A DNA stretch of 64,000 nt from an uncultured bacterium. Lineage in GTDB: Bacteria; Patescibacteriota; Minisyncoccia; Phycocordibacterales; PALSA-1337. Position numbers and translations under genes: made by a program. The notes under the pieces are model-generated. The model worked only from the letters and a program-made list of their open reading frames with translations. It was not told the DNA's origin and made no database searches. Positions 1 through 64,000 of this stretch are shown in pieces. How positions within the stretch are numbered: the first letter of the stretch is position 1; each line of letters opens with the position of its first letter. Location: positions 3,474 through 67,473 of the forward strand of contig CAIKAN010000028.1 in assembly GCA_903825415.1 (NCBI GenBank). Reading direction: 5' to 3'.

Positions 1-170
1 TTCGGAGTTATTGTCAGCATTATGAATGCGGCCCTCTCGTTTTTCTACAACGTTTTCAAGTTGGTCCTATACATTTCACCGGGAATCGGAATATTCCTGA
101 TCCTTACCGTAGTTGGCGCATACGGCATAGCTTTAGCCAAAAAGAGGCTTAAGTTACCCCATAATTAGCC
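1..170 (+). CDS. C-terminal fragment of a hydrophobic (membrane) protein running in from upstream of the window
   Basis: Frame 1 is open from position 1 to a TAG at 168-170 and translates to a hydrophobic peptide (…VFKLVLYISPGIGIFLILTVVGAYGIALAKKRL). No homology recognised. Confidence 0.3.
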
Positions 171-183
171 CCTAAATGCCCCT

Positions 184-438
184 GTGTACGCTTTTCAGGC
201 GAGGTTCGGGGGTAATTACAAACATATGATTTCAAAACAAGCGTTAGAAGAATTCAAAGAGATTTGGCGAAAGGAAAACCCTGGCCAAGATATCGACGAT
301 GCGACTGCGATGGATCAGGCAGTAGCTTTGCTTACTCTCATGGATACAGTCTACAGACCAGTGAAGAAAGAATGGTTCGAGAAGTACAAAGATGAAGTCG
401 ACGAAGAAAATAGTGAAGATAAGGGTGGGGTGAAATAA
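184..438 (+). CDS. hypothetical small acidic protein; its 3' end carries box copy 1 of the ATAGTGA…GGGGT repeat
   Basis: 84-aa ORF in the track. No recognisable motif. It ends inside the 24-nt box at 411-434. Confidence 0.3.
   Translation: MYAFQARFGGNYKHMISKQALEEFKEIWRKENPGQDIDDATAMDQAVALLTLMDTVYRPVKKEWFEKYKDEVDEENSEDKGGVK
411..434 (+). repeat. ATAGTGA-N10-GGGTGGGGT box, copy 1 (ATAGTGAAGATAAGGGTGGGGTGA), followed by a GGGT/ACCC hairpin
   Basis: Matches 3393-3416 at 22 of 23 positions. Related copies start at 617, 3473 and 3680. Confidence 0.6.
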
Positions 439-616
439 CCCAAGGTCGTTATTTACAGTAAAACTTTATAATTTGATAACGCCTGATCATGCCTGTTAAC
501 TCCTGACCGTTAATACGGTTAAATTACGGTGGTCGACCTGATAGAACAGGAAAATAACAGGTGAGCTGGTCCGCAAAGAATTTACGGTGATTACGGTCAC
601 TTAGAAGTAGTCCGAA

Positions 617-640
617 ATAGTGAATGAGACTGTAGGGTAA
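617..640 (+). repeat. ATAGTGA…GGGTAA box, copy 2 (ATAGTGAATGAGACTGTAGGGTAA), followed by the hairpin GGGTAAT…ATTACCC
   Basis: Direct sequence comparison. It starts 206 nt after copy 1. Confidence 0.5.
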
Positions 641-679
641 TAGCCTAAATTACCCATATTTGTCTGCGTTTTATCGGTA

Positions 680-708
680 TTGACAATAGTGCAATATGGG
701 TGTATAAT
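680..708 (+). promoter_or_regulatory. Consensus sigma70-type promoter TTGACA-N17-TATAAT for the DGR target gene; the spacer ATAGTGCAATATGGGTG resembles a degenerate ATAGTGA…GGGTG box
   Basis: TTGACA at 680-685, a 17-nt spacer, TATAAT at 703-708. A 5'-UTR hairpin follows (TCACAGCAGA…TCTGCTGTGA, 746-791), then the RBS AAGGAA before the ATG at 852. Confidence 0.5.
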
Positions 709-851
709 AGTTACATAGTTCTTTGATAGGAAATTGCGAGTTTTATCACAGCAGAAAGTGGCTCATACACATAGGCCATTCTCTGCTGTGATGAAACCAA
801 TGTGGCCAAATCGACAGCGAATCAAACAATGTAAGAAAGGAACAGCTCATC

Positions 852-1583
852 ATGAGTACAGCCTTGAATGAAGTCCCGGGATGGTATATCGAATTCCAAG
901 CGGCGCTTTTGCGCCAAGCTCCTCGCCCGGGGGAGATTGATCAGATGACGGCCGAAGGATGGACCAGCAATCAAAAGGGTCTCAAAAAGAACCTGGCGAA
1001 TTGCCTCCTTCCTCAAACGTCCGTCGTCCCTGTCGAACCGGCCAAGCTCGAGCTTTTGCTCGATCTGGTTGGAACGGTTACAACATCGGCAACCACCAGC
1101 AAGTTCGTCGCCAAAGACAAGTTCGTGGTCAACACCAAGTGCAACGCTCCGGTGAAGATCTCGGCAGTCTGGGACAACTTCACCAGCTGGTTCCTGTCGG
1201 GCGACGGCAAGACCGAAGACCCTATCAGCGAACAGACGCTCCGCTACCACAAATTGCGGAAGTCTTCAGTTGATGGTCCCATCATTACCGAACTGGGTGG
1301 CGAGGAGAAATCCGAAACCACTTTGACGGAAATGTTCTCCTTGATGGAGAAGCAGAAGAATGGTGAAGACGGTGTTCTCCTGAACAACGGCTACGCCAAC
1401 ATCTTCTACATTCGGGACCAGAATGGTGTGCTTCGCGCGGTCTACGTGCGCTGGGACGACGACGGCTGGCGCGTCAGTGCGTTCTCCGTCGAGCTCCCGG
1501 ACGGGTGGGGTGATGGCGACCAGGTGTTCTCTCGCAATTCTGTTCTCGAATCCTCGGAACCTTCGGCTCCGGCGCAAGCCTGA
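852..1583 (+). CDS. DGR target (variable) protein with a C-terminal variable region, presumably a C-type-lectin/FGE-like fold
   Basis: The C-terminal segment …GVLRAVYVRWDDDGWRVSAFSVELPDGWGDGDQVFSR is the nucleotide-level homolog of the downstream template repeat. All mismatches fall at template adenines. Confidence 0.65.
   Translation: MSTALNEVPGWYIEFQAALLRQAPRPGEIDQMTAEGWTSNQKGLKKNLANCLLPQTSVVPVEPAKLELLLDLVGTVTTSATTSKFVAKDKFVVNTKCNAPVKISAVWDNFTSWFLSGDGKTEDPISEQTLRYHKLRKSSVDGPIITELGGEEKSETTLTEMFSLMEKQKNGEDGVLLNNGYANIFYIRDQNGVLRAVYVRWDDDGWRVSAFSVELPDGWGDGDQVFSRNSVLESSEPSAPAQA
1425..1536 (+). repeat. DGR variable region (VR)
   Basis: A roughly 112-nt stretch aligns with 1902-2013. About 17 mismatches, every one at a TR adenine, in the first and second positions of AAC codons. 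The shared 3' end CCAGGTGTTCTCTCG is IMH-like. A GC hairpin (CGGAACC…GGCTCCG) lies at about 1552-1574. Confidence 0.65.
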
Positions 1584-1901
1584 TCCTTTGTCCCTTGGAC
1601 CCTTTGACCCTCGGTCTGCTTCGGCGGATTGGGGGTCAATTTTTTTATATTTAAATTTCTCTTGCTATACTTATTTCCGAAATCATGTGTTACGTGACGG
1701 TCATGGCTTTCACGTCATGGTCTTAGGATATTTTTCTCGAGAGTCATACTGGGTACGCCTTGTATGAGAGTGGGGAAAGTCTCTTCAAAAAAATAACAAG
1801 AATTGGTATATGAGATTAGCGGACTTTGATGTCCCGGATAAAATTCAGCTGGTCATGGTTTGGCTGGCGGTGATATAGATGATCTTGTATACGATAACGC
1901 T

Positions 1902-2013
1902 GGTGTGCTTCGCGCGGTCAACGTGAACTGGAACGACGACGGCTGGAACGTCAATGCGAACTCCGTCGAGAACCCGAACAGGTGGAATGATGGCAACCAG
2001 GTGTTCTCTCGAA
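1902..2013 (+). repeat. DGR template repeat (TR); A-rich with many AAC codons
   Basis: Encodes …NVNWNDDGWNVNANSVENPNRWNDGN; the corresponding positions in the VR differ. ORFs in the track that overlap this repeat on either strand are judged to be translation artefacts. Confidence 0.65.
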
Positions 2014-2034
2014 ACTGTTGGTTTTCTCCTCGGC

Positions 2035-2429
2035 TTAAGGTCGGGGAGTTTTTGCTTGCAAACCCTTCTTCCAACCACCAAGTTGTCGCCCTATTTCCTC
2101 AAGTCTTCCGATTAAGTCCGAGTATGTATCAGTTGGAATAATTTTACTTTCCCATGCGAGTTGCACAAAGAACTTCACAATATCAAGTTTTGTGATGGCT
2201 TTGTTTAATATTGGTATTTTGTGTTCAGGTGGGAGATAAGAAAGACAGAATGTGTATTCAAGTACATCAAGAAAAGCCTGTTCAATTCTGTTTCCAATTC
2301 CATACCGTTCGACTTTCGGAAAATCACGATAGATAGAGAGCCAAAAACGATATGTCTCTTTCGATTTGAGAATTACCTGTGGTAATTCTCGGGGGGGGGG
2401 GTAATATGATCCTTATTAGTATGAGTCAT
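2035..2429 (-). CDS. avd: Avd-like four-helix-bundle protein (accessory variability determinant / 23S-IVS protein family); frame interrupted at the G11 (C11 on this strand) tract
   Basis: The minus-strand frame is open from 2412 to a TAA at 2035-2037. It translates to …ELPQVILKSKETYRFWLSIYRDFPKVERYGIGNRIEQAF…LDIVKFFVQLAWE…LIGRLEEIGRQLGGWKKGL. These match the FPxxERFGL…A.GS…EIGKML.GL family pattern and the Bordetella phage Avd EVGRILGSW. The only upstream ATG (plus coordinates 2429-2427) is out of frame by one nt. A 12-nt tract would give a protein of about 125 aa, MTHTNKDHITPPPPRELPQV…. Confidence 0.55.
2391..2401. repeat. G11/C11 homopolymer tract at the avd/RT junction
   Basis: Eleven consecutive G residues. 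The tract lies 4 nt upstream of the RT ATG at 2406, so it may act as the Shine-Dalgarno element. On the minus strand it lies inside the N-terminal coding region of the avd-like gene. Confidence 0.8.
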
Positions 2430-3416
2430 GAGTATAAGAATATCATATCCATCAAAAATCTATGCGATGCGTGGACCGAATTTATATGTGGCAAGAAATC
2501 TAAAAAGGACGTTGCTGAATTTTCTCTGAATCTCTCTCAAAACATTTTCAAATTGCACGAGGAACTGCGAACAAAAATGTATAGACATGGTGCATACGAA
2601 GCTTTTTCGATAAGTGATCCGAAACCGAGAAGTATTCACAAGGCTACGGTCCGAGATAGATTATTGCATCATGCTATTTACAGGATTTTGTATCCCTATT
2701 TTGATAAAAAGTTTATTTATGATTCCTACTCCTGTCGACAGTTCAAAGGAACACATCGAGCGTTAAATCGGTTCAATGATTTCATGATGAAAGTATCACA
2801 AAGTAATAGTAGGGCATGCTGGGTTCTGAAATGCGATGTAAGAAAGTTTTTCGCATCTATTGATCATGAAAAGCTTATTGAAATATTCAAGCGACATATT
2901 AATGATATGGAAACGATCTGGCTTGTTGAACGCATTGTTGAGAGTTTTCAAAGTACTGGTCCAGGTAAGGGTTTGCCTTTAGGTAACCTGACCTCGCAAC
3001 TTTTGGTAAATGTTTACATGAATGAGTTTGACCAGTTTGTGAAGCACAAGCTCAAAGCTAAGTATTATATTCGGTATGCCGATGACTTCGTTATTATGCA
3101 CCATGAGAAAGATGTGTTGGTGGATATTCTGCCAAAGGTCCAGAGCTTTCTCAGTGAGCAACTAAAGCTGTCTCTTCATCCAGATAAGGTGTTTATAAAG
3201 ACAGCTTCATCAGGCGTAGATTTTCTGGGATGGGTCCATTTTCCGCACCATCGAGTGATACGGATAACAACAAAAAATCGTATGTTCAAGAAAATCAAAG
3301 ATTCTCAAGAAAAGCCGGAAGTCGTCCAGTCGTACCTCGGACTTTTGAGTCATGGTAATGGTTGGAAATTGAAACAGAGAGTTAAGGATAAAATAGTGAA
3401 GACAAGGGTGGGGTAA
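2406..3416 (+). CDS. DGR reverse transcriptase
   Basis: RT motifs are present: N-terminal NLCDAW…GK, motif 4 LPLGNLTSQLL (the DGR-diagnostic [ILV]GxxxSQ), and motif 5 YADD. Size is about 337 aa with no maturase/X domain. The track ORF starts at GTG 2379; ATG 2406 or 2421 is more likely. Confidence 0.85.
   Translation: MILISMSHEYKNIISIKNLCDAWTEFICGKKSKKDVAEFSLNLSQNIFKLHEELRTKMYRHGAYEAFSISDPKPRSIHKATVRDRLLHHAIYRILYPYFDKKFIYDSYSCRQFKGTHRALNRFNDFMMKVSQSNSRACWVLKCDVRKFFASIDHEKLIEIFKRHINDMETIWLVERIVESFQSTGPGKGLPLGNLTSQLLVNVYMNEFDQFVKHKLKAKYYIRYADDFVIMHHEKDVLVDILPKVQSFLSEQLKLSLHPDKVFIKTASSGVDFLGWVHFPHHRVIRITTKNRMFKKIKDSQEKPEVVQSYLGLLSHGNGWKLKQRVKDKIVKTRVG
3393..3416 (+). repeat. ATAGTGA…GGGGTAA box, copy 3 (ATAGTGAAGACAAGGGTGGGGTAA); it overlaps the RT stop codon
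   Basis: Near-identical to copy 1 but read in a different frame. A GGGTAA…TTACCC hairpin follows it. Confidence 0.6.
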
Positions 3417-3472
3417 CTCAATAATTTTACCCGTAATAACGGGAAATTAACGGGAAGTCACTTTTTCGCAAC

Positions 3473-3496
3473 ATAGTGAGTGAGAGTGTGGGGTAA
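3473..3496 (+). repeat. ATAGTGA…GGGGTAA box, copy 4 (ATAGTGAGTGAGAGTGTGGGGTAA)
   Basis: Sequence comparison. Confidence 0.5.
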
Positions 3497-3679
3497 GACT
3501 GATAAAGCAGTTAAAAAGCAGTCTCGCACTCCGTTGTTAATACAACGTGAAAACAACGGCAGTTATTGCCGTTAAAAAACGGTGAAAAAACGGTTAACAC
3601 CCGCCCTTTAAAAAGGGTAAAAAAGGGCGTAGTTATTATAAATACAGATCTGATACAGAGAAGAAATTACTTTTTAGAT

Positions 3680-3703
3680 ATAGTGAGTGCTGGTGTAGGG
3701 TAA
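3680..3703 (+). repeat. ATAGTGA…GGGTAA box, copy 5 (ATAGTGAGTGCTGGTGTAGGGTAA)
   Basis: Sequence comparison. It starts 207 nt after copy 4, mirroring the 206-nt spacing between copies 1 and 2. Confidence 0.5.
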
Positions 3704-3865
3704 CAATCTTTGAAGCTCGGAATGTAGATCGTAGCATCGTCAATTTTTCGGAATATTTCTGTAACTTGAGCGACCACGCGACCCCGAGAAAATGACAGAA
3801 TATTGCGCGATATACCTATTACCTTCTGTGGAGACGGAGAAGAAGTTAGGCTATAATGGCTGATC

Positions 3866-4276
3866 ATGATCTATTTCATCCGTCATGGCGAAAGCGAAGC
3901 CAATCTCAGGGAGGTGTTCGCGGGACAGAAAGACGATTCAGCATTGACCGAAAAAGGCCGTGAACAGGCCAGAGAGGCTGGCAACAAGATCAAGAGCCTC
4001 GGTTTGAATATCGATATCATAGTGAGCTCTCCGCTCATCCGAGCTTTTGATACAGCAAAGATCGTGGCGCAAATCATCGGTTATTCCAAGGAGATCGTCA
4101 TCGATGGCCGCATAACAGAATATGATATGGGAATACTTACAGGTACTCCGGGACATCAGATCACTTCAAAGGCGCTGGTGTCTGCGGAAAATGCCGAAGA
4201 CCCAGAAGCTTTTTGTAGCAGTGGTCGAGCTCATTTGATGGTCTGTGATGTTGTCTATAAACTGACTCTATGCTAA
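3866..4276 (+). CDS. histidine phosphatase (phosphoglycerate-mutase-like) family protein, apparently C-terminally truncated
   Basis: N-terminal FIRHGESEAN (the RHG catalytic motif), …SSPLIRAFDTA and E..MG.LTG are present. At 136 aa it lacks the C-terminal second-His region. Confidence 0.5.
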   Translation: MIYFIRHGESEANLREVFAGQKDDSALTEKGREQAREAGNKIKSLGLNIDIIVSSPLIRAFDTAKIVAQIIGYSKEIVIDGRITEYDMGILTGTPGHQITSKALVSAENAEDPEAFCSSGRAHLMVCDVVYKLTLC

Positions 4277-4493
4277 TTTAGATATCGGTTTAACTGGTCT
4301 TGATGGACGAAAGGTCAGCTCGTTCGTTAATTCAGCCGTCCAAGAAAGGATATCTTATGACGCCCGGAAGAGCCTGTGAAAGATTAAGTTTCCAGTAACA
4401 GAAGCGTCCGGGGACAGACCTTTGATTATATGTTTGTCAGTCTATCCATAATCGAGGAGGTTAGCAGCTGACTCGTGTCTTGGGTAGACGGAA

Positions 4494-4535
4494 TGGCCGC
4501 TGTTTCGCTCGGTGGCCATTTTTATTTCTTAATAG
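4494..4535 (+). terminator. rho-independent terminator candidate
   Basis: ATGGCCGC…GGTGGCCAT stem followed by TTTTTATTT. Confidence 0.4.
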
Positions 4536-4724
4536 GGCTAAGAATCTCTATTTCTGAGATTGTAATGCTGTAATGGCTAGTCGATTCAAACGGCATTATG
4601 GCATATGAAAGCTCTCGCTGTATCCTTCAGAATATCTGAACAGCAAGGGAGATTATTTTTTGGACAAAACCATATCGTGGCTCTATACTTACTCATAGCC
4701 AAATAAGCTTAATCTCTAATAACC

Positions 4725-7700
4725 ATGAATAAAACAAAACTCGCGCGGGTGGGGATCGTTGTGCTGGTCGTGGTCCTCTGTGTCGCTGCGTATGCGGTGT
4801 TTCATGGTTTGATAGGGAATCCTTTTCATATCCCAGCCAAGAATTATCAGGCCGCCTATCGTTTGGTCCCCGAGAAAGTCTCGCTATCGGCCGCCATCTC
4901 CGTCTCTTTGCCAACGGGAACGAGCATGCAGAATTTTGATCCGACGAAGCAGGTGATGTTCGACCCAAAGATAGAAGGAAGATGGATCGATGGTAAAGTC
5001 GCCTCGATCATACCGAGCGCGCATGCTGCTGAGGCGGAGCCTGTATATTATTTCCAGCCAAATAAAACGTTGGCTTTGAACAAGCATTATTCGGTGACCT
5101 TGGCGCTCTCTGAAGGGAAGACGATGCAGTCTGATTTTCTGGTCGTGCCTGATCCGGCTGTCATATCGATCTTGCCGCACGATGGAGAAGTTGTGACTGA
5201 TACCAAGATCAGTATCGTCTTCAATCGTCCGATGGTGCCCTTGAGCACGATAGATGAGATGTCACCGACAGATCCGCCCGTTTCTATTTCTCCGAACACG
5301 GCCGGCCGATTCAAGTGGATCAGCACCAACACCTTGCAATTCATATCCGATAGCGGTTTGATCGGATCAGCCAAATACACTGTTTCAGTCAAGGCCGGTC
5401 TCAAATCTCTCGAGGGGCTCGATGTGAAGCCGTTCACTGCATCATTTACGACCCGACATCTCCGATTTTGGACGGATCCTTCTTCGTATAGCGATAGCAA
5501 AGCGACTACCGCAGTAAGAGGCTATAATCAGCCATTCTTGATCAGATTCAATCAGGCCGTCGATCTGGATCGCACCAAAAATTCTGTGACTGTGAATGAT
5601 GGCGAAAAGAATATACCTTTCTCTGTGCAAGAAGGGAAGATCGATGGTCCGCTAGACCCTAGCATCATGGCTATCTATCCAGCTGGCGGAGATAGCGGAG
5701 TTTGGCAGCTACATCGCACTTATACCGTGACCGTCACCCATGCCTATCCAGCATCCCATGGAGATATCAGTCTCGATGCCCCTGGCACATTTTACTTTTC
5801 GGTAGATAATATCTATTCAAGCCTGACCGTTCTCTCACCGAGGACTAGCGATGCCAGTCTAGACCGCTTCGATCCACAGGGACAGCTAGCTATGCATTTT
5901 TATGAAGATATCGATCTGGCCAAAAGCAAGATCACTGGTCCAGCAGTCAACTCTGTAGTTTATGGAGAAAAGTGCAAAGATGATGTCAATACCTCGAAAT
6001 GTACAAAGGTTCCCGATCAGTCTCTTCTCCTTGTCTCTTTCGATGCTGACAAACTGAAGACTGGCGATACGACTGAGGTTGATCTCGATTCGATCGCTTC
6101 AGCCTCAGGAAATTCTCTGAGCTCTACTCGCACACCCATCAGTCTCAGTGTATACGGTCCTTTGGCTATATTTGATGTGAAATCTGGCGATTCTTTGAAT
6201 ACGCTCACAATCTGTTCCAATAATCCTTTGCAGACTGATAGCGCCAAGCAAAAGATCGATTCTACTCCAGTTGTTAAGCCTCTATCTTGGTCGCACTCTT
6301 ACAGATCAGATGTGAATCATTATGGCACGATCAGCCCTTGCGCGGTCGGTCAATTTATCACCTCGGTCTCTGGATATCTATTGCCTCAGGCTGGATATCA
6401 AGGAAAGATCGAAGCAGCCGATGTATTCGGAGGCTCAGCTAGCAAAGCTTTTGATTTCAGTACAAGAGATGCGACTGACAATGATTACGAGCTGCATAAT
6501 TATCAGAGCACGGACATCGTAGCTGTGCCAGGAAAGACCAAGATGACCTTTGCTGAGACATTCTTGCCGAGGATCACATCTACAGTCTGCCGCCTGTCTC
6601 CTTATGATTATTATCGAGTGCGACAAGATTATAAGCTCGACGCCAGAGACTATTGTCAGGAGACTGTTTCCAAAACGATAGAACTGCCGACTGATCAACC
6701 AGGCAGAGTCTTCTTTGGTGTCGATATCGCCGATTATTTTCCGGATCAGATCGGGAATTATGCCGTGCTCCTATCCAGCCCATTGTTGGCGGTGAATCGC
6801 AATAATTCATGGAGATATTCGACGGTCTCATATATCTCAGTGACGAATCTGGTCGTGACACAGAAGAGCATCAACCCTTCTTTGACTGCTGGTTATAATG
6901 GCGCCATTTTGAGAGGCGATCAGATCAATAAGCTGCAGAATATGTATTGGGTCATCGATGCTCGCACGCAAGGTCCGGTGGCAGGAGCATCTGTCAAAAC
7001 ATATAAAGATGGCAGTGTCGTGGAAACAGCTACGACCAATGATCAAGGCCTGGCATATCTCGTCCCGATCGCTGATCCTGAGATGACCGTCGTCTCGTTA
7101 GGCGGCGATAATGCTGTCATGGCTGGCGGCGCAACGGTTCTCAACTATGCTGAGAGCGCGAGCAATGCCCAAAAGACTTTCCTGTATACGGATAAACCGA
7201 TCTATCGACCTGGCCAAGAAGTAGATATCAAGGGCCTTTTACGAGCGGGGTATGACGGCTATTATGAAGCCCCGTCGGCTACTCCTATGACTCTCACTGT
7301 AACTGACCCTTCGAATGCAGCCGTGAAGCAAGTCCAATTGACACCCAACGGCTTCGGATCGATCAGTACTATTCTCGATCTCGACCCTTCAGCGAAGCTG
7401 GGAACATATAGCGCCTGTATCAAATATCAATGCGCCTATTTTGACGTCTTGGATTATGCCCCGGCAGCATTCAAGGTGGACATGACGACGGCTAAGGATG
7501 AGTATAATAAAGGCGATGATCCGGCTATCCAAGTCAGTTCCAATTATTATTTTGGCATCCCCGTCTCTAATGTGGCGTTGAATTATCATGTAAGCAGCCA
7601 ATATTATTATTTCGACAAGTACACCAAGGAATATCTCAACTTCAATAATCTAAGCGATGATATGGGGCAGGGTTATTATTATGGCGATCGCTATATAAGC

Positions 7701-10700
7701 AGCGGTCAAGCGACGCTCGATCAGAATGGTCAGACGACGATCAAGCCGACGGGCTCAGTCTTCTCAGGCACCGGCCAAGACCAGAGCAAGATCGTAGTGA
7801 TCGATTCGACGGTCAAGAATCAAGAAGGGAGGAGCATATCGGCGCAGAAATCATTCATCATGCATGCCGCACCGATATATATCGGAAGCAAGATCGTAGA
7901 GCCATTCATCGGCAAAGGAGAAGCGATCTCGCTCAAATTGAAGACTGTCGATACCGCTGCTAACCCAAGATCGCTCGGAGTCAAGGTCAATCTGTATCAC
8001 GTCTATTGGACGAGCACCAAGAACGGCAATGGCAATATGATCTGGGATCAAAAGCGCGATCTAGTCAAAGCCATTGACGCCAGCACGGATTCCAATGGCG
8101 ATGGCAGCCTTGCTCTGCCGCAAGTCGATGAAGGAGAATATGCCGTCGATGTCACCTCAGGGCAGGATGGCGCGGCAGTCGGCAGCCGATCTTGGTTCTA
8201 TGTCTATGGAGACCAGAATGTCTCTGTGAGGGGCAGCGACGATACATCGCTTGAAATGGTCTTGAATGATACCACGGTCAAGAGTGGCACTACGGCAGAA
8301 GTCCTGATCAAAATGCCGGAGGGGAAAGGCAAGGCGCTAGTGACGATCGAGCGAGGCAGCATCTATAGTTACAAGATCATAGATCTTACTGGGTCACTGA
8401 CTCGTTTTCAATTTCCCGTTGAGCAGAGATATTATCCCAATGTCTATGTGAGCGTCGTAGCCTATGCTCCGAACAGGGCAGTGCGCTTCGGCAGTCAGAA
8501 TATAAAGGTAGATAGCGATCAAAAGAAGCTCGATCTGACCATCTCTCCCGATAAGCAGCAATATAGCCCTGGCGATAAGGTGACATTGAATATCCGCTCT
8601 ACTGATTCCAGCGGCAAGCCTGTCATCGCTGATGTCTCATTAGCCGTTGTCGAGATGAATGTGCTCGCGCTTCGAGGCAATCCTCACAAGGACCCGCTCC
8701 AATATTTTTACGGGAATATCCCGCTCACAATTGGAACAGCGTCGAATTACAAGAGCTTGCTCAAGGATATACCTTGGCAAAGCAGTGACGGCAAGGGAGG
8801 GGGAGGTGGAGACCTAGACAAGCAGAAGAGCCGCGGCAATTTCAAGGAAGTGGCCTATTGGAATGCTGATATCATGACGGATCAAGGCGGCAATGCTGTC
8901 CTCTCATTCGTTTTGCCGGACAATCTGACGACTTGGCAAGCAGAGGCAGTCGGCATCACACAGGATACGAGCCTCGGAGTGGCTTATAAGGAATTCATCT
9001 CGAGCAAAGAGCTGATGATCGTTCCTCTCGAGCCGCGATTCGTATTGCCTGGCGATAAGTTCTCTCTGGGGGCGACTATCTTCAATAATAGCCGAAATGA
9101 TTTCAAGGGGAGCGTCGCTTTGACGGTCCCATCTACACTAGATTCTTCAAAAGCCTCTCTGAAGAGCGACATGAGCTTGAAGGCGGGGGAATCAAAAGAT
9201 GTATATTTTGATCTGTCTGTGCCTGAAACAGCTCAGCCTGGAGATATCCCTTATACTATCGAGGCCTCTGGATCAGGCTTATCGGATTCGGTCGTGGACA
9301 CGATCAAAGTCAATCCGAGCAGCGCATACGAGGTGACTGCGACGGCCGGTCAAACCGATTCTTCCGCCAGCGAATCAATATATGTTCCTACTACCATAAT
9401 CCCGAATATGGGCGAATTGTCTGTCAGAAGCTCGGCCACTCTAGCTATGTATCTGCCTCAGGCTTTGAATTATATGATCGATTATCCTTATGATTGCACT
9501 GAACAGATGGGGAGCCAGATCCAAGCGATAGCGCTCATGGATAAGGCACATCTGCTTTTCACCAACGGGACTTCTACTTATACAGGGAAGATCTTGTTCG
9601 ATGGAAAGGAACAAAAAGCTCAGGATATCATCCAGAGCCGATTGCAATCGATATATAACAGGCAGAGCTCCGATGGAGGATTCAGGCTCTGGTCCGAAAG
9701 CTATAGTTCGAGCTTATTCGCGACCGAGGAAGCTTTGAAGGCTTTTGACACCCTGAAGAGCGCTGGCTATAGCATCGATGAGACTGCTTGGGATAAGGGC
9801 GCAGATTATCTGTACAGTCAATATTCACATTCGAATATAGTATATTCAGACGAAGAGATCATTGCTTTTGCGGAAGCCCTATACACGAGGCCGCGATATG
9901 TCTCTGATCTATCCTTCGCGAAAGATTTCAATTCTGCCGTAGATCGTATCCTTAAAAATGAAACTGTCTCTACCGGCACCTTGCTCTCCATTAGCGGATT
10001 GTCGCATCGATACGGATTCTTGGCTTCGCAATCAAAAAAGATCGATCTCACGCTTGAGAACAGGGTGATAGTCGATTCTCGAGGCAGTTTCCTTGATGCT
10101 TCTAGTGGCGGCTATCGCTATGAGACTGCTATATCTAATACAGCTCGCTATATAGAATTGCTCTCCATGGAAAAGCAAAATCAGGCCGAATTGCCAAATC
10201 TATTGCGCTGGCTGACCCTGTCGCGCTCGAAAGACGGCTCATGGGACTCGACAGAGAATAATCTGGCTGTGATCAAGGGTTTCACCCAGTATCTCGATTG
10301 GCAGCCTGAGACATCTGCTGTCTTCATGGAAACCAATTCCTTGAATGGGGAGACGATCGATACCTTCTCTTATAAGCCTGAAAATATCCTGACCACGATC
10401 TCGAAGACTCTGCCTATGAGCCGATTGCAGTTCGGTGGCATGAATACGGTGGCCTTCGCCAGATCGGCCGATGGAGCCGCTTCAAAAGGCAAGATCTATT
10501 ACGACCTTAGCTTGAAGTATTATCTTCCGGCCGATACTATGGGACCGCGTGATGAGGGCTTTGCTATCTCGCATGGATTCTATGCTCTATCCGATACCAA
10601 AGGGCAGACCCCCATCAACCAAGCGCATGTTGGAGATGTTCTGCGGGAGCATATCGAATTCACCGTGCCGGTGACCAGGAATGATGTATCGATCGAAGAC

Positions 10701-11039
10701 TTCATCCCTGCAGGAATGGAGATAGTCGATACTAGTCTAGCGACTGAAGATAAGACCCTTTCTAACGACGTCGTTCGTTCGGCGTATGAAGATCAAGATA
10801 TTTCCAACAGTGAACAGGATGTGCAAGATTCGACATTCTGGCCAGACCATCAGGAGTGGAAGGATGATCGAGCTTTTCTCTATAAAGAGAGCCTTAGCCC
10901 AGGCACCTATTCATTCGATTATAAAGTGAGAGCGCTCGTTCCGGGCAAATATCTGCGCCTGCCAAGCCAGATCTCTGAATTATACACGCCTGAGAATTTC
11001 GGTCGCACAGGAGCAGGATCATTTACTATCGATAAATAG
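4725..11039 (+). CDS. alpha-2-macroglobulin family protein with a thioester, N-terminally membrane-anchored
   Basis: 2104 aa. N-terminal TM helix. Thioester motif DYPYDCTEQMG (CxEQ). Large beta-rich body. Confidence 0.85.
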   Translation: MNKTKLARVGIVVLVVVLCVAAYAVFHGLIGNPFHIPAKNYQAAYRLVPEKVSLSAAISVSLPTGTSMQNFDPTKQVMFDPKIEGRWIDGKVASIIPSAHAAEAEPVYYFQPNKTLALNKHYSVTLALSEGKTMQSDFLVVPDPAVISILPHDGEVVTDTKISIVFNRPMVPLSTIDEMSPTDPPVSISPNTAGRFKWISTNTLQFISDSGLIGSAKYTVSVKAGLKSLEGLDVKPFTASFTTRHLRFWTDPSSYSDSKATTAVRGYNQPFLIRFNQAVDLDRTKNSVTVNDGEKNIPFSVQEGKIDGPLDPSIMAIYPAGGDSGVWQLHRTYTVTVTHAYPASHGDISLDAPGTFYFSVDNIYSSLTVLSPRTSDASLDRFDPQGQLAMHFYEDIDLAKSKITGPAVNSVVYGEKCKDDVNTSKCTKVPDQSLLLVSFDADKLKTGDTTEVDLDSIASASGNSLSSTRTPISLSVYGPLAIFDVKSGDSLNTLTICSNNPLQTDSAKQKIDSTPVVKPLSWSHSYRSDVNHYGTISPCAVGQFITSVSGYLLPQAGYQGKIEAADVFGGSASKAFDFSTRDATDNDYELHNYQSTDIVAVPGKTKMTFAETFLPRITSTVCRLSPYDYYRVRQDYKLDARDYCQETVSKTIELPTDQPGRVFFGVDIADYFPDQIGNYAVLLSSPLLAVNRNNSWRYSTVSYISVTNLVVTQKSINPSLTAGYNGAILRGDQINKLQNMYWVIDARTQGPVAGASVKTYKDGSVVETATTNDQGLAYLVPIADPEMTVVSLGGDNAVMAGGATVLNYAESASNAQKTFLYTDKPIYRPGQEVDIKGLLRAGYDGYYEAPSATPMTLTVTDPSNAAVKQVQLTPNGFGSISTILDLDPSAKLGTYSACIKYQCAYFDVLDYAPAAFKVDMTTAKDEYNKGDDPAIQVSSNYYFGIPVSNVALNYHVSSQYYYFDKYTKEYLNFNNLSDDMGQGYYYGDRYISSGQATLDQNGQTTIKPTGSVFSGTGQDQSKIVVIDSTVKNQEGRSISAQKSFIMHAAPIYIGSKIVEPFIGKGEAISLKLKTVDTAANPRSLGVKVNLYHVYWTSTKNGNGNMIWDQKRDLVKAIDASTDSNGDGSLALPQVDEGEYAVDVTSGQDGAAVGSRSWFYVYGDQNVSVRGSDDTSLEMVLNDTTVKSGTTAEVLIKMPEGKGKALVTIERGSIYSYKIIDLTGSLTRFQFPVEQRYYPNVYVSVVAYAPNRAVRFGSQNIKVDSDQKKLDLTISPDKQQYSPGDKVTLNIRSTDSSGKPVIADVSLAVVEMNVLALRGNPHKDPLQYFYGNIPLTIGTASNYKSLLKDIPWQSSDGKGGGGGDLDKQKSRGNFKEVAYWNADIMTDQGGNAVLSFVLPDNLTTWQAEAVGITQDTSLGVAYKEFISSKELMIVPLEPRFVLPGDKFSLGATIFNNSRNDFKGSVALTVPSTLDSSKASLKSDMSLKAGESKDVYFDLSVPETAQPGDIPYTIEASGSGLSDSVVDTIKVNPSSAYEVTATAGQTDSSASESIYVPTTIIPNMGELSVRSSATLAMYLPQALNYMIDYPYDCTEQMGSQIQAIALMDKAHLLFTNGTSTYTGKILFDGKEQKAQDIIQSRLQSIYNRQSSDGGFRLWSESYSSSLFATEEALKAFDTLKSAGYSIDETAWDKGADYLYSQYSHSNIVYSDEEIIAFAEALYTRPRYVSDLSFAKDFNSAVDRILKNETVSTGTLLSISGLSHRYGFLASQSKKIDLTLENRVIVDSRGSFLDASSGGYRYETAISNTARYIELLSMEKQNQAELPNLLRWLTLSRSKDGSWDSTENNLAVIKGFTQYLDWQPETSAVFMETNSLNGETIDTFSYKPENILTTISKTLPMSRLQFGGMNTVAFARSADGAASKGKIYYDLSLKYYLPADTMGPRDEGFAISHGFYALSDTKGQTPINQAHVGDVLREHIEFTVPVTRNDVSIEDFIPAGMEIVDTSLATEDKTLSNDVVRSAYEDQDISNSEQDVQDSTFWPDHQEWKDDRAFLYKESLSPGTYSFDYKVRALVPGKYLRLPSQISELYTPENFGRTGAGSFTIDK

Positions 11040-12881
11040 GTCTCTGGCTTTCTCGATATCATCGCCGGATATCTCGTAGGCAGAGTTTGTCGTCCCTCCG
11101 ATCGGGCGGATCTTATCAAAAGCGAAAGGAGTCTTCTTGTTGTATGTAGAATGCGACATGAGCTCCATGACCTGACTCCAAATCTCGCCGGCGCCGCTCT
11201 GTCCGGACAATCTCTTTGTAGATTTGTTATCGGCATTGCCGACCCATACTCCTACCAAGAAATCTGGCGTGAATCCTATAACCCAACTATCATGATAATC
11301 GTCGGATGTCCCAGTTTTCAGCGCGTAATTATCTAGAGGAATATTCAGATCGCTCCTGTAGCCGAATTGATCCGTAGCGAGATGGCGGTCGGATAGGATC
11401 TTTGTCACTAGCTGGGTGTATTGTGGTTCTATGACTTGTCTTGAGCTTTGCGGAAAGAAGCTGGAATTCAAACTTTGATCGGAGAATAGATGCATTGAAT
11501 TCAGTTTTCCTTGATTGGGGAAGATGGTATAGAGATGAGCCAGATCCGGAAGGGTCATATCGATGGTACCGAGAGCGGCGCCTATGCCGAGAGCATGCAC
11601 TTTTTTCGTATCTGCATATCCAAGGGTGCTCAAAAAATCGGCAAAATGATCTACTCCTACAAAAGAGAGCGTCTTGACTGCGGGAATATTTATGCTGTTA
11701 TCTAGAGCATACGCTGCTGTGATCCTGCCGTGGAATTTCCCATCATAATTCCTAAGATAGAACGATTGGCCATCGTCAGTCTTGTACTCATACTCCTCGT
11801 CGTCGATCAGGGTATATGGCCTGGCTCCCATCTCAAAAGCTTTAGCATAGACTAGAGGCTTTATGGTCGAAGCGACTTGGCGCGGTTCTTGGAGCATGTT
11901 GATCTGTTGGCCATAGCTAATGCCTGTCGGGTCCGGGCTTCCGATGAAAGTCAGGATCTCATTCTCAGGCAGCTTCATGATCACGATAGCCATATTGTGC
12001 GCATCGCGATCTGATAGAGAGGGGACTATTGATCCGAGGATCTGCCGAACATTCGTGGTTAATTTTGAATCGATCGAGGTCTTGATCTCTTTGGGCATAT
12101 CTTTCATCGACTGGATATATGGCCTGAGCTCGAAGCTATCTTCCTTTTCTTGAAATGAAGACAGATTCTGTTTGACTGTATCTGGACTAGCGAAGCTCTG
12201 ATCTACTGTTTGTACGCCGAGCTGCTTTGCCAGGATTCTCGACTTGCGGATGTTGCTCTCGGATAAGGGATTATCGAAACTGGGATCGCTCAATGTTCCT
12301 AATAATTGGACTATCTCCTCTGTCGAGAGCTTCTCAGGAGATTTATTGAAATATGCCTTACTAGCCGTTTTCAGACCTTGAATATGATTGCCGAAATAGG
12401 CCGTATTGCAGTAGGCGAGGAGGATGGAGGATTTCGGCATATAGAGGTCATACATCATCGCATCCATTGTCTCAATCGCTTTATTAGAAATGGTTCGCCT
12501 AGTCTCGTTCCCAAGCAGCATCTTGGCGAGCTGCTGATCGATGGTGCTAGCGCTGCGGCGATTCCCGATCCCCATTTTAGTGAGGATGAGCTGTGTGGTC
12601 CCAATCGGATTCATGCCAGGATGAGAGTAGAAATGCTTGTCTTCTTTGCTCAGCAAAAGCTCAGCGAATCTTTGCGGTACGCTCGTCGCGAATATCGAAT
12701 AGTTGCCTCTGCTATTCGGCAAGATCCAGATCGGTTCGCCGCTCCTATCAACGACGACTGTCGACTGAATATCTTCATACGCTCTATTGAGCCCTCGGCT
12801 GATCATGGCGGTGAGGACTATGAGAATGAAAATGATGAGCAGGCTTGCTTTCAGTACGGTTTTTTTCAGGGAAATCTTCAT
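11019..12881 (-). CDS. pbpC: class A penicillin-binding protein (PBP1C-like transglycosylase/transpeptidase)
   Basis: N-terminal TM. Glycosyltransferase motifs EDKHFYSHPG and RSASTIDQQ. Transpeptidase motifs STIKP (SxxK) and KTGT. Convergent with the A2M gene, overlapping its end by 21 nt. Confidence 0.85.
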   Translation of the reverse strand: MKISLKKTVLKASLLIIFILIVLTAMISRGLNRAYEDIQSTVVVDRSGEPIWILPNSRGNYSIFATSVPQRFAELLLSKEDKHFYSHPGMNPIGTTQLILTKMGIGNRRSASTIDQQLAKMLLGNETRRTISNKAIETMDAMMYDLYMPKSSILLAYCNTAYFGNHIQGLKTASKAYFNKSPEKLSTEEIVQLLGTLSDPSFDNPLSESNIRKSRILAKQLGVQTVDQSFASPDTVKQNLSSFQEKEDSFELRPYIQSMKDMPKEIKTSIDSKLTTNVRQILGSIVPSLSDRDAHNMAIVIMKLPENEILTFIGSPDPTGISYGQQINMLQEPRQVASTIKPLVYAKAFEMGARPYTLIDDEEYEYKTDDGQSFYLRNYDGKFHGRITAAYALDNSINIPAVKTLSFVGVDHFADFLSTLGYADTKKVHALGIGAALGTIDMTLPDLAHLYTIFPNQGKLNSMHLFSDQSLNSSFFPQSSRQVIEPQYTQLVTKILSDRHLATDQFGYRSDLNIPLDNYALKTGTSDDYHDSWVIGFTPDFLVGVWVGNADNKSTKRLSGQSGAGEIWSQVMELMSHSTYNKKTPFAFDKIRPIGGTTNSAYEISGDDIEKARDLFIDSK

Positions 12882-12990
12882 GGCTTTGACGATAGCGGTT
12901 TAGAACGAGCGCGTAGAATATAGTGTACGTGCTCCTTGTGATTATTTCAATCTTTGCGGCTTAAATCCGTTCGAATAATGCTCACACGGC

Positions 12991-13830
12991 ATGCTAGTAA
13001 GTGCTATACTGTCTCCCATGAGTTTTTTCAAATTCAACAAAGAAATAAAGACGGAGGATTTGAAACTTTCAGATTACGATCAAATCTGGACAAAGTTTTG
13101 TTTTCTGGATGAGACAGGGAGTCTGAACAATCTAACAGACCCGTTTTTCAGCGTCGGCATCATTAAATTGAGTCAGCCGTATTATTTGATGAATAAGATC
13201 CTCTATGAGAGAAACAAGAGGAATTTTCATGATGAGATGCATTTCAACAAATTATCGAGGAAGAATATTGAATTTGCGAAGTTTGCGTTAGGAGCATTTT
13301 TTGATGCGAAAAGCACACATTTTTATTCATATTCTATCGATAAGGAAGGGGAATATTTCAAGAAAGAATTTGGCAACGATCCATGGCAGGCGTATGAGCA
13401 ATTGACGATGCGATTGATTGAAGCCGCGCTAGCGGAAAAAGAGATTCTTATCTTACTTGCTGATCATGTCACAACGCCGAAAGATGTTCGATTCGAAGTG
13501 AATGTAAAGAAGAATGTTAACAGTAAGCTGGGCAGATTGGCTTTGGCTGGGGTGTGTCGAATCAATTCGCGCTCTAATGATTTGTTACAGTTAGTTGACC
13601 TCATAATTGGAGCAATCAGTTATGACTTGAAAATCAAGACAGGTGCGATAGAGGGTAATAGTCGCTGTAAAAGAGAATTGCTCAATTGTCTGAAAAAGAA
13701 TCTAGGGACTGATACTCTTATAAATGGATTCAAAAATAGGAATTTCAATATATTTGTCGATAAGGATATGAAGCAAAGGTTGCCGTTGCCGCCAAATACT
13801 GAGGTAAATGAAAAAGAGCAATCATCCTAA
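12991..13830 (+). CDS. hypothetical protein, DUF3800-like (FLDETGS motif)
   Basis: N-terminal …CFLDETGSL… resembles the DUF3800 'FIDESG' signature. Nothing else recognised. Confidence 0.35.
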   Translation: MLVSAILSPMSFFKFNKEIKTEDLKLSDYDQIWTKFCFLDETGSLNNLTDPFFSVGIIKLSQPYYLMNKILYERNKRNFHDEMHFNKLSRKNIEFAKFALGAFFDAKSTHFYSYSIDKEGEYFKKEFGNDPWQAYEQLTMRLIEAALAEKEILILLADHVTTPKDVRFEVNVKKNVNSKLGRLALAGVCRINSRSNDLLQLVDLIIGAISYDLKIKTGAIEGNSRCKRELLNCLKKNLGTDTLINGFKNRNFNIFVDKDMKQRLPLPPNTEVNEKEQSS

Positions 13831-13955
13831 CGGTTGACGCCCTTTCTCGGTACATTTACTATACTAGCGTATGTAAGAAAAAGGTGCAAGAGAGAGGGTA
13901 ATCGGTTACTCTTCTATGATAGTATTCGTATATTACAGAATAACTATAAAACCCT

Positions 13956-14621
13956 ATGAAAAAGAACAAAGACGTACAGATCGAAGAAGAATGCATGTGC
14001 GCAGGCGATGATAGCTGTTCATGCGATGATCTGCTCTCATGCGGCTGCGCTCCATTGTCAGCGACTGATAGGATTATGGACATGAAGCTCAAGGCCTTCT
14101 ACAAAGGCGCCGAGAAGGAGATATCTCTTTCCGATTATCGTGGAAAATGGCTGATCCTCTTCTTCTATCCGGCCGATTTCACTTTCATCTGTCCCACCGA
14201 GCTCGAAGAGATGGCGGATATGTATCCAGAATTCCAGAAAGAGAAAGCTGAAGTCTTGAGCGTCAGCACTGATACGGTCTATACGCATAAGGCTTGGCAG
14301 GATGCTTCTCCGGCCATCAAGAAGATAAAATTCCCCATGATCGCTGATCGCGCAGGCGAGCTTTCTAGGATGATGGGCGTCTATATCGAGGAAGAGGGGA
14401 ATGCCCTGCGCGGCAGCTTCATCATCGACCCTGAAGGAGTGATCAGATCGGTGGAGATCAATGACAATAGCATCGGCAGGAATGCCAAGGAGCTCCTCCG
14501 GAAATTGCGCGCTGCGAAATTCGTCTATGAGCACAAGGACGCTGGTCTAGTTTGTCCAGCTAGCTGGAATCCTGGAGATGATACCTTGAAGCCGGGGATG
14601 GATCTGGTAGGGAAGATCTAA
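13956..14621 (+). CDS. 2-Cys peroxiredoxin (AhpC/Prx1 type); probable true start at ATG 14076
   Basis: Peroxidatic Cys in FTFICPTE and resolving Cys in GLVCPASW. The upstream in-frame extension (13956-14075) is Cys-rich and may be non-coding. Confidence 0.8.
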   Translation: MKKNKDVQIEEECMCAGDDSCSCDDLLSCGCAPLSATDRIMDMKLKAFYKGAEKEISLSDYRGKWLILFFYPADFTFICPTELEEMADMYPEFQKEKAEVLSVSTDTVYTHKAWQDASPAIKKIKFPMIADRAGELSRMMGVYIEEEGNALRGSFIIDPEGVIRSVEINDNSIGRNAKELLRKLRAAKFVYEHKDAGLVCPASWNPGDDTLKPGMDLVGKI

Positions 14622-14682
14622 TCAACCATTGTTTTGTAATGAGCTGATATCTTGTATTAAGAACATCCTGTATACTTAACCC

Positions 14683-15708
14683 ATGAATTTCCAACTCAAA
14701 AGATATCCCAGCAATAAGGACGCCAAGCCGATCTTGGTTCCGAGGCAAGATATCGACTGGGAAGTCAAAGCAGTCTTCAATCCTTCGGTCGTATATGACA
14801 AAGGGGTATTCAAGATGCTCTATCGGACTTATCCGGCGAGGCTGGGGTTGACGACTCCAAAGATGTTCTGCCCGGGATATTTCTTTCGGAATCAGACTTC
14901 CTACATCGGTTATGCGGAAAGCAAAGACGGCATCAATTTTGAGAGGAGGGATACTCCATTCATTTCGCCTGATACGGCATACGATGGATTCGGCTGTGAA
15001 GACCCGAGAATAACCAAGATAGGCGATACCTTCTATATCACCTATACAGCCATAGACGGCTCTCTCGAGCGCATTGAAAAAGGCCAGAGAAGCAAGACGA
15101 ATGTCCGGATCGCCATGGCTTCCACAAAAGATTTCATCACTTTAAAAAAGCATGGCATCATCGGCCCGCCGACATGGTCAAAGGCGGCGGCATTCTTCCC
15201 GGAGAAGGTTAAGGGAGGGAAGATCGGCTTGCTCATGACGATCGGTTCTGATACAGCCAACTCGCAGGTGATGGCAAGATATTATGACTCTATGGAAGAC
15301 GTGGTCTCCTCTTCTGTTGCTCAATGGGACGAATTATTAAAGAGCGGTAAGCCAACTCTGCGCACATATTCATGGCTTCATCGCGGGCCGGAATTAGGCG
15401 CAGCTCCGGTGAAGACAGACAGAGGGTGGCTGCTCATCTATTCCACAGAGTCCATGGGAAGTATTTGGACCGTCGGAGCCGCTCTCCTCGATATTGATAA
15501 CCCCGATATTTTGTTAGCGAAATCCGCCGGCAATATCTTGCAGCCGGCGACTCTCTATGAGAGGGATGGGCTAGTGCCCAATGTGACTTTTCCAGAAGGC
15601 GCAGTGATTGTGGAAGACGAGCTGTATGTATATTATGGTGCAGCTGATACAGTCATAGGCTTGGCGACTTGCAAGCTTGATGAGCTATTAGGTAGTCTCA
15701 AAAGCTAA
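14683..15708 (+). CDS. GH130-family glycoside phosphorylase/hydrolase-like protein (DUF377 beta-propeller)
   Basis: Motifs FNPSVVYDKG…, GCEDPRITKIGDTFYITYTA and YYGAADT are typical of GH130/GH43-like five-bladed propellers. Confidence 0.55.
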   Translation: MNFQLKRYPSNKDAKPILVPRQDIDWEVKAVFNPSVVYDKGVFKMLYRTYPARLGLTTPKMFCPGYFFRNQTSYIGYAESKDGINFERRDTPFISPDTAYDGFGCEDPRITKIGDTFYITYTAIDGSLERIEKGQRSKTNVRIAMASTKDFITLKKHGIIGPPTWSKAAAFFPEKVKGGKIGLLMTIGSDTANSQVMARYYDSMEDVVSSSVAQWDELLKSGKPTLRTYSWLHRGPELGAAPVKTDRGWLLIYSTESMGSIWTVGAALLDIDNPDILLAKSAGNILQPATLYERDGLVPNVTFPEGAVIVEDELYVYYGAADTVIGLATCKLDELLGSLKS

Positions 15709-15775
15709 AAATAGCAAAAAATCAGTACAACACATGTTTACCCAAGTAAAGCATTGACATTAAATTTAATAGTGC

Positions 15776-15985
15776 TAGTCTACTCAACTAGACAGCTGGT
15801 GAGAAGATAGCGTCAGGCCGCAAGGCCACTTGAATAGGCCCCTCCCTATGAGGCGCTACAATACAATTAAGACGCTTGAAACTTCCAGTAGCGGTATGCT
15901 GGGACAATACCAGTAACTTAGCTTGGATGCACATCGGCTGTCTGTTCTTTCGCCTCCTCCCCCTGGGTGGAGGTTTTTTATTTGG
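15776..15985 (+). ncRNA. candidate small ncRNA of about 200 nt with its own promoter and terminator (6S-like or unknown)
   Basis: TTGACA (about 15758) and a TAGTCT-like -10 lie upstream. The 5' end AGACAGC can pair with a 3' GCTGTCT. It ends in a CCTCC…GGAGG hairpin plus a T-run (about 15950-15985). A GNRA-capped helix GTCAGGCCGCAAGGCC is present. There is no ORF. Confidence 0.35.
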
Positions 15986-16082
15986 AGATCATGTTTCGGA
16001 ACGGAATGAATGAGCCTGCATTTGGAAACTGCAGGGGTGATTTTTTGTATATGAAATGATTCGATTGTGATAGACTCCTAAT

Positions 16083-16322
16083 ATGAAGAAACACGATATC
16101 AAAATATATTCGACCCCTACTTGTCATTATTGCACTGAGGCAAAGAGCTATTTGAAAGAGAAAGGGATCGCTTTCACGGAGATAGATGTCGGCGCTAGAA
16201 AAGAGATGATCAAGGAGATGGTCGAAAAGAGCGGACAGATGGGAGTGCCGGTTATCGATATAGACGGCACTATCATAGTCGGATTCAGGCAGGATCTGAT
16301 CGATGCTTCTCTCGCAAAATGA
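16083..16322 (+). CDS. glutaredoxin/NrdH-like small redox protein (CxxC)
   Basis: 79 aa with TCHYCTEAK (CxxC) in a thioredoxin-fold context. Confidence 0.75.
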   Translation: MKKHDIKIYSTPTCHYCTEAKSYLKEKGIAFTEIDVGARKEMIKEMVEKSGQMGVPVIDIDGTIIVGFRQDLIDASLAK

Positions 16323-16356
16323 ACCATCATCTCATGGATGCGCGATGGGAATGAGA

Positions 16357-17457
16357 TCAAATGAAAGTGATCTTCACTATCTCCGCCCTTGTCCCTACTC
16401 GTAGCGGCGGTCCCCAAGTGCCTGCACCGCTTGAAGTATAGACCTGCATTTTGCCGTAGCTGTGAAGCCCATAATCGTATCTTCTATATATCCACTTGGT
16501 GATGAAATTTAAGGGAAAGATCTGGGCGCGATGGGTATGTCCAGAGAGCTGTAGAGATATGCTGTGCTTCTCGGCGATGCTGAGAAGATCTGGTCGATGC
16601 TTGAGAAGTATTGAAGGTTCTCCATCATCTATATCTAGCCCCGCCAAATTATCTTCGAATCGCTTTGTTTTCGTCGAATCCTTGTCATTGACTCCTATGA
16701 TACGCAGTCCATCCAGATTCACAGCTTCATTGGCTAGGACATGGATACCAGCGCCACGTATGGCATCAGTGAATCTATCGCTGCTGCGGAATTCTTCATG
16801 GTTTCCGGTGATGAAATATGTGCCGAATGGGGCGCCTATCGTGGAGAGAGGGAAGATGATATCTTCGACATCGACCTTGACCCCATCATAGAGGTCTCCA
16901 CCGATGAAGACGATATTGGGATGCAGGCTCTTGATCATATCGGCTATCTTTTTCGCGAAGGCTTTGCCGCGGATCTGTCCGAGATGTAGGTCACTTACGA
17001 AGACGGCTGTCCTATTCTTCCAAGATAAAGGCAGATTGGGTATGGTTATAGAAATCTCTTTTTTGTATATATGCTTGGCATGGATCATCCCGTATATGGT
17101 CAAGACTGCGGAGATACAGATGAGGAAGATGCCGAATGATGACGGATTTGATCCAGGAGAGAAGATATTGCTGAGGGCAAAAGCGATGCTATATAGAAAG
17201 GAAGAGATGAATAGATAAGCGGATAGCCCGAGCCATATCGATGATGCTAGATATAATTTCCTTGAAGTCGCGCTATTAACGAAGCTTATCAGGAGAGATG
17301 AATATATGAAGCTGATCCAGAGGATGATGAATATCGCGCGTAATGTCCAAATCAGAGCAGGAGATTGGATAGCGAATATGCTGACGAACATGGCGTATAT
17401 GATCAAATGAAGCAGTGCTAGGAATGCTGTCGCTATGAAAATAAAGAGGATGATCAT
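16357..17457 (-). CDS. membrane-anchored calcineurin-like metallophosphoesterase
   Basis: Multi-TM N-terminus followed by VSDLHLG, GDLYD and GNHE phosphoesterase motifs. Confidence 0.75.
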   Translation of the reverse strand: MIILFIFIATAFLALLHLIIYAMFVSIFAIQSPALIWTLRAIFIILWISFIYSSLLISFVNSATSRKLYLASSIWLGLSAYLFISSFLYSIAFALSNIFSPGSNPSSFGIFLICISAVLTIYGMIHAKHIYKKEISITIPNLPLSWKNRTAVFVSDLHLGQIRGKAFAKKIADMIKSLHPNIVFIGGDLYDGVKVDVEDIIFPLSTIGAPFGTYFITGNHEEFRSSDRFTDAIRGAGIHVLANEAVNLDGLRIIGVNDKDSTKTKRFEDNLAGLDIDDGEPSILLKHRPDLLSIAEKHSISLQLSGHTHRAQIFPLNFITKWIYRRYDYGLHSYGKMQVYTSSGAGTWGPPLRVGTRAEIVKITFI

Positions 17458-17613
17458 AGGTTTGTTGAACGGTCTATACCTCTATCATATCATGTACTTC
17501 TTACACATGCGGCTTGTTAATGCTTTTTAACATTTACGGCTTCTTGCTTTATCAGTCAATGGGGAGTAGAATCTGAATAGGAACATAAAATATCATTAAT
17601 ACATAATAAATAT

Positions 17614-19614
17614 ATGAAGAAATACATCATTCTTTCAGTTTTTGTATCTACCTTGCTGGTGGCCGGATCGCTAATGGCCGTTCCAGCCCATGCGCAAGAA
17701 GCTTCTACAACTACTACGACTAGCTGCTATGCATTAACGAGAAATCTCGGTGAAGGCCGATCTATCAATTCTCAGGAAGCAGCGACTCTGGCCAAGGTCT
17801 TGAGCGATGCCGGTGTTTGGGATGCTGGGACTCCAATTACGGCATATACGGAAGAGGTCGCTTCAGCTGTTTCTGGATTCCAGCAAAAATATGCTTCTCA
17901 GATTTTGACTCCCAACAAGCTCACTTATGGCACAGGCTTTGTCGGTGCTTCGACTAGGGCAGAGATCAATAGTTTGTCAGGCTGTACAGTAACGAGCACA
18001 GCAGCTGATTCAAATGATACAATCGCTGCTTCCACGGCGAATATAGATCCCTATGCCTTCAGTGCCATGAATAGAGGGAATGGCGCAGCTCGATGCCCAG
18101 CGGGATATACCTGTACGCGTAAAGATGCGGCTCCGGCTCCCTTTGTTTGTCCAGCTGGATACACATGCAACCCTATAGGTTCCAAAGATAGTCAGCCTAC
18201 GAATGTGAGCCCTGTATCTGACTATACCAATAATTCATATAGTTATTCAAAAACATATTACTCCTCATCTATCGCATATCAGGGACCAACATTCACAACT
18301 GCTGACGGAGTCACTCTAGACACCAAGCTTGTCGACGCTTCGCAGGATAAGATCAGCGGCGATTTCAATCTAGGCGCTGGATTCGGCAATAGGAATCCGA
18401 ACGATTGGCATTGGTCCGCTTCCATCTCTTCTTCGCAAGCCAAGACGATCAGTACTATATTCATCCAGTCGAATACCGGTGGAGAGGGATGGTCGACTAC
18501 TGATAGCAACGCTTTGATGGGCAAGGTCTTGTATCCGATCAAGGTATTGCTCAATAGCTCTCCTTTGAACAGCTCGTATAATCAGAATTTCTCTTTGCCT
18601 TCTGGCCATACTTCATATGATCTATATGGACAACCAGAGACTACTCCTTTTGCTGGAGGGACTATCACCATTATTTTCTCTGATGGTACCGGCATAAGCT
18701 CAAATATACAGCCGTCTAGCATCACTCAATCATGGGCTAATATACAATCTACTCCGCCTATCCCGACTACTCCATATATCACCCCGATCAATCCGGTTAA
18801 CGCTTGTCCTACAGGATATAATTGTTCATCAACGACAAATAACAATTCAAACAATCAGACTCAGCTCTACATAAGCAGCATCAGTCCAGCCTTCGCAAGT
18901 TTTGCTGCCGGTCAATCAGGAACGTGGATAGTCAATAGCATCGATACCAAGCCCAATTACGGTGGCGTGTTATATTCAGCTGATTGGGGAGATCAGAGCA
19001 CGACTCCTGGACAATCCATCAATTCCTTCACTCATACGTATGCGAATCCTGGAGTCTATACTGCTACATTCACAGTGAGAGAGATCGTTTCGGGCATCAG
19101 CGTTCAAGCGACATCGGTCGTAAAGGTCGGAAATCCGGTACAAACTCAGACAGCCAAAGCTAGTCTTTCAGTCGATGCTTCGAATCCACCGACCGTCACG
19201 GTTGCCGTCTCAGATACTACCAACGGCCAATACCTAGCCTTGCCGATTTTGACCTTCGATATTAACTCACAGACGATGGCAGCTTTGAAAGCCGCGTCAG
19301 TACAGGTCACATCCTCACGGATATCGGCTGTAACGGCTGCATATCTCTATCAAGGCAGCAATCTGATCGCTTCAGCTTCGGTCTCTGGAGGCGTGGCTAG
19401 CTTCAGTAATATCAATGGCGTGAAGCTTCAGACGAATACAGCTACGCCATTCACAGTCAAAGTCGATATCTCCGGTATTCCGCCAAAAGATACATCGACA
19501 ACTGTTGTAGCCAGCGTCAGCTCTGATATGGTGACATTACAAGATACAAATGGCACTGCTGTGGTGCTATCTGGCAGCGTCTCGGGCAATACCATAACAG
19601 TCACCAATAATTAA
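17614..19614 (+). CDS. secreted Ser/Thr-rich protein with a PKD-like segment
   Basis: Signal peptide. Low-complexity S/T-rich repeats. GVYTATFTVREI is PKD-like. Confidence 0.45.
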   Translation: MKKYIILSVFVSTLLVAGSLMAVPAHAQEASTTTTTSCYALTRNLGEGRSINSQEAATLAKVLSDAGVWDAGTPITAYTEEVASAVSGFQQKYASQILTPNKLTYGTGFVGASTRAEINSLSGCTVTSTAADSNDTIAASTANIDPYAFSAMNRGNGAARCPAGYTCTRKDAAPAPFVCPAGYTCNPIGSKDSQPTNVSPVSDYTNNSYSYSKTYYSSSIAYQGPTFTTADGVTLDTKLVDASQDKISGDFNLGAGFGNRNPNDWHWSASISSSQAKTISTIFIQSNTGGEGWSTTDSNALMGKVLYPIKVLLNSSPLNSSYNQNFSLPSGHTSYDLYGQPETTPFAGGTITIIFSDGTGISSNIQPSSITQSWANIQSTPPIPTTPYITPINPVNACPTGYNCSSTTNNNSNNQTQLYISSISPAFASFAAGQSGTWIVNSIDTKPNYGGVLYSADWGDQSTTPGQSINSFTHTYANPGVYTATFTVREIVSGISVQATSVVKVGNPVQTQTAKASLSVDASNPPTVTVAVSDTTNGQYLALPILTFDINSQTMAALKAASVQVTSSRISAVTAAYLYQGSNLIASASVSGGVASFSNINGVKLQTNTATPFTVKVDISGIPPKDTSTTVVASVSSDMVTLQDTNGTAVVLSGSVSGNTITVTNN

Positions 19615-19668
19615 ACGGGGGATACCTAGAGGCTTTACTTAAATCCGTTCCTGTTTTATATTGGACTA

Positions 19669-19983
19669 ATGAAACCAGATTTCAAGAAGATGGGTGGGCT
19701 TTTGCCAGCGATCGTTCAGGATTCCGAGACCAAGGAAGTCTTGATGCTCGGATTTATGAATGAAGAAGCTTGGAAAAAGTCTTTCGAGACCGGCAGGGTC
19801 ACATTCTTCAGCAGGACTAGGAATAAGCTCTGGACCAAAGGCGAGACCTCAGGAAATTTCCTTCTGATCAAGGAGGCCTTCTTGGACTGTGACGATGATA
19901 CCGTTCTCATAAGAGTCGAGGCACAAGGACCTACTTGCCATACGGGAAGCGCTTCTTGTTTCTTTAAGGCAATAAAAAAATAA
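19669..19983 (+). CDS. hisI: phosphoribosyl-AMP cyclohydrolase
   Basis: LLPAIVQD…VLMLGFMN…[24 protein letters not shown]…CDDD…CHTG. Confidence 0.85.
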
Positions 19984-19984
19984 T

Positions 19985-20860
19985 ATGAAGAAGATCTTAA
20001 AATTGGGGATCCCGAAAGGAAGCTTGCAAGAAGCGACTATAGACCTGTTCAAAAAGGCCGGCTTCAATATCCGTATCAGCGAGCGGTCGTACAAGCCGAC
20101 CATCGACGATGATACTATAGAATGCCGTTTGATCAGGGCGCAAGAGATACCGAAATACGTCGAGCAAGGAGTATTGGATGCTGGGCTTTCCGGAGAAGAT
20201 TGGATTCAGGAGACGAGCGCTGATGTGCATGGAGTGTCGGAGTTGGTGTATTCCAAGACTGGATTCGGCAAGATCAGGCTGGTCATCGCCGTCCCTGAGA
20301 GCTCGTCCATCAAGAGGGTCGAGGATCTGGAAGGCAAGAGGATCGCAACTGAGCTCGTGAATGTCACGAAATCATATCTGAAGAAGCATAAAGTCAAAGC
20401 GGAAGTCGAATTCTCATGGGGAGCTACGGAAGTCAAGGTCCCTGAATTGGTAGATGCCATCTCTGAGCTCACTGAGACTGGCTCTTCTCTGCGCGCCAAT
20501 AATCTGCGTGTCGTCGATGTGGTCATGGAATCCAGCACGAAATTCATAGCCAATAAGGCATCGATCAAGGATGCTTGGAAGAAGCAGAAGATAGATGATA
20601 TGGCCATGCTCCTCAAAGGCGCCTTGCTCGCTGCTGGCAATGTCGGACTCAAGATGAATGTGAGCAAAAAGAATCTGGCTTCTGTCATCTCCATGCTCCC
20701 AGCCATGAAAGATCCGACGGTCTCCAATCTCTATGGTGGAGATTCGGTGGCGATCGAGGTAGTGATCGAAGAAAAGACGGTCAGGGATATCATACCGAAG
20801 CTTATCAAAGCGGGTGCGGAGGGGATAGTAGAGTATCCGCTGAATAAGGTCATCCGTTAA
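19985..20860 (+). CDS. hisG: ATP phosphoribosyltransferase (long form)
   Basis: 291 aa. [10 protein letters not shown]…[23 protein letters not shown]… plus a C-terminal regulatory domain. Confidence 0.85.
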
Positions 20861-20910
20861 AGCCCTTTTGCTCGATATAGGTAGAGCGGGTATCTGATAT
20901 AATCTCTGTT

Positions 20911-21639
20911 ATGACGACTTTCCAAAAAATATTCAATGCTACAGTTTTTGTTGTATTTGCTTTTATCCTCATAGGTGGCTTCATCTGGTACAGGCATGAT
21001 TCCGAAGTCCTGCAGGACGGTCACGATATTTCTGGAGCTGTATCGTCGTCTGGCATGGCCAATCAAAGTCCAACGACGGTGCCTGTAAAATTGAGCCATC
21101 ATGATATCAGCATGAACTCTCCCTGGGGGGCTGAGATGAGCTATAAAGGCGGAAAGGGTATCGGCCAGTACACTTTCGCTAGTGGAGCCAAGATGGCGGT
21201 ACTTGTTTACAAAAATGGCCCGAGGGAGCAGATAGAACAGGATACTAGCCTTACTGCTTCTGAAAAAGAGAGCTATGAGCCCCTGTTCCAGCTGCTTTCA
21301 TCTAAATTCGGCCACGATTTTACTTCGTATGAGTTTTTGCGATTAGTCATGGAAACAAAGCAAAAGGATATCGATGATGCAACGTCTACTATGGCGAGAC
21401 AGGGTTATGCGAAAGCGCTAGAGCTCAAGCCAGATCTTCTATTCGGATCTGATTCACCTTTCAAATTCGCCAACAGGAGCGGTGGCGGATTCATTTACAT
21501 GACCAAGGATTATTCAGTGCCCATAGGACTCGATTATTTTGATAAGAATGATGATAGGTTCACTTTCATGTTCCCAAGGATGAAAGAGATAACAAAGCCA
21601 GATATAGAGATCATGATGAATTCTGTGACAGGCTTATAG
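20911..21639 (+). CDS. hypothetical membrane-anchored protein
   Basis: N-terminal TM. No motif recognised. Confidence 0.4.
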   Translation: MTTFQKIFNATVFVVFAFILIGGFIWYRHDSEVLQDGHDISGAVSSSGMANQSPTTVPVKLSHHDISMNSPWGAEMSYKGGKGIGQYTFASGAKMAVLVYKNGPREQIEQDTSLTASEKESYEPLFQLLSSKFGHDFTSYEFLRLVMETKQKDIDDATSTMARQGYAKALELKPDLLFGSDSPFKFANRSGGGFIYMTKDYSVPIGLDYFDKNDDRFTFMFPRMKEITKPDIEIMMNSVTGL

Positions 21640-21855
21640 CGGTTGGGGGATGGAATGCTTTAGCTTGGATACGAAATAGCCTTATTTATAGGGCTATTAC
21701 AGCATACAATACTCTCGCGAATATACTTGACAAACGATACCAATATGTGCTAGTATACAAGCAGATCACAACAGCTTATTGAAAGACTCGCTCGTAGAGA
21801 GGGGTCAACAAATAAGTGGTAAAACGCCCAGTTGTGAACAACAAACCAGAGTTCT

Positions 21856-22482
21856 ATGAAATCAATTCGTCAATTCGTTCTCGCGGCGGTCTTTTCCGCC
21901 GCCCTGTCCTTCACCGCCATCGCCCAAGAAATTCCCACCGGGTCGTATGTGGCCCATCCCACTCCAGACGGCATCGGTGTCGTTTGGAACGACACCAATT
22001 ATTTGTCAGTCGAGTTCGGCACAAATATTGTCATGTCGTTCGCCGTCGATGGTGGGGAAAACTATGTCTGGGATCAGTCGGGGAAAGTGACAGGCACACG
22101 AGTGTTCGCTGACCCCAGTAAATGGTTAAAGTTCGCGTCGAACGTCCTGGCGGACTTCTACCTTTCCCCTACGGGGGACTGGTATGTCGAGAAGACCCCT
22201 TGGGTCTTCATGGGTAAATCCGTGCTCGTCGAGCACGGGGAGACACCCGATAGTCGCAGGGCTCTGGTTTTTGCCAGATCAAGCGACTATAAGTCCATTC
22301 CGCTCCCCGAATGGATGGGGCCGATTCCGAAGAAACTCGAGGCGGTGACAATCGGCCAGACCGACAGCGGGGACCTCTACTTCTTCCCCGCGACTGCGAC
22401 ATTGGATGGCAGGTTCATGCCGTCCGACGCGCTGCTGAAGCAGCTTGAAAAAGACAGAAAGGAAGTAGCCGGCGAAAAGTAG
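21856..22482 (+). CDS. hypothetical secreted protein (signal peptide) in a locally GC-rich patch
   Basis: Signal-peptide-like N-terminus. GC content is visibly higher than in the flanks. Confidence 0.4.
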   Translation: MKSIRQFVLAAVFSAALSFTAIAQEIPTGSYVAHPTPDGIGVVWNDTNYLSVEFGTNIVMSFAVDGGENYVWDQSGKVTGTRVFADPSKWLKFASNVLADFYLSPTGDWYVEKTPWVFMGKSVLVEHGETPDSRRALVFARSSDYKSIPLPEWMGPIPKKLEAVTIGQTDSGDLYFFPATATLDGRFMPSDALLKQLEKDRKEVAGEK

Positions 22483-22864
22483 CTTCGCGGAACTTGCGTT
22501 TCGAACCCCTCGGGCAATCCGGCCTGGGGGGTTTATTATTTATATGTAATGAAATACCAACTTACCATGGTCTATTGACATGTAGTCAGTGGAGAGGTAG
22601 CCTTAAAGTGAAGTGATCTTTGTCAAGGTCATTCCTAGTAGAAACAAAAACAGTATTTCTCGCGGAAGCGGGAACATGGAAGGAATAAATCTATGAAGAA
22701 GCTGATAGCAGCTTATGACAGGCTTGATGCTTGGGTGGACAAGCGCCTGTCACGCAAACAGCAAGTCGTTCTCTCGGGCATCGCAATCCTCTTGTTTATT
22801 TGGGGGATTGTGGAGTTTAACAACTACACCAACCATCAAGCGGTTAAAGAGTACAGGCTTCACC

Positions 22865-23437
22865 ATGAAAATAAAGCTGGGTAGGATCATTGGCTCTGTT
22901 CTCGTGGTTGTAGTCGTCTCCATTGCAGTTGTTGCTGTGGGAACTGTTGCAGTTACTTGTGCCATAAGATGGTGCAGAACACTTGATAACTCACCATTAC
23001 CCAATCGTTTCAAGAACGACGACACGATGAGAGCACCAGCACCAGCAGGTACTAATGGTATTATGGTCTTGTCTCAAATCGGCCATTATTTCATTGTGGT
23101 CACAGATGAAGTCTCGCTTTTATCTGTAGACTTGCCACAGGTTCATCCAGTCGTTCAGATGACGATAGTGACCAATAGGGTCGTATTGTCTATGACGAAC
23201 GATGCCTCATGGCAAACGCCCGACCTCCAGCGGTATTTCGACAAGAACGGCTTTCCCGTCAATTCAGCTTGGGGTTCGGTGAGCGGCGATATGACTGTCG
23301 CCATTCAAAGGACTACCAACTTCATGTACTGGGAGACGCTCGCTTCGGGAGTGCCTATCTGGTTGAACAAGACCAACTTCTACCAGGACTTATCCGCTAC
23401 GAATGGCTCTTTTTACTTCTATCGGACAGTTCAATAA
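22865..23437 (+). CDS. hypothetical membrane-anchored protein (the track ORF starts at 22715; the internal Met before the TM helix is more plausible)
   Basis: MKIKLGRIIGSVLVVVVVSIAVVAV… TM anchor. A terminator follows. Confidence 0.3.
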   Translation: MKIKLGRIIGSVLVVVVVSIAVVAVGTVAVTCAIRWCRTLDNSPLPNRFKNDDTMRAPAPAGTNGIMVLSQIGHYFIVVTDEVSLLSVDLPQVHPVVQMTIVTNRVVLSMTNDASWQTPDLQRYFDKNGFPVNSAWGSVSGDMTVAIQRTTNFMYWETLASGVPIWLNKTNFYQDLSATNGSFYFYRTVQ

Positions 23438-23461
23438 CAATGAGCAATGATCTTGCTCGGC

Positions 23462-23493
23462 AGGGCGGCAGTGTATCGCCGCCCTTTTATAAT
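23462..23493 (+). terminator. rho-independent terminator
   Basis: GGGCGGCagtgtatCGCCGCCC followed by TTTT. Confidence 0.6.
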
Positions 23494-23733
23494 ACCCGGA
23501 AAATTTACGGTTTGTGCTTCACGTTAGAATTTACCCCCCACTCCTTGACAACCAATCCATACATGTTACACTCATGCGGTAACTCAATCTCACGGTTTTT
23601 CTTTTTAGGAGATACTCTTAAATCGTTCAAGTTAGGGCCTACAAGCTTTATCTAAAAAACTCTCAGACAACCGATTAGCATAACTACGGTATGAGGATTA
23701 AGTTATCGGACGAGAGTCCCTAAAAGAAATACT

Positions 23734-24978
23734 ATGTTCAGACAATCATCAGGGTCACATTTTCGTGCTGCTGGAAGCCATGCACCCGCAAGGTCTTTCA
23801 ATTATCGCGCACCGAAGCGCTCTTTCGGAGGGCGGGGCGGAGGGGGCAGGAATGGTAATAACAGGAATATGGGGGATCGTATAGATCCAGCCAGATTCGT
23901 GAATAAGGCGGTCATCACTGAGACGGCCGATCATTTCATTCCCGTGAATAAATTCCAGGATTTCAAGATCGATGAGACTTTGAAACAGGCTATTATTAAA
24001 AAAGGTTACATTGATCCGACACCTATTCAAGACAAGGCTATACCGCATGTCTTACAAAATGTAGATGTCATAGGCATTGCCAATACGGGTACAGGCAAGA
24101 CGGCGGCTTTTCTCATACCGCTAATAAATAAAGTTCTCCATAACAGGCAGGAACAGATCATGATAGTTGTGCCAACGAGGGAATTGGCGATTCAGATAGA
24201 CCAAGAATTCAAAGGCTTCGCAAAAGACCTGAAAATGTATTCAGTCTGTTGTGTTGGCGGCATGAATATCTTCCCGCAGATCAAGCAGCTGCGCTATTTG
24301 AATAACTTCGTGATCGGTACGCCAGGACGCCTCAAGGATCTTATAGACAGGAAGAACATAACCCTTTCGAAATTTAATACCATCGTTCTCGATGAAGCTG
24401 ATCGCATGCTCGATATGGGATTCATTCAGGATATGCGTGCCATCATGGCAGGAATGCCCAAGACTCGTCAGACGCTATTCTTCTCCGCGACGGTATGTCC
24501 AGAGATCGAAAAGCTCATCAAGGAGTTCTTGAAGGAGCCAGTCAGGATCTCGGTCAAGAATAGGGATACGGCCAAGAATGTCGATCAGGATGTGATCAGG
24601 GTCAATGTGGGCAAGAATAAATTCGACGTTCTGAGCGATCTTTTGAAACAAAAAGAATTTTGCAAGGTCCTTGTCTTCGGACGCACCAAGCATGGAGTGG
24701 AAAGGCTTTCCAAGCTGCTTTCGGATAGGGGATTCAAGGCGGAGTCGATTCACGGAAATAAGAATCATTCAGGACGCCAGCGAGCACTCAAATCATTCAA
24801 GGAAAATCAGATCCAAGTCTTGGTGGCGACTGATGTGGCCGCCCGCGGTCTCGATATACCAGACGTAAGCCACGTGATCAATTTCGATCTGCCAGCTACT
24901 TATGATGACTATGTGCATCGTATCGGCAGGACGGGGAGGAGTAATAAGATGGGAAAGGCGCTCACTTTTGTCGACTAA
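23734..24978 (+). CDS. DEAD-box ATP-dependent RNA helicase with a Gly/Arg-rich N-terminal tail
   Basis: Motifs GKTAAF (Walker A), DEAD, SAT and HRIGRTGR. Confidence 0.85.
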   Translation: MFRQSSGSHFRAAGSHAPARSFNYRAPKRSFGGRGGGGRNGNNRNMGDRIDPARFVNKAVITETADHFIPVNKFQDFKIDETLKQAIIKKGYIDPTPIQDKAIPHVLQNVDVIGIANTGTGKTAAFLIPLINKVLHNRQEQIMIVVPTRELAIQIDQEFKGFAKDLKMYSVCCVGGMNIFPQIKQLRYLNNFVIGTPGRLKDLIDRKNITLSKFNTIVLDEADRMLDMGFIQDMRAIMAGMPKTRQTLFFSATVCPEIEKLIKEFLKEPVRISVKNRDTAKNVDQDVIRVNVGKNKFDVLSDLLKQKEFCKVLVFGRTKHGVERLSKLLSDRGFKAESIHGNKNHSGRQRALKSFKENQIQVLVATDVAARGLDIPDVSHVINFDLPATYDDYVHRIGRTGRSNKMGKALTFVD

Positions 24979-25000
24979 GATTCTCAGTACCAGCAAGTTG

Positions 25001-25135
25001 GCGCATATCATTTTCTCTGCATTGGTTAAAATCGCCTCCGCCGACTGCATCCATATCTTGCCTTACCGGAGGCGGCAAGATATGGGCAATTGTAGTTTCG
25101 GCTCAATCGCATTAACCCATGCGAAAGAAACTACA
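25001..25135. repeat. palindromic element, family 2, copy 1 (MITE/RPE-like)
   Basis: Conserved core AATCGCCTCCGCC…ATATCTTGCCTTACCGGAGGCGGCAAGATATGGGCAATTG…ATCGCATT. It is flanked by a copy-specific inverted repeat GCATTGGTTAA / TTAACCCATGC. Confidence 0.6.
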
Positions 25136-25192
25136 TTCACGAAGCTCGCAGGGAGGAGCGTTTACACATCATTCGGAGATTCGGCCTGAAGC

Positions 25193-26002
25193 GTGTTAGA
25201 ATATGGCAAAACAATCATGGCCAAATCGTTGAAAAGAGAGCAGAAGAACAAAAGGGAGGAGAATTGGCTTCATAGGCGCGTACATTGGCGATCCGCAGCT
25301 ATCGCTCTCACGATAGTTACAATAGCAGGAGTGCTCATCTTAAATAGAGGGATCACGATCATCATATCTAGCGATCAATATCCTACATACGCCTCTATGC
25401 CCATAAAGGAGATAGTTCGTGGCGATGCGACCAAAAAACAGGTCATCTTTACTTTCGATGGAGGAGATGGAGTGCAATCAGCAGATAAGATCATGACGGT
25501 TCTAGCGGAGCATAAGGTTACGGGCACTTTCTTTTTGACAGGAAAATTCGTCGAGAAGAATCCTATACTCGTGAGAAAAATGGCTTTATCGGGAAATGAG
25601 ATATTCAATCATACTTATGATCATCCGCATCTGCCGGAATTATCTGCCGAAGAGATCGGGCGTGAATTGGCGATGATGGATCAAACTACAGAAAGAGTGA
25701 GTCGTTATATTCCAAGGAAATATTTTCGTGCTCCCTATGGCGATCGTGATCAGAGGGTCTTGGCGGCCGCGCAGGCAGCAGGTTATGAATCGATTTATTG
25801 GACAGTCGATGCCCGCGATTGGCAAGAACCGGAGGGGGAGACTGATGCCTCGGTCAAGGCGCGTATCCTCTCGACCCTTGCTCCAGGAAATATCTATCTC
25901 ATGCATATAGGCGATAATATCACTGGCAATATACTCGATAGCGTTTTTACCGAGATCGAGAAGCGCGGATACAAGATCGTTTCTCTCACACAGGGGTTGT
26001 AA
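25193..26002 (+). CDS. polysaccharide deacetylase (NodB-type carbohydrate esterase family 4)
   Basis: FTFDGGDG and HTYDHPH motifs. N-terminal TM. Confidence 0.75.
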   Translation: MLEYGKTIMAKSLKREQKNKREENWLHRRVHWRSAAIALTIVTIAGVLILNRGITIIISSDQYPTYASMPIKEIVRGDATKKQVIFTFDGGDGVQSADKIMTVLAEHKVTGTFFLTGKFVEKNPILVRKMALSGNEIFNHTYDHPHLPELSAEEIGRELAMMDQTTERVSRYIPRKYFRAPYGDRDQRVLAAAQAAGYESIYWTVDARDWQEPEGETDASVKARILSTLAPGNIYLMHIGDNITGNILDSVFTEIEKRGYKIVSLTQGL

Positions 26003-26227
26003 TAGCTGGATTTTCTTCGCAGACGAAAGCGTAGGTTTGTCTTAGTTTTGGATCTGCGGGACTCGCGTCTTAAATTGCAAGGTTTTTCGGCTCGACGGAG
26101 CGACCAAAAAACCTAGCAATTTTACGACGCTCAAACACCGTCCTCGATCCAAAACTAAGACAAACCTCCGCTTTCGTCCGCGGCACGGGTTTGCTCTTTA
26201 TCATTTGTTCACTTATAATCAAGCCCT

Positions 26228-26878
26228 ATGAATACAAAAAGAATCGTCTTCTGGCTCATATTCGCCGTAGTTATAATCTTGATAGTTTGGGGTCTCATCG
26301 TTGCTATGAATAAGCCGCCCAAAGGCAGCAGTTTTGGCATACCGGCGCCTGTGACTTTGGCTGATCATATCACTGGCCCTGCGAATGCTCCTGTTACTCT
26401 GATCGAATATAGCGACTTCCAATGTCCAGCTTGCGAGAATTATTATCCGGTCGTCGAAAGGCTCCTTTCGGAGAGTTCGACTACTCTACGTGTCGTCTAT
26501 AGGCAATTTCCTCTTTCACAGCATGCCAATGCTATGCCTGCCGCTATGGCCTCCGAAGCAGCTGGCGCGCAAGGCAAATTCTGGGAGATGTATCGTGAAT
26601 TATTCTCGAATCATACCGATTGGACCGAGCTGACAAATCCTACGGATGTATTCGTAGGCTATGCTACGAAGATCGGTCTCGATATCCCCAAATTCAAGGC
26701 TGATCTGGCTAGCTCGACTCTTCGAGATATCGTGAATGCCGATGAGCAGGAGGGTATATCTTTGGGAATCAATTCTACGCCCACATTCTTTGTGAATGGA
26801 AAAGTCCTCGTTAATCCGGAAAATTATGACCAATTTAAAGCCATTATTGACTCGGCCGCTCAGGCCAGTGTCCAATAA
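26228..26878 (+). CDS. DsbA-like thiol:disulfide oxidoreductase
   Basis: N-terminal TM and CPAC active site (YSDFQCPACENYYP). Confidence 0.7.
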   Translation: MNTKRIVFWLIFAVVIILIVWGLIVAMNKPPKGSSFGIPAPVTLADHITGPANAPVTLIEYSDFQCPACENYYPVVERLLSESSTTLRVVYRQFPLSQHANAMPAAMASEAAGAQGKFWEMYRELFSNHTDWTELTNPTDVFVGYATKIGLDIPKFKADLASSTLRDIVNADEQEGISLGINSTPTFFVNGKVLVNPENYDQFKAIIDSAAQASVQ

Positions 26879-27296
26879 GATAATCATCTTCGCCTTTCTT
26901 GTGGCGCTCATCGGCTTTTGCGATGCCACATATCTCTCCATCGAGCATTTCCGGGGAGTGGTTCCGCCTTGCTCCATTACTGCAGGCTGTGAAAAAGTCT
27001 TAACCAGCTCATATGCAGTTGTCGCAGGTATTCCTGTTTCGCTGGCCGGGTCTTTTTATTATCTTGTTGTTCTTATCGGGCTCCTTGCTTATTTGGAAAG
27101 CGGCAATCTCAAGATACTCAAACAGACTCTATTTTTGACCTTCTTGGGATTGTTGGCTTCTCTCGGCTTCATCTATGTTCAAGTGTTCATAATCGGCTCA
27201 TATTGTTTATATTGCATGGGCTCGGCCATCACATCTACGATCCTATTCGTTACAGCGGTGGGTATTATCAATAGTCAGCCTCATTTCCATGAATGA
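26865..27296 (+). CDS. vitamin K epoxide reductase (VKOR) family protein, a DsbB-like partner for the adjacent DsbA
   Basis: TM helices with the CDATYL…C and CLYCMG (CxxC) VKOR signatures. The track ORF starts at 26796 inside dsbA, so a later alternative start (GTG at about 26866) is likely. Confidence 0.55.
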   Translation, partial: PVSNKIIIFAFLVALIGFCDATYLSIEHFRGVVPPCSITAGCEKVLTSSYAVVAGIPVSLAGSFYYLVVLIGLLAYLESGNLKILKQTLFLTFLGLLASLGFIYVQVFIIGSYCLYCMGSAITSTILFVTAVGIINSQPHFHE

Positions 27297-27434
27297 TCGG
27301 GTGTTCATGCGTGCATCGATTGAATTTTCAATTTACAAATTCCAATTTTCAATCAATTTCCAATATTCAAATTTTCAAATAGAAACATGCAATAATTATT
27401 GTCATATTTACAAGTCTTAGATTAATAATGAAAT

Positions 27435-28457
27435 ATGGAAATCTTGATCACAAAACCTAGCGCCGATTATGAGCTTCTAGATTCTGGAGAAGGGGAGAAA
27501 CTGGAACGATTCGGTGAGATAATATTGGCGCGACCAGATCCTCAAGCTCTCTGGAGAAAGAACGATCCTGCTTCTTGGAAAAAGGCGGGAGGGACATTCT
27601 CGCGCGACGGGAAAGGCGGAGATTGGTCTATGAAGAAGGATACGCCCGACAAATGGCAGATCGATCTGGCGGGACTGAAGTTCGTGATCAAACCGACGGC
27701 TTTCAAGCATGTGGGGGTGTTTCCCGAGCAGGCGGGGAATTGGGAGTGGGTTGAAGAGAAAATTTCAAAATCCAAAATCCAAATTTCAAATCAAATCCAA
27801 AATCCAAATGACGAATCGCGTCAGCCGCGACCGTCGCAGGCGGCGACAAGTGGCGACTTTGGCGGAGCGCAGCGGAGCCAAACGAAGGCACTTCGTCGCG
27901 CCGAGGAGGGAGCGGGGTACGAAGCAAACGATGAGATTGAAGTGCTTAATTTGTTCGGTTACACAGGCGGGGCGACTCTTGCTTGCGCAAAAGCTGGAGC
28001 CAAGGTAGTGCATGTCGATGGATCGAAATCAGCGATCGCTTGGGCCAGAGAGAATGCCGAGCTTTCAGGCTTAAAAGACAAGCCGGTGCGTTGGATCCTG
28101 GAAGATGCGCGCTCTTTCGTGAAGAGGGAATTGAAGCGCGGAAGGAAGTATGCTGGCATCATCATGGATCCTCCTGCCTTCGGCCATGGTCCGGACAATG
28201 AGCTGTGGAAGATTGAGGATGATTTCCTCCCTCTCATCGATGATTGCATGAAGCTCCTTTCGGATGCGCCGCTCTTCTTCATCATCAATGGGTATTCTGC
28301 TGGCTATTCCGCCATTGCTTATGAAAATAATTTGAAACCTTTACAGGAAAGATATGGGGGAGATATCGAGATGGGTGAGTTGGCTATTCAGGAATCCAAG
28401 ACCGATAGGCTCTTGCCTTGTGGGATATTCGCGAGATGGAGCGCAAAGAATAATTAG
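27435..28457 (+). CDS. RlmI/YccW-family SAM-dependent rRNA (m5C) methyltransferase carrying an in-frame repeat-element insertion
   Basis: The C-terminal half NLFGYTGGATLACAKAGAKVVHVDGS…IIMDPPAFG is a class I MTase. Residues encoded by 27757-27925 are low-complexity plus a GC-rich element. Confidence 0.7.
   Translation: MEILITKPSADYELLDSGEGEKLERFGEIILARPDPQALWRKNDPASWKKAGGTFSRDGKGGDWSMKKDTPDKWQIDLAGLKFVIKPTAFKHVGVFPEQAGNWEWVEEKISKSKIQISNQIQNPNDESRQPRPSQAATSGDFGGAQRSQTKALRRAEEGAGYEANDEIEVLNLFGYTGGATLACAKAGAKVVHVDGSKSAIAWARENAELSGLKDKPVRWILEDARSFVKRELKRGRKYAGIIMDPPAFGHGPDNELWKIEDDFLPLIDDCMKLLSDAPLFFIINGYSAGYSAIAYENNLKPLQERYGGDIEMGELAIQESKTDRLLPCGIFARWSAKNN
27808..27925 (-). repeat. GC-rich element, family 1, copy A (inverted orientation, inside a CDS)
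   Basis: Its reverse complement matches 53444-53552 and 54982-55100 (CCGCTCCCTCCTCGGCGCGACGAAGTGCCTTCGTTTGGCT…CGCCAAAGTCGCCACTTGTCGCCGCCTGCGACGGTCGCGGCTGACG…ATTCGTCATT). Confidence 0.65.
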
Positions 28458-28555
28458 AAAGGCATATTACGATGCCGTTAGAGAGTTTGGTGGGCATATC
28501 GCCTAATCACCAAAGTCGAATTTAGCAAGTCTCAGTTTTATGCTATGCTCATCCC

Positions 28556-29383
28556 ATGTCTGCCTTGATCATCGATGGCAAGAAGGCTCGAGAAGCTCTG
28601 CTCCTAGAGTTTGAGAAAAAGATAAAGGCCCTTTCTCGCGTGCCGACTTTGGCTATCATACAGGTAGGAGATCGCCCGGATTCTTCTTCATTCATTCGGG
28701 CCAAGAAATCATTTGCCAAGAAGATAGGCGTGAATGAAAGGCATATCCAATTACTGGAGAATGTTTCCCAGGAAGAGTTGATCGCTGAAATTGAGAAGTG
28801 CAATACCGATGAAGCCATTCAAGGAATAATCTTACAATTGCCTATACCGGATCATTTGAATAAAAGGGCTGCCATCGATTCCATTGATCCCAAGAAAGAT
28901 GTAGATGCTCTGACTTCCAAGAGTGTGGCGTTATGGACGGCTGGGAAAGGTATATTACCGGCTACCGCCAGAGGTATCCGCGAATTATTGAGATTTTACA
29001 AGATCGATTTGGAAGGGAAGGAGGTGACAGTTGTAGGGCGTTCTGAATTAGTAGGCACTCCCATAGCGGTGATGTGCAGGAATGAGGGAGCGATTGTGAC
29101 GGTCTGTCATAGCAAGACGGTTTCTTTATCAGAAGGGACTAGGCCGGCTGATATCTTGATCGTGGCGGTTGGAAAGCCGAAACTTATCGGCTTAGAACAT
29201 GTGAATAGCGGGCAAATCGTGATAGATGTGGGAATCTCTCGTATCGGGGAGGGAACATTGGCAGGCGATGTAGATTTTGAATCCGTGAAGGATGTGGTGG
29301 CGGCTATCTCTCCTGTACCAGGAGGAGTCGGGCCTATGACAGTCTTTGGATTATTCGAAAATCTGGTTGACTTGTCAAAATAA
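28556..29383 (+). CDS. folD: bifunctional methylenetetrahydrofolate dehydrogenase/cyclohydrolase
   Basis: IIDGKK…PTLAIIQVGDRPDSSSFIRAKKSFAKKIG…VVGRSELVGTPIAVM…. Confidence 0.85.
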   Translation: MSALIIDGKKAREALLLEFEKKIKALSRVPTLAIIQVGDRPDSSSFIRAKKSFAKKIGVNERHIQLLENVSQEELIAEIEKCNTDEAIQGIILQLPIPDHLNKRAAIDSIDPKKDVDALTSKSVALWTAGKGILPATARGIRELLRFYKIDLEGKEVTVVGRSELVGTPIAVMCRNEGAIVTVCHSKTVSLSEGTRPADILIVAVGKPKLIGLEHVNSGQIVIDVGISRIGEGTLAGDVDFESVKDVVAAISPVPGGVGPMTVFGLFENLVDLSK

Positions 29384-29532
29384 CCATCTTTGTGATAGGG
29401 TATCTCTCGGACATAGATCGCTCTCCTAGGTATAGCATCCGGCACAATGAATCCATGCAAGTCCTCTCGGATGCGTATCTCATGTTCGGTGCGAGGCAAC
29501 TCGCCTTCCCTTGCTCCGACAGATCATGGCCA

Positions 29533-29570
29533 AAGCCGGCACTGCCCTCGGGTGCCGGCCTTTTTTCTTG
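29533..29570 (+). terminator. rho-independent terminator
   Basis: GCCGGCACtgccctcggGTGCCGGC followed by TTTTTT. Confidence 0.6.
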
Positions 29571-29859
29571 CATACTAATAGCGCTTATTGTAGAGTTGCC
29601 ATGAATCCCTTGTCCCACCTTATCCTGCATGTAAGCATTTGCACCTACATTTGCTGACCGTCTTCGTTTCGGGCTGAATAACCAGAGTTACCACTGCTCT
29701 ACTCGACACTAGAAATGTGTCGCCCACAGTCATTATCTCCAACAAAAAGAGCTTCACGGGGATCATCCGACACCTAGGTGGGTGTCGGATTTTTCATTCA
29801 TAGCCTCGCATGCTAGTATTAGTCCATTACCATTATTGCTAATAAATATCATGAATATC

Positions 29860-30639
29860 CAAGAAAAATTCTGGAAATCAGCTTCGCTAGCATGTCTACT
29901 TTTGGTTATATTCCTCGCAGTCATATCTATCAAAGAGTTGAAATCTATAGGCTATGTCGGCAAGAATCTTCAGACAACGAATACCATTTCAGTCGAGGGG
30001 ACTGGCGACGCCGTGACTATCCCCGATATCGCCACTTTCTCATTCATGGTGACCGAGACGGCGAAGACTGTCGCTGACGCTCAGACTCAGGCTACTGCCA
30101 AGATCGATAATGCCCTCAAGGCCGTCAAAGATGCTGGCGTCGATGATAAGGATATCCAGACTATCTCTTACAATATCAATCCTCACTATGAATATCAGGG
30201 GGTGGCATGCAGTACGAATTATTGCCCTCAGGACAAACAAGTTCTAACTGGTTATGATGTGAGCGAGAGCATCCAGGTCAAGGTGAGGGATCTAGCCAAG
30301 GCTGGGACCATATTCAGCTCAATCGGTTCTATCGGGGTTCAGAATGTAAATGGCTTGAATTTCTCAGTGGACAAGCCAGATGCAGTTCAAGCAGAAGCGC
30401 GCGCCAAGGCGATCGCTAACGCTCAAGCCAAGGCTGATAAGCTCGCTGATCAATTGGGGGTATCGTTAGTCAGGATCACTAGCTTCAATGAATCTACAGG
30501 CGGACGTCCTGGAGTCACATATGGAATGGCATATTCTTCTGCAAGAGCGATGGATTCTGTCGTTGTCCCAGCACCGGCCATTCCGACAGGGGAACAGAAG
30601 GTTACTAGTGATGTGACGATAACGTATGAAATTAAATAG
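29860..30639 (+). CDS. SIMPL/DUF541 (BP26/OMP28-like) periplasmic protein
   Basis: Signal/TM N-terminus, then ISVEGTGDAVTIPDIATFSFMVTE…, typical of the SIMPL domain. The track start at 29782 overlaps an upstream terminator, so ATG 29860 is preferred. Confidence 0.6.
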   Translation, partial: QEKFWKSASLACLLLVIFLAVISIKELKSIGYVGKNLQTTNTISVEGTGDAVTIPDIATFSFMVTETAKTVADAQTQATAKIDNALKAVKDAGVDDKDIQTISYNINPHYEYQGVACSTNYCPQDKQVLTGYDVSESIQVKVRDLAKAGTIFSSIGSIGVQNVNGLNFSVDKPDAVQAEARAKAIANAQAKADKLADQLGVSLVRITSFNESTGGRPGVTYGMAYSSARAMDSVVVPAPAIPTGEQKVTSDVTITYEIK

Positions 30640-30721
30640 GTATAAAGATCTTGTCTAGGATAAAAAAACCAGAGGCATGCCCCTGGTGTTCTTGCGGATC
30701 ATGATAGACCTTCGGTGTTCA

Positions 30722-31039
30722 TTATGCCGGTCTGCTTTGCTTGCCGCAACTTGGACAAGTGTAGACCAACTTCTGACCGCAGTCCGTAGCGGTCATCCGA
30801 GAATGATCTCTGTACAAGCTGGTCGAGCAATCTGAACAATAGCCGTAGTTTCTGGGTAGTTGGTGATACTCGACCAAAGGAACTTGTACGGATTTCTCAG
30901 CGATTGGCTGTGCAGGAGCGCTTTGACGTGCCCCATAAGCCTGAATGACTGACTGGAGGGTGCAGACGATAGGCTGGAATAATCCGTCGGTTAGATAGCC
31001 TATACGACAGCCTCTCGGGTCAACGATCTTTTGTATCAT
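30722..31039 (-). CDS. hypothetical Cys-rich (zinc-ribbon-like) small protein
   Basis: CxxC…CxxC pattern (CSDC…CPSC). No further assignment. Confidence 0.3.
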   Translation of the reverse strand: MIQKIVDPRGCRIGYLTDGLFQPIVCTLQSVIQAYGARQSAPAQPIAEKSVQVPLVEYHQLPRNYGYCSDCSTSLYRDHSRMTATDCGQKLVYTCPSCGKQSRPA

Positions 31040-31238
31040 AGTCTGTATTTAGTTTTGGTTTGCGCTGTACAAATCATCCAGCCTTTTGCTGGTAGATTCT
31101 GAATTGATACTACTTCTCGTGACCAATCTAGTCAAGAAAGATACCCCGCCTCATTTATTTGACTCCTGAATCTCCGTTATGGTAGGATACCCTTATCAAC
31201 TCCTGCCAGGGGTTTTTTAATACAAGAATACAAAAGCC

Positions 31239-31415
31239 ATGAAAATGACCGAATACATCAAGGAAACAAGATCAGAGATGAGCCATGTCAATTGGCCGAG
31301 CCGCGAACAGACCATCCGATATACAGTCTTGGTCATCGTCACGTCTATCGCTACCGCCGCTTTGCTTGGGGTGGCTGACCTCGTGTTCTCCAAGCTCTTG
31401 ACTCTGCTATTTTAA
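31239..31415 (+). CDS. secE: preprotein translocase subunit SecE (58 aa; below the ORF-track length cutoff)
   Basis: MKMTEYIKETRSEMSHVNWPSREQTIRYTVLVIVTSIATAALLGV… lies immediately upstream of nusG, the conserved secE-nusG-rplK order. Confidence 0.7.
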   Translation: MKMTEYIKETRSEMSHVNWPSREQTIRYTVLVIVTSIATAALLGVADLVFSKLLTLLF

Positions 31416-31427
31416 ACTTAAATCAAC

Positions 31428-31973
31428 GTGTCAAAACAAATCACAACCGGTGAGCGAGCGTGGTATGCCATTCATACCTATTCAGGCTATGAGAATGCCG
31501 TTGCTCGCAACTTGAAACAGCGCATCGAGTCTCTCGGCATGGAGGACAAGATATTCAACGTGATCGTACCGACCGAGAAGAAGATCAAGATCAAGGGCAG
31601 CAAGAGGGTGGAGGAGGAAGAGAAGATTTATCCCGGCTATGTCCTCGTAGAGATGATAGTCACGGACGATTCATGGTATATCGTGCGCAATACTCCTCGC
31701 GTTACCGGCTTCGTCGGTTCAGGGGTCTTCCCAGTACCTCTCGACAAGGCAGAGATCGATTCTCTCTTCGCTAGGATGTCCAAGAGCGATACCGAGCACA
31801 CGATCGACCTTTTGCCAGAAGATCTGGTCAAGATCGTGGATGGCCCATTCAAGGACTTCGAAGGCAAGGTTTCGGAGATAGACAATCAGAGGGGCAAGAT
31901 CAAGGTTCTAGTGTCTATGTTCGGTCGCGAGACTCCGGTCGAGCTTGACTTCTTGCAGGTCAAAAAGGTATAA
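31428..31973 (+). CDS. nusG: transcription termination/antitermination factor NusG
   Basis: WYAIHTYSGYENAV…KIFNVIVPTE… NGN domain plus a KOW region. Confidence 0.85.
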   Translation: MSKQITTGERAWYAIHTYSGYENAVARNLKQRIESLGMEDKIFNVIVPTEKKIKIKGSKRVEEEEKIYPGYVLVEMIVTDDSWYIVRNTPRVTGFVGSGVFPVPLDKAEIDSLFARMSKSDTEHTIDLLPEDLVKIVDGPFKDFEGKVSEIDNQRGKIKVLVSMFGRETPVELDFLQVKKV

Positions 31974-31982
31974 GGAGTAATA

Positions 31983-32100
31983 ATGTCAAAATCCAAATTT
32001 CAAATGCCAAATCAAATCCAAAGCTCAAAATCCAAATTAACCCATGTGTTTTTTGACATTTGGGTTTTGGATTTGATTTGACATTTGGATTTTGAGCTTT
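31983..32100. repeat. AT-rich 'caaaat/ccaaat' hexamer array arranged as a large imperfect inverted repeat (hairpin) between nusG and rplK
   Basis: The left arm CAAAATCCAAATTTCAAATGCCAAATCAAATCCAAAGCTCAAAATCCAAAT is mirrored by ATTTGGGTTTTGGATTTGATTTGACATTTGGATTTTGAGCTTTGAAATTT. Confidence 0.6.
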
Positions 32101-32129
32101 GAAATTTATTGTTAAAAATAGTAACTACC

Positions 32130-32552
32130 ATGGCAAAAAAGATAATCAAAACTGTAAAAGTCCTCGCCCCAGCCGGTAAAGCTACTCCAGCGCCTCCGCT
32201 CGGACCTACTCTCGGTCAGGCTGGCGTCAATATCGGTGATTTCACCAAGAAGTTCAATGATGCCACAAAAGACAAGATCGGAGATATGATCCCTGTGGTC
32301 ATCAATGTCTATGAAGACAGGACTTACGATTTTATTCTCAAGACCCCTCCGGCTTCTAGCCTTATCCTAAAAGCTATCAAGAAAGACAAAGGTTCAGGCA
32401 AGCCTAATACCAGCAAAGTCGGCACGATCACCAAAGCTCAGATCAAGGAAATCGCTGAGAAGAAGATGCAGGACCTCAATGCCAACGATATAGAAGCTGC
32501 CATGAAGATCATCGCGGGAACGGCTAGGCAGATGGGGGTGGAAGTCAAATAA
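32130..32552 (+). CDS. rplK: 50S ribosomal protein L11
   Basis: [35 protein letters not shown]…. The track start at 32109 is a TTG; ATG 32130 is preferred. A terminator hairpin plus T-run follows at about 32585-32615. Confidence 0.85.
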
Positions 32553-32903
32553 AAAGTCAAAAGTTAAAAGGCAAAAGTAAACAAAAATACCGTCGCATGA
32601 GTGGCGGTATTTTTGTATGATATAATGACTGTATTACAATTAAATTAACTAACATGGATTCATCTGAATTAGGCGTTGAAAAAGTTATTGTCGATATCGA
32701 ATTTACAGCGTTGGATGGGCGAGTAGAGTGGCACAAGAAATATGCAGATGGATCGCAGGGGCCGGATGTGGCAGCAGAGGTAGACACTGATGATAGGAAT
32801 AATATTTTGAGATTGATAGAACGATTGCGCAAAGAGAATAACTTAGAACAACCACCAGAATAGATTCAAGGTATGTATATCAGCCCTTGCTAATATATTT
32901 CGG

Positions 32904-33401
32904 TCAGCGAATGACTGTGTATTCAGTGAGCAAAGAACCGTTTTCTGTCCTTGTAGAATCTATCAACTGCAGCTTGAAATCCAACTCTTCTTTGAAAAGC
33001 TTGATCCCATCGCCGAAAACAATCGGTTCTATCGTCAGATAGAGGGTATCTACCAAACCAGATTTCATGAACATGGTATAGATCTGCGAACCGCCGCAGA
33101 TGGCGACCTCTTTGAATCCTCGAGATTCTAATTCTTGCAATAATTCTGCAGGGCTTTTCATGGTCGTTTCCATGCCTTGGACGGGAGGAAGAGGGGTAGG
33201 GGAATATACGATGTTTAAGCGGTCTTTTAATGGCTTGCCTAAGGTCTTCCAGGTATTAAGACCCATGATCATGACTCCTGCGCGCTTGGTGATCTCGACA
33301 AAGCGCTTCTTGTCCTCCTTGCTGGTCCACATGGCGGCATGAGAAGAGTTGCGGCCTATGTAGCCGTCAGTAGTCAGGGCGGAGATGATGAAACATTTCA
33401 T
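32904..33401 (-). CDS. dihydrofolate reductase (DHFR/RibD-C-like)
   Basis: MKCFIISALTTDGYIGRN…MGLNTWKTLGKPLKDRLNIVYS…. Confidence 0.7.
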   Translation of the reverse strand: MKCFIISALTTDGYIGRNSSHAAMWTSKEDKKRFVEITKRAGVMIMGLNTWKTLGKPLKDRLNIVYSPTPLPPVQGMETTMKSPAELLQELESRGFKEVAICGGSQIYTMFMKSGLVDTLYLTIEPIVFGDGIKLFKEELDFKLQLIDSTRTENGSLLTEYTVIR

Positions 33402-33454
33402 AGGAGATTAAAAATTATTGTCTGTCACTCTTTCATTTTAGCAGCTACGCGATA

Positions 33455-34142
33455 TACTACAAGCATGTCTCATTCATACGAAGTAGAAATTAAGAGCCTC
33501 TTGGGATCAAAAGAGAATGCAGATGCATTGATAGACAGTCTGAAGAAGCACGACAAAGGCTTGAAGCTTGCCGGACAAGGCAAGCAGCTCAATCATTACT
33601 TCAACTATCCTGAAGGAGCAGATCTGTATTCGGCTTTGAAAGGCAATATCTCAAAAGAAAAGCTTCCTGCCTTTGAACGCATCCTCAAAGAAGGCAAGAA
33701 GCTCTCTGTCCGTACCCGCGATGCCGATGGCAAGGTCATTTTCGTAGTCAAAGCCTCGGTGGGTGATGATACCAGTTCCAATGGCGTGAAGAGGATAGAA
33801 TTCGAAGAGACTGTGAAGATGTTTCTCAAGGAATTAGATGTTCTACTTCTCAAAGCGGGTCTCACTTATCAGGCAAAATGGTCTAGGGAAAGGCAGGAGT
33901 ATGTGAGCAAGGATACGCATATCTGTCTGGACAAGAATGCCGGCTATGGATATCTGGCGGAATTTGAGAAAGTTACGGATGATGAATCGTCTTTGGAGAA
34001 TGTCCGTAAAGAGCTTCTGGCTTTCATGAAAGAGATGGGCGTAGAAGAATTGCCGCAAGACCGTTTGGAGAGGATGTTCGCTTTTTACAATGCCAACTGG
34101 CCCAAATATTACGGGACTGATAATATATTCACAATTAAATAA
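33455..34142 (+). CDS. CYTH-domain protein (CyaB/thiamine-triphosphatase-like)
   Basis: YEVEIKSLL (ExExK) near the N-terminus. The track start at 33339 is probably too early. Confidence 0.55.
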
Positions 34143-34151
34143 TTCAATACC

Positions 34152-34733
34152 ATGTATCTATCCGATTTCGATATCAAGAAAGCGTTGAAGGCAGGCGATA
34201 TAATCATCCGGGATTTTGATAAGGATAGACTGGGCACAGTCAGCTACGACATTCTTCTAGGTAATAAATTCTTGATATCGACTACCCACGCCACCAAGCT
34301 CATCGATCCAGCCAACAAGCATTTCGGCAAATTACATGAAGTATCAGTAGATGATGGGGAAGAGTTCATTCTCCATCCGGGCGTCAGTCTTCTGGGAACC
34401 TCAAAGGATTACTTTGGCTCGAAGAAGTATCTAGTCCAGCTTCATGGCAAGAGCAGCTTGGCTCGTATTGGCCTTCTCGTCCACAATACTGCCGGACTCA
34501 TCAACCCGGGTCATTTCTTGAATATCACGCTCGAGCTGTGCAATTTGAATAGGGTACCCATAGTTTTGAGGCCTGGAATGGAGATCGGCCAGATCACATT
34601 CTGCCAGCTCACTTCGCCTGTGCAGACTGATTATGCGGAAATCGGCCGCTACTACAACAATGACTGGAATGGATTCATTCCTCCGAACAAGAAAAAGGCC
34701 AAAAAAGCGACCAAGAAGGCTTCAAAAAAGTAA
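34152..34733 (+). CDS. dcd: dCTP deaminase
   Basis: MYLSDFDIKKALKAGDIIIRDFD…GHFLNITLELCN… with a Lys-rich C-terminus. Confidence 0.8.
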   Translation: MYLSDFDIKKALKAGDIIIRDFDKDRLGTVSYDILLGNKFLISTTHATKLIDPANKHFGKLHEVSVDDGEEFILHPGVSLLGTSKDYFGSKKYLVQLHGKSSLARIGLLVHNTAGLINPGHFLNITLELCNLNRVPIVLRPGMEIGQITFCQLTSPVQTDYAEIGRYYNNDWNGFIPPNKKKAKKATKKASKK

Positions 34734-34751
34734 TTTCTAATAATAAATTTT

Positions 34752-35789
34752 ATGAAAAAGACAAAGCATCCAGAATATCAGTATCTCGATCTTTTGAAGG
34801 ATATCATGGAAAATGGCTTTGAGAAGAAAGAGTTCAATAGCGGGATCGCTATCAGGAGCGTCTTCGGTCGGACTATGCGCTTTGATCTTTCGAAGGGATT
34901 TCCTCTCCTCACGACCAAGAAGGTCTTCGTGAAGGGCATCATCCATGAATTGATCTGGTTCCTCCGAGGCTCGACGAATATAAAATATCTGGTAGATAAC
35001 GATGTCCACATCTGGGATGATTGGCCGTATAAGGAATACAAGAAGGCGGTGGAGAAGGGAGAGGCCCCTGCTATGACCATGGAAGAATTCATCGCCAAAA
35101 TGAAGGCTGACAAGCTGGATGGTGATTTCGTGAAGAAATGGGGAGAGCTCGGTCCAGTCTATGGTAGGCAGTGGAGGCGCTGGCCGGCTGCTGATGGGCG
35201 AGAGATCGATCAATTGGCATGGGCCATCGAGAAATCCAAGAAATATCCTGACAGGAAGCATGTGGTCATATCCGCTTGGAATCCGGAATATGTCTATGAA
35301 ATGGCCAAACCTGGCACTTCGATGGCTATACCTCCTTGTCATACGATGTTTAATCTGAATGTCACCAATGGCAAGCTATCTCTAGCTCTGTATCAGAGGA
35401 GCTGCGATACTTTCCTCGGCGTGCCATTCAATATCGCTTCATATTCTTTGTTGACCATGATCTTGGCGCAAGTCTGTGGATATAAGCCTGGAGAGTTCGT
35501 GCATTTCTTGGGAGATACTCATATCTACGGCAATCACTATGATCAGGTCAAGGAGCAGATGAAGAGGAAGCCTCGTCCTTTTCCTGTCATGAAGATCAAT
35601 CCGAATGTGAAGAATATCGATGATTTCAAGTATGAAGATTTCACGATCGAAGGATATGATCCGCATCCTCCTATAAAAGGGGAGATCACCGTCGTTGGTG
35701 GCTTCAATGAGAAAGACCGGAAAGATTTTACTTACAAAGGAAAAGGAGCCAAGAAGAAGGTTGTAATAAAGAAGGTCAAGTCTAAATAG
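34752..35789 (+). CDS. thyA: thymidylate synthase (ThyA) with a Lys-rich C-terminal extension
   Basis: [11 protein letters not shown] catalytic-Cys motif, [10 protein letters not shown] and [11 protein letters not shown]. Confidence 0.85.
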
Positions 35790-35964
35790 AATAGAGCAGC
35801 TTTGATGATGAATTTCTAAACGGGCATAACCCTGTGGATAAACTGTTGATAAACAGTTTATTTTAATTGACACTATTTTTTATAGGAGTACTCTTATAGT
35901 AGGTGACGATCGGTTCCTCATCCGTTAGATCTAACCTAGAGGAGGTTTGTTTGGTTGTTTAGGT

Positions 35965-36005
35965 TGACGGGCCGTCGGGCAGGCATGTTCGGCGGCCTTT
36001 TTTGT
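35965..36005 (+). terminator. rho-independent terminator
   Basis: GGCCGTCGG…CGGCGGCC followed by TTTTTT. Confidence 0.5.
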
Positions 36006-36169
36006 TTCTCATGGTGATCGTACCGGATAGTTTTTGACTCAAATGAAGGTTAATTGGACATGTCTCATTGACAGCATTATTCCAAGGTGTACGATTGAAC
36101 TGGTTGGGGTTGGATAAATAGTGTTCCGACCCTGCGAGTGGTTGAAGTGTGTTGTTCGGTTACTGCTAC

Positions 36170-36215
36170 TGCCGGACTTGGGTGGGTCCGGCGGTTTTTT
36201 ATTTTTCTAGACGCT
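36170..36215 (+). terminator. rho-independent terminator about 90 nt upstream of glyA
   Basis: GCCGGACttgggtggGTCCGGC followed by GGTTTTTTATTTTT. Confidence 0.6.
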
Positions 36216-36304
36216 TCCTGACTGGCTTGCGCGGTGGTACACTTAATTGGTCAATCTATTAATAATATAAATGGCGGAGAAAGCTTTTCATCGCCCAAAC
36301 TCTC

Positions 36305-37501
36305 ATGAAAGACACACAAATAAAGAAACTGATAGAAGCGGAGAAGAAGAGGCAGAAGAAAGTGATCAATCTGATACCATCGGAAAACTATCTTTCCAAA
36401 GATGTTTTGGAAGCTTTAGGATCTGAACTGAACGATAAATATTGTGAAGGCTATCCAGGCCGCCGCTATTATGGAGGTAATGGGATTATGGACAAGATAG
36501 AGCTGCTCTGCATCGATCGTGCGCTGAAAGCCTTCAAACTCGATCCAAAGGAGTGGCATGTAAATGTTCAACCGCATTCAGGTTCGCCAGCAAACTTGGC
36601 AGTGTATCTCGCGTGTGTGCCAAAGGAGGGGAAGATAATGGGTATGTCATTAGCTCACGGTGGACATCTCACCCACGGTCATAAAGTTTCGGCTACAGGC
36701 AAATTATGGACTCAGATACCTTACGGTCTTGAACCGGTCACTGAGGTGCTGAATTACGATCAGTTGCGTGAAATGGCTATGAAAGAAAAGCCTGTTATTA
36801 TCGTGGCTGGGTATACGGCTTATTCACGGTTCATTGATTGGGCGAAGATGAGGGAGATAGCGGATGCTGGAAATTCACTTTTAATGGTCGACATGTCCCA
36901 TATTGCAGGTTTGGTAGCAGGAGGGGCGTATCCGTCGCCTTTTCCATTTGCAGATATCGTCACCACGACGACGCACAAGACTTTGCGCGGTCCGCGCTCA
37001 GCGATCATCTTCATGAGGAAGGACGAGCGCGAGCTAGACAAGAAGATTGACAAAGCAGTCTTTCCTGGGCTTCAAGGCGGTCCTCACATGAATCAGATCG
37101 CGGCTGTGGCTGTAACATTGAAAGAAGCCAGCTCTCCATCTTTCAAAAAATACGCTGCCCAAGTCGTGAAGAATACGAAAGTCTTGGCTGATGAATTGCA
37201 TAAGTACGGTTGGCGGGTAGTTTCTGGAGGCACTGATTCGCATCTTTTCTTGTTGGATACATGGAATAATGGCGTAAATAACGAGAAAGGCGCCGGAGGC
37301 GTTTCTGGAAAGGATGCCAGCGACAAGCTGGAGAAGGAGGGCATCATCGTGAATAAGAACGCTATACCATTCGATACGCGCCCGCCGGCTGATCCTTCAG
37401 GGATACGCTTGGGCAGTGCCGCTGAGACGACCAGGGGGCGCAAGGAGAAGGATTTCAAGGCTATAGCCAAGAGGATTGACAAGATTTTGAGGAAGGCGTA
37501 G
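36305..37501 (+). CDS. glyA: serine hydroxymethyltransferase
   Basis: LIPSENY…GYPGRRYYGG…HLTHGH…MSHIAGLVA…TTTHKTLRGPR. Confidence 0.9.
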   Translation: MKDTQIKKLIEAEKKRQKKVINLIPSENYLSKDVLEALGSELNDKYCEGYPGRRYYGGNGIMDKIELLCIDRALKAFKLDPKEWHVNVQPHSGSPANLAVYLACVPKEGKIMGMSLAHGGHLTHGHKVSATGKLWTQIPYGLEPVTEVLNYDQLREMAMKEKPVIIVAGYTAYSRFIDWAKMREIADAGNSLLMVDMSHIAGLVAGGAYPSPFPFADIVTTTTHKTLRGPRSAIIFMRKDERELDKKIDKAVFPGLQGGPHMNQIAAVAVTLKEASSPSFKKYAAQVVKNTKVLADELHKYGWRVVSGGTDSHLFLLDTWNNGVNNEKGAGGVSGKDASDKLEKEGIIVNKNAIPFDTRPPADPSGIRLGSAAETTRGRKEKDFKAIAKRIDKILRKA

Positions 37502-37855
37502 TATTCTTCCAGACCATTTGCCTGAGTGACTTGGTTTTAGTCGAGGGAACCGTACAGGCTGATGTCTCCATTGGAGATCATGACCATCGGTTGTATGGGT
37601 TGGATCCTCGTAAAACCTCGGAGGACCTATGAGCATTGCAGTGTTCCTTGCCGACTGCTTCGCGCGCGGCCCGTAGGGGGACCTCGCCGGTAGTTATCGC
37701 TCAACTCGAGTTTCTATCGTTAGAATCACGTGGCCGCCGCCCTGGCTCCTATGGGTTGCGGCCGCTTTTTTTGTACATTTATTGATTTTTGGAAAGGGGG
37801 ATGTGGCCAAAACACACTTGACAAGAACATGTGGAGTATGGTATACTAGCAAAAG

Positions 37856-38126
37856 AGAACAGAGTGCAGGAAGCAGCTATGGATGCGGGTTCCCCGTACA
37901 GGGTACGGTAAGGGTCGAATTCCCTTGATGGTCTGATTCCGAGATAGTCTTTCTGGTCATAGAGTAGGCGGGAGGATGGTTGCTCTTTCGCGGAAGAGCG
38001 AATCGCCGACAATGTAACACCGCCACCGATAGATGAATGGGAGCATGATATAACAAATAGATTGCATGCTCTCTCGAAGGATCCCTGCACCTCTCTTTCT
38101 CCCAAGCCGGTTCGCCGGCTTTTTTG
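37856..38126 (+). ncRNA. candidate ncRNA of about 270 nt, bounded by a consensus-like promoter and a terminator, in a GC-rich 700-nt intergenic region
   Basis: TTGACA-N18-TATACT at 37819-37848. The terminator AGCCGGttcgCCGGCT plus T6 is at about 38104-38126. Internal hairpins (AAGGGTCGAATTCCCTT). No convincing ORF. Confidence 0.3.
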
Positions 38127-38210
38127 CGTATACGATCACAACCACCGTTCACCGTATCACAACTCATCTGTCTCATTTTTCTTTGAAGCTCTTTCTGCTA
38201 GAATGACGTC

Positions 38211-39920
38211 ATGAAAGAACAGATCCTAGAATGCCTGAAAAAGGCAGTTACAAAGCTTGGAATAGATGCGTCTGACGCGAATTTGAGCTTTCCTGATAAT
38301 GTCGATCATGGCGATTATACGACCAATATCGCTCTCATAAGCGCTGGAAAAAGCAAAACCAATCCGAGAAAACTAGCGGAAGAGATAGTCAAAGAGATAG
38401 AGATCAAAACACCTGACTTCTTGGAATCTGTCACTATCGCCGGGCCAGGGTTCATAAATTTCAAGATCAAAGAAGGGATTTTGGCGAAAGAGGTCGTTAA
38501 GCTTTCTGAGGCAGGAGATGATCTCGGTAAATCTCAAACTGAGGCTGGCAAAAAGATCCTGATCGAATATACGGATCCAAATACATTCAAAGCTTTCCAT
38601 ATCGGCCATTTGATGGCGAACGCCATAGGTGAGTCGTTGTCTCGGCTCATTGAATGCTCCGGCGCCTCAGTCACTCGCCTGTGCTATGCGGCAGATATAG
38701 GTTTGCATATCGCGAAAGCTATTTGGGCTTGGCAAAGACATTTGAATGAGACTCCAGCTGACGATGCTGATATCATTCCACGCACCGCATTTCTGGGAAA
38801 GATGTATGTCGAGGGGACGAAAGCTTACGATGATGATCCCATCGCAAAAAAAGATATCGATGCCCTGAATAAAGTCATTTACGATAAGTCTGATGACAAA
38901 GTGATGGCCTTATATGAAAAGGGCAGGAAGTGGAGCCTCGATCATTTCGAGCTTTTGTATAAGCTATTGGATACGAAATTTGACGCTTATCTTTATGAGA
39001 GCGAGATGGCTACGGTCGGCTTAAAGATCGTGAAAGAGAATATGAGCAAGGTATTCAAAGAAAGCGATGGAGCGATAGTCTTCCATGGTGAAGATTACGG
39101 TCTTCATACCAGAGTATTCATAAACTCTGTCGGCTTGCCTACATACGAGGCAAAAGATATGGGGTTGAATGCCACGAAATTCTCAAAGTATCCTGACATT
39201 GACCAGTCTATTATAGTCACCGCGAGCGAGCAGAACGAGTATTTTAAAGTCATCCTCAAGGCGCTTTCCTTATTTGATAAGGAAGCCGCAGCCAAGACTA
39301 TGCACATAGGGCATGGAATGATGCGCTTTGCTTCCGGTAAGATGTCTTCGCGTACAGGAAATGTCATCACTGCGGAATCCTTACTCGCTGATGTGAGAGA
39401 GATGGTTGCTGAGAAAATAGCAAGCCGAGGATTCGGTGAAGGGGAAGCGACCGAGATATCGGATATTATCGCTGTAGGTGCTATAAAATATTCCGTTCTC
39501 CGTTCAGCGATCGGCAGCGATATCATCTTTGATTCAGCAAAATCTATCTCCTTCGAAGGCGATTCTGGTCCATATCTACAATATTCTGCCGTGCGAGCCG
39601 CTTCTATATTAGAAAAGGCTAAGCAGGAAGGGGTGTCGCAGACTGTCAATTCATTGCCGGAAAAAGTCTCTTTGGTTGAAAAGCTTTTGATCAGATTCCC
39701 GGAGATCATCTCTAGAGCCAAAGCCGAATATGCTCCACAAGGAGTCGCCAATTATCTGATGAGCTTGGCGGGAGCATTCAATAGTTTCTATGCTTCGCAA
39801 GTCATCGTAGACAAGAATGATAAGCTCTCTCCGTACTATGTAGCGCTTACTAAGGCATTCAGACAGACGATGGTGAATGGGTTGTGGGTGCTGGGAATAA
39901 AAGTCCCTGAGAAGATGTAG
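38211..39920 (+). CDS. argS: arginine--tRNA ligase
   Basis: Class I HIGH-type motif region (…FHIGHL…) and a KMSSR-like GKMSSRTGNV. Confidence 0.85.
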   Translation: MKEQILECLKKAVTKLGIDASDANLSFPDNVDHGDYTTNIALISAGKSKTNPRKLAEEIVKEIEIKTPDFLESVTIAGPGFINFKIKEGILAKEVVKLSEAGDDLGKSQTEAGKKILIEYTDPNTFKAFHIGHLMANAIGESLSRLIECSGASVTRLCYAADIGLHIAKAIWAWQRHLNETPADDADIIPRTAFLGKMYVEGTKAYDDDPIAKKDIDALNKVIYDKSDDKVMALYEKGRKWSLDHFELLYKLLDTKFDAYLYESEMATVGLKIVKENMSKVFKESDGAIVFHGEDYGLHTRVFINSVGLPTYEAKDMGLNATKFSKYPDIDQSIIVTASEQNEYFKVILKALSLFDKEAAAKTMHIGHGMMRFASGKMSSRTGNVITAESLLADVREMVAEKIASRGFGEGEATEISDIIAVGAIKYSVLRSAIGSDIIFDSAKSISFEGDSGPYLQYSAVRAASILEKAKQEGVSQTVNSLPEKVSLVEKLLIRFPEIISRAKAEYAPQGVANYLMSLAGAFNSFYASQVIVDKNDKLSPYYVALTKAFRQTMVNGLWVLGIKVPEKM

Positions 39921-39950
39921 GGTATTCCACTCGAACCCGATTTTGGTTTC

Positions 39951-40229
39951 TTGAGAAGTAGTAAAATAAATAAAAAGTGCTACTATCATTCTATGACTAC
40001 AAAGAATCAATTCAATATCATCATAAAGAGGACCAGAAAATGGTTCATCGGTTGGGTGGAAGAGATTCCAGGAGTTAATTCTCAGGGTAAATCTCTCAGA
40101 GAGCTGCGACAGAACCTTCATGATGCATTGCTCATGATTATTGATGCCAACAAGACTATTGCTCGGGAAAATATCAGTAAAAGCAAGAATTACCGCAGAG
40201 AGCTATTGAATATTCAAGTCCCGGCTTAA
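39951..40229 (+). CDS. hicB: HicB-family antitoxin
   Basis: FIGWVEEIPGVNSQGKSLRELRQNLHDAL matches the HicB N-terminal (UPF0150) pattern. The start is probably at an internal Met. Confidence 0.6.
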   Translation: MRSSKINKKCYYHSMTTKNQFNIIIKRTRKWFIGWVEEIPGVNSQGKSLRELRQNLHDALLMIIDANKTIARENISKSKNYRRELLNIQVPA

Positions 40230-40235
40230 TTCGAT

Positions 40236-40430
40236 ATGAAAAGGCTAGACTTGATGAAGCACTTGAAAGAAAATCATTGCGAACTCTTTAGGGAAGGGGC
40301 AAAACACTCTGTGATCAAGAATATATTGAACAATAAGGTATCTTCGATCCCAAGACATTCAGAAGTCGAAAACCATCTTGCGAGGAAAATTTGTAGGGAC
40401 CTCGGTGTAATTGAGATCACAAAGAAATAG
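40236..40430 (+). CDS. hicA: HicA-family mRNA interferase toxin
   Basis: MKRLDLMKHLKENHCELFREGAKHSVIKN…IPRHSEV… (HicA/YcfA pattern). Confidence 0.6.
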   Translation: MKRLDLMKHLKENHCELFREGAKHSVIKNILNNKVSSIPRHSEVENHLARKICRDLGVIEITKK

Positions 40431-40470
40431 CTAGAATTAAGGCGGCAAAAGATGTTAAGATAACTTCATC

Positions 40471-43400
40471 ATGGATGAGTTAAAACCAAACAAAAGCCCG
40501 CATGCCGAGCGCGAAGAGCGCATTTTGGCGTCATGGAAAGAGAAGGGAATATTCGAGAAGAGCTTGGAGAAGAACAAGGGCAAGGGTAAAGATTTCCTCT
40601 TCTATGAGGGTCCTCCCACTGCCAATGGCCGTCCAGGCATCCACCATCTCGAAGCTCGCGCTTTCAAAGACGCTATACCTCGATACAAGACCATGCGGGG
40701 ATTTTATGTGCGCCGCAAGGGAGGGTGGGATACTCACGGCTTGCCTGTAGAATTACAGGTTGAAAAGGAGCTTGGTCTCAAGTCCAAGAAAGAGATCGAA
40801 CAATATGGCATAGGCGCATTCAATGATAAATGCAAAGAGAGCGTCTGGAAATATGTCCATGAATGGGAGGGCTTCACCGATCGCATGGGGTATTGGGTCG
40901 ATCTCAAGAATCCGTATATCACATACAAGCCCGAATATATCGAATCTGTCTGGAATGTGATCAAGACTGTCGGTGACAAAGGCTTGCTCTACAAAGATTA
41001 CAAAGTCGTGCCATGGTGCCCTCGTTGCGGTACGGCATTGTCTTCGCATGAATTGGCGCAGGGGTATCAGGACGTGAAGGATCTGGCGGTCACGGTGAAA
41101 TTCAGAATCAATAATCAAAAGGCAAAAGGCAAAAATGAAAGTCAAAACTCAAAAGTAGAAGACACTTACTTGCTAGCTTGGACGACGACACCTTGGACGT
41201 TACCGGGGAATGTGGGGTTGGCAGTTAATTCAAAAATTGAATATGTGAAGATAAAAGTCGAAGATGATGGTTTCTATATTCTTGCGAAATCTCGTCTGGC
41301 GGTCTTGAAAGATACGAAATATTCGACCGTTGAAACAATGAAAGGTTCAGAGCTTGTCGGTATGGAATATGAGCCTCTTTATCCGTTTTTGAAGGACAAT
41401 ATCTCCGGTCCCGAAAAAGAGAAATTGGGCAACGCTTACAAAGTCTATGCCGCTGATTTCGTCACCACCGAAGATGGCACGGGCATAGTCCATACAGCCG
41501 TGATGTATGGCCAAGACGACTTTGAATTGGGAACGAAAGTAGGTCTGCCCAAATATCATTTGGTGAACGAAGATGGGACATTCAAAAAAGAGGCCGGATT
41601 CTTGGCGGGTGCTTTTGTTAAAGATCCAGGTACAGATGTCGCTATCATCAAGGATCTAGCTGGCAGGGGATTATTATTCGCAAAAGAAAAGTATGAGCAT
41701 AGCTATCCTTTCTGTTGGAGATGCCATACCCCTCTCATTTATTTTGCGCGCGATTCTTGGTATATCAAGATGTCGGCCCTGAGGAATGACCTGGTCAAAG
41801 AGAATGAAGGCATACACTGGGAACCTGGGCATATCAAAGAAGGGCGCTTTGGCGAATGGCTATCCGAGGTCAAGGACTGGGCTATTTCTCGTGAGCGCTA
41901 TTGGGGCACACCTTTGCCTGTCTGGTCATGTGAAAAGTGTAAGAAGATAAAGGTTGTAGGTTCGAAGGCGGATGTCTCTCAAAAGCCGAAAAATAGCTAT
42001 TCCATCATGAGGCATGGACAGGCTGAGAACAATACTCTCGGTATCATAAGCGATAAGCCTGAATATCCGCATCATTTGACGGATTTGGGCAGGCAACAAG
42101 TGGCTGAGACTGCTGAATCTCTGAAGGGTTCGAAATTTGATTTGATATTCGTATCTCCATTTGTGCGCACGATGGAGACGACGCAGATCCTGAAGGGTAA
42201 GCTCGGCTGGAAAGATGAGCAGATCCATGTCGATAGCCGCATCCACGAAGTTGGGGTCGGTGATTGGAGCGGCAGGAAGGTCGCGGATACCATGAAGGAG
42301 TTCAAGTATGAAGATAGATTCGAGCGTTGTCCGAAAGGAGGGGAGACTTATGCTGACGTAAAAAAGCGCATGGGAGATTTCCTGTATGACCTTGAATCAA
42401 AATATGAAGGCAAGAAGATTTTGATCATCTCTCATGAGACGCCGTTGTTCCTATTAGTCGCTGTAGCCAAAGGTTTGGACCGCAAACAATCTCTCGATCT
42501 GCGAGGAGATAAAGAATATATCGCCAATGCCCAAGAACAGGATCTTGATTTTGAGATCATTCCACATAATTCTGAGTATGAGCTCGACCTGCATCGTCCA
42601 TTCATAGATGAGGTAAAGTTGGCCTGCGAGTGCGGAGGCACCATGAATCGTGCCAAGGAAGTTTTGGATGTCTGGTTCGATTCCGGGTCTATGCCTTTCT
42701 CGCAGGACCATTATCCATTTGAGAACAAAGAATTGATCAATGGCAAAGGCTATCCAGCCGATTTCATTTCCGAAGCCATAGATCAGACTCGTGGTTGGTT
42801 CTACACTCTCCATGCTATCGGCATTCTGATGGGCAAAGGCAAGGCTTTTAAGAATGTCATTTGCTTGGGCCATATCTTGGATGCCAAAGGCAAGAAGATG
42901 TCCAAGTCGATCGGGAATGTGGTCAACCCTTGGGAGATGATGGATAAATACGGAGCCGATGCTTTGCGCTTTTGGATGTATTCGGTAAATCAGCCGGGAG
43001 ATTCCAAGAATTTTGAGGAGAAGACTGTAGATGAGATCGTGAAGAAGGTGTTTAATCTGGCGGCGAATGTATTGTCTTTTTATAAATTGTATGAGGATGA
43101 TGAAATCAAAAATCAAAAATCAAAAATCAAAAATACAGATAAAAAAGTCAAAAATAATCAATCGCAAAATGTTTTGGATCAATGGATTGTTGCTAGGTTG
43201 AATCAATTAATAAGCACGATTACAAAAGGACTGGATGGTTACATATTCATGGAACCAGCTAGGGCGATACGTGATTTTATGGCGGATCTATCGCAGTGGT
43301 ATCTCCGGAGATCGAGAGATAGATTTAAAGAGGAAGGGGAGGACAAAGAACAGGCTCTGGCGACAACCAGATTCATACTGATCACTTTAGCAAAGGTGAT

Positions 43401-44001
43401 GGCGCCATTCACGCCATTCTTCGCCGATTATCTGTACGAAGAGGCGGGCGGTGGATTGGAGAGCGTTCATCTTGAGAATTGGCCGGAGGCGAGCGAAATT
43501 GATATAAGTATCTTAAAGGATATGGAAACAGTAAGATATTTTTCTTCGAAAGGACTTGAGGCGCGATCACTTGCAAGGATAAATGTTCGGCAACCGCTTA
43601 AGACATTCCATATCAACGAATATAAATCATACATGCTCAAGCACGATTCAAATGGCTCCAATAAGGTTCCTAGTAGTGAGAAGATATCTCTGTCAGAAGA
43701 TATGGTCAATCTGATTCGTGATGAAGTAAATGTTAAGAATGTCTTATTTGATTCGACTATAGAAGAAGAGGTAAAACTAGACCTGATCATCACTCCTGAA
43801 TTAAAAGAAGAAGGCGATCTGCGAGAGCTTCTCCGCAAAATCCAAGACTTACGCAAGGAGAAAGGCTTAACTGTCGGTGACTTGGCGGTTTTGATGGTCA
43901 CGGATGAATTCAAGGCTATCGTTACCAAGAATGGAGACGCTATCAAGAAGGCTACGAATCTTAAGAGTATTGAATTTGGCGCAAAGTTGGAGATAAAATA
44001 G
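40471..44001 (+). CDS. ileS: isoleucine--tRNA ligase with an embedded histidine-phosphatase (PGAM-like) domain and low-complexity in-frame inserts
   Basis: HHLEAR (HIGH-like), WCPRCGT, the editing-domain region, DWAISRERYWGTPLPVW, DVWFDSGS, DQTRGWFY and KMSKS. Residues about 508-668 (nt about 41992-42474) read SIMRHGQAENN…SPFVRTMETT…EVGVGDWSG…GGETYADV…ISHETPLF, a histidine-phosphatase fold. Confidence 0.9.
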   Translation: MDELKPNKSPHAEREERILASWKEKGIFEKSLEKNKGKGKDFLFYEGPPTANGRPGIHHLEARAFKDAIPRYKTMRGFYVRRKGGWDTHGLPVELQVEKELGLKSKKEIEQYGIGAFNDKCKESVWKYVHEWEGFTDRMGYWVDLKNPYITYKPEYIESVWNVIKTVGDKGLLYKDYKVVPWCPRCGTALSSHELAQGYQDVKDLAVTVKFRINNQKAKGKNESQNSKVEDTYLLAWTTTPWTLPGNVGLAVNSKIEYVKIKVEDDGFYILAKSRLAVLKDTKYSTVETMKGSELVGMEYEPLYPFLKDNISGPEKEKLGNAYKVYAADFVTTEDGTGIVHTAVMYGQDDFELGTKVGLPKYHLVNEDGTFKKEAGFLAGAFVKDPGTDVAIIKDLAGRGLLFAKEKYEHSYPFCWRCHTPLIYFARDSWYIKMSALRNDLVKENEGIHWEPGHIKEGRFGEWLSEVKDWAISRERYWGTPLPVWSCEKCKKIKVVGSKADVSQKPKNSYSIMRHGQAENNTLGIISDKPEYPHHLTDLGRQQVAETAESLKGSKFDLIFVSPFVRTMETTQILKGKLGWKDEQIHVDSRIHEVGVGDWSGRKVADTMKEFKYEDRFERCPKGGETYADVKKRMGDFLYDLESKYEGKKILIISHETPLFLLVAVAKGLDRKQSLDLRGDKEYIANAQEQDLDFEIIPHNSEYELDLHRPFIDEVKLACECGGTMNRAKEVLDVWFDSGSMPFSQDHYPFENKELINGKGYPADFISEAIDQTRGWFYTLHAIGILMGKGKAFKNVICLGHILDAKGKKMSKSIGNVVNPWEMMDKYGADALRFWMYSVNQPGDSKNFEEKTVDEIVKKVFNLAANVLSFYKLYEDDEIKNQKSKIKNTDKKVKNNQSQNVLDQWIVARLNQLISTITKGLDGYIFMEPARAIRDFMADLSQWYLRRSRDRFKEEGEDKEQALATTRFILITLAKVMAPFTPFFADYLYEEAGGGLESVHLENWPEASEIDISILKDMETVRYFSSKGLEARSLARINVRQPLKTFHINEYKSYMLKHDSNGSNKVPSSEKISLSEDMVNLIRDEVNVKNVLFDSTIEEEVKLDLIITPELKEEGDLRELLRKIQDLRKEKGLTVGDLAVLMVTDEFKAIVTKNGDAIKKATNLKSIEFGAKLEIK

Positions 44002-44028
44002 AGACATGCCGAGCGCGCGATTCCCATA

Positions 44029-44757
44029 ATGTATAGCATCCAAACTACCCCTGGTTTCATCATCGATTCGCGGGCATACGGCGAAGCGGGGAAGATGTTA
44101 TTCATTTTCACGAGAGATCTGGGTTTGGTCATGGCGGTGGCGCAGGGGATACGCTTCGAAAGATCGAAGCTGCGGCCTTTCACGCAAGACTATTCATTCG
44201 GGGAATTCTCATTTGTCAGAGGGAAAGAGATGTGGAGATTGACGAGCGCGCAGGAATTCGATGAGTCCGGCGAGCTCGGTGAATATCATTTTCCCTTGTC
44301 AGGTAAAATCGCCTGCTCCAATTGCAACCGTATCATGGCTTGCCAGAGGCGCCAAGATACGGGCAATTGTAGCAGGCTCGAATCGCATTACCTGACAAGG
44401 GAAAATGATATTCACCGAGCTCGCCTACGCTCTGAATTGATAGCACGAGTAGCTTCGCTCCTTCGGCGATTCCTTCGAGGGGAAGAAGCGCATCCTGAAT
44501 TATTCGAATGTGTGAGGGCTTGTGGCGTCTTCTTGGCTAGCGATGAAGGCGACCTGACTTCAGAACAAATGGAGACACTTGAATCGTTGATCGTGATCCG
44601 CATCTTGCATAATCTAGGATATGTGGGGGATGTCTCGGGTTTGAATGGGGAAGTCTCTTCCAATGAGATCAGTCTGAGCTTGCTCGATGGCTTGAAACAA
44701 CATAGGGTGGCGATGAATAGGCATATAAACAAAGCGTTGAAGGAATCGCATTTATAA
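44029..44757 (+). CDS. recO: DNA repair protein RecO carrying an in-frame palindromic-element insertion
   Basis: N-terminal OB-fold region (…GKMLFIFTRDLGLVMAVAQGIRFERSKLRPFTQ…) and a C-terminal helical domain. Residues encoded by 44281-44413 correspond to the repeat element. Confidence 0.65.
   Translation: MYSIQTTPGFIIDSRAYGEAGKMLFIFTRDLGLVMAVAQGIRFERSKLRPFTQDYSFGEFSFVRGKEMWRLTSAQEFDESGELGEYHFPLSGKIACSNCNRIMACQRRQDTGNCSRLESHYLTRENDIHRARLRSELIARVASLLRRFLRGEEAHPELFECVRACGVFLASDEGDLTSEQMETLESLIVIRILHNLGYVGDVSGLNGEVSSNEISLSLLDGLKQHRVAMNRHINKALKESHL
44281..44413. repeat. palindromic element, family 2, copy 2, with perfect 26-bp terminal inverted repeats, located inside recO
   Basis: GAATATCATTTTCCCTTGTCAGGTAA … TTACCTGACAAGGGAAAATGATATTC are perfect reverse complements. 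The core AAAATCGCCTGCTCCAATTGCAACCGTATC…GGCGCCAAGATACGGGCAATTGTAGCAGGC…ATCGCATT has nested inverted repeats. Confidence 0.75.
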
Positions 44758-44901
44758 ACGTTGATTGTTATAAACAGTAGCGGCAAGAGAGGAGGAGACT
44801 GAGAGGCTTGACTTCTATCTAATATTTGCTAACCTTTTAGATGAAGAAAACTTTCGGCCGCAGTTCTATACGACTGCAACTTGGCGGAGGGTTTTTTTCT
44901 T

Positions 44902-45306
44902 TTAAGCCGGAAAGACTGACATAAAATACTTTTGCTTGTGCTTATTCTCTTTGATCTGAACATAGAATAACTCTCCAGTATGAATTTGACCGATAAATCT
45001 ATGGAGTATCTCTGATTTTCTCATGGGATTTGTCTGAGAATACGGTTTTAACATTGTATTCTCAATGAGATCTAGAGCACAAAGATAATATTTGAGACGG
45101 CGTACGCGATCATGCATATTCTTTTCTCTAAGATGTGCCCAGAAATAATCTAGTAATATCTTCTCTTTTTTGAAATATTTCGATCTGATATATGGCCGCC
45201 TTTTGGTTCTGGATTCGATATCCTTGTATATAGATAATGCCGTCGGATAGATTTCCGAATATTTTGTTCCAGCAAGCGGCCGCATCATCGTCTTGAATAT
45301 ATTCAA
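44902..45306 (-). CDS. hypothetical protein
   Basis: ORF only. Basic and Tyr-rich. No motif recognised. Confidence 0.3.
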   Translation of the reverse strand: MNIFKTMMRPLAGTKYSEIYPTALSIYKDIESRTKRRPYIRSKYFKKEKILLDYFWAHLREKNMHDRVRRLKYYLCALDLIENTMLKPYSQTNPMRKSEILHRFIGQIHTGELFYVQIKENKHKQKYFMSVFPA

Positions 45307-45777
45307 GGTTTCCAGATTCTATCAAACCATTATGAAAAAACGCTGAATTTTTGTTCAAAAAAGGATAAAGTTTTTGTGAGCTATTGGTTTTCAATAATAT
45401 CTGGGGAGGGAATATCAGATAGGAGCAATGAAAGATCCCCATAGGGCTACGGATATGGTATGGAGTGCGATCAAGAAGCGGTGTTTAGAGGAGAGAGGCC
45501 TTGCGGTCTCTCACACTGCTTCCTTATCTGATCCCAAGTTATATCCATAGCCCCATGGGGACTAGGTTTCAGCTTTCGCTGATCGAGGTGATGGTGACTC
45601 TATGAGCCTACAGATCCCAGATCCTATAAGCTCATTAAAGTGGAGTAATTTTTGACAAGTTTTACTCCGTGATCAGTACGGATACCGATCAAACTTGCCA
45701 AGGAGGCGATCCTTGGGGTCGTGCCGCTGCGCTCTGCGGCCGAGGTTATGGAAGGTTTATTTACGACCTATAAAGAA

Positions 45778-47364
45778 CTACAATTTGAGACCGTCTAAGA
45801 CACCCCAGACTTCTTTTCCCAGACCAAAACCCTCTGTATTCTGCCCGACCAAAGGTGTGGATGCCTCCGAAGTCTCTTCTATCGACTGTGGCGGTTCAGG
45901 ATCTGATGGTGTCGTTACGGTTTTGGTCAACTGTAGAAGCAACTTTTTCTCATACACCTTTGCTAGCGCTTCCACATGAGCCACTGTTGGACTACTCATC
46001 CCTGACTCCCAAAGCGCTCGATTGGCCAGCTCCTTTGGATCTGTCCACTGAACGAGGTCCACCCTTTTATTCTCCTGTTGTTTTCCATTCAGGGTGACGC
46101 TTTTGATCTTTCCCATCGTTCCTTTGTCTCCAAAAGGAATCTGACACTTTGAAGGATGGCCTCGGAACCACTCACCGTAGCTCCATTCGCCTCTCCTGCT
46201 ACCTGTCTTTCCCACGATAACCAAGACGTCGTTTTGTCCCGGCATTTCAAGAATGGGCAAGAGGTCGTTAGTGCCGCAACTGACGCGGACGAATCCTTCT
46301 GGTGCAGTCGGGATTTCGTTCAGGCGGCTTTGCAGCCACTTGTATTCATCAGGCGACAGACGCTCGCCTTTGACAAAGTAAACGATCTCCTTGCATTTTC
46401 CATCGTCGTCATAACGATCTTCGGCGGTGCTCGTCAACACACCCTGTGTTTCGATGAACAGTTGCCAGAGATGATCGAGGCGGTCTTGGCGGATCTTTTC
46501 CGCACCGAACACCAACCGTTCCAATTCCGAGATATCCTCTTTATTGAACCGATAGAAGCGTTCGCGTTTTCCCGGCCAATTCTTCTCGTAACGGATGGTA
46601 TGGGCCGATTTTAACCCTGGAGACATCGGGAAATAACTGATGTCTCCGTTTATTTCTCCACCCAATGTCTCAAATATCAGGCCATAGTGGCCATTGGGAC
46701 ATGAATGGTCTCTCAGTGCTGTCCCATCTCTCCTGGCCACTTCCTCCAACCGCGCCATGAACTGCTGGCGCAGGGGAAAGACTTCTGCTTCGGTTTGGAG
46801 AAATTTCTCAACCTCTTCGAGAGGTGCGACCCATAGCCGGCTTTCTAATTTGCCTCGTATGCGCTCTTTCCTAAGAAGAAATGCTGCGGCGTTGCCAAAA
46901 GCGAGCAGGGTATTGGTCTCCACATCTGAGTTCGGAGTGTCACTGAGGACTTCCGAAATCACTGCACCCCATGATGGGTTGCCGGATTCAGACGCGCACT
47001 CAACGATCCCGAGTCCGGGAATACCGTACTGGCCAAGAAGGCGAGTAACCTTGCCCAAGTATGATTGCTTGGCGCTCTCGCGCTCCTCCTGCACAGCTTT
47101 GACCGTATCATTCCGACGCTCAGCAAGGATGCCTCGCCCTTCGTCGAGCACCTTTCTGAGAGTTTCTGGTTCCGCGTCCGGGATGATCATTCCGCCTTTT
47201 GACAAGACGATCCCAAACTTACGGAACTCATCGGGTGCGATTTCGTAGTTACCTACGAATGTACCACCCTTCTTTGCGGCGGCGATTGAACCGCCCCACA
47301 GATATTTTGCGAACGATTCGTTCGCAACAATAACATCCGTGGTAATTTTTTCAAATTTCGGCAT
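45778..47364 (-). CDS. hypothetical 528-aa protein at the distal end of a higher-GC island
   Basis: Long ORF with GC richer than the flanks. No motif recognised by eye. Confidence 0.4.
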   Translation of the reverse strand: MPKFEKITTDVIVANESFAKYLWGGSIAAAKKGGTFVGNYEIAPDEFRKFGIVLSKGGMIIPDAEPETLRKVLDEGRGILAERRNDTVKAVQEERESAKQSYLGKVTRLLGQYGIPGLGIVECASESGNPSWGAVISEVLSDTPNSDVETNTLLAFGNAAAFLLRKERIRGKLESRLWVAPLEEVEKFLQTEAEVFPLRQQFMARLEEVARRDGTALRDHSCPNGHYGLIFETLGGEINGDISYFPMSPGLKSAHTIRYEKNWPGKRERFYRFNKEDISELERLVFGAEKIRQDRLDHLWQLFIETQGVLTSTAEDRYDDDGKCKEIVYFVKGERLSPDEYKWLQSRLNEIPTAPEGFVRVSCGTNDLLPILEMPGQNDVLVIVGKTGSRRGEWSYGEWFRGHPSKCQIPFGDKGTMGKIKSVTLNGKQQENKRVDLVQWTDPKELANRALWESGMSSPTVAHVEALAKVYEKKLLLQLTKTVTTPSDPEPPQSIEETSEASTPLVGQNTEGFGLGKEVWGVLDGLKL

Positions 47365-47612
47365 ATAGCCTTTCCACCTCCTCCCAGCATCTTTGATGGA
47401 AGAGATTGTTCTGTTGTCGGGATGCTCCGACTGTTGTTGACTAACTGATCAACCCGCGATTCCTATCGTGGGCTGAAAAAGTTTGGTGAATGTCCGCATA
47501 CATTCACCATTGGGAACCGCATTATGCATCAAGCGGGATGCAAGAGGTTTTTTCAATGAGTCCTTCTAAACTCATAAATGTTTTCAGCGTGTACATTCAA
47601 CGTCTCGTTTCT

Positions 47613-48146
47613 TTAGCCTGCGATCTGACCGAGCAGGTGGCGGTACACCATAGCTGCTACCGCCGAATCGTAGAGGGGATTATGCGTCCCACCCTCGAAC
47701 TCGCCGACGGACAGATTGTGTTTCTTCACATATCCATCCACCGAGGTCGCATCCTCGCCTGCCTGTTGCAGGTTTCCGCTTACATCGTAGAGCGGGTAGG
47801 GTGCATCCCAGTCGCCAATGAGCTTCTGGGTGTGCATGTCGCGAAGAACTTTCGTCTCTACGATGTAGCCCATGTGAACGACCACATCGGCTCCCTCCTT
47901 GTTGGCTTTGTAGAAGGCCGCGAAGGCAGCGAGGAGTGCCTCGTACGTGTCGTGGGTCACGGGGATGTTTGCGATCTTGGGGAGGACGTTCTCCTTGACC
48001 CAAGGGTCGGTGACTTCCGTGTCCGGGAGCCGTCCGACAAACCGAGCGATTTCGGAGCCTTTCTCGTCATAGACGAGCGCACCGATGGCGAACGCCCGTC
48101 CCCACAGCCCGTTTGTTTCGGCGTCAAAACTAAACAATGTCTTCAT
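47613..48146 (-). CDS. DEDDh-type 3'-5' exonuclease (DnaQ/oligoribonuclease-like fold)
   Basis: Exo I motif FSFDAETNGL (D-x-E) and Exo III motif H-x4-D (THNPLYDSA). 177 aa. Confidence 0.55.
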   Translation of the reverse strand: MKTLFSFDAETNGLWGRAFAIGALVYDEKGSEIARFVGRLPDTEVTDPWVKENVLPKIANIPVTHDTYEALLAAFAAFYKANKEGADVVVHMGYIVETKVLRDMHTQKLIGDWDAPYPLYDVSGNLQQAGEDATSVDGYVKKHNLSVGEFEGGTHNPLYDSAVAAMVYRHLLGQIAG

Positions 48147-48515
48147 ACTGTAATTCCATTTCTTTTCCTGATTTTTCCGCCGGAATCGCGGTCAAGCCAT
48201 CATGCTCCTGCGTTAGGTTTCACGCAGAAACAGGTTGCTGCCAGACAAGCAACACCGGACAAGAGCCGAAGCTCCACATGCGAGCTGATGGTTGAAACAA
48301 TCTTCTTGAACACCTCCTTTGAAGAGAGATGCTCAAGATACTGTTCCAACGATAAACACCTATGTTATGAACAAAGGCTCTACCGACCGCCGAGATCTCT
48401 CTCAGCAAGCGGATAAAGTCCAGCACCGATCTTTCGATGGTGCTGGGAATTAATGAACGCCGCAGCGTTCATTGTGATGGTGATCAAGCAACTATGAGCC
48501 TGCGGGCTCACTGGA

Positions 48516-49238
48516 CTATTCGCTGGAGTAGAGCAGTGCCTCGAGCTGCCCTATGGTTTTGGCTTTTTCCGATGCGTACTGAGGATTGCCGAGCCAACCG
48601 AGACTCGGGTCCTTCCAGATGGAAAGAGCGACCGACCCTCCAGCGTTTGGAGAATCATTCTCCAGTGATTCCGCGAAATCCGCCGCGGGGCGAATCTCTT
48701 CGGAGACGAGACGGTTGAGTAGGTGACCAAGGTCACCCAGGGCGGCCATGAGGCCATCCCAAATCTGGGTGTGTCTCTTGGCCGATTTGAGGGAGACGAT
48801 GCCCTCAATGTAGTCGTTGAAGTCTCCGGCGCCGTCGTCTTTCTCGCCTTTCTTGGCGCAGAGGGAGAGTCGGAATCCGTATTCGTCTTCCAAGGAGGTG
48901 ACGATGTCTTTGATGGGCACGCCGGCTCGGATTTTCGACGACAGGCCGTCGAAGGTCATGTGGCCGATGGTCACCTGACCTTTCAATACGGCCACCTCGC
49001 CGGGAAAGTTGCCCCTCCCGGCGATTGGATTCCAGAACTTATATCCGCTGTCGGTCTTGTAGACCTCTTCATGGATATCGAGCCTGATGGTGGAATTCAA
49101 GTTGCACTTTTTGGCCCACGCACGGACGATCTTCTCGTCCGCCGAACCCCACTTTCCATCTCGTTCAATGGCGACATCGATGTCGCCTGCGGCCGTCGTA
49201 GAAACAGAACTGCCGAATATTACAATGATTCTTGCCAT
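48516..49238 (-). CDS. nucleotidyltransferase-fold (Pol-beta superfamily) protein with an unknown C-terminal domain
   Basis: N-terminal IIVIFGSSVSTTAAGDIDVAI matches the hG[GS]-x9-13-DhD minimal NTase signature. The rest is unassigned. Confidence 0.5.
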   Translation of the reverse strand: MARIIVIFGSSVSTTAAGDIDVAIERDGKWGSADEKIVRAWAKKCNLNSTIRLDIHEEVYKTDSGYKFWNPIAGRGNFPGEVAVLKGQVTIGHMTFDGLSSKIRAGVPIKDIVTSLEDEYGFRLSLCAKKGEKDDGAGDFNDYIEGIVSLKSAKRHTQIWDGLMAALGDLGHLLNRLVSEEIRPAADFAESLENDSPNAGGSVALSIWKDPSLGWLGNPQYASEKAKTIGQLEALLYSSE

Positions 49239-49542
49239 AAGTACTCTTTGATTTTTGTTGTTGATGTTTAACTGCGGATTTCAAACCTGAATGATCAGGC
49301 CTAAAATCCGTAGTTAAAATTTGTAACAACAAATAGCTATGGCAGAACGATTAGACTTACGAACACGGTCGAATCACTCTACCGGATGCCGAGATCTTCC
49401 TCAACGGCCGGATAAAGTGGAGAAGTGACCATACTTTAATGAACACTTCTCCGACATTCATCAAAGGCAAGAGCTCGCAATACCGCTCTTGCTGTTAACC
49501 AAAGAACCATTTGCGCATTGCGATACGCACCCCGGAAAGGGA

Positions 49543-49779
49543 CTATTTGAGCAGGGCGGTCAGCTCGCTAGCCGCCTCACCACCACCGTTGTGATCGAGC
49601 CATTCGACCACCCGGTCGAACACTTCGCGAGGCACCGTAACAGGCGCCACCGCCTTCGCCCATCCGGCTGCCAATTGGTTCCCAAACTGCCGGAGAGTTT
49701 GCGGGTCGACCACCTCGGCGACCCCGAAGCTGCCGTCAGCCGCTCCAGTTTCCCGGAGAATTTTTGTTGTGATCATCAA
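49543..49779 (-). CDS. hypothetical small protein
   Basis: 78-aa ORF. GC-rich. No motif. Confidence 0.25.
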   Translation of the reverse strand: MMITTKILRETGAADGSFGVAEVVDPQTLRQFGNQLAAGWAKAVAPVTVPREVFDRVVEWLDHNGGGEAASELTALLK

Positions 49780-49887
49780 CTCTCATTCACCACACGGCGG
49801 TGAGACTCTTTGATCATTCAAACTACAGCTCGCACTTGCGAGCAAATCAAATAGTAGAAGCTCCAGATGGCCTTCTACTATAGGGGA

Positions 49888-49918
49888 TCTTGCGACCCCT
49901 CTTGTCTTGCCGACCTAG
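49888..49918. repeat. 31-nt direct repeat TGCGACCCCTCTTGTCTTGCCGACCTAGAAG, copy 1, part of a roughly 75-nt repeated unit
   Basis: Identical 31-mer at 50519-50549. The extended units share …GTCAGCA…AAGAGGRRTAACATT. Confidence 0.65.
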
Positions 49919-50100
49919 AAGCCCAGTATGCTTCAAGTCAGCAGTAAAAGAGGGGTAACATTTTGACTCTACTGTTTTCGTCCTTTAGGACTCATCAGTC
50001 GGGATACGCATCCCGAGAACAGTGGGGGAGATGGATTGAACATCTCCCCGTCACGATCTAAAAAGAACTATTTTTTGCCAGTGTGGCGGTGACGGGAGTT

Positions 50101-50367
50101 CTATAGATAATGTTCTTTTCTGTAGAACTCTTCGGTAGCGTAGGATATTCTCCCCATTCCTACCTCCACTTGGTAACGGGCGTGTGCTCGTCCCAGATCC
50201 CACCTGAGGGTGGAATCCAACCTTGCCTTCTTCCTCAGGATTGCGTGACGCAGTCCTGAGATCCATGTGGTCGCTGCCCACATGATGGCCCAAACAGCCG
50301 CCATGATAGCAACCATCGCCACCAGCCCCATCAAACCACCGACGAAAGCTTTAAATAGCATGAACAT
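50101..50367 (-). CDS. small membrane protein (single TM); start chosen at the internal Met with a good RBS
   Basis: MFMLFKAFVGGLMGLVAMVAIMAAVWAIMWAATTW… is preceded on the minus strand by AGGAGaaaagttATG. Flanked by the 31-nt direct repeats. Confidence 0.4.
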   Translation of the reverse strand: MFMLFKAFVGGLMGLVAMVAIMAAVWAIMWAATTWISGLRHAILRKKARLDSTLRWDLGRAHARYQVEVGMGRISYATEEFYRKEHYL

Positions 50368-50518
50368 AACTTTTCTCCTCCCAGTATTATTCGGCATACT
50401 GGAGCCGTTTTGAAGATGTTTGAATGCCGGCACATCTTCGTAAGCCGGAAGACTTCCGCTATACTTATTCGTATAGTCTTTTGCTAGGATCACTACCCAG
50501 GCTACTCGCCTAGGAATT

Positions 50519-50549
50519 ATGCGACCCCTCTTGTCTTGCCGACCTAGAA
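50519..50549. repeat. 31-nt direct repeat, copy 2
   Basis: Identical to 49888-49918. Confidence 0.65.
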
Positions 50550-51284
50550 GTATTTTACGCTATCGGTCAGCACGACGAAGAGGAATAACATTGCAGAACT
50601 ATTTGTTCCGCGTTTTCCCATTCAAGGAAATGCAAAGCATCTCGCTTGAACTTTATCTTCGCTATTCTACTGTCAAACATCATCCTTGTCTTTTACCTTC
50701 ACTTTCCTTCTTCGCATAAAGCCTTGAAGGACTTCAGGTCACAAGGACATTTCCGTCAAGAAAGCATACCTTCTTGTCTAGTCTGTCCTCACGACTGCGG
50801 ATTTTCAAAAGGGAAGTGATGTCGTCTTGCCATCATAGTTCGATGAAATCACTATAATAAACAAAAGCGGTCCATATATCCCTTCAAATCAAATAGAGAA
50901 GAGATATATAGACCGCCTTTCTTGTGATGAGCATATCAATAATGCCCCAAAGCGATGTTATAGGACTCTCCTCTAAGAAAATCCATGTATTCGTTTGTTA
51001 TGTACATACCGTACTCTGACTCATATAGTCTAGCATACCCTGTACAAACTGTCAAGTATATTTCATTATGTTTATGTAGTCATGAGAGTATGGCTCAGAA
51101 TATGGGTATTTTGAGAGGCCTATTTCATATTCTCTTGAGCATTTTTTTGTGGTTGTTGAAATAGGTTGCATCTCCATGAATTTTCTCCGCCAATCGGCGG
51201 ATTCAAATTCCCCTTCTTCGCTCCTCGTGGTTCGACTAGCTCACCACAAGTTACCTCGGAGCTTCGCAGGGCAAGCAAATTCCA

Positions 51285-51410
51285 ATTTTCAATCAAATTT
51301 CAATGAAATAATCTCCAATCGATCGGTCATGGTTCTTTCTAATGAAAATTTGAGACTTGTAAATTGATTGAAAATTGGAATTTGAAAATTGGTCATTCGA
51401 CCATATTCAA
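51285..51410. repeat. AT-rich 'ccaatt/ttcaat' hexamer array with inverted-repeat symmetry
   Basis: TTCCAATTTTCAATCAA … TTGATTGAAAATTGGAA. Confidence 0.5.
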
Positions 51411-51470
51411 CACACAGCCTTTTGGTTACCAGACGGATTTGTAGTCTAAATATATGTTATAATCTGACAA

Positions 51471-53417
51471 ATGCTTCCCGAGAATAAAAGCAGCATCGAG
51501 GAACTGAAGAATTCCTTGTATTCGAGGAATGCGCCGGAGGTGCGCACTAGGAGGAAGCTTCGATATGCAGATATCAAGGACGATGTACAGAAGGGATGGG
51601 AGCCTCCCAAGGAAGAAAAGCCCCCGGAACCGGTCGCCGCGCCGGAAGCGAGAGTAAGCGGACACCCTATGTCATTTTTCACAAAGATATTCATCGGTTC
51701 GATCTTCTTCTTCATTGCAGCAGTGGGGATTGGCCTCTATCTTTTCTTGAACGGCGCCAATCTGATCTCTGCCAATAATATAGACATCTCAGTGAGCGGT
51801 CCGGTATCTGTGCCTGGAGGCACGCCGGTCACATTCAATGTGATGGTGACAAATAACAACAGCGTCGATCTTCAGTTGGCCGATCTACGCATCGATTTTC
51901 CGGCCGGCACGACGGATCCCAAGGACCCGACTCAAGATTTTTCTACATACAAACAGCTGATAGGCGATATACCGGCCGGAGGCAGCGTCAAACGCACGGT
52001 GCAAGCGATAGTTTTTGGAGAGGAGAATATGCAAAAACAAGTGATGGTCTCGCTCTCTTACAACGTCAAGGGATCTTCTTCCATATTCACCAAGGAGAAG
52101 TCGTATGACATCCTCATCAATTCCTCGCCAGTGACTCTGGCGGTCGATTCCTTCAAGGAAGTGTCTTCGGGACAAGAATTCGATATGAAGGTCAGCGTTA
52201 GATCGAATTCTCAGGACGTTCTGAAGAATGTGCTATTGACTGCCACTTATCCTTTCGGTTTCAGCTATATATCCTCTGATCTAAAGCCTCTATCAGACAA
52301 TGCTACGTGGCGTATCGGCGATATACCGGCTGGCAGAGAGCGCACGATCACTATACATGGAAAGCTCACTGGAGTTGATCAGGATAATCGCAGTTTCCAT
52401 TTTTCCGTAGGTTCGCAGAGCTCGCGCAATCAGAATGCGATAGGCACGGAGTTCATGTCTGCCGATCAAGAGGTGGCTCTAAAGAAGCCGTTCATGACTA
52501 TAGGGTTGTCCGTCAACGGCGATAAGCAGCAGACAAGCGATGCTATTGGGCAATTCAATCAACCCATATCTATGGAAGTATCTTGGTTCAATAATCTGCC
52601 GACGGCGATATCAGATGCAGAGATAGTCGTGAAGCTGTCCGGCTCAGCCTATGACAAGACCATGGTCCAACAAAATGAAGGGTATTTCCGCTCATCGACT
52701 GATGAGATGGTCTGGAATCAGCAGTCTACTCCGGTATTGGCGTCTATAGGTGCTGGACAGGGAGGCAAGGTCAATTTCTCTATCACCCCGCGCGATCTAG
52801 GTGCATCTGGCAGGCCTCTGGTCAATCCGACAGTTTCATTCACCGCCAATGTGACCGCAAAACATACGCAGGAATCAGGAGTCGCGGAATCTCTAGCTTC
52901 AGCTGCGGCTCGAAATGTCAGGATATCGTCGTCGGTATCGTTGTCGGGACAGGTGGTCAGAACCATTGGCCCATTCGTAAATACCGGGCCCGTTCCTCCG
53001 AAGACCGATCAGAAGACCACTTATACTATCGTCTGGTCTCTGGATAATACTGTCAACCCTGTAGAAAACGGTCAGGTGACTGCGACCTTGCCTCTCGGTG
53101 TCAAGTGGCTGAATGTGATCAGTCCGACGACTGAAGATTTGAGCTATGACGAAAGCACGGGTATAGTCACTTGGAATACAGGTGCTCTGGGTACGAATAT
53201 CGCTGCAAGCGGTTCACGCAAGCAGGCTTCTTTCCAGGTGTCATTCGAGCCGAATTCAAACATGGTCGGAAGCGCCCCAACTCTTATCAATGATGCGACA
53301 TTCACCGGAACAGATTCATACACAGGCGCCAATCTGATGAGTAAGCAGACTTATCTGACGACTAGCTTCAGTACGGATCCGGCATTCAAGGATGGGGACC
53401 AGAGAGTGGGGAATTGA
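51471..53417 (+). CDS. hypothetical membrane-anchored extracellular protein (beta-rich, CARDB/DUF11-like repeats)
   Basis: Charged N-terminus, a TM helix (FTKIFIGSIFFFIAAVGIGLYLFL) and a long Ser/Thr/Val-rich beta region. Confidence 0.45.
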   Translation: MLPENKSSIEELKNSLYSRNAPEVRTRRKLRYADIKDDVQKGWEPPKEEKPPEPVAAPEARVSGHPMSFFTKIFIGSIFFFIAAVGIGLYLFLNGANLISANNIDISVSGPVSVPGGTPVTFNVMVTNNNSVDLQLADLRIDFPAGTTDPKDPTQDFSTYKQLIGDIPAGGSVKRTVQAIVFGEENMQKQVMVSLSYNVKGSSSIFTKEKSYDILINSSPVTLAVDSFKEVSSGQEFDMKVSVRSNSQDVLKNVLLTATYPFGFSYISSDLKPLSDNATWRIGDIPAGRERTITIHGKLTGVDQDNRSFHFSVGSQSSRNQNAIGTEFMSADQEVALKKPFMTIGLSVNGDKQQTSDAIGQFNQPISMEVSWFNNLPTAISDAEIVVKLSGSAYDKTMVQQNEGYFRSSTDEMVWNQQSTPVLASIGAGQGGKVNFSITPRDLGASGRPLVNPTVSFTANVTAKHTQESGVAESLASAAARNVRISSSVSLSGQVVRTIGPFVNTGPVPPKTDQKTTYTIVWSLDNTVNPVENGQVTATLPLGVKWLNVISPTTEDLSYDESTGIVTWNTGALGTNIAASGSRKQASFQVSFEPNSNMVGSAPTLINDATFTGTDSYTGANLMSKQTYLTTSFSTDPAFKDGDQRVGN

Positions 53418-53443
53418 TAGAAAAAATTAATATAGTAAATTAC

Positions 53444-53552
53444 TCCGCTCCCTCCTCGGCGCGACGAAGTGCCTTCGTTTGGCTACGCTACGCTCCGCCA
53501 AAGTCGCCACTTGTCGCCGCCTGCGACGGTCGCGGCTGACGAGATTCATTTT
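53444..53552 (+). repeat. GC-rich element, family 1, copy B (intergenic, upstream of glyS)
   Basis: CTCCGCTCCCTCCTCGGCGCGACGAAGTGCCTTCGTTTGGCTACGCTACGCTCCGCCAAAGTCGCCACTTGTCGCCGCCTGCGACGGTCGCGGCTGACGAGATTCATTTTTGG. Confidence 0.65.
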
Positions 53553-53586
53553 TGGTAATTATGCGGTTTTAGTATAGAATACCCTC

Positions 53587-54972
53587 ATGTCTAACCAAAC
53601 CAAACCCGATCTCATGGAATCTTTGATTTCGCTATGTAAGAGGCGCGGCTTCATCTTTCAAGGTTCCGATATATATGGCGGTTTGGCAGGTACTTGGGAT
53701 TATGGTCCGCTCGGTGTAGCTATAAAGAACAATATCAAGAAGCTGTGGTGGAAGCGTTTTGTAGATGATCGTGACGATATGTTCGGCATGGATGCCGCCA
53801 TACTCATGAATCAGAATGTCTGGAGGGCTAGCGGCCATGTAGCCGGCTTTTCTGATCCTCTGGTCGAATGCAAGAAATGCAAGAACCGTTTCCGATTCGA
53901 TCAATTGCCGGGGGTGACTATGGCAAAGAATGCCGAAGGCAAGAATTCATGGCAGATGTCCAAGGAGACTGTCTGTCCGAGCTGTGGTTCAGAGGGTTCG
54001 AAGTTCCTGAGCGAGCCGCGCGATTTCAATATGATGTTCCAGACTCATGTCGGAGCGGTTCAGGATGATTCTTCTATCTCATATTTGCGCCCGGAGACGG
54101 CCCAAGGCATGTTCGTGAATTTCAAGAATATCATGGATTCGCAGCATCCCAAGCTGCCATTCGGCATGGCCCAGATCGGCAAAGCCTTCAGAAACGAGAT
54201 CGCGCCGCGCGATTTCCTATTCAGGGTCAGGGAATTCGAGCAGATGGAGATCGAGTATTTCGTCCATCCGAAGGAGTGGGAGAAGGTCTTCGAGGATTTC
54301 AGATCGGAGACCAAAGCCTTCTTTTCAGATCTAGGATTGGGTATGTCCAAAGTCCATGAATTGGAAGTGCCAGATGGCGAGCGCGCTCATTACTCCAAGA
54401 GGACTATAGATTTTGAATTTGATTTCCCATTCGGCCGGAAAGAATTGAGCGGTCTGGCATACAGGACAGATTTTGACCTGAAGCAGCATTCGGAATTCAG
54501 CAAGGTCGATCTCTCATATTACGATGAAGCGAACAAGGAGAGATTCCTGCCGCATTGCATTGAGCCGTCGTTCGGATTGGATCGGGCGGTCTTGGCGGTT
54601 TTGGCGGATTCGTATACCGAAGATAGTCTTGGCGGAGAGACTAGAGTCTATCTCAAACTTTCGCCGGCTGTGGCGCCATTCAAGGTGGCAGTTTTTCCGC
54701 TCCTCAGGAATAAGCCCGAGCTGATCAAGAAAGCAGAAGAGATCTTCAAGGCTATAAAGAAAGAGATACCCGCAGCGACCTTCGATGATAATGGCAATAT
54801 CGGCAAGCGCTATCGCCGCCAAGACGAGATAGGTACTCCTTATTGTGTGACTATCGACTTTGATACGATCGAGAAGGGCGCAGGCGTTACAGTCAGGGAT
54901 AGGGATAGCGGGAAGCAGGAGCGCGTCGGTGAAAAAGAGCTTGTGGCGTATTTGAAGTCGAAAATTAATTAA
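53587..54972 (+). CDS. glyQS: glycine--tRNA ligase (dimeric class II GlyQS type)
   Basis: 461 aa with class II motifs (…FRNEIAPRDFLFRVREFEQMEIEYF…, a GLDR motif). Confidence 0.9.
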   Translation: MSNQTKPDLMESLISLCKRRGFIFQGSDIYGGLAGTWDYGPLGVAIKNNIKKLWWKRFVDDRDDMFGMDAAILMNQNVWRASGHVAGFSDPLVECKKCKNRFRFDQLPGVTMAKNAEGKNSWQMSKETVCPSCGSEGSKFLSEPRDFNMMFQTHVGAVQDDSSISYLRPETAQGMFVNFKNIMDSQHPKLPFGMAQIGKAFRNEIAPRDFLFRVREFEQMEIEYFVHPKEWEKVFEDFRSETKAFFSDLGLGMSKVHELEVPDGERAHYSKRTIDFEFDFPFGRKELSGLAYRTDFDLKQHSEFSKVDLSYYDEANKERFLPHCIEPSFGLDRAVLAVLADSYTEDSLGGETRVYLKLSPAVAPFKVAVFPLLRNKPELIKKAEEIFKAIKKEIPAATFDDNGNIGKRYRRQDEIGTPYCVTIDFDTIEKGAGVTVRDRDSGKQERVGEKELVAYLKSKIN

Positions 54973-54981
54973 ATGCAAAAT

Positions 54982-55152
54982 CACCCCGCTCCCTCCTCGG
55001 CGCGACGAAATGCCTTCGTTTGGCTCCTCCGCCAGCCGGCGGATCCGCCAAAGTCGCCATTTGTCGCCGCCTGCGACGGTCGCGGCTAACGCAATTCGTC
55101 ATTTTTGCATTTTACATTGTCATTTTCCATTTTGATTTTTACATTTTACATT
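54982..55152 (+). repeat. GC-rich element, family 1, copy C, plus an AT-rich CATTTT-type tail (between glyS and the peptidase gene)
   Basis: CACCCCGCTCCCTCCTCGGCGCGACGAAATGCCTTCGTTTGGCTCCTCCGCC…GCCAAAGTCGCCATTTGTCGCCGCCTGCGACGGTCGCGGCTAACGCAATTCGTCATTTTTGCATTTTACATTGTCATTTTCCATTTTG…. Confidence 0.65.
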
Positions 55153-55159
55153 AACAAAC

Positions 55160-56434
55160 ATGCAATTCAAAAAGACCACCCTCAAGAACGGCTTGCGCGT
55201 TATAACCGTGCCGATGGCTGATAATCCTTCGGTGACTATACTTGTGGTGGTCGAAGCTGGCTCGGAATATGAGACCAAGGAGCTTAATGGCATCTCGCAT
55301 TTCTTGGAGCATATGGTCTTCAAGGGGACGACGAAAAGGCCCAAAGCGATCGATATCTCGAGAGAGCTGGATGGGATCGGGGCCATATATAACGCATTCA
55401 CCTCTGCAGAATTCACTGGGTACTATGCCAAGGCTGATTCCAAGCGCGTGGACGATATCTTGGATGTGGTCTCTGATATGTATCTCGATCCTCTATTCGA
55501 TGAAGCAGAGATGGAAAGAGAGAAGGGTGTCATTGTCGAGGAGATACGCATGTATCGCGATCTGCCGCAGAGACATGTACAGGATGTATTCACTGCTTTG
55601 TTGTATGGAGAACAACCAGCCGGCCGGCATGTTGTAGGAACAGAAGCGAATGTAAGATCATTCTCTCGCGAAGCCCTGGTCAAATATCGTAAAGAGCGAT
55701 ATGTGAGCTATACGACCACGGTCATGGTGGCGGGTTCTTTTGATGAGGCTGAAATGATAAAAAAGATCGAAAGGACTTTTTGTTCGATCTCTCCTGAAAA
55801 GGCGGAAAATAAATCCCAGGTGACTGAGAGCCAGAAGTCGCCAGCGATAAGCATAGAATTCAAAGAGACGGATCAAACCCATCTGGTCATCGGGGTCCGC
55901 ACCTTTCCCGTCACTGACAGAAGGATGCCGGCGATGTCTGTGCTATCAACCCTGCTCGGCCATGGCATGAGCTCGAGGCTATTTTCCAAGATGAGAGACG
56001 AGTTGGGCATCTGCTATTATATCAAGGCTGACGACGACCCATCGACTGATCATGGCTCATTCTCTATCTCCGCAGGAGTTGATAATTCTAGGATAGAAGA
56101 AGGTATCAGGGGTATTCTGGCTGAATGCGATAGGCTCAAGAAGGAGCTGGTATCGGAAAGCGAGCTCAAGAAGGTCAAGGACTATATCGCCGGTACGACC
56201 ATTCTCGGTCTGGAGACATCAGAGGCGCGTGCGGAATTCTTTGGTCTGCAGGAGGTCTTGAAGAAGGACATCGAAAGCCTGGACGAATTGATCGCCAAGA
56301 TCAATAGCGTGACAGCGGAAGATGTGCGCGACTTGGCTAGGTCTATATTTGTAAATGAGAACTTGAATATGGCGCTCATCGGTAGGGTTAAGGATGATTC
56401 GATATTCAAAGTGTATTTCAGATTCAGTGACTAG
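55160..56434 (+). CDS. M16-family (insulinase/pitrilysin-like) zinc peptidase
   Basis: HFLEHMVFKGT (the inverted HxxEH zinc motif) and a roughly 420-aa two-domain layout. Confidence 0.8.
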   Translation: MQFKKTTLKNGLRVITVPMADNPSVTILVVVEAGSEYETKELNGISHFLEHMVFKGTTKRPKAIDISRELDGIGAIYNAFTSAEFTGYYAKADSKRVDDILDVVSDMYLDPLFDEAEMEREKGVIVEEIRMYRDLPQRHVQDVFTALLYGEQPAGRHVVGTEANVRSFSREALVKYRKERYVSYTTTVMVAGSFDEAEMIKKIERTFCSISPEKAENKSQVTESQKSPAISIEFKETDQTHLVIGVRTFPVTDRRMPAMSVLSTLLGHGMSSRLFSKMRDELGICYYIKADDDPSTDHGSFSISAGVDNSRIEEGIRGILAECDRLKKELVSESELKKVKDYIAGTTILGLETSEARAEFFGLQEVLKKDIESLDELIAKINSVTAEDVRDLARSIFVNENLNMALIGRVKDDSIFKVYFRFSD

Positions 56435-56547
56435 CCACTAGTGATTAGCTAATAGTCTTTGCTTCTGGCGTTTCACTAGTGGCTAATCACTAGTGGCTAG
56501 GACCTAACTCGTTGGACTAATTTTACTTACGGTATTATACTCAAACC

Positions 56548-57654
56548 ATGTTCGACTTGAATCAAGGCCAGCATATGTCTATCAGTACGGGCACGATCAT
56601 CCGTTTCTTTGTGATAGCCATCCTCTTGGTTGCTCTTTATTATCTATCAAGCGTTGTCCTTGTAGTCTTGTCTGCAGTGGTCTTTGCATCATCTATCGAG
56701 CCGGTTGTTCGCCGATTGAGGCGGTTGAGATTCCATAGGACGGTGGCCGTCGTAACGATATATGTGGTGATATTGTTGTTAGTCGTAGGTATCTTCGTAT
56801 TCTTTATGCCGATGGTCATCAATGACATTTCTTCTTTCTTGAATGATCTGCCAAAGACCATAACCTTAGAGGAACTTTGGAGCCCGATCCGTGATATCGG
56901 GCTGAATTTCGGCCAGATGTCGCAGTCACTATCGACGCACACTATATCGCTGACTGATTTCGTGAATGGCTTGAAGTCCGACATTGGCGGGTCGAGCGCG
57001 AGCGTCTTCCATACGGCCAGCGTCATCTTTGGAGGCCTTCTTTCCCTGATCCTCATCATCGTGCTTTCGTTCTATCTCATAGTCCAGGAGGAGGGGGTCG
57101 ACGATTTCTTGCGCATCGTAACTCCGGTGAGGCGTCACGACTATATCATCAACCTTTGGAAGAGGTCGCAGAGAAAGATCGGTCTTTGGCTTCAAGGCCA
57201 GATACTTCTGGGTATCGTCGTTGGGGTTCTGGTCTACATCGTCCTTGTGATCGTCGGCATTCCTCACGCCCTGTCTCTAGCAGTCTTGGCGGGTCTCTTT
57301 GAGATCATCCCTGTATTCGGGCCGATCATATCTTCTATACCGGCCATCTTGGTAGCCTTTTCAGATAAAGGCGTTGGTACAGGTATTTTGTTGGTGGTGC
57401 TATATTTGGTCATATATCAGCTTGAGAGCCAGCTTTTCTATCCTCTGGTGGTGAGAAAGGTTGTCGGCATCAATCCGGTCGTGGTCATACTCGCTTTGAT
57501 CATCGGCGCAAAATTAGCGGGAGTCTTGGGCGCCTTGATCGCTGTTCCGCTATCCGCAGCTCTCATGGAATATGTGAATGATATCGAGAAACACAAGAAG
57601 GCAGAGGTGGCAGAGAGAGATGGGACTGGCAAACAACCGCTATTGGGATTTTAG
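56548..57654 (+). CDS. AI-2E family transporter (PerM/UPF0118)
   Basis: Multi-TM protein, 368 aa, with an organisation typical of AI-2E/YhhT-like permeases. Confidence 0.7.
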   Translation: MFDLNQGQHMSISTGTIIRFFVIAILLVALYYLSSVVLVVLSAVVFASSIEPVVRRLRRLRFHRTVAVVTIYVVILLLVVGIFVFFMPMVINDISSFLNDLPKTITLEELWSPIRDIGLNFGQMSQSLSTHTISLTDFVNGLKSDIGGSSASVFHTASVIFGGLLSLILIIVLSFYLIVQEEGVDDFLRIVTPVRRHDYIINLWKRSQRKIGLWLQGQILLGIVVGVLVYIVLVIVGIPHALSLAVLAGLFEIIPVFGPIISSIPAILVAFSDKGVGTGILLVVLYLVIYQLESQLFYPLVVRKVVGINPVVVILALIIGAKLAGVLGALIAVPLSAALMEYVNDIEKHKKAEVAERDGTGKQPLLGF

Positions 57655-57656
57655 TT

Positions 57657-57686
57657 AAGGACTAGCCACTAGTGGCTAGTCCCTTG
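57657..57686. repeat. perfect 20-nt palindrome ACTAGCCACTAGTGGCTAGT (probable terminator hairpin); the related GCCACTAGTG motifs are at 56440-56520
   Basis: Self-complementary sequence. The motif recurs 3 times around the transporter gene. Confidence 0.5.
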
Positions 57687-57728
57687 CGCGCGCTTGGTTT
57701 TTGGGCCTTTTCCATGTAGACTTTCATC

Positions 57729-59237
57729 ATGTCTAAGGAAACAAAGATGAAGCCTTTCTATATAACTACTACGATTCCGTACGTGAACGCGGAAGCCCAT
57801 ATAGGCCACGCCCTTGAATTTGTCCGTGCGGATATCATCGCGCGCTCAAAGCGATTGTCGGGCTATGAGGTATTTTTTAACACTGGAACCGATGAGCATG
57901 GCATCAAAGTCTTTAAAATAGCTGAACAATTAGGTCTCGAACCACAGGTCTATGTCGATCAGATATCGATTAAATTCAGAGAGATCATGCCTTTATTGGG
58001 TATCAGCGATGATGTGAATTTCATCCGTACTACGGATGCTCATCATATCAAGGCTGCGCAAGAGTTCTGGAATATCGTTAAAAAGAACGGCTATATCTAC
58101 AAGAAAGATTATTCCATAAAATACTGCATCGGTTGCGAGCTGGAGAAGACCGATTCTGAATTGGTGGACGGGCATTGTCCTCTTCATCCGAATCAGGATA
58201 TCGAGATCGTCAAAGAAGAGAATTACTTTTTCAAATTCAGCGCTTTTCAGAGACAGCTACTTGAATTATATTCATCACATCCGAAACTGGTGATCCCTGG
58301 TTCGCGACTGAATGAGATCAGAGCTTTCGTGGAAAGAGGACTGGAAGATTTCAGCATTTCCAGACTGAAGAGCAAAATGCCTTGGGGTGTTCATGTGCCG
58401 GATGATGACCAGCATGTGATGTATGTCTGGTTCGATGCTCTGGTGAATTATATCTCGGCGATAGGTTGGCCAGACGATGTGATTCAAGAAAAAGAAGCCC
58501 CCGGATCATTCAAGAAATGGTGGATAGAGAGCGGCGGGGTAGTGCAATATTGCGGCAAAGACAATCTCCGTCAGCAATCGGCGATGTGGCAGGCAATGCT
58601 CATGGCGGCGGGATTGACGCAGTCGCAGACCATCATCATCGATGGATTTGTGACCGGTGAAGGCGGTATCAAGATGTCGAAGTCTCTGGGCAATGCCGTC
58701 GACCCTCTTGAGATCGTCAGAGAATATGGCGCCGACGTCTTCCGATATTATGTGGCTCGTGAGCTTTCTCCCTTTGAAGACAGCCCATTTACGGTTGATA
58801 AATTCAAGGAAGCCTACAATGCTCATCTGGCGAATGGTTTAGGCAATCTAGTGAGCCGGGTCATGAAGATGGCTACCGCGAATGGTATAGCGCTCTATGA
58901 AGGAGATAAGTCTCGATCAGATTTCTCCAGCACAGACGAGGGGGTGGCTGCGATCAAGGGGTATGGAGAAGGCTTCAATGGATTCGATCTGCAAAGCGCT
59001 TCGAATGTGATCTGGAGCTTGATATCGAAAGCGGATTCGATCATCCAAGAGCGCCAGCCTTTCAAGAAGATAAAGACGGATCGAGCAGAAGCGGAGAGAG
59101 ATATCCTTGAATTGTTGGGCCGCCTTGAATTTATCGCCAAATCATTGTTACCTATAATGCCTGAAACAGCGCGCAAGATCATCGAACTCATTCGGAAAAA
59201 TGAAATGCCAGCATCTCCGCTATTCGCAAGGAAATGA
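57729..59237 (+). CDS. metG: methionine--tRNA ligase (short form)
   Basis: TTTIPYVNAEAHIGHALEF (HIGH), CxxC knuckles (CIGC…CPLH) and KMSKSLGN. Confidence 0.9.
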   Translation: MSKETKMKPFYITTTIPYVNAEAHIGHALEFVRADIIARSKRLSGYEVFFNTGTDEHGIKVFKIAEQLGLEPQVYVDQISIKFREIMPLLGISDDVNFIRTTDAHHIKAAQEFWNIVKKNGYIYKKDYSIKYCIGCELEKTDSELVDGHCPLHPNQDIEIVKEENYFFKFSAFQRQLLELYSSHPKLVIPGSRLNEIRAFVERGLEDFSISRLKSKMPWGVHVPDDDQHVMYVWFDALVNYISAIGWPDDVIQEKEAPGSFKKWWIESGGVVQYCGKDNLRQQSAMWQAMLMAAGLTQSQTIIIDGFVTGEGGIKMSKSLGNAVDPLEIVREYGADVFRYYVARELSPFEDSPFTVDKFKEAYNAHLANGLGNLVSRVMKMATANGIALYEGDKSRSDFSSTDEGVAAIKGYGEGFNGFDLQSASNVIWSLISKADSIIQERQPFKKIKTDRAEAERDILELLGRLEFIAKSLLPIMPETARKIIELIRKNEMPASPLFARK

Positions 59238-59275
59238 TCATTTTAGAACTCAGCACATATCGTTTCTTTGGATCA

Positions 59276-59330
59276 AGCAAAATCGCCTCCGCCAATTGCA
59301 ACCATATCGAAAACGCCTTCCAATTTACTT
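59276..59330. repeat. palindromic element, family 2, truncated copy (left half only)
   Basis: AAAATCGCCTCCGCCAATTGCAACCATATCG… matches the core 5' half and lacks the 3' half. Confidence 0.5.
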
Positions 59331-59339
59331 CATAGTCAA

Positions 59340-60158
59340 ATGAAATACATCGATATCCACAGCCACATAAATTTTGCCGCTTATGATGCCGATAGGGAGG
59401 CGGTGATAGAGCGCGCACGGAATGCGGGCGTCGCCATGATAGATATCGGCACGAATCTGGAAACCTCAAAGAAGGCGGTGGAATTGGCGGAGAAGCATCC
59501 TGACCTTTACGCGACTGTAGGATTGCATCCTGTGCACACTTCAAGTCATCCCCATCCTGATCCGCATGAATCAGTGGAGGCGGGCGATGGCTTCTTCGAG
59601 GTGCCTGATATGGACGCCTATAGGGCATTGGCTGCCAAAGATAAGGTCGTTGCGATCGGCGAATGCGGGCTGGATTTTTTTCATCTTGATGAAGATCAGA
59701 CATCGCTTCAAAAGAAAGTATTTGAATCGATGGCAGACCTTTCCTTGGAAGTTAACAAACCATTGATGCTTCATTTGAGGAGCGAATCTGGCCGTTCGGC
59801 CTATAATGAAGCATTCGATATCTTGAAATCCAAACCGGGTATCGCTGGCAACCTGCATTTCTATGCAGGGAGCATTGAAGAGGCGAAACCATTTTTGGAT
59901 ATGGGATTTACTTTTTCGTTTACAGGAGTTATCACTTTTGCCAGGAATTATGACGAAGTCATCAAGTATCTGCCGATGGATAGTATAATGTCCGAGACCG
60001 ATTGCCCTTATGTGGCTCCGAAGCCATATCGTGGGAAAAGGAATGAGCCGGCTTATGTCATTGAAGTTGTCAGGGCTTTGGCGGGGATAAAAGGAGTAGA
60101 TGAAGCTGTTATGGCAGGGCAGATCATGGAAAATGCGAAGAGGGTATTCGGAGTGTAA
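59340..60158 (+). CDS. tatD: TatD-family metal-dependent deoxyribonuclease
   Basis: MKYIDIHSHINF…GLHP…ECGLDF…SFTG…ETDCPY. The track start at 59268 would include the repeat remnant, so ATG 59340 is preferred. The terminator GCGGAGGtcagaCCTCCGC plus a T-run follows at about 60161-60205. Confidence 0.8.
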   Translation: MKYIDIHSHINFAAYDADREAVIERARNAGVAMIDIGTNLETSKKAVELAEKHPDLYATVGLHPVHTSSHPHPDPHESVEAGDGFFEVPDMDAYRALAAKDKVVAIGECGLDFFHLDEDQTSLQKKVFESMADLSLEVNKPLMLHLRSESGRSAYNEAFDILKSKPGIAGNLHFYAGSIEEAKPFLDMGFTFSFTGVITFARNYDEVIKYLPMDSIMSETDCPYVAPKPYRGKRNEPAYVIEVVRALAGIKGVDEAVMAGQIMENAKRVFGV

Positions 60159-60389
60159 GCGGAGGTCAGACCTCCGCGGAAATTTTATCCTTTTTTTATC
60201 AGAAATTCAGCGTTTTTTCATAATGATCTGATACACTTTGAATAGCTTTGTGTATGATTGTTCACAGTAACAATTCTTGCGCAAAGCAGCGTTCCGTGAT
60301 AGTCTCATTTCATTATAAGTAATCGTGATCAGTCCCTGTCCTAGGCGGGGTTCCGAGCATCATGGCGAGGATCACTGGTCGCATACAAA

Positions 60390-60905
60390 ATGAACGAAAC
60401 TACCAACGAGCGCGCGTCCGTTTATGAAGTCAGCTATCTCATCGCTGATTCGGTGCCTGAGGAGAAGGTCCAGACCGAGTCTGATGCGGTCAAGAAGATT
60501 GTCCTCGATTCGGGGGCGACGGTGATAGCCGAGGAGAATCCTCATCGGGAGAGCTTGGCTTATTCTATCCGCAAGAAGACCGTATCGGGTGCTTATGATT
60601 CTTATGATAAGGCGTATTTCGGCTGGATCAAATTCGAGGTCGGATCTGACAAAGTCGAAGCTATACGCAAGTCTGTAGAGCTATACCCAGCAGTCTTGAG
60701 GGCGCTAGTCATATCGACAGTCCGTGAGAATACCTATCTGGGAAAGAGGGCAACTATGATCGCGGCATCATTCGCTCCCAAGATGGATACTCTGGTCACC
60801 AGAGCTGAAGTCAAAGAGGAAAAGAAAGAGCCCAAGAAAGAGGTCGTTCACGCTTCTGTCGAGGATATGGACAAGAGCATCGATGAGATGGTCAAGGAGT
60901 CATAG
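60390..60905 (+). CDS. rpsF: 30S ribosomal protein S6 (with a long acidic C-terminal extension)
   Basis: YEVSYLI…; rpsF-ssb-rpsR context. Confidence 0.8.
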   Translation: MNETTNERASVYEVSYLIADSVPEEKVQTESDAVKKIVLDSGATVIAEENPHRESLAYSIRKKTVSGAYDSYDKAYFGWIKFEVGSDKVEAIRKSVELYPAVLRALVISTVRENTYLGKRATMIAASFAPKMDTLVTRAEVKEEKKEPKKEVVHASVEDMDKSIDEMVKES

Positions 60906-60959
60906 TAGTTATAAAAATATCGGTCAGTCAGGCCGATATCTAGTGGGCGATCACAATAT

Positions 60960-61427
60960 ATGTATCTAAACAAAGTGTTCATTATAGGGAATCTGACTCG
61001 CGATCCTGAGCTCAAGGCACTGCCTTCAGGGAGCAAGGTCTGCAGTTTCGGAGTCGCTACCAATCGCGTCTTCAAGGACAAGGAGGGCGCCAAGCAAGAA
61101 TTGACAGAATTCCACAATATCTCAGCCTTCAACAAGCTCGGGGAATTGTCTGGACAATATCTCAAGAAAGGCCAGCAGGTATTGATCGAGGGAAGGATAC
61201 AGACTCGTTCATGGGATGGACAAGATGGACAAAAGAGGTATCGCACTGAGATCATTGCCGACAATATCCAGTTCGGCCCCAAGGGCACAGGGTCCGGCAG
61301 CTCAGCAGGAGCTTCATCGTCACAGGCTCCATCTTCTGGAAAGAATACCGAGATGCCAGCTTCGGAACCTGGAGAGAAGATCGATTATCCGCAAGAAGAG
61401 ATCAATCCAGACGATATACCATTTTAA
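60960..61427 (+). CDS. ssb: single-stranded DNA-binding protein
   Basis: MYLNKVFIIGNLTRDPEL… OB fold, Gly/Ser-rich linker and an acidic C-terminal tip DDIPF. Confidence 0.85.
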   Translation: MYLNKVFIIGNLTRDPELKALPSGSKVCSFGVATNRVFKDKEGAKQELTEFHNISAFNKLGELSGQYLKKGQQVLIEGRIQTRSWDGQDGQKRYRTEIIADNIQFGPKGTGSGSSAGASSSQAPSSGKNTEMPASEPGEKIDYPQEEINPDDIPF

Positions 61428-61461
61428 TCAAATAGCAGCATAAACCATAATCAGCAATCAT

Positions 61462-61665
61462 ATGAAAAAGCAATGTTATTTCAGCCAGCATAATATCAAG
61501 TATATAGATTACAAGGATACAGAGATCCTCAAGCGCTTCATCAATCCGCATGGCCGCATTGTGAGCCGCAAAAGGACAGGCATCTCAGCCAAGTTCCAGA
61601 GGCAATTGGCTACAGCTATCAAGCGCGCTCGTTTCATGGGTCTTATCCCATACGTAGCGAATTAG
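61462..61665 (+). CDS. rpsR: 30S ribosomal protein S18
   Basis: …[39 protein letters not shown]. Confidence 0.85.
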
Positions 61666-61684
61666 TGGGGTTACGTTGCATGTA

Positions 61685-61839
61685 AAATCCCCTCACATAT
61701 TCTTTCTTTGGGTATGGCAAGGTCGCCTGCGCCAATTGCAACCGTATCTTGCCTTACCGGAGGCGTCAAGATACGGGCAATTGTTGCTTCGGCTCAGATC
61801 ACATTGCCATACCCAAAGAAAGAATATGTGAGGGGATTT
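61685..61839. repeat. palindromic element, family 2, copy 4, with perfect 36-bp terminal inverted repeats, between the convergent rpsR and efp (candidate bidirectional terminator)
   Basis: AAATCCCCTCACATATTCTTTCTTTGGGTATGGCAA … TTGCCATACCCAAAGAAAGAATATGTGAGGGGATTT are exact reverse complements. The core is GGTCGCCTGCGCCAATTGCAACCGTATCTTGCCTTACCGGAGGCGTCAAGATACGGGCAATTG…. Confidence 0.75.
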
Positions 61840-61848
61840 CGTGTTGCT

Positions 61849-62415
61849 TTAAACCCTCTCTCGATATTCTCCGGTCTCTGTATTGATCCTGATAACATCT
61901 CCTTTGTTGACGAAGAGGGGAGCGTTGATGGTTGCACCAGTCTCCAAGGTGATGACTTTGCTGCCGCCTGTCGCGGTATCTCCTTTGATGCTTGGGGGAG
62001 CATCGACTACCTTGAGGTCGGCGGTGATAGGAAACTTGAAACCCATAGGCCTTTCTTGGAAGAGTAATTGAGTCACGACGGTATTGGCGGTAAGGAATCG
62101 GCCTCTTTCACCGATGACTTCTTCGTTGACATTGAAGCGCTTTGAAGGATCTGTAGGGTCTGCGAACCAGTATTCTCCGCGGCTGTTATAGAGATATTTC
62201 AGCTCTCGCGAATCGATCTCGGCCTCTTCGATCTTCTCTGATTGATGGAATGAGTATTCTGTGACTTTGCCAGTCATGAGGTTCTTGAGCTTGGTGGCAT
62301 TGACCGGCTTCCTCTGTTGCTTGCGGAAAACATGAGAAGTGATGACTTCATAGGGTTGACCGTCAAGGACGATGTATTTCTTTTCTGTGACTTCGTTGTA
62401 TTCAAGTAAAGACAT
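61849..62415 (-). CDS. efp: elongation factor P
   Basis: MSLLEYNEVTEKKYIVLDGQPYEVI… 188 aa, three OB-like domains. Confidence 0.85.
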   Translation of the reverse strand: MSLLEYNEVTEKKYIVLDGQPYEVITSHVFRKQQRKPVNATKLKNLMTGKVTEYSFHQSEKIEEAEIDSRELKYLYNSRGEYWFADPTDPSKRFNVNEEVIGERGRFLTANTVVTQLLFQERPMGFKFPITADLKVVDAPPSIKGDTATGGSKVITLETGATINAPLFVNKGDVIRINTETGEYRERV

Positions 62416-62584
62416 AGTTTAAGCATTCTATAGGAGTTTGACGGAAAAAGCAAAAACATTAATTCCATTCTAGTTTCGTTTCACAACGCGCACATCTGAT
62501 CCGTACCCCCCATAAGGTGGACACGGTACAGTGCTTTTTAGTTGTATTCTGTAATGTTTCAACCTGTTGGACGGCATCTTAATT

Positions 62585-64000
62585 ATGAAAAACTCACAAA
62601 AAGTCATCGCACCCATTATCATGGTTCTTATCGTTGCGGTTATTCTTGGCGGGGTGTATCTTCTCGTCAGACAGCAAGGAAATAAAAAGACAGAAGTGCC
62701 TATCATATCCGCCGATGTTTTTAAAAATGCCGTATATCGCATTGTTTTTCCTGGTAAAGATGTCACTCCTCCAAGGGAATTTACGATGATTGATGGTTTT
62801 GCTCAGAATATTGACAAGGTCGAAGGTGGTTGTAACATTGTTGATGCCATTTCCAATAAATATCTCCATCCAGATTCTAAAGAACTTTTGGTCGCCACGA
62901 TTGATCAAAGTGGAAATAAAGGCGTGGTCGCTGTCTATTGCAATTACGGCGCAAGTGCTAATGATATATTTTTTGTTGCATTTAAAAACTTGAACGGCGT
63001 TCCTGCGCAAACTGACGCGGTTGATCTTCGAAAGCATCCTGATTTGCAATCTCGCAACCTTTATCGAGTTGGTGTAAAACAAATCGCTCTTGACGCAAAT
63101 GGAGTGCTTACGGTTACCGCACTCGTTGTACCGGATGCGCTTCGTAACGCACCGGGTGTTCAACAAAATGCGAGTGAATCGGTCGCTATTAGTTATAGTC
63201 TGGACAATCAAGGGAAACTTATATCTACCCCAACGTTAACTATCGATTCAACTAATCAGAAAATCCTTAGCAGTTTAGTAACTAATTGGAAAAAGATTGG
63301 TCATGATATTATTCCCGGTTTTCCTGATCCAAGCAAAACTTTTTATGGCTATCCATATATAATCCAATTCATAGGAAACAATCGCATTGTTATCGCGTAC
63401 GAAAATGATTCTAATCCTCTTTTTGCTGTATTGAGTTATGATCCCGCTCAACAAAAGTTTTCTTATCTTGACAAACACGGGTCTCCTGATTTTGAGCTTA
63501 ATGAAACACTCTGGAATGTCTGGAGAAATAAATATGGTGACATTTCCGTTACCCCGCAGTCCTATAAGTATTCTTCAACGAGAACCGGAGACGCTGTTAT
63601 TTTGTCTGATTGGAAACCGATCATTGAAAACCCTTTTGCTTCTTTACCCTCTCCCGCCGTAACGACTGATTGGAAAACATACACAAATGAGAAATATGGT
63701 TTTTCAGTTCAATATCCAACAGGAACCCAGATAGATCTGAGTGATACAAGTAGCAAAAAAGTAGGCTTTCAGCCAATCACAACAAAAGGTAATTTGAGTA
63801 TAGATGTTATACAATCATCAGCGAATTGCTTTGATACTACTTCTGGTGCAGATCCAACATATAAAACAATCGGTGGTATTAATTTTACAGTGTGGAGTGA
63901 GAGTAAGGGATATAGTACCGGATCAGACACTTGGGCTTCAGCTGTGCGGTATTGCACAGCTCGTAACGGCTACGAATATAATCTGATCGCTAAACTCTCA
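62585..64000 (+). CDS. partial (runs off the window end) membrane-anchored secreted hypothetical protein; not in the ORF track
   Basis: ATG at 62585 followed by an uninterrupted frame to position 64000 (MKNSQKVIAPIIMVLIVAVILGGVYLL… TM anchor). The antisense ORF 62594-63211 in the track is probably spurious. Confidence 0.5.
   Translation, partial: MKNSQKVIAPIIMVLIVAVILGGVYLLVRQQGNKKTEVPIISADVFKNAVYRIVFPGKDVTPPREFTMIDGFAQNIDKVEGGCNIVDAISNKYLHPDSKELLVATIDQSGNKGVVAVYCNYGASANDIFFVAFKNLNGVPAQTDAVDLRKHPDLQSRNLYRVGVKQIALDANGVLTVTALVVPDALRNAPGVQQNASESVAISYSLDNQGKLISTPTLTIDSTNQKILSSLVTNWKKIGHDIIPGFPDPSKTFYGYPYIIQFIGNNRIVIAYENDSNPLFAVLSYDPAQQKFSYLDKHGSPDFELNETLWNVWRNKYGDISVTPQSYKYSSTRTGDAVILSDWKPIIENPFASLPSPAVTTDWKTYTNEKYGFSVQYPTGTQIDLSDTSSKKVGFQPITTKGNLSIDVIQSSANCFDTTSGADPTYKTIGGINFTVWSESKGYSTGSDTWASAVRYCTARNGYEYNLIAKLS

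Follow-up and report, generated by a model that had tools for sequence, protein, structure and literature searches.

The window analyzed here, a 64-kb stretch of DNA from an uncultured member of the Patescibacteria, contains one repeat family with four copies: two intact hairpins, one decayed copy and one truncated copy, corresponding to a density of about one per 16 kb. An earlier note on this DNA had proposed a dispersed palindromic family, which is borne out, and all four copies that it listed are present at or near the positions it gave. The relevant features are the following:

25000..25145, plus strand: full-length but decayed copy, flanked by genes for a DEAD-box helicase and a polysaccharide deacetylase (neighbors named from Pfam), core at about 25030-25111
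44029..44757, plus strand: recO (242 aa), carrying the repeat in the linker that joins the OB fold to the C-terminal helical domain
44269..44425, plus strand: intact copy in recO, left arm 44269-44306, core 44307-44387, right arm 44388-44425
59243..59308, plus strand: truncated copy between metG and tatD, nhmmer match to profile positions 4-64 only, repeat family D3
61685..61839, plus strand: intact copy between the convergent genes rpsR and efp, left arm 61685-61720, core 61721-61803, right arm 61804-61839

The truncated copy consists of the left arm and the core as far as CAATTGCAACCATATC, i.e. the first ~30 nt of the core; it had been placed at 59276-59330, and while its presence stands, its start has to be moved to about 59243. 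Within the window, a 21-mer from the left core with at most three mismatches is matched four times and not once in 100 shuffles, an 18-mer from the right core is matched three times with 0.03 matches expected, and nhmmer with the family profile returned no copy beyond the four. Outside the window, we found 11 further full or partial copies in two metagenomes and one Taylorbacteria MAG, such that the census over all these sources comprises nine intact, two decayed and several partial copies with element lengths of 149-165 nt. A core 17-mer yielded 59 single matches in the genome contig collection, none of which extends past the seed, and the viral contig collection yielded four; all of these are chance matches. 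Comparison of the element with phage and plasmid collections by blastn gave no match, and Rfam 15 gave none in the window at gathering score and only sub-threshold miRNA-hairpin noise at E <= 10. For the window ORFs of the island that follows recO, PHROGs and PADLOC returned no match. Neither a transposase nor any other mobilizing gene is present among the window ORFs scanned, so that the case for mobility is made by insertion polymorphism alone.

Each element forms one long hairpin with an apical core of 81-83 nt and two flanking arms of 33-41 nt. The core features the conserved stems CAATTGC/GCAATTG and CCGTATCTTGCC/GGCAAGATACGG, a conserved loop (TTACCGGAGGC), an asymmetric 3' bulge (TCAGATCGCA) and the exact palindromes CAATTG and GCAATTGC. 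Cores are 88% identical between copies (mean difference 12%) but arms only 56%, and no two of the nine intact copies share arms (43-74% identity). The arms had been described as unrelated between copies; they are indeed largely copy-specific but not strictly unrelated, as their mean identity of 56% compares with 46% (sd 5%) for shuffled arms, some pairs reach 74%, and arms of copies from one organism have motifs in common (GCG-ATAT-C, a T-rich tract and GG(T/C)AA). Within copies, the arms form Watson-Crick pairs at 332 of 339 positions without any indels across the nine intact copies. Five of these have perfect arms despite lengths ranging from 33 to 41 nt, and length differences between copies are always exactly mirrored. 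The seven mismatches (three G-T on the plus strand, one on the minus strand and three transversions) show no strand preference. Compared with shuffled sequences, the hairpins are much more stable (RNA, z = -17 and -16; DNA, z = -16). In recO, where arms of 26 bp had been claimed, we measured perfect arms of 38 bp (44269-44306/44388-44425; 38/38 Watson-Crick; DNA fold -71.8 kcal/mol, z = -16), and the 36-bp arms reported for the rpsR/efp copy pair at 36/36 positions. The supposedly perfect 11-bp arm of the copy at 25000..25145 pairs at 10/11 positions only; this copy is decayed, with 23 paired positions, six mismatches and six gap positions over the whole arm, and exhibits a compensated G-C to A-T change in its apical stem.

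Translation runs through the recO copy, which contributes RecO residues 81-133 to an unbroken ORF, just as had been claimed. Pfam RecO_N covers residues 6-75, and in the AlphaFold model strands occupy residues 9-76 and helices residues 119-239, with residues 72-108 falling below pLDDT 50. RecO orthologues in relatives lack the insert and comprise 189-203 aa as opposed to 242 aa here. About 120 RecO homologues lack the insert peptide, the one exception being the same insertion in a sister MAG, and the recO copy is a genuine in-frame insertion between OB fold and helical domain; a homologous peptide in RecO of unrelated lineages, which would have spoken against an insertion, was not found among them. 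Differences between the two recO genes are distributed over the codon positions as 10/3/34, indicating that recO remained under purifying selection after the insertion. The insert is rich in cysteines. A zinc finger was considered and rejected, as other copies lose the cysteines and the stretch is modeled below pLDDT 50. A phmmer search of the insert peptide against 1.84 billion representatives gave a single match, a eukaryotic BED-finger repeat protein, which we attribute to chance resemblance in a CxxCNRIxxC pattern.

On L068, a cysteine desulfurase gene contains a second intragenic copy, likewise in frame, and the family is thus not confined to intergenic, terminator-like positions. The net insertion of 51 aa equals 153 nt, i.e. 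the entire hairpin with core and both arms. The frame differs from that used in recO, and the encoded peptides are KIACSNCNRIMACQRRQDTGNC in RecO and SPAPIATVSCLTGGGKIRAIVAPAQ in the desulfurase. Stops are present in all six frames in 3 of 11 copies. Two reading frames are in use, with no conservation of the peptide that the element encodes.

Relatives offer insight into the state of the sites before insertion. On a syntenic JGI contig, RecO comprises 193 aa, the gap downstream of recO measures 12 nt and that between rpsR and efp 2 nt; both are empty sites, the latter for the copy at 61685..61839. A repeat copy occupies the recO-downstream gap in L066, and a syntenic 20.6-kb stretch of another Taylorbacteria MAG is devoid of copies. 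At the place corresponding to the truncated copy, i.e. the metG/tatD gap, tatD is missing in the syntenic relative. The rpsR/efp locus is identical in two other samples. When an empty site was sought at the nucleotide level, L076 and L083 proved too diverged and L081 identical to the window. No target-site duplication or other footprint was seen at nine intact junction pairs, with a duplication of 1-2 nt still possible. The data show that entire elements, arms and core alike, were inserted into very short spacers between genes and now and then into tolerant linkers within genes, and that intragenic copies persist only where their length and one stop-free frame keep the ORF. That only the core is mobile and the arms are created on insertion, through duplication of one host flank in inverted orientation, a mechanism also raised in the earlier note, is hardly credible despite the largely copy-specific arm sequences, since the desulfurase insertion matches core plus both arms and not the ~118 nt of core plus one arm, arms from unrelated sites in one organism have common motifs and layout, and RecO and desulfurase orthologues contain nothing that corresponds to the arm peptides.

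For orthologous copies in a sister MAG, the divergence of the arms amounts to 37%, compared with 26-31% at fourfold-degenerate sites. In GCA_026395075.1, the recO copy shares its right junction with the one described here, yet 14/38 arm positions differ (fourfold sites, 13/42); for the desulfurase pair the values are 13/35 and 9/35. Independent evolution of the arms would give about 11 mismatched pairs per copy, but 0 and 1 are observed. The second arm of the sister-MAG copy is missing in either pair, owing to a contig break in L072 and a deletion in L073, so that paired substitutions in situ are inferred and not seen on both sides. The sister-MAG differences may also stem from replacement of a copy or from a second insertion at the same site. 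The core segments of the recO orthologues are identical at 28/28 positions while neutral sites differ by about 31%, which goes beyond a simple picture of selfish DNA under neutral drift and hints at a function of the core or at exchange between cores.

Taken together, we read the element as a selfish palindrome of the RPE/REPIN kind. Our preferred explanation, to which we assign a probability of roughly 0.6, is a lineage-restricted, non-autonomous family of selfish palindromic DNA in Candidatus Taylorbacteria-like Patescibacteria whose arms are kept complementary by correction at the DNA level. Templated correction of the quasipalindrome type by template switching, and neither RNA selection nor inverted duplication of flanks, probably accounts for the perfect arms. 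Upon insertion, the arms would drift at a nearly neutral rate while staying reverse-complementary, a change in one arm being either erased or transferred to its partner at the DNA level, most likely through intramolecular template switching when the hairpin is being replicated. Template switching turns imperfect inverted repeats into perfect ones (PMC7202029) and has been proposed as the reason why perfect inverted repeats are conserved among orthologues from proteobacteria (PMC5941160). Once enough pairing is lost or a copy is truncated, correction would cease and decay set in. The conserved asymmetric core could be recognized by a putative trans-acting mobilizing enzyme or be kept uniform by exchange between copies.

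A bolder and rather doubtful variant is that the family constitutes a distinct class of bacterial mobile DNA in which an enzyme recognizes only the asymmetric apical module, while one arm serves to rebuild the long stem, be it through fold-back (hairpin-templated) synthesis in the course of transposition or through ongoing correction in situ. If true, the stem of this hairpin element could drift freely in sequence while always remaining perfect, and Rickettsia would be joined by a second, independent lineage in which palindromic DNA has colonized housekeeping proteins of a reduced genome.

It appears unlikely that the stem is selected as structured RNA, be it a dispersed ncRNA, a stabilizer of mRNA 3' ends, an RNase III site or a terminator, with loop and bulge being functional. 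Covariation is very strong, with double-sided, compensatory changes in 39 of 64 pairs, the unpaired loop and bulge are conserved, and the orthologous core segments evolve more slowly than neutral sites. Among the changes, 134 double-change cells are nonetheless opposed by only 8 one-sided cells (G-U intermediates), values that no shuffle or slid control reaches, and mismatches lack the strand preference noted above. Exactly mirrored arm lengths are not required for the stability of a 38-bp helix, two copies lie within coding regions, one is antisense to both its neighbors, and neither an Rfam match beyond miRNA-hairpin noise nor a T-run terminator signature was found. An apparent orientation bias (10/11 copies sense to the upstream gene) was discarded, copies between convergent genes being uninformative; five of the six informative copies are sense to flanking genes and one is antisense, which is not significant. 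The earlier note had placed the intergenic copies at sites of bidirectional terminators. This finds no support: no copy combines hairpin and T-run, a terminator scan of 59000-62500 flags neither element there, the L062 copy directly follows a separate canonical terminator, and two copies are intragenic. Compensatory conservation of a long hairpin, likewise suggested there, thus stands as a pattern but not as selection on an RNA stem: near-absent G-U pairs, symmetrical arm lengths and drift at the neutral rate argue for templating at the DNA level.

We also regard it as improbable that perfect arms merely mark young insertions seeded by diverse, already palindromic masters, old copies decaying without correction. 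Such a scheme fits the two classes of copies, nine near-perfect and two clearly decayed, and presence/absence polymorphism shows that insertions took place. The nine intact copies, however, share no arms, their cores differ by 12% on average, and the 37% divergence of the arms in recO (same junction) and the desulfurase (same site) matches that of neutral flanks, which makes these copies old yet still perfect. Moreover, a process making the diverse masters perfect would still be needed. Very improbable, finally, is a DNA site that was spread and kept for its benefit to the host, for example because a protein of the nucleoid, of replication or of recombination binds the CAATTG-containing core, with arms aiding cruciform extrusion. 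The exact palindromes, the density in the window and a core that has changed less in situ than neutral sites have would suit such a site, but copies decay or are truncated without obvious consequence, empty sites exist in syntenic relatives, the location within housekeeping genes looks parasitic, and no candidate binding protein was found.

As to known systems, the selfish palindrome that we favor behaves much like Rickettsia palindromic elements, an analogy that had been drawn before and holds for behavior. RPEs are dispersed palindromes of ~150 bp in a reduced genome that reside in frame in unrelated housekeeping genes without a known associated transposase (PMC10969869). The family described here is likewise a dispersed palindromic repeat (149-165 nt compared with about 100-150 bp) and is inserted in frame in recO and the cysteine desulfurase gene with the host ORF kept. 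In RPE families, however, a conserved peptide is read in one fixed frame, whereas frames differ here and several copies are closed in all frames; in addition, the host belongs to a phylum other than that of Rickettsia, the arms are hypervariable, and the likeness is one of behavior. REPINs are non-autonomous hairpins in which compensatory changes on both sides are common and the single-stranded hairpin is thought to be the relevant form (PMC3116915). Compensatory changes keep a long hairpin here as well, but REPINs have invariant ends (REP 16-mers) and a variable central spacer (PMC3116915), just the opposite of the conserved center and variable ends seen here, and they are extragenic, while our family is also intragenic. 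No RAYT gene was found in the 64-kb window. Classical MITEs (Correia/NEMIS, ERIC) share small size, dispersed copies, hairpin potential and occasional in-frame fusions with our element and have no ORF of their own (PMC10969869). They differ in the conserved terminal inverted repeats of their parent IS, the termini being the least conserved part here, and in target-site duplications, none of which are visible here. Quasipalindrome correction predicts the concerted evolution of arms, including indels (PMC7202029, PMC5941160), but is a mutational process and not an element family, and its documented cases are mostly short inverted repeats of proteobacteria and of reporter genes and not 35-40-bp arms of mobile repeats in Patescibacteria. 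Integron attC sites have conserved outer R/L boxes and a variable center, again the reverse of the present layout, and no integrase is found near copies among the window ORFs scanned.

Patescibacteria possess genomes of about 1 Mb with almost no spacer DNA. In this lineage, a palindrome that we read as selfish nevertheless attains about one copy per 16 kb, and the copies in recO and the cysteine desulfurase gene appear to have been retained across a speciation event, which would extend the Rickettsia type of selfish DNA in protein-coding genes to a second lineage with reduced genomes. With neutral-rate drift, perfect complementarity and mirrored indels, the orthologous copies would represent an unusually clean natural case of the concerted arm evolution that the template-switch model predicts and that has so far been shown mostly for short inverted repeats. 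On the practical side, such repeats inflate the "hypothetical" insert regions of annotated proteins and break MAG assemblies; two of the contigs studied here start or end within a copy.

All four stretches assigned by the earlier note to a palindromic repeat family are present in the window, and the family itself is confirmed by matching cores and by folding. A 21-mer from the left part of the core finds four matches at ≤3 mismatches (none in 100 shuffles) and an 18-mer from the right part finds three (0.03 expected); a profile built from all copies detected no additional copy in the 64 kb. The copies in the window are:

44269-44306 and 44388-44425: arms of the copy in recO, 157 nt in all, 38-bp perfect arms
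61685-61839: intact copy between rpsR and efp, 36-bp perfect arms
around 25 kb: decayed copy, arms with 23 paired positions, 6 mismatches and 6 gap positions
around 59 kb, between metG and tatD: truncated copy, left arm and first ~30 nt of the core remain

Both intact window copies form single long hairpins with RNA folding energies of -114 and -100 kcal/mol (z ~ -16 to -17), and folding the recO copy as DNA yields -71.8 kcal/mol (z = -16). The perfect arms of the recO hairpin are longer than had been reported. Intact elements span 149-165 nt, of which 81-83 nt are core, and each of the two arms has 33-41 nt. Conserved stems of the core are CAATTGC/GCAATTG and CCGTATCTTGCC/GGCAAGATACGG; it further contains a loop of 11 nt (TTACCGGAGGC) and a 3' bulge (TCAGATCGCA), the asymmetry of which makes the element polar. 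Between copies, cores are 88% identical and arms only 56% (shuffled arms: 46%, sd 5%). Still, copies of one organism have arm motifs in common, i.e. GCG-ATAT-C, a T-rich run and GG(T/C)AA adjoining the core, so the arms are part of the element. Within a copy, 332 of 339 arm positions pair, and of the nine intact copies five show no mismatch at all. Arm length varies among copies, yet there is not a single indel between a copy's own two arms.

Covariation was computed on an alignment of 11 copies. RNAalifold predicts 64 pairs, 39 of which have changed on both sides, lending support to the long compensated hairpin proposed previously. Cells are paired in 94.6% of cases, compared to 76.8% in shuffles and 33-45% with partners slid. 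Double changes make up 134 cells, many of them transversion swaps (GC to CG, AU to UA), and one-sided (G-U) change is seen in 8 cells only. Intact copies have seven arm mismatches, three G-T on the plus strand, one on the minus strand and three transversions, and these display no strand preference. Selection on an RNA stem would not yield strict Watson-Crick pairing together with mirrored indels and missing wobble intermediates. These three features are the outcome to be expected if one arm is copied from the other.

According to the best-supported reading, we probably deal with a selfish, non-autonomous palindromic element, the arms of which would evolve in concert at the DNA level. In E. coli reporters, quasipalindromes become perfect palindromes by intramolecular template switching at hairpins (PMC7202029), a process also proposed as the reason why perfect inverted repeats are conserved among proteobacterial orthologues (PMC5941160). 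One arm probably templates the other by this route in the present family. Template switching would account for strict Watson-Crick pairing and mirrored indels and also for an inward 'palindromisation' of the inner stem in the recO copy, which is perfect (GCCTGCT/AGCAGGC) and is represented by an imperfect, 2-nt longer version in other copies. In a copy short of one arm, or of too much pairing, correction would stop and decay would follow, as is possibly the case for the 25-kb and 59-kb copies and for those on contigs L063 and L073, the latter being the desulfurase contig of the sister MAG GCA_026395075.1. Decay of uncorrected copies would explain why the copies fall into two classes. Two independent truncated copies end at the same point, after CAATTGCAACC.

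Orthologous copies provide information on age and drift. The recO contig of the sister MAG begins within the core, and element and recO meet in it at the nucleotide where they also meet in the window. Identity over the 332 nt of recO past the element is 86% (differences by codon position 10/3/34, at fourfold sites 13 of 42), and 14 of 38 positions differ in the right arm. A second orthologous pair is found in a cysteine desulfurase gene on metagenome contig L068 and in the sister MAG, where the flanks are 84-87% identical (fourfold differences 9/35) and 13 of 35 left-arm positions have changed; the right half is missing from the MAG copy. As arm differences are comparable to fourfold-site differences at both sites, the arms appear to drift at about the neutral rate. 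Independent drift of the two arms would leave ~11 mismatched pairs per copy, compared to none in the window recO copy and one in L068. No two intact copies have arms in common and, independent of orthology, a difference of 12% between cores shows that the copies are not fresh. Two core segments are identical between the recO orthologues (28/28) though neutral sites are ~31% different, which suggests function or exchange between cores.

The earlier note also considered bidirectional terminators at the intergenic copies. Neither this idea nor membership in a described RNA or recombination site class finds support, as the element lacks the properties of a canonical terminator, matches no Rfam family and is not attC-like. 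L062 1087-1125, on a further contig, is a canonical intrinsic terminator (GCGCGACCCGCCCGGGTCGCGC, then T7) directly 5' of an intact element, and termination of the host gene there does not depend on the element. In a syntenic relative (contig from JGI sample 3300075153), RecO has 193 aa, the gap after recO is 12 nt and that between rpsR and efp only 2 nt; the latter is filled by the 155-nt element in the window, as expected for empty and occupied sites, and the gap downstream of recO is occupied by a copy in contig L066.

The RecO protein encoded in the window comprises 242 aa, while its best 120 homologues mostly have 189-203 aa and are devoid of residues 81-133; among them, only that of the sister MAG carries the insert. 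As anticipated, the insert resides in the linker joining the OB fold to the helical domain, a segment that varies within this clade. An AlphaFold model shows strands at residues 9-76 and helices at 119-239, with pLDDT <50 for residues 72-108. Other Paceibacteria contain unrelated inserts in the same linker (homologues P0013, P0014, P0006 and P0092), which thus seems to be a recurrent landing site. The inserts of P0013 and P0014 include '...VIPA...AGIQ...LDPRFRGDD', presumably resembling the translation of another palindromic repeat. The second intragenic copy, that in the class-V aminotransferase/cysteine desulfurase gene on L068, is read in a frame different from that in recO. Seven orthologues have 3 residues at this site and L068 has 54; the net gain of 51 aa equals 153 nt, exactly the length of the hairpin, which rules out an arm derived by duplication of a host flank and contradicts the notion of inverted flanks created by insertion. 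Several copies are closed by stops in all six frames, and intragenic survival is therefore a filter and not a design feature.

None of the junctions shows a target-site duplication, and the window ORFs that were scanned include no transposase. For recognition during movement, the obvious candidate would be the core, conserved and asymmetric as it is. As the earlier note had it, the family behaves like the Rickettsia palindromic elements (RPE), selfish palindromes lying in frame within genes of a reduced genome (PMC10969869), except that it has neither a conserved peptide nor a fixed frame. Hairpin compensation is shared with REPINs (PMC3116915); here, however, the arrangement is the opposite one, the centre being conserved and the ends variable, and genes are also entered. 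Unlike MITEs, the element has neither conserved terminal repeats nor target-site duplication. The element class itself is not new; noteworthy are the copies residing within genes of a Patescibacterium and how cleanly the data point to self-correcting arms.

Homologues of RecO, EF-P and cysteine desulfurase place the window in the Patescibacteria/Paceibacteria, the nearest being MAGs labelled Candidatus Taylorbacteria. In one scan of metagenome contigs, a core 24-mer matched ten loci in two samples, including one that is 100% identical to window 59755-62822. Metagenomes, window and sister MAG together yield nine intact and two decayed copies as well as several that are truncated or cut by a contig end. 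Only chance seeds came from 185,579 species genomes and from viral contigs, phage and plasmid collections gave no match, and no copy occurs in 20.6 kb of syntenic sequence from another Taylorbacteria MAG, so that the family is lineage-restricted.

Further features were noted in the window and related loci. In a different Paceibacterium, the efp-rpsR gap contains a different palindromic element (L075 2568-2698, L074 3074-3200), whose arms are GGTAAATAGCAA-AAACGCGG and whose core is branched; the family profile does not pick this element up. The tatD gene (59340-60158, between metG and rpsF) is missing in two syntenic relatives, and its upstream boundary coincides exactly with the truncated repeat copy. 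A variable island of ~6.7 kb (44758-51470) extends from recO to a DUF11/CLIPPER-like gene and is replaced by a 12-nt gap in two syntenic relatives. None of four island ORFs scanned matched Pfam and none of six matched PHROGs or PADLOC. The sister MAG has different cargo at this position, including a PDC-S01 candidate defence ATPase, and the island patches common to both are 95-98% identical, compared to 86% in recO. Two more dispersed repeats and a diversity-generating retroelement (DGR, 850-3416) are located as follows:

53437-53561 (+), 54977-55106 (+), 27811-27918 (-) and L069 4072-4196: second repeat family, GC-rich, ~110-125 nt
45320-45373, 60182-60234, L064 426-479 and L068 3395-3447: third repeat, ~50 nt, intergenic, on opposite strands
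1424-1537: DGR variable repeat (VR), C-terminus of ORF 852-1583
1901-2014: DGR template repeat (TR)
2379-3416: RVT_1 reverse transcriptase of the DGR

The second family has no Rfam match at gathering score. Its 27.8-kb copy lies in frame within a SAM-dependent methyltransferase ORF (27435-28457), so that a second of this genome's repeat families is represented inside a gene. In the DGR, 17 of the 18 TR/VR mismatches fall on template adenines.

Follow-up and report, generated by a model that had tools for sequence, protein, structure and literature searches.

The Rickettsia palindromic elements (RPEs, families RPE-1 to RPE-10; Ogata et al. 2000/2002, summarised in PMC10969869) end in CGTC, according to Di Nocera et al. 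(PMC3733652). RPEs and intragenic REPs are both documented, often in repair genes (PMC10969869, PMC3733652). A REP measures 20–40 bp and consists of a tetranucleotide tag, an 8–9 bp stem that begins with A-T pairs, a 4–5 nt loop and a CCA tail (PMC3733652). REPs lie mostly downstream of coding regions, where they plausibly act as RNA (PMC3733652), and those of the CGTC type lack a transposase dedicated to them (Di Nocera et al. 2013, PMC3733652). The bacterial MITEs include Correia/NEMIS, ERIC, RUP, Nezha and the enterobacterial RU-1/2/3 (Delihas PMC2229807, PMC2759123; PMC10969869).

Here we describe a GC-rich element in a 64,000-nt stretch of DNA (the window), whose host is, going by protein homologs, a CPR bacterium (Paceibacteria/Taylorbacteria-like). 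We consider the element to be, rather probably, a dispersed DNA repeat, small and non-autonomous, of a Paceibacteria (CPR) lineage, whose methyltransferase copy is tolerated in a permissive linker between domains.

Copies of the element and their genomic contexts

A repeat search of the window aligned, in inverted orientation, 27800–27919 with 53441–53560 (92% over 120 nt), 27806–27866 with 55044–55104 (95%) and 27851–27918 with 54983–55050 (84%). Two diagnostic sub-patterns of 21 and 26 nt, with up to three mismatches allowed, each match only the three copy sites in the window, with 0.00 matches expected in dinucleotide shuffles, and an nhmmer profile search of the window revealed no additional or degenerate copy. 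The repeat search and the sub-patterns bear out the first-pass annotation, which had recorded three copies with A inverted relative to the other two: the window contains exactly three, A in frame in a methyltransferase gene and B and C, in the opposite orientation, flanking glyS (Table 1). The length first given, about 110 nt, is revised to a conserved core of about 100 nt, whose limits on the G-rich strand are CGT(C/T)AGCC... and ...GAGCGGGG and which carries the boundary tag CGTC in five copies and CGTT in two. The core has a GC content of 71%, compared with 46.5% for the window, and is thus as strikingly GC-rich as had been noticed.

Table 1. Coordinates of the element copies, the adjoining AT-rich modules and the host gene within the window.
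Feature	Position	Strand	Description
Host gene	27435-28457	+	340-aa class I SAM-dependent methyltransferase, PF10672, 2IGT-like
AT-rich short-period module	27762-27810	+	AAATCC/CAAAAT-like units directly 5´ of copy A, read as ISKSKIQISNQIQNPN
Copy A	27819-27918	+ (G-rich strand is the + strand)	inside the methyltransferase ORF, in frame, translated RQPRPSQAATSGDFGGAQRSQTKALRRAEEGAG
Copy B	53443-53541	- (G-rich strand on -)	intergenic, 26 nt past the stop of the DUF11-protein gene (51471-53417) and 46 nt ahead of the glyS start (53587)
Copy C	54984-55091	- (G-rich strand on -)	intergenic, 12 nt past the glyS stop (54972)
AT-rich short-period tail	55098-55152	no strand	CATTTT/ACATTT units adjoining copy C, up to the M16 peptidase gene start (55160)

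The statement that all copies are joined to AT-rich tails was too broad. A long AT-rich short-period tail (about 50 nt) accompanies only copies A and C; copy B is followed only by CATTTTTGG, without a long tail, and six copies found in metagenome contigs all lack one. The module of copy A is an independent dispersed module, which shares 89.8% identity over 49 nt with 32057–32105 and also resembles 31983–32022.

The six metagenome copies come from related organisms and bring the total known to nine in all collections scanned, which makes the family rare. Their neighbours are rpsJ, rnpA/yidC, asnS/aspS-like genes, tRNA-Pro and recG, and the flanks of the nine copies are unrelated right up to sharp, common boundaries. 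Between the copy-bearing contigs and the window, a second repeat family is shared but no unique sequence, which indicates that they represent other loci of related genomes. The usual location of a copy is AT-rich DNA between a few and a few tens of bases past a gene end, and two of the nine are intragenic (in the methyltransferase and in RecG of contig L010). A six-frame protein search of a 5.8-billion-protein database found the element in the window methyltransferase and in no other protein.

The three window copies lie within 27 kb, two of them around one gene, and the hallmarks of transposition were not found; both points favour an origin by local duplication, ectopic recombination or gene conversion in one chromosomal region or, in a weaker form, by assembly chimerism. 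This origin is largely refuted, since it is contradicted by the six metagenome copies, which stand beside unrelated genes on other contigs. By BLAST, A and B share 96.3% identity over 107 nt, A and C 82.8% over 157 nt, and B and C 79.6% over 147 nt; the best match of B is therefore the distant, inverted A (96%) and not the adjacent C (80%), which argues for dispersal rather than local duplication. Chimeric assembly is opposed by the private substitutions in every copy and by an independent assembly from another sample (L022), in which B, glyS and C recur at 100% identity. We regard a local origin as very improbable, and the spread of the nine copies over unrelated surroundings, both here and on the related metagenome contigs, establishes a dispersed repeat and not the local duplication that the first-pass annotation had named as the alternative.

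Mobility hallmarks and folding of the element

A mobile selfish element had been proposed, and the dispersal agrees with this proposal; the hallmarks of mobility were looked for and not found. The borders of seven copies share no common direct repeat that would represent a target-site duplication. The ends of the same seven copies, CCCCGCTCCCTCC... and ...GGTCGCGGCTGACG, pair patchily (4+2+2+4 bp, with bulges) and form no convincing terminal inverted repeat. No transposase Pfam domain was detected in the window ORFs scanned, and no RAYT (IS200/IS605-type Y1 transposase) occurs among the window ORFs. The only transposase seen nearby belongs to an IS beside the L011 copy, which has 18-bp inverted ends of its own (CTGACCCGCCTGCACTTT) that are unrelated to the element. 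The dispersed repeat may have been copied by a transposase acting in trans, by REP/RAYT-like single-strand hairpin processing or by recombination, and gene conversion among copies could also maintain their similarity.

Several known classes were rejected. A MITE is not supported: its defining features, terminal inverted repeats and target-site duplications, were not found in the seven copies. A REP of the GTAG/CGTC-tagged type is matched by the CGTC/CGTT tag, but the unit is about 100 nt long and the geometry of stem, loop and tail does not fit. An integron attC is an imperfect palindrome bounded by RYYYAAC and GTTRRRY, and such sites flank cassettes next to an integrase; the element ends, GT(C/T)AGCC and GAGCGGGG, misfit these core sites, the gene flanked here, glyS, is essential, and the window holds no integrase domain. 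The TR/VR repeats of a diversity-generating retroelement (DGR) differ only at the adenines of one copy and lie next to a reverse transcriptase, but the differences among A, B and C are not adenine-specific, and the DGR of the window lies elsewhere. That true DGR occupies 852–3416 and is unrelated to the element.

The whole element can fold into one long hairpin, which is imperfect and ends in an apical loop that varies. The internal hairpins and the variable central segment that had been reported are present as quoted; the central segment caps a TTTGGC...GCCAAA stem as its apical loop, and variation is free at the loop positions. A small additional hairpin, GACGAATCGCGTC, lies at 27810–27822 in copy A and is common to five of the seven full copies, and the apical loop of copy C is 9 nt longer and makes an additional TCCGCC/GGCGGA hairpin. 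Across eight copies, 92.9% of the cells of the long hairpin are paired, versus 32–50% with slid partners. A single inner-stem pair shows a clear compensatory change: it is G-C in five copies and A-U in two, with the G-C to A-T change borne by copy C, while in L010 it is G-U if aligned by hand and is counted automatically as A-U (GC:5 AU:3). The G-rich strands of A, B and C give folding z-scores of -2.1, -2.4 and -4.0, and the C-rich strands -0.6, -0.4 and -3.3. The dyad symmetry is only modest; self-reverse-complement alignment of the A and B cores did not rise above shuffles.

This fold bears on a different reading, in which the element is primarily a functional cis-acting RNA/DNA signal after genes, dispersed because it is useful, with the intragenic copies as by-products. 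Such a signal could stabilise the upstream mRNA as a REP-like 3´ hairpin, act as a non-canonical terminator or attenuator, or bind a protein, and it would be compatible with a mobile origin. The downstream position and plausible RNA action of REPs (PMC3733652) offer a parallel. The intergenic copies B, C, L012, L011, L013 and L017 begin 12–26 nt past a stop codon or, next to a tRNA gene, at a distance of about 20 nt; B, C and L017 are followed by a T-run, and the hairpin is kept across copies with its one compensatory pair. However, Rfam returned no match at the gathering score in the whole window and none even at E<=1 in 53300–55300. A scan for intrinsic terminators, defined as a GC-rich stem-loop followed by a T-run within 0–2 nt, found none at the 3´ ends of B or C, where the T-run is at least 14 nt from the closing stem; a Rho-independent terminator is thus rejected. 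The orientation relative to transcription is mixed, as the sense strand is G-rich in five contexts and C-rich for B and C, and the L011 copy lies between convergent genes; moreover, the C-rich strand, the sense strand of copy B, does not outdo its shuffles in folding (z -0.4). The 193 nt between rnpA and yidC, two genes with the same orientation, hold one copy; if the pair forms one operon, which is common for these genes, termination at that point would be unexpected. A primary role as a cis-acting signal is unlikely on this evidence. The structured RNA motif that had been suggested is weak, given no Rfam match, the mixed orientation, z-scores of -2 to -4 on one strand only and a clear compensatory change in just one pair.

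The methyltransferase that carries copy A

The ORF runs through copy A exactly as the first-pass annotation quoted it, in a gene with a conserved neighbourhood (DsbA-VKOR-MTase-FolD-SIMPL-SecE-NusG-L11). The description of the host protein as RlmI-like was overstated: an RlmI match exists but is confined to the catalytic core (E 2.5e-9), and the closest match is a 2IGT-type SAM methyltransferase (E 2.5e-64). The solved homolog 2IGT aligns to residues 4–110 and 164–339 with 2–3 residues between, which leaves residues ~111–163 as an extra segment and an additional peptide of 49–53 aa, not the 55 or so first estimated. In the AlphaFold2 model, residues 122–168 are coil without secondary structure (pLDDT 45–69), both domains exceed a pLDDT of 90, and the module peptide ISKSKIQISNQIQNPN forms the end of a helix (residues 97–121). 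The insert is lineage-specific and sits in a linker that is short in 2IGT and modelled as disordered. Orthologs that have a similar segment without the repeat, which the first-pass annotation had named as a refutation, did not emerge, the six-frame search having matched this protein alone.

The open frame suggests that copy A is translated as a loop of about 50 residues, and the AT-rich module and the GC core would together be read as a composite that leads from the N-terminal domain to the Rossmann core. Purifying selection is strong on both sides of it (dN/dS 0.085 for the N domain and 0.062 for the C domain), and all residues invariant in 35 orthologs are retained. The frame used by the methyltransferase contains a stop in four of the six intergenic full copies, including a TAG in copy B, and none in copy A; in most copies four to five of the six frames are open. 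The predicted disorder and the intact enzyme domains are consistent with the proposal that the element is tolerated as a linker peptide.

Among the 118 closest orthologs, 31 (26%) have a linker of at least 25 aa, in sequences that are mutually unrelated, and 74% have no insert. The syntenic gene of a sister species (L018) carries an unrelated insert in the same linker, built of a truly REP-like, widespread unit, CTGGATTCCCGCYTTCGCGGGAATGAC. The 3.7% divergence of A and B contrasts with a dS of ~0.63 between the methyltransferase flanks and the L018 gene, whose insert is unrelated; both points favour a recent gain of copy A, which would have entered the gene long after the sister species had diverged. 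At the DNA level, three of four ortholog inserts outperform shuffles in folding (best-strand z -7.0, -3.6 and -4.2), and the fourth (L021, z -1.9) is barely past coding controls (-1.7 to +1.4). The interdomain linker is thus presumably a permissive site.

The residues R, K, Q, S and G abound in the encoded peptide, as in many RNA-binding tails, which would suit an adaptive insert, that is, a repeat co-opted as a charged flexible linker or as an RNA-contacting arm that alters substrate binding or domain spacing. The intact ORF, the strong purifying selection on both domains and the expansion of the same linker in a quarter of close orthologs also speak for it. Yet the ortholog inserts are unrelated in sequence, most close orthologs do without one, and the closest relative bears a different element at the site; the peptide simply translates a repeat whose other copies are mostly intergenic, and it is modelled as disordered with low confidence. 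We hold adaptation to be distinctly improbable. For the preferred reading, a dispersed repeat tolerated in a linker, an intragenic copy would survive only where three conditions coincide: a length that keeps the frame, the absence of stops and a permissive interdomain linker.

In L010, RecG contains the central part of the element in the stretch that joins helicase motifs II and III. This stretch comprises 82 residues, compared with 4 in T. maritima RecG, and the element is read there in the same G-rich-strand frame as the methyltransferase copy (FGGAQRSQTKAFRRAEEG). Separately, a second palindromic family of the window lies in frame within RecO.

Comparison with known repeat families

Like MITEs, the element is a small non-autonomous dispersed repeat with the potential to fold that adjoins genes and is able to make in-frame fusions, but it lacks terminal inverted repeats that match a parent IS, and target-site duplications. 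The GC clusters of yeast mitochondria are GC-rich, hairpin-forming mobile sequences in an AT-richer genome, which also land inside protein-coding genes, and the mitochondrial 'byp' elements are skipped by the ribosome. By description the element resembles them as a GC-rich repeat with hairpin potential in an AT-richer genome that also occurs inside genes; the yeast system is organellar, however, and copy A, being stop-free and in frame, needs no bypassing, unlike byps.

With REPs and BIMEs the element shares a GC-rich sequence with hairpin potential, a position mostly just past coding regions and a conserved tetranucleotide at one end. REPs are also sometimes intragenic, notably in DNA repair genes, and here the element is found in RecG and the second family in RecO. 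The differences are the length of about 100 nt, the bulged composite stem, the absence of the REP stem, loop and tail features and the lack of a RAYT in the window.

RPEs are hairpin-capable repeats of 100–150 bp that lie between genes and in frame in unrelated housekeeping genes, are translated as additional peptide segments that the fold accommodates, have no transposase of their own, and occur as several families together in one small genome. The element shows the features of this class in its several unrelated contexts, its in-frame stop-free copies with host domains intact and its linker position, and its G-rich-strand conservation begins with CGT(C/T), where RPEs end in CGTC (PMC3733652). 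It differs in its host, CPR/Paceibacteria rather than Alphaproteobacteria, and no relationship to RPEs at the sequence level is expected; in its composition, 71% GC in a 46.5% GC genome, with only weak dyad symmetry; in the AT-rich short-period module joined to two copies; and in its very few copies, only two of nine intragenic. Because the host is a CPR bacterium by its protein homologs, we claim likeness to RPEs by description and not membership in the Rickettsia families proper. The best reading is that the element would represent a new repeat family in a new phylum, RPE- or REP-like by description, and it would provide a new example, in CPR, of the repeats-inside-proteins phenomenon known from Rickettsia.

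Copies of the element in the window and in related genomes

A whole-window repeat search paired positions 27800-27919 in inverted orientation with 53441-53560 (120 nt, 92% complementary), and the two halves of the copy A block with 55044-55104 (95%) and 54983-55050 (84%). When a 21-mer and a 26-mer of this block were searched against the whole window with up to three mismatches, each matched only the three copies (mean 0.00 in dinucleotide-preserving shuffles), and a profile made from all copies detected no additional or degenerate copy in the window. The three repeat copies noticed in the first-pass annotation are thus confirmed. The element core is ~100 nt long with a GC content of 71%, compared with 46.5% for the window. 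Copies B and C are intergenic and lie one on each side of the GlyRS gene. Copy B shares 96.3% identity with the distant, inverted copy A and 79.6% with the neighbouring copy C, and this speaks against a local duplication. L022, assembled independently from another sample, repeats the B-glyS-C arrangement at 100% identity, so this is not an assembly accident. AT-rich tails had been ascribed to all copies; a long short-period tail is present on A and C only, and copy B and the metagenome copies lack it. The tail of copy A is a separate dispersed module, which is 89.8% identical to 32057-32105.

A metagenome scan with one 21-mer retrieved eight contigs, six of which carry the whole or most of the element (L010, L011, L012, L013 with its equivalent L016, and L017), while two are chance matches. 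The similarity among the copies begins and ends at identical bases, and the flanks are unrelated. On the G-rich strand, the boundaries read CGT(C/T)AGCCGCGACC... and ...GAGCGGGG, also given as CGTCAGCC... and ...GAGCGGGG. The contigs have a second repeat family in common with the window but none of its unique sequence, and so represent other loci of related genomes. The further copies in six contigs with unrelated flanks show that the family is dispersed and again speak against a local duplication. The genes beside the copies (rpsJ, rnpA/yidC, a class II aaRS, tRNA-Pro, glyS, a DUF11 protein and an M16 peptidase) have nothing in common. The intergenic copies start 12-26 nt past a stop codon or ~20 nt from a tRNA gene. 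One copy (L013:2831-2964 = L016:910-1043) contains a nested 31-nt insertion, CAGCGTCCTCCGTAGCCTTGGCGAAGGGGGA, within one arm, and in the L010 copy only the central stem-loop is preserved and the outer arms differ; the elements look modular.

The genome contig scan with GTCGCCGCCTGCGACGGTCGC yielded nine matches, all isolated 21-23-mers in GC-rich genomes, and did not find the element; the viral contig scan with the element pattern gave 0 matches, and BLAST searches of phages and plasmids gave no element match. With only 79% identity even in the closest GlyRS ortholog, the intergenic DNA cannot be compared in an empty-site or target-site duplication analysis, and the one further contig, L022, does not differ from the window. 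Copies A and B differ by 3.7%, against a synonymous divergence of ~0.63 from the sister species, which makes the A-B ancestor much younger than the species split, provided that gene conversion has not kept the copies alike. The insertion of copy A would accordingly be recent.

Coordinates of repeat copies and related features in the window and in metagenome contigs
Feature	Position	Remark
Copy A	27819-27918	conserved core
Copy B	53443-53541	conserved core
Copy C	54984-55091	conserved core
Second repeat family (~150-165 nt), window	44265-44430	in RecO ORF 44029-44757
Second repeat family, window	24990-25150	
Second repeat family, window	61680-61845	
Second repeat family, window	59239-59308	partial
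Second repeat family, metagenome	L017:75-215	
Second repeat family, metagenome	L017:8225-8375	
Second repeat family, metagenome	L013:3510-3645	
AT-rich short-period modules, dispersed	27322-27377, 31982-32116, 32541-32595, 51272-51401, 55098-55152	
DGR target ORF	852-1583	
DGR variable repeat	1424-1537	
DGR template repeat	1901-2014	
DGR reverse transcriptase	2379-3416	RVT_1, E 3e-27

In-frame copies and the methyltransferase linker

Copy A is read through in ORF 27435-28457 without a stop codon, and the peptide is exactly as quoted in the first-pass annotation. The homologs of this methyltransferase are almost all from Patescibacteria/CPR (those named are 'Candidatus Taylorbacteria', 'Paceibacterota' and 'Pacebacteria'), GlyRS homologs show the same affiliation, and the gene neighbourhood DsbA-VKOR-MTase-FolD-SIMPL-SecE-NusG-L11 is conserved among these organisms. 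PF10672 matches residues 165-252. The closest solved relative is the SAM-dependent methyltransferase 2IGT (332 residues, E 2.5e-64), and RlmI (3C0K) matches the catalytic core only (E 2.5e-9), which makes the name 'RlmI-like' loose but not wrong. 2IGT aligns with residues 4-110 and 164-339 and has only 2-3 residues of its own between them; the window protein thus has 53 residues more, precisely where the repeat lies. When 35 orthologs are aligned, the conserved blocks on both flanks of the insert are intact and the insert sequence is absent from all the other proteins, which bears out the proposal that it is lineage-specific. The six reading frames of the element, searched against 5.8 billion proteins, matched only the window's own protein; no ortholog with a homologous segment was found.

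The flanking domains are under selection. The closest relative with a syntenic gene (L018, GCA_026395075.1) shares 88-91% nucleotide identity in the flanks, and its N domain has 91% and its C domain 95% identity with that of the window protein, at dN/dS values of 0.085 and 0.062, respectively, which indicates that the gene is kept functional. The insert region is unalignable between the two. In the AlphaFold2 model (pLDDT 87, pTM 0.84), both domains exceed 90, the helix 97-121 is lengthened by the AT-rich module, and residues 122-168 have no secondary structure (pLDDT 45-69), so the insert is predicted to be disordered at a permissive linker. The insert would be translated, and QPRPSQAATSGDFGGAQR is its predicted tryptic peptide.

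A second coding copy lies in the RecG gene of L010, where the central 66 nt of the element are 89% identical. It is located between helicase motif II (DEQHRFG) and motif III (SMTATPIPRT), which are separated by 82 residues in L010 versus 4 in Thermotoga maritima RecG (1GM5). The RecG and methyltransferase copies are read in the same frame (FGGAQRSQTKAFRRAEEG versus FGGAQRSQTKALRRAEEG). This frame contains a stop codon in four of the six intergenic full copies and none in copy A; owing to the GC content, every copy has most of the remaining frames open. Intragenic copies may be filtered by frame, stops and site. Taken together, we consider it probable that the element is a small dispersed non-autonomous repeat tolerated in a permissive interdomain linker.

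The same linker is an insertion hot spot across species. Measured between fixed anchors in the 118 closest orthologs (57-80% identity), its median length is 14 residues; 31 proteins have 25 residues or more there and 22 have 40 or more, and most of the sequences are unrelated to each other. In three of the four orthologs compared at DNA level, inserts of 147-195 nt fold better than shuffles (best-strand z of -7.0 for L018, -3.6 for L019 and -4.2 for L020), and the L021 insert (-1.9) folds barely better than the coding controls of equal length (-1.7 to +1.4). The L018 insert (715-909) is made up of a REP-like motif, CTGGATTCCCGCYTTCGCGGGAATGAC, in two inverted units with expanded loops, and the 15-mer CTCCGCTGCGCTCCG within one of these loops also forms the loop of copy A. 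Among the matches listed (loci L023-L102 and beyond), more than 120 IMG/VR contigs contain the CTGGATTCCCGCYTTCGCGGGAATGAC motif, often several times per contig, and the likeness is confined to ~18-27 nt. The L019 insert consists of (ATTCAAG)x4 followed by a GC-rich hairpin, a composite layout as in the window. Within +-10 kb, each of the ortholog inserts is single-copy; the short REP-like motif of the L018 insert alone turned out to be widespread. A second, rarer insertion hot spot lies just before the C-terminal RLLPCGIFARW motif (ortholog alignment columns 381-422), with inserts of up to 47 aa; that of ortholog P0098 (..NPKSEILNKSDLSAEALAKAEE..) is an AT-rich stretch followed by a GC-rich one.

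Colonisation of interdomain linkers by hairpin-forming repeats could, tentatively, be a pervasive and undescribed source of lineage-specific insertions across Paceibacteria and other CPR. This reading draws on the unrelated inserts that fill the same linker in about a quarter of close orthologs (at least three of the four compared at DNA level being hairpin-prone), on the independent recurrence of composite inserts (an AT-rich short-period module plus a GC-rich hairpin), and on the presence within 64 kb of two repeat families in frame in the methyltransferase and RecO, and of AT-rich modules in IleRS. There are hints of a shared insertion mechanism that targets AT-rich DNA, and of linker-coding DNA that resembles intergenic DNA.

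Hairpin structure and a possible RNA function

In each copy, the G-rich strand forms a single long hairpin with bulges, in which the variable central segment forms the apical loop. Standard pairs occupy 92.9% of cells across eight copies, versus 32-50% with the partners shifted by 1-3 columns, and the covariation score is 0.096 versus 0.069 in shuffles (reached by 3 of 500); there are serious caveats, among them that the copies are nearly identical and that one of these supplied the structure. At one position of the inner stem, five copies pair G-C and two pair A-U, and L010 pairs G-U by hand alignment; the automated counts place L010 with A-U (GC:5 AU:3). Folding z values are only -2.1, -2.4 and -4.0 for the G-rich strand and -0.6, -0.4 and -3.3 for the other. 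A self-reverse-complement alignment of A and B does not rise above shuffles, and a strong palindrome was dropped on this ground; the element is an imperfect dyad.

A structured RNA motif had been put forward as one possibility in the first-pass annotation. The folding z values are modest, and Rfam gave 0 families at gathering score in the window and 0 at E<=1 around B and C. An intrinsic terminator was rejected, as no canonical site was found at the element ends. The G-rich strand is sense in five copies, the C-rich strand in two, and one copy lies between convergent genes. In one case the copy separates rnpA from yidC, two genes with the same orientation. The Rfam result, the lack of a terminator, the mixed orientation and the rnpA-yidC copy weigh against a strand-specific RNA function, and the earlier interpretation as a whole is partly supported.

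Other repeats, mechanism and known systems

The second repeat family folds into a long, almost perfect hairpin (arms of 38-49 nt, z about -16) with the conserved centre CAATTGCAACCGTATCTTGCC-TTACCGGAGGC-GGCAAGATACGGGCAATTG; the outer arms are different between copies yet complementary within each. Its in-frame copy in RecO separates the RecO_N domain (residues 6-75) from the C-terminal part; RecO orthologs are mostly 190-200 aa, and their matches are confined to residues 1-77 and ~130-242. An intergenic palindrome at 26018-26182 (37-nt arms, 95% complementary, with a 91-nt spacer), flanked by the genes for polysaccharide deacetylase and DsbA, is only distantly similar to this family. The AT-rich modules have units such as AAATCC, CAAAAT and AATTTTC, are mostly intergenic, shortly before a start or behind a stop, and include inverted pairs (31982-32036 with 32052-32106; 27322-27377 with 51343-51398). 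At 40471-44001, a 1176-aa class I aaRS (IleRS-like) carries an inserted His_Phos_1 (histidine phosphatase) domain at residues 512-678 and in-frame AT-rich short-period tracts at 41106-41159 (..RINNQKAKGKNESQNSK..) and 43104-43157 (..EIKNQKSKIKNTDKKVKNNQSQN..).

The region 44902-51470 has a higher GC content (0.52) and reversed GC skew, and its ORFs 44902-45306, 45778-47364, 47490-48416, 48516-49238, 49489-49803 and 50101-50493 have no Pfam match; it may be foreign or mobile DNA. A 60-nt direct repeat occurs at 49884 and 50513, and an inverted repeat of 69 nt links 45305-45373 to 60180-60248. A complete diversity-generating retroelement (DGR) is present at 852-3416, with 17 of 17 repeat mismatches at adenines of the template copy. 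Beside the methyltransferase, L018 has a similar repeat pair and a weak RVT_1 match, and a further RVT_1 gene was predicted in the P0021 contig.

No target-site duplication was seen at the copies, nor a convincing terminal inverted repeat, and no sizeable window ORF contains a transposase domain. The one transposase near an element copy belongs to an IS at L011:1-1163 (DDE_Tnp_1, 94-1140), whose perfect 18-bp inverted ends, CTGACCCGCCTGCACTTT and AAAGTGCAGGCGGGTCAG, are unrelated to the element; the IS merely abuts the C-rich-strand 5' end of the copy, and the contig begins exactly at the IS end. An integron attC site is ruled out by the end motifs, a DGR TR/VR repeat by the mutation pattern, an intein or intron by size, and translational bypass by the open frame.

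In-frame repeat insertion is a rare route to extra peptide segments that is known chiefly from Rickettsia and a few Proteobacteria rich in REPs. Full-text literature searches retrieved no description of in-frame repeats in CPR bacteria, and a search for REP-encoded peptides gave no match. The present case carries the phenomenon into a very different, genome-reduced lineage, with two families in 64 kb and one linker struck repeatedly across species, and repeat insertion may account for part of the many unexplained CPR insertions that hamper alignment and annotation. For annotation, structure and phylogeny pipelines it is a warning, as the 50 extra residues here are repeat DNA and no domain, and it offers a tractable test of interdomain linker permissiveness.

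We do not claim membership in the RPE, REP or MITE families proper. CGTC-tagged REPs and RPEs have no dedicated transposase (PMC3733652), and the conserved CGTC at one boundary of the element recalls theirs, although the element does not fit the 20-40-bp stem, loop and tail geometry of the CGTC-tagged REPs. RPEs and intragenic REPs are found between genes as well as in frame in housekeeping, often repair, genes at fold-compatible positions (PMC10969869, PMC3733652), and the element behaves likewise.

What the first reader, a model, noticed from the sequence alone, without database searches (positions are those of the whole stretch)
40471..44001. Isoleucyl-tRNA synthetase with an inserted histidine-phosphatase (PGAM-like) domain splitting a Cys knuckle
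Between …RYWGTPLPVWSCEKC (CxxC at about residue 487) and ACECGG…EVLDVWFDSG (about residue 719), where bacterial IleRS normally has only a short zinc-binding loop, about 160 extra residues form a recognisable histidine-phosphatase fold: SIMRHGQAENN (RHG), DLGRQQ, VSPFVRTMETT, EVGVGDWSG, GGETYADV and the second His in ISHETPLF. The reading frame is continuous (1176 aa total). An enzymatic phosphatase domain embedded in an aaRS connective region would be an unusual domain architecture. It could act on a nucleotide or aminoacyl-adenylate by-product, or be a passenger from the family of the degenerate stand-alone paralog at 3866.
Basis: partly seen in the sequence, partly recalled or inferred. Interest (0 to 1): 0.7.

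Follow-up and report, generated by a model that had tools for sequence, protein, structure and literature searches.

The report
Phosphatase domain nested inside isoleucyl-tRNA synthetase
The housekeeping isoleucyl-tRNA synthetase of this Patescibacteria genome carries a complete, apparently active histidine-phosphatase enzyme inserted in a surface loop of its catalytic domain; in sister lineages the same phosphatase is a separate gene abutting the synthetase gene, and this widespread pairing appears to be undescribed.

Summary
ORF 40471-44001 (1176 aa) is a bona fide type-2 IleRS (TIGR00392, 887 bits). About 200 residues (504-704) form a His_Phos_1 domain (Pfam E=8e-33; AF2 pLDDT about 95) inserted in the CP3 subdomain, between the zinc ligands C487/C490 and C719/C721. 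It is not a chimera. All 120 closest homologs have the insert, and at least 585 stretches in GTDB species genomes (Paceibacteria/Parcubacteria) encode it. The catalytic set R514-H515-G516, N521, R566, E593, H655 is invariant in 120/120. New finding: in 40 of 80 metagenome loci the same phosphatase is a separate ORF of about 190 aa between argS and ileS. Its stop overlaps or abuts the ileS start, and that ileS has no insert. In 35 loci it is nested at the identical CP3 position. Rare ArgRS-HP and TsaC-HP fusions also exist. The free form is very basic (pI about 10), while the nested form is not. No characterised phosphatase subfamily cut-off is met, and no literature was found. Best reading: an IleRS-coupled phosphomonoesterase, possibly directed at tRNA ends. 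The substrate is unproven, and a metabolic-passenger role remains a serious rival. The truncated His_Phos ORF at 3866 is not its source.

The parts
40471..44001 (+). ileS-HP gene: type-2 isoleucyl-tRNA synthetase with a nested histidine phosphatase, 1176 aa
   Evidence: ORF. TIGR00392 scores 887.5 bits against a cut-off of 621.4. Pfam gives tRNA-synt_1, His_Phos_1, Anticodon_1 and DUF5915. The best solved relatives are P. megaterium IleRS2 (8C8W) and T. thermophilus IleRS (1ILE).
40471..41979 (+). IleRS residues 1-503: first half of the Rossmann fold, CP1 editing domain, CP2 and the N-terminal half of CP3
   Evidence: Aligns to T. thermophilus IleRS 12-477. The WTTTPWTLPGN editing motif (237-247) is invariant in 66 homologs.
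40636..40647 (+). Class I signature motif in its non-canonical form G56-I57-H58-H59 (GXHH)
   Evidence: Read from the sequence. The GXHH variant of HXGH is described for IleRS2 and linked to mupirocin hyper-resistance (PMC10485003).
41929..41940 (+). CxxC (C487, C490): first pair of CP3 zinc ligands
   Evidence: Aligned to the T. thermophilus CQAC. Both Cys are invariant in 120/120.
41980..42582 (+). Nested insert, residues 504-704: a complete histidine-phosphatase domain plus a short C-terminal linker (IIPHNSEYE)
   Evidence: Delimited against 1ILE and 8C8W. The domain-only AF2 model has pLDDT 94.9 and pTM 0.91. It corresponds end to end with the stand-alone proteins of about 190 aa.
42004..42504 (+). 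Pfam His_Phos_1 (PF00300) match, residues 512-678
   Evidence: E=8.2e-33, 114.1 bits against a cut-off of 21.7. Foldseek top hits are Rv2419c, phosphoserine phosphatases, PhoE, CobC and TIGAR, with TM about 0.74.
42010..42018 (+). R514-H515-G516: catalytic Arg and the phospho-accepting His
   Evidence: Invariant in 120/120 homologs.
42166..42168 (+). R566, second phosphate-binding Arg (SPxxR motif)
   Evidence: Invariant in 120/120.
42247..42249 (+). E593, predicted general acid
   Evidence: Invariant in 120/120.
42433..42435 (+). H655, second catalytic His
   Evidence: Invariant in 120/120.
42625..42633 (+). CxC (C719, C721): second pair of CP3 zinc ligands
   Evidence: Aligned to the T. thermophilus CAC. 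Invariant in 120/120.
42583..44001 (+). IleRS residues 705-1176: second half of the Rossmann fold (KMSKS at 809-813), anticodon-binding domain and type-2 C-terminal domain
   Evidence: Aligns to T. thermophilus IleRS 488-791. Pfam Anticodon_1 and DUF5915.
38211..39920 (+). argS (ArgRS), the conserved upstream neighbour. In sister lineages the phosphatase gene lies between argS and ileS or is fused to the ArgRS C-terminus.
   Evidence: Pfam; synteny; ArgRS-HP fusions P0263, P0271 and P0272.
44029..44757 (+). recO, the conserved downstream neighbour (context only)
   Evidence: Pfam RecO_N; synteny in nearly all loci.

Best explanation
The gene encodes the organism's IleRS (type 2, GXHH variant). 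A whole, catalytically competent branch-1 histidine phosphatase is nested at the tip of its CP3 subdomain, inside the zinc knuckle. The phosphatase belongs to a Patescibacteria-specific family that is genetically tied to ileS and occurs in two alternative states of one locus. In the first state it is a separate, very basic protein of about 190 aa whose gene sits between argS and ileS and is translationally coupled to ileS. In the second state the same protein is inserted in frame at a single fixed point of CP3. SHOWN: the architecture, its clade-wide conservation, the intact catalytic residues, a confident independent fold, and the two-state locus. INFERRED: the module is an active phosphomonoesterase that works together with IleRS, as a complex in trans in the free state and tethered in cis here. 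The mechanism I favour is that the His515 phospho-enzyme mechanism removes a terminal phosphomonoester from a polyanionic, translation-linked substrate. The most plausible substrate is a 2'- or 3'-phosphate on the tRNA 3' end, which would block charging. On this view the free enzyme needs its own positive surface to hold RNA, whereas the nested one borrows tRNA affinity from IleRS. Approximate sub-probabilities: real, active, nested phosphatase 0.95; function mechanistically coupled to IleRS or tRNA charging about 0.45; specifically tRNA-end dephosphorylation about 0.2-0.25. The overall confidence given (0.45) refers to the coupled-function statement as a whole.
For: Architecture and integrity. 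Not a chimera and clade-wide: all 120 best homologs carry PF00300; at least 585 tblastn-confirmed stretches occur in GTDB species genomes, all Patescibacteria, and all 80 fetched loci show IleRS_N-HP-IleRS_C. Selection on catalysis: R514, H515, G516, N521, R566, E593 and H655 are invariant in 120/120 although the insert is only 49% identical on average against 79% for the IleRS core, and the Cys-to-Cys spacing is held at 225-238 aa. Fold: pLDDT is 88-97 over the insert in the full model, including the junctions; the domain model has pLDDT 94.9. Two-state locus: 40 loci have HP as its own ORF with -11 to +22 nt to the ileS start in 38 of 40 and an insert-free ileS; 35 loci are nested; only 5 show no IleRS. 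The ATGA overlap is shown in L104. The insertion point is identical in all nested clades. The HP-ileS linkage (1 of 40 broken) is tighter than the argS-HP linkage (7 of 33 broken). Independent tRNA-linked associations: ArgRS-HP fusions and TsaC-HP fusions lying in a cluster with CCA-adding enzyme, TGT, Q-salvage and TruD. Charge: the free HP has pI about 10 and net charge +11%, against +1.2% to +2.5% for IleRS and ArgRS in the same loci. The excess falls to +3.3 and then about 0 in nested forms, and about 40% of the gain lies around the catalytic Glu and the cap.
Against: No substrate is identified. The closest solved folds are all small-metabolite phosphatases at 20-25% identity, and no NCBIfam equivalog cut-off is met. 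No branch-1 histidine phosphatase acting on RNA ends was found in the literature. Synteny in this phylum is conserved even between functionally unrelated genes (SHMT-ArgRS-IleRS-RecO). Patescibacteria TsaC is fused to many unrelated partners, so neighbourhood and fusion are weak functional evidence here. Relatives with 2 to 4 tandem phosphatase copies in the same loop argue against a precise geometric coupling to the IleRS active site. High pI may partly reflect low-GC proteome bias.
Confidence: 0.45

Rival explanations
1. Metabolic passenger. The module is a housekeeping small-metabolite phosphatase (phosphoserine-, sugar-phosphate- or PGM-like). It is merely co-expressed with ileS, first as an operon neighbour and then as an in-frame insertion tolerated by a permissive surface loop. 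It has no mechanistic link to aminoacylation.
For: All top structural neighbours are small-metabolite phosphatases: Rv2419c, iPSP, PhoE, CobC, TIGAR and the riboflavin HFP. Conserved synteny of unrelated genes and promiscuous fusions are typical of this phylum. Tandem 2-4 copy variants look like concatenated general phosphatase modules. Jaffe et al. 2020 report PGM undetected in several shallow Parcubacteria clades (PMC7304191), which leaves room for a hidden enzyme.
Against: The HP-ileS coupling is much tighter than the surrounding synteny. A second, independent fusion is again to a tRNA-pathway enzyme within a tRNA-maturation cluster. The free form is unusually basic for a metabolite enzyme relative to its own genomic neighbours. 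The dPGM, CobC, PspA, SixA and GpmB family cut-offs are all missed by wide margins. dPGM-type motifs (ERHYG, the TG loop, the C-terminal tail) are absent from the sequence.
Confidence: 0.3
2. By-product scavenger. The domain hydrolyses a small product of the adenylation reaction at its source (AMP to adenosine, or PPi), pulling the reaction forward. This would explain its association with three adenylate-forming enzymes (IleRS, ArgRS, TsaC).
For: All three fusion partners convert ATP to an acyl-AMP plus PPi. CobC and HFP relatives act on ribose or ribityl 5'-phosphates.
Against: Branch-1 histidine phosphatases are phosphomonoesterases, and PPi hydrolysis is not a known activity (my own knowledge). 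Destroying AMP would be wasteful for organisms that depend on nucleotide salvage. This does not explain why only IleRS carries the module clade-wide, or why the free form is so basic.
Confidence: 0.1
3. Protein phosphatase. The module dephosphorylates IleRS itself or a partner (as SixA, PGAM5 and Sts-1 act on proteins), for example to reverse inhibitory phosphorylation by HipA-like toxin kinases that target aaRSs.
For: The His_Phos_1 superfamily includes protein phosphatases (NCBIfam SixA weak hit). It is associated with aaRSs in cis and in trans.
Against: No kinase partner was seen in the loci. The SixA score is far below its cut-off (31.6 against 74.5). The structural neighbours are metabolite enzymes.
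Confidence: 0.08
4. Pseudo-enzyme or structural module. The fold is kept only as a binding or scaffolding domain (for example an extra tRNA contact) without catalysis.
For: The insert evolves faster than the IleRS core. Some copies in tandem variants carry RHA instead of RHG.
Against: Every catalytic residue, including the general-acid Glu, is invariant in 120/120 sequences at about 49% overall identity, and 17 of 17 free copies keep RH[GA].
Confidence: 0.05
5. Assembly chimera or frame artefact joining an IleRS gene and a phosphatase gene.
For: None beyond prior suspicion. In sister lineages the two genes are adjacent, which could in principle invite mis-joins.
Against: The same in-frame architecture occurs in 120 of 120 closest clusters from NCBI, JGI, ENA and Logan assemblies, in 80 of 80 GTDB loci and in 35 metagenome loci. 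The junctions are conserved, there is no GC discontinuity, and pLDDT is high through both junctions.
Confidence: 0.01

Closest known systems
Type-2 isoleucyl-tRNA synthetase (IleRS2), e.g. Thermus thermophilus IleRS (PDB 1ILE) and Priestia megaterium IleRS2 (PDB 8C8W)
   Same: Full-length homology outside the insert (E about 1e-243). Same domain order, same CP3 zinc knuckle CxxC...CxC, type-2 C-terminal domain, KMSKS, and the GXHH variant of the HIGH motif known from some IleRS2.
   Different: About 200 extra residues forming an independent enzyme fold replace about 10 residues at the tip of CP3. No solved or described IleRS has a catalytic domain there.
Small broad-specificity branch-1 histidine phosphatases: M. 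tuberculosis Rv2419c (GpgP), Hydrogenobacter and Entamoeba phosphoserine phosphatases, Geobacillus PhoE, CobC, TIGAR
   Same: Same fold (Foldseek TM 0.73-0.76, probability 1.0), similar size (about 200 aa), and the same catalytic constellation of RHG, Arg, Glu and His.
   Different: Only 20-25% identity, and no family cut-off is met. It is nested in, or genetically coupled to, an aaRS. The free form is highly basic. The substrate is unknown.
NCBIfam NF040702, 'isoleucine--tRNA ligase, N-acetyltransferase domain-containing' (ileS_w_GNAT)
   Same: A precedent that IleRS can carry an additional enzyme domain. One relative (P0223) has His_Phos followed by GNAT in the same protein.
   Different: The window protein scores 312.7 against a cut-off of 1999 and has no GNAT domain.
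Mycobacterium tuberculosis Rv2228c-type bifunctional RNase H / acid phosphatase (NCBIfam PRK07238)
   Same: A branch-1 histidine phosphatase fused to a nucleic-acid-handling enzyme. The insert gives a weak hit to its phosphatase half (72 bits).
   Different: It is an end-to-end fusion rather than a nested insertion, and the partner differs. The score is far below the cut-off of 326.

Membership tests
Isoleucyl-tRNA synthetase (NCBIfam TIGR00392 equivalog; class Ia) | Whole-protein score at or above the curated cut-off | tested here: met
   887.5 bits against a cut-off of 621.4, in two stretches split by the insert.
Isoleucyl-tRNA synthetase (NCBIfam TIGR00392 equivalog; class Ia) | Class I signature motifs HIGH and KMSKS | tested here: met
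   KMSKS at 809-813. HIGH is present as G56-I57-H58-H59, the GXHH variant documented as functional in IleRS2 (PMC10485003).
Isoleucyl-tRNA synthetase (NCBIfam TIGR00392 equivalog; class Ia) | CP1 editing domain with the conserved Thr-rich motif | tested here: met
   W237-T238-T239-T240-P241-W242-T243 is invariant in 66 homologs. Residues 198-413 match isolated T. thermophilus editing-domain structures.
Isoleucyl-tRNA synthetase (NCBIfam TIGR00392 equivalog; class Ia) | Isoleucine-specific aminoacylation of tRNA(Ile) | not testable with these tools
   Requires biochemistry. Whether it is the only IleRS in the genome could not be checked from a 64-kb window.
Histidine phosphatase superfamily, branch 1 (Pfam PF00300) | Profile match above the gathering threshold | tested here: met
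   114.1 bits against 21.7, E=8.2e-33, residues 512-678 covering profile positions 3-170 of 194.
Histidine phosphatase superfamily, branch 1 (Pfam PF00300) | Catalytic core: RHG His nucleophile, two Arg, a second His, and an acidic proton donor | tested here: met
   R514, H515, R566, H655 and E593 (plus G516 and N521) are present and invariant in 120/120.
Histidine phosphatase superfamily, branch 1 (Pfam PF00300) | Alpha/beta fold with a central mixed sheet | tested here: met
   AF2 pLDDT 94.9. Foldseek probability 1.0 and TM 0.73-0.76 to multiple solved members.
Histidine phosphatase superfamily, branch 1 (Pfam PF00300) | Phosphatase or mutase activity through a phospho-histidine intermediate | not testable with these tools
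   Requires an enzyme assay with an H515A control.
Cofactor-dependent phosphoglycerate mutase (NCBIfam NF038349 dPGM_arch; PRK01295) | Equivalog score at or above the cut-off | tested here: not met
   83.2 against 225 and 35.7 against 316. dPGM-type ERHYG, the TG loop and the C-terminal tail are not seen in the sequence.
Alpha-ribazole phosphatase CobC (TIGR03162) / phosphoserine phosphatase PspA (NF045917) / SixA (TIGR00249) | Equivalog score at or above the cut-off | tested here: not met
   68.7 against 162.9; 56.1 against 350; 31.6 against 74.5.
IleRS with GNAT domain (NCBIfam NF040702) | Score at or above the cut-off, and presence of a GNAT domain | tested here: not met
   312.7 against 1999, and no acetyltransferase Pfam hit.
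Mupirocin-resistance IleRS MupA / MupB (NCBIfam NF000257 / NF000258) | Score at or above the cut-off | tested here: not met
   794 and 782 against 1900. This shows general IleRS2 similarity only.

The most novel reading that the evidence does not exclude
The module is the first RNA-directed branch-1 histidine phosphatase. It would act as a tRNA 3'-end 'healing' activity (removing a 2'- or 3'-phosphate, or toxin-added pyrophosphate, from the CCA end) built into, or docked onto, an aminoacyl-tRNA synthetase, so that damaged tRNA is repaired at the point of charging. In addition, the locus has switched more than once between 'separate neighbour gene' and 'domain nested in the neighbour's catalytic core', which would be a rare documented route of domain insertion.
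Probability: 0.2. Interest if true: 0.85.

Novelty: new variant of a known kind. Interest (0 to 1): 0.68.

Why it matters
Aminoacyl-tRNA synthetases are among the best-studied enzymes, and extra catalytic domains inside their catalytic core are very rare. Here a complete second enzyme is nested in CP3 of the essential IleRS across hundreds of Patescibacteria species. The same enzyme exists as a translationally coupled neighbour gene in sister lineages. This natural 'in trans versus in cis' pair makes the functional link directly testable. If the phosphatase acts on tRNA ends or otherwise conditions charging, it would add a new quality-control or repair step to translation in organisms with minimal genomes. 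If it is a metabolic passenger, it may be a missing enzyme that pathway reconstructions of these genomes overlook, because the protein is annotated only as a tRNA ligase. In either case the locus shows how a neighbouring gene can become a nested domain.

Tried and rejected
(1) Chimera or misassembly: rejected from conservation across assemblies.
(2) Origin from the ORF at 3866: rejected.
(3) Assignment to a characterised phosphatase subfamily: all NCBIfam cut-offs were missed, and the fold search gave only generic relatives at 20-25% identity.
(4) An NJ tree of phosphatase domains was star-like and unresolved. I used it only to note that free and ArgRS-fused copies group together.
(5) An IleRS NJ tree with bootstrap parsimony suggests 5-8 switches between the free and nested states. 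However, the shared insertion point and the shared P-x-N linker favour a single nesting event. The conflict is unresolved; it could reflect NJ artefact, locus replacement by recombination or HGT, or true recurrence.
(6) The idea that the linker derives from the IleRS N-terminal peptide: the resemblance is weak and was not tested statistically, so I do not rely on it.
(7) Geometry of the phosphatase pocket relative to the IleRS sites: not obtainable, because structure prediction returns no coordinates.
(8) Exact-sequence look-up of the window protein's contig found nothing on record, and the cluster look-up gave no name, so the source organism is known only by similarity (Paceibacteria / Taylorbacteria-like).
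(9) Literature searches for IleRS or aaRS plus histidine phosphatase, and for histidine phosphatases on RNA ends, found nothing relevant.
(10) An Rfam scan of the window found no hits.


Full report
OBSERVATION. Pfam finds tRNA-synt_1 split into two stretches. His_Phos_1 (PF00300) lies between them at residues 512-678 (E=8.2e-33, 114 bits against a cut-off of 21.7), followed by Anticodon_1 and DUF5915. NCBIfam TIGR00392 (ileS equivalog) scores 887.5 against 621.4. GC content is uniform through the insert.

DELIMITING THE INSERT. In phmmer alignments to solved structures, query 503 pairs with T. thermophilus IleRS 477 and query 705 with 488. For P. megaterium IleRS2, query 492 pairs with 464 and 699 with 480. 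About 200 residues (504-704) therefore replace about 10-15 residues. C487/C490 and C719/C721 align with the T. thermophilus CxxC and CxC. According to PMC7191050 this region is the CP3 subdomain, which carries a zinc-binding motif in the T. thermophilus enzyme. The insert is nearer 200 than 160 residues.

NOT AN ARTEFACT, AND CLADE-WIDE. The 120 best homologs are 61-70% identical, 1102-1242 aa long, and come from NCBI, JGI, ENA and Logan assemblies. All of them carry PF00300 together with the IleRS domains. They are named only 'class I tRNA ligase family protein' or 'isoleucyl-tRNA synthetase', from Patescibacteria, Paceibacterota, Taylorbacteria or Parcubacteria. The best 80 are all Patescibacteria (Taylor-, Kaiser-, Nomura-, Campbell- and Zambryskibacteria and others). 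All 80 show IleRS_N - phosphatase - IleRS_C in one frame order, and most also show the SHMT-ArgRS-IleRS-RecO synteny seen in the window.

IS THE PHOSPHATASE ALIVE? Across the 120 homologs the insert is 49% identical to the query on average, against 79% for the IleRS catalytic core. Even so, R514, H515, G516, N521, R566, E593 and H655 are invariant in 120/120, as are the four cysteines, and the Cys490-Cys719 spacing stays within 225-238 residues. The full-length AF2 model (mean pLDDT 83.8, pTM 0.73) has pLDDT 88-97 over the insert and its junctions. The domain-only model has pLDDT 94.9 and pTM 0.91. Foldseek against the PDB returns small phosphomonoesterases of about 200 aa: Rv2419c, the Hydrogenobacter and Entamoeba phosphoserine phosphatases, PhoE, CobC, TIGAR and a riboflavin-pathway HFP. 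TM-scores are 0.73-0.76 but identity is only 20-25%. No NCBIfam equivalog cut-off (dPGM, CobC, PspA, SixA, GpmB) is approached. I conclude that it is a catalytically competent branch-1 histidine phosphatase of no characterised subfamily.

DIVERSITY OF THE ARCHITECTURE. I searched 1.84 billion cluster representatives with the insert alone. This gave 846 hits below 1e-10. Of the best 150, 106 have IleRS flanks, with insert identity falling to about 31-35%. Some relatives carry two (P0200, P0254) or four (P0135) tandem phosphatase domains at the site, and most copies keep RH[GA]. One relative (P0223) has the phosphatase plus a GNAT domain plus an IS200-like segment. Two non-IleRS architectures appeared. 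The first is ArgRS with a C-terminal phosphatase (P0263). The second is Sua5/TsaC with a C-terminal phosphatase (P0233). ArgRS-HP is rare: three clusters, two of them only 49% identical. TsaC-HP forms a small lineage of at least four clusters.

THE KEY RESULT: A TWO-STATE LOCUS. True stand-alone relatives of about 190 aa were aligned and used to scan metagenome contigs, giving 204 confirmed matches and 80 fetched loci.
- In 40 loci the phosphatase is its own ORF between argS and ileS. Its stop lies -11 to +22 nt from the ileS start in 38 of the 40. In L104 the overlap is TTATGA.
- In those 40 loci ileS has no insert: the gap between its N and C parts is 127-196 nt, against about 750 nt in the nested state.
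- In 35 loci the phosphatase is nested in ileS.
- Only 5 loci show no IleRS, mostly on short contigs.

The argS-HP junction is broken more often (7 of 33) than the HP-ileS junction (1 of 40). In L082 and L083 the ArgRS-HP fusion lies directly upstream of ileS, and in L081 it is followed by recO. These fusions therefore look like read-through products of the same locus. Junction alignments show a single insertion point in every nested clade, after '(V/I)GSxxEL' and before 'DLH(R/K)P.ID'. The nested segment corresponds to the whole free protein plus a nested-only linker of the form P-[HRYF]-N-x-x-x-E. Some nested lineages have lost the cysteines altogether (L018, L069, L080), so the zinc site is not essential to the arrangement.

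HOW MANY TIMES DID NESTING HAPPEN? An IleRS NJ tree built with the phosphatase removed interleaves the free and nested states. Fitch parsimony on 100 bootstrap NJ trees always needs 5-8 changes. This conflicts with the shared insertion point and linker, which favour one nesting event. NJ artefact, replacement of the locus by recombination or HGT, or true recurrence are all possible, and I leave the question open.

FUNCTIONAL INFERENCE. What is shown is a conserved active site and an obligate genetic tie to ileS. Three observations lean towards a translation- or tRNA-linked role.
(i) HP-ileS coupling is tighter than the surrounding synteny.
(ii) The TsaC-HP fusion is not at the ileS locus. It lies in a tRNA-maturation cluster with the CCA-adding enzyme (with HD domain), TGT, Q-salvage and TruD, so it is an independent association.
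(iii) The free phosphatase is strikingly basic (pI about 10, net charge about +11%) compared with ArgRS (+2.5%) and IleRS (+1.2%) encoded in the same loci. The excess shrinks to +3.3 points in low-GC nested forms and to about 0 in window-like nested forms. About 40% of the extra charge lies in the strand and loop before the catalytic Glu and in the cap that frames the pocket. This is what one would expect if the free enzyme must hold a polyanion such as tRNA itself, while the nested one borrows the tRNA affinity of IleRS.

Four observations count against this.
- Synteny of unrelated genes (SHMT, ArgRS, IleRS, RecO) is also conserved here.
- TsaC in this phylum is fused to many unrelated partners: Ogt, TruB, 2H phosphoesterase, GNAT and NUDIX.
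- The structural neighbours are metabolite enzymes.
- Tandem multi-copy variants argue against a precise geometry.

Jaffe et al. (PMC7304191) report that PGM is not detected in several shallow Parcubacteria clades. This keeps a 'hidden metabolic enzyme' reading alive, although dPGM-specific scores and motifs are not met. I could not measure where the H515 pocket points, because no coordinates are returned.

COMPARISON WITH WHAT IS KNOWN. The host enzyme is a member of IleRS type 2, including the non-canonical GXHH signature motif (G56-I57-H58-H59) that Brkic et al. associate with mupirocin hyper-resistance (PMC10485003). The insert is a member of Pfam His_Phos_1 but of no characterised subfamily. 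NCBIfam already recognises an IleRS with a GNAT domain (NF040702), so accessory enzyme domains in IleRS have a precedent, but this protein is not a member of that family. Neither of two recent large evolutionary and structural studies of IleRS mentions a phosphatase, CP3 insertions or Patescibacteria. Full-text searches for aaRS plus histidine phosphatase, and for histidine phosphatases acting on RNA ends, returned nothing relevant. The sequences are in public databases but are named only as tRNA ligases.

VERDICT. The proposed origin from the ORF at 3866 is wrong: that ORF is a truncated, distantly related remnant. The feature is a new variant of a known kind: a widespread, apparently undescribed bifunctional IleRS whose nested phosphatase alternates with a translationally coupled neighbour gene. 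My best mechanistic guess, a phosphomonoesterase coupled to tRNA charging and possibly healing tRNA 3' ends, is inference with modest confidence. A co-expressed metabolic phosphatase is the main rival.

Noticed in passing
window 39951-40430: A small HicB-like (UPF0150, weak hit) ORF followed by a HicA-like ORF (64 aa; HicA_toxin E=9e-5, below the Pfam cut-off) is wedged between argS and ileS. This is where sister lineages carry the free phosphatase gene.
   Followed up: partly
window 40636-40647: The IleRS HIGH motif is G-I-H-H. This is the non-canonical GXHH signature reported for some IleRS2 enzymes and linked to mupirocin hyper-resistance (PMC10485003).
   Followed up: partly
window 3866-4276 (and 2379-3416): A 136-aa ORF matches only the N-terminal half of His_Phos_1 (profile positions 1-96 of 194). 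No continuation was found in the other two forward reading frames downstream, so it looks like a truncated remnant. It is 32% identical to the IleRS insert. It lies just downstream of a reverse-transcriptase gene (RVT_1, YADD).
   Followed up: partly
window 4725-11039 (+) and 11019-12881 (-): A 2104-aa bacterial alpha-2-macroglobulin (MG2, A2M_BRD, A2M, TED, bMG10) lies next to a bifunctional penicillin-binding protein (transglycosylase plus transpeptidase) on the opposite strand.
   Followed up: no
relatives P0135, P0200, P0254, P0267, P0223: IleRS relatives carry 2 to 4 tandem histidine-phosphatase domains in the same CP3 loop. One relative has the phosphatase plus a GNAT domain plus an IS200-like Y1_Tnp segment inside the IleRS polypeptide.
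   Followed up: partly
proteins P0393-P0505: Patescibacteria TsaC (Sua5/YrdC) is a fusion hub. It is most often joined to an Ogt-type DNA_binding_1 domain, and also to TruB, 2H phosphoesterases (CPDase / 2_5_RNA_ligase2), GNAT, NUDIX and a DNA glycosylase domain.
   Followed up: no
loci L018, L069, L080 (CP3 region): Some lineages with the nested phosphatase have lost all four CP3 cysteines, so the zinc knuckle is dispensable in this context. Free-state IleRSs show CxxC, CxC and other variants.
   Followed up: partly
loci L084-L163 versus L001-L080: On NJ bootstrap trees of IleRS the free and nested states interleave (5-8 parsimony changes), even though all nested forms share one insertion point and a P-x-N linker. 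The linker vaguely resembles the IleRS N-terminal peptide, which would fit a tandem duplication followed by deletions. This is unresolved.
   Followed up: partly
window 1-64000: No Rfam family reaches its gathering score anywhere in the 64 kb on either strand, so no tRNA, rRNA or riboswitch was detected.
   Followed up: no
window 45778-47364 (-) and 47490-48416 (+): Two sizeable ORFs (528 and 308 aa) immediately downstream of recO have no Pfam match at E<=0.001.
   Followed up: no
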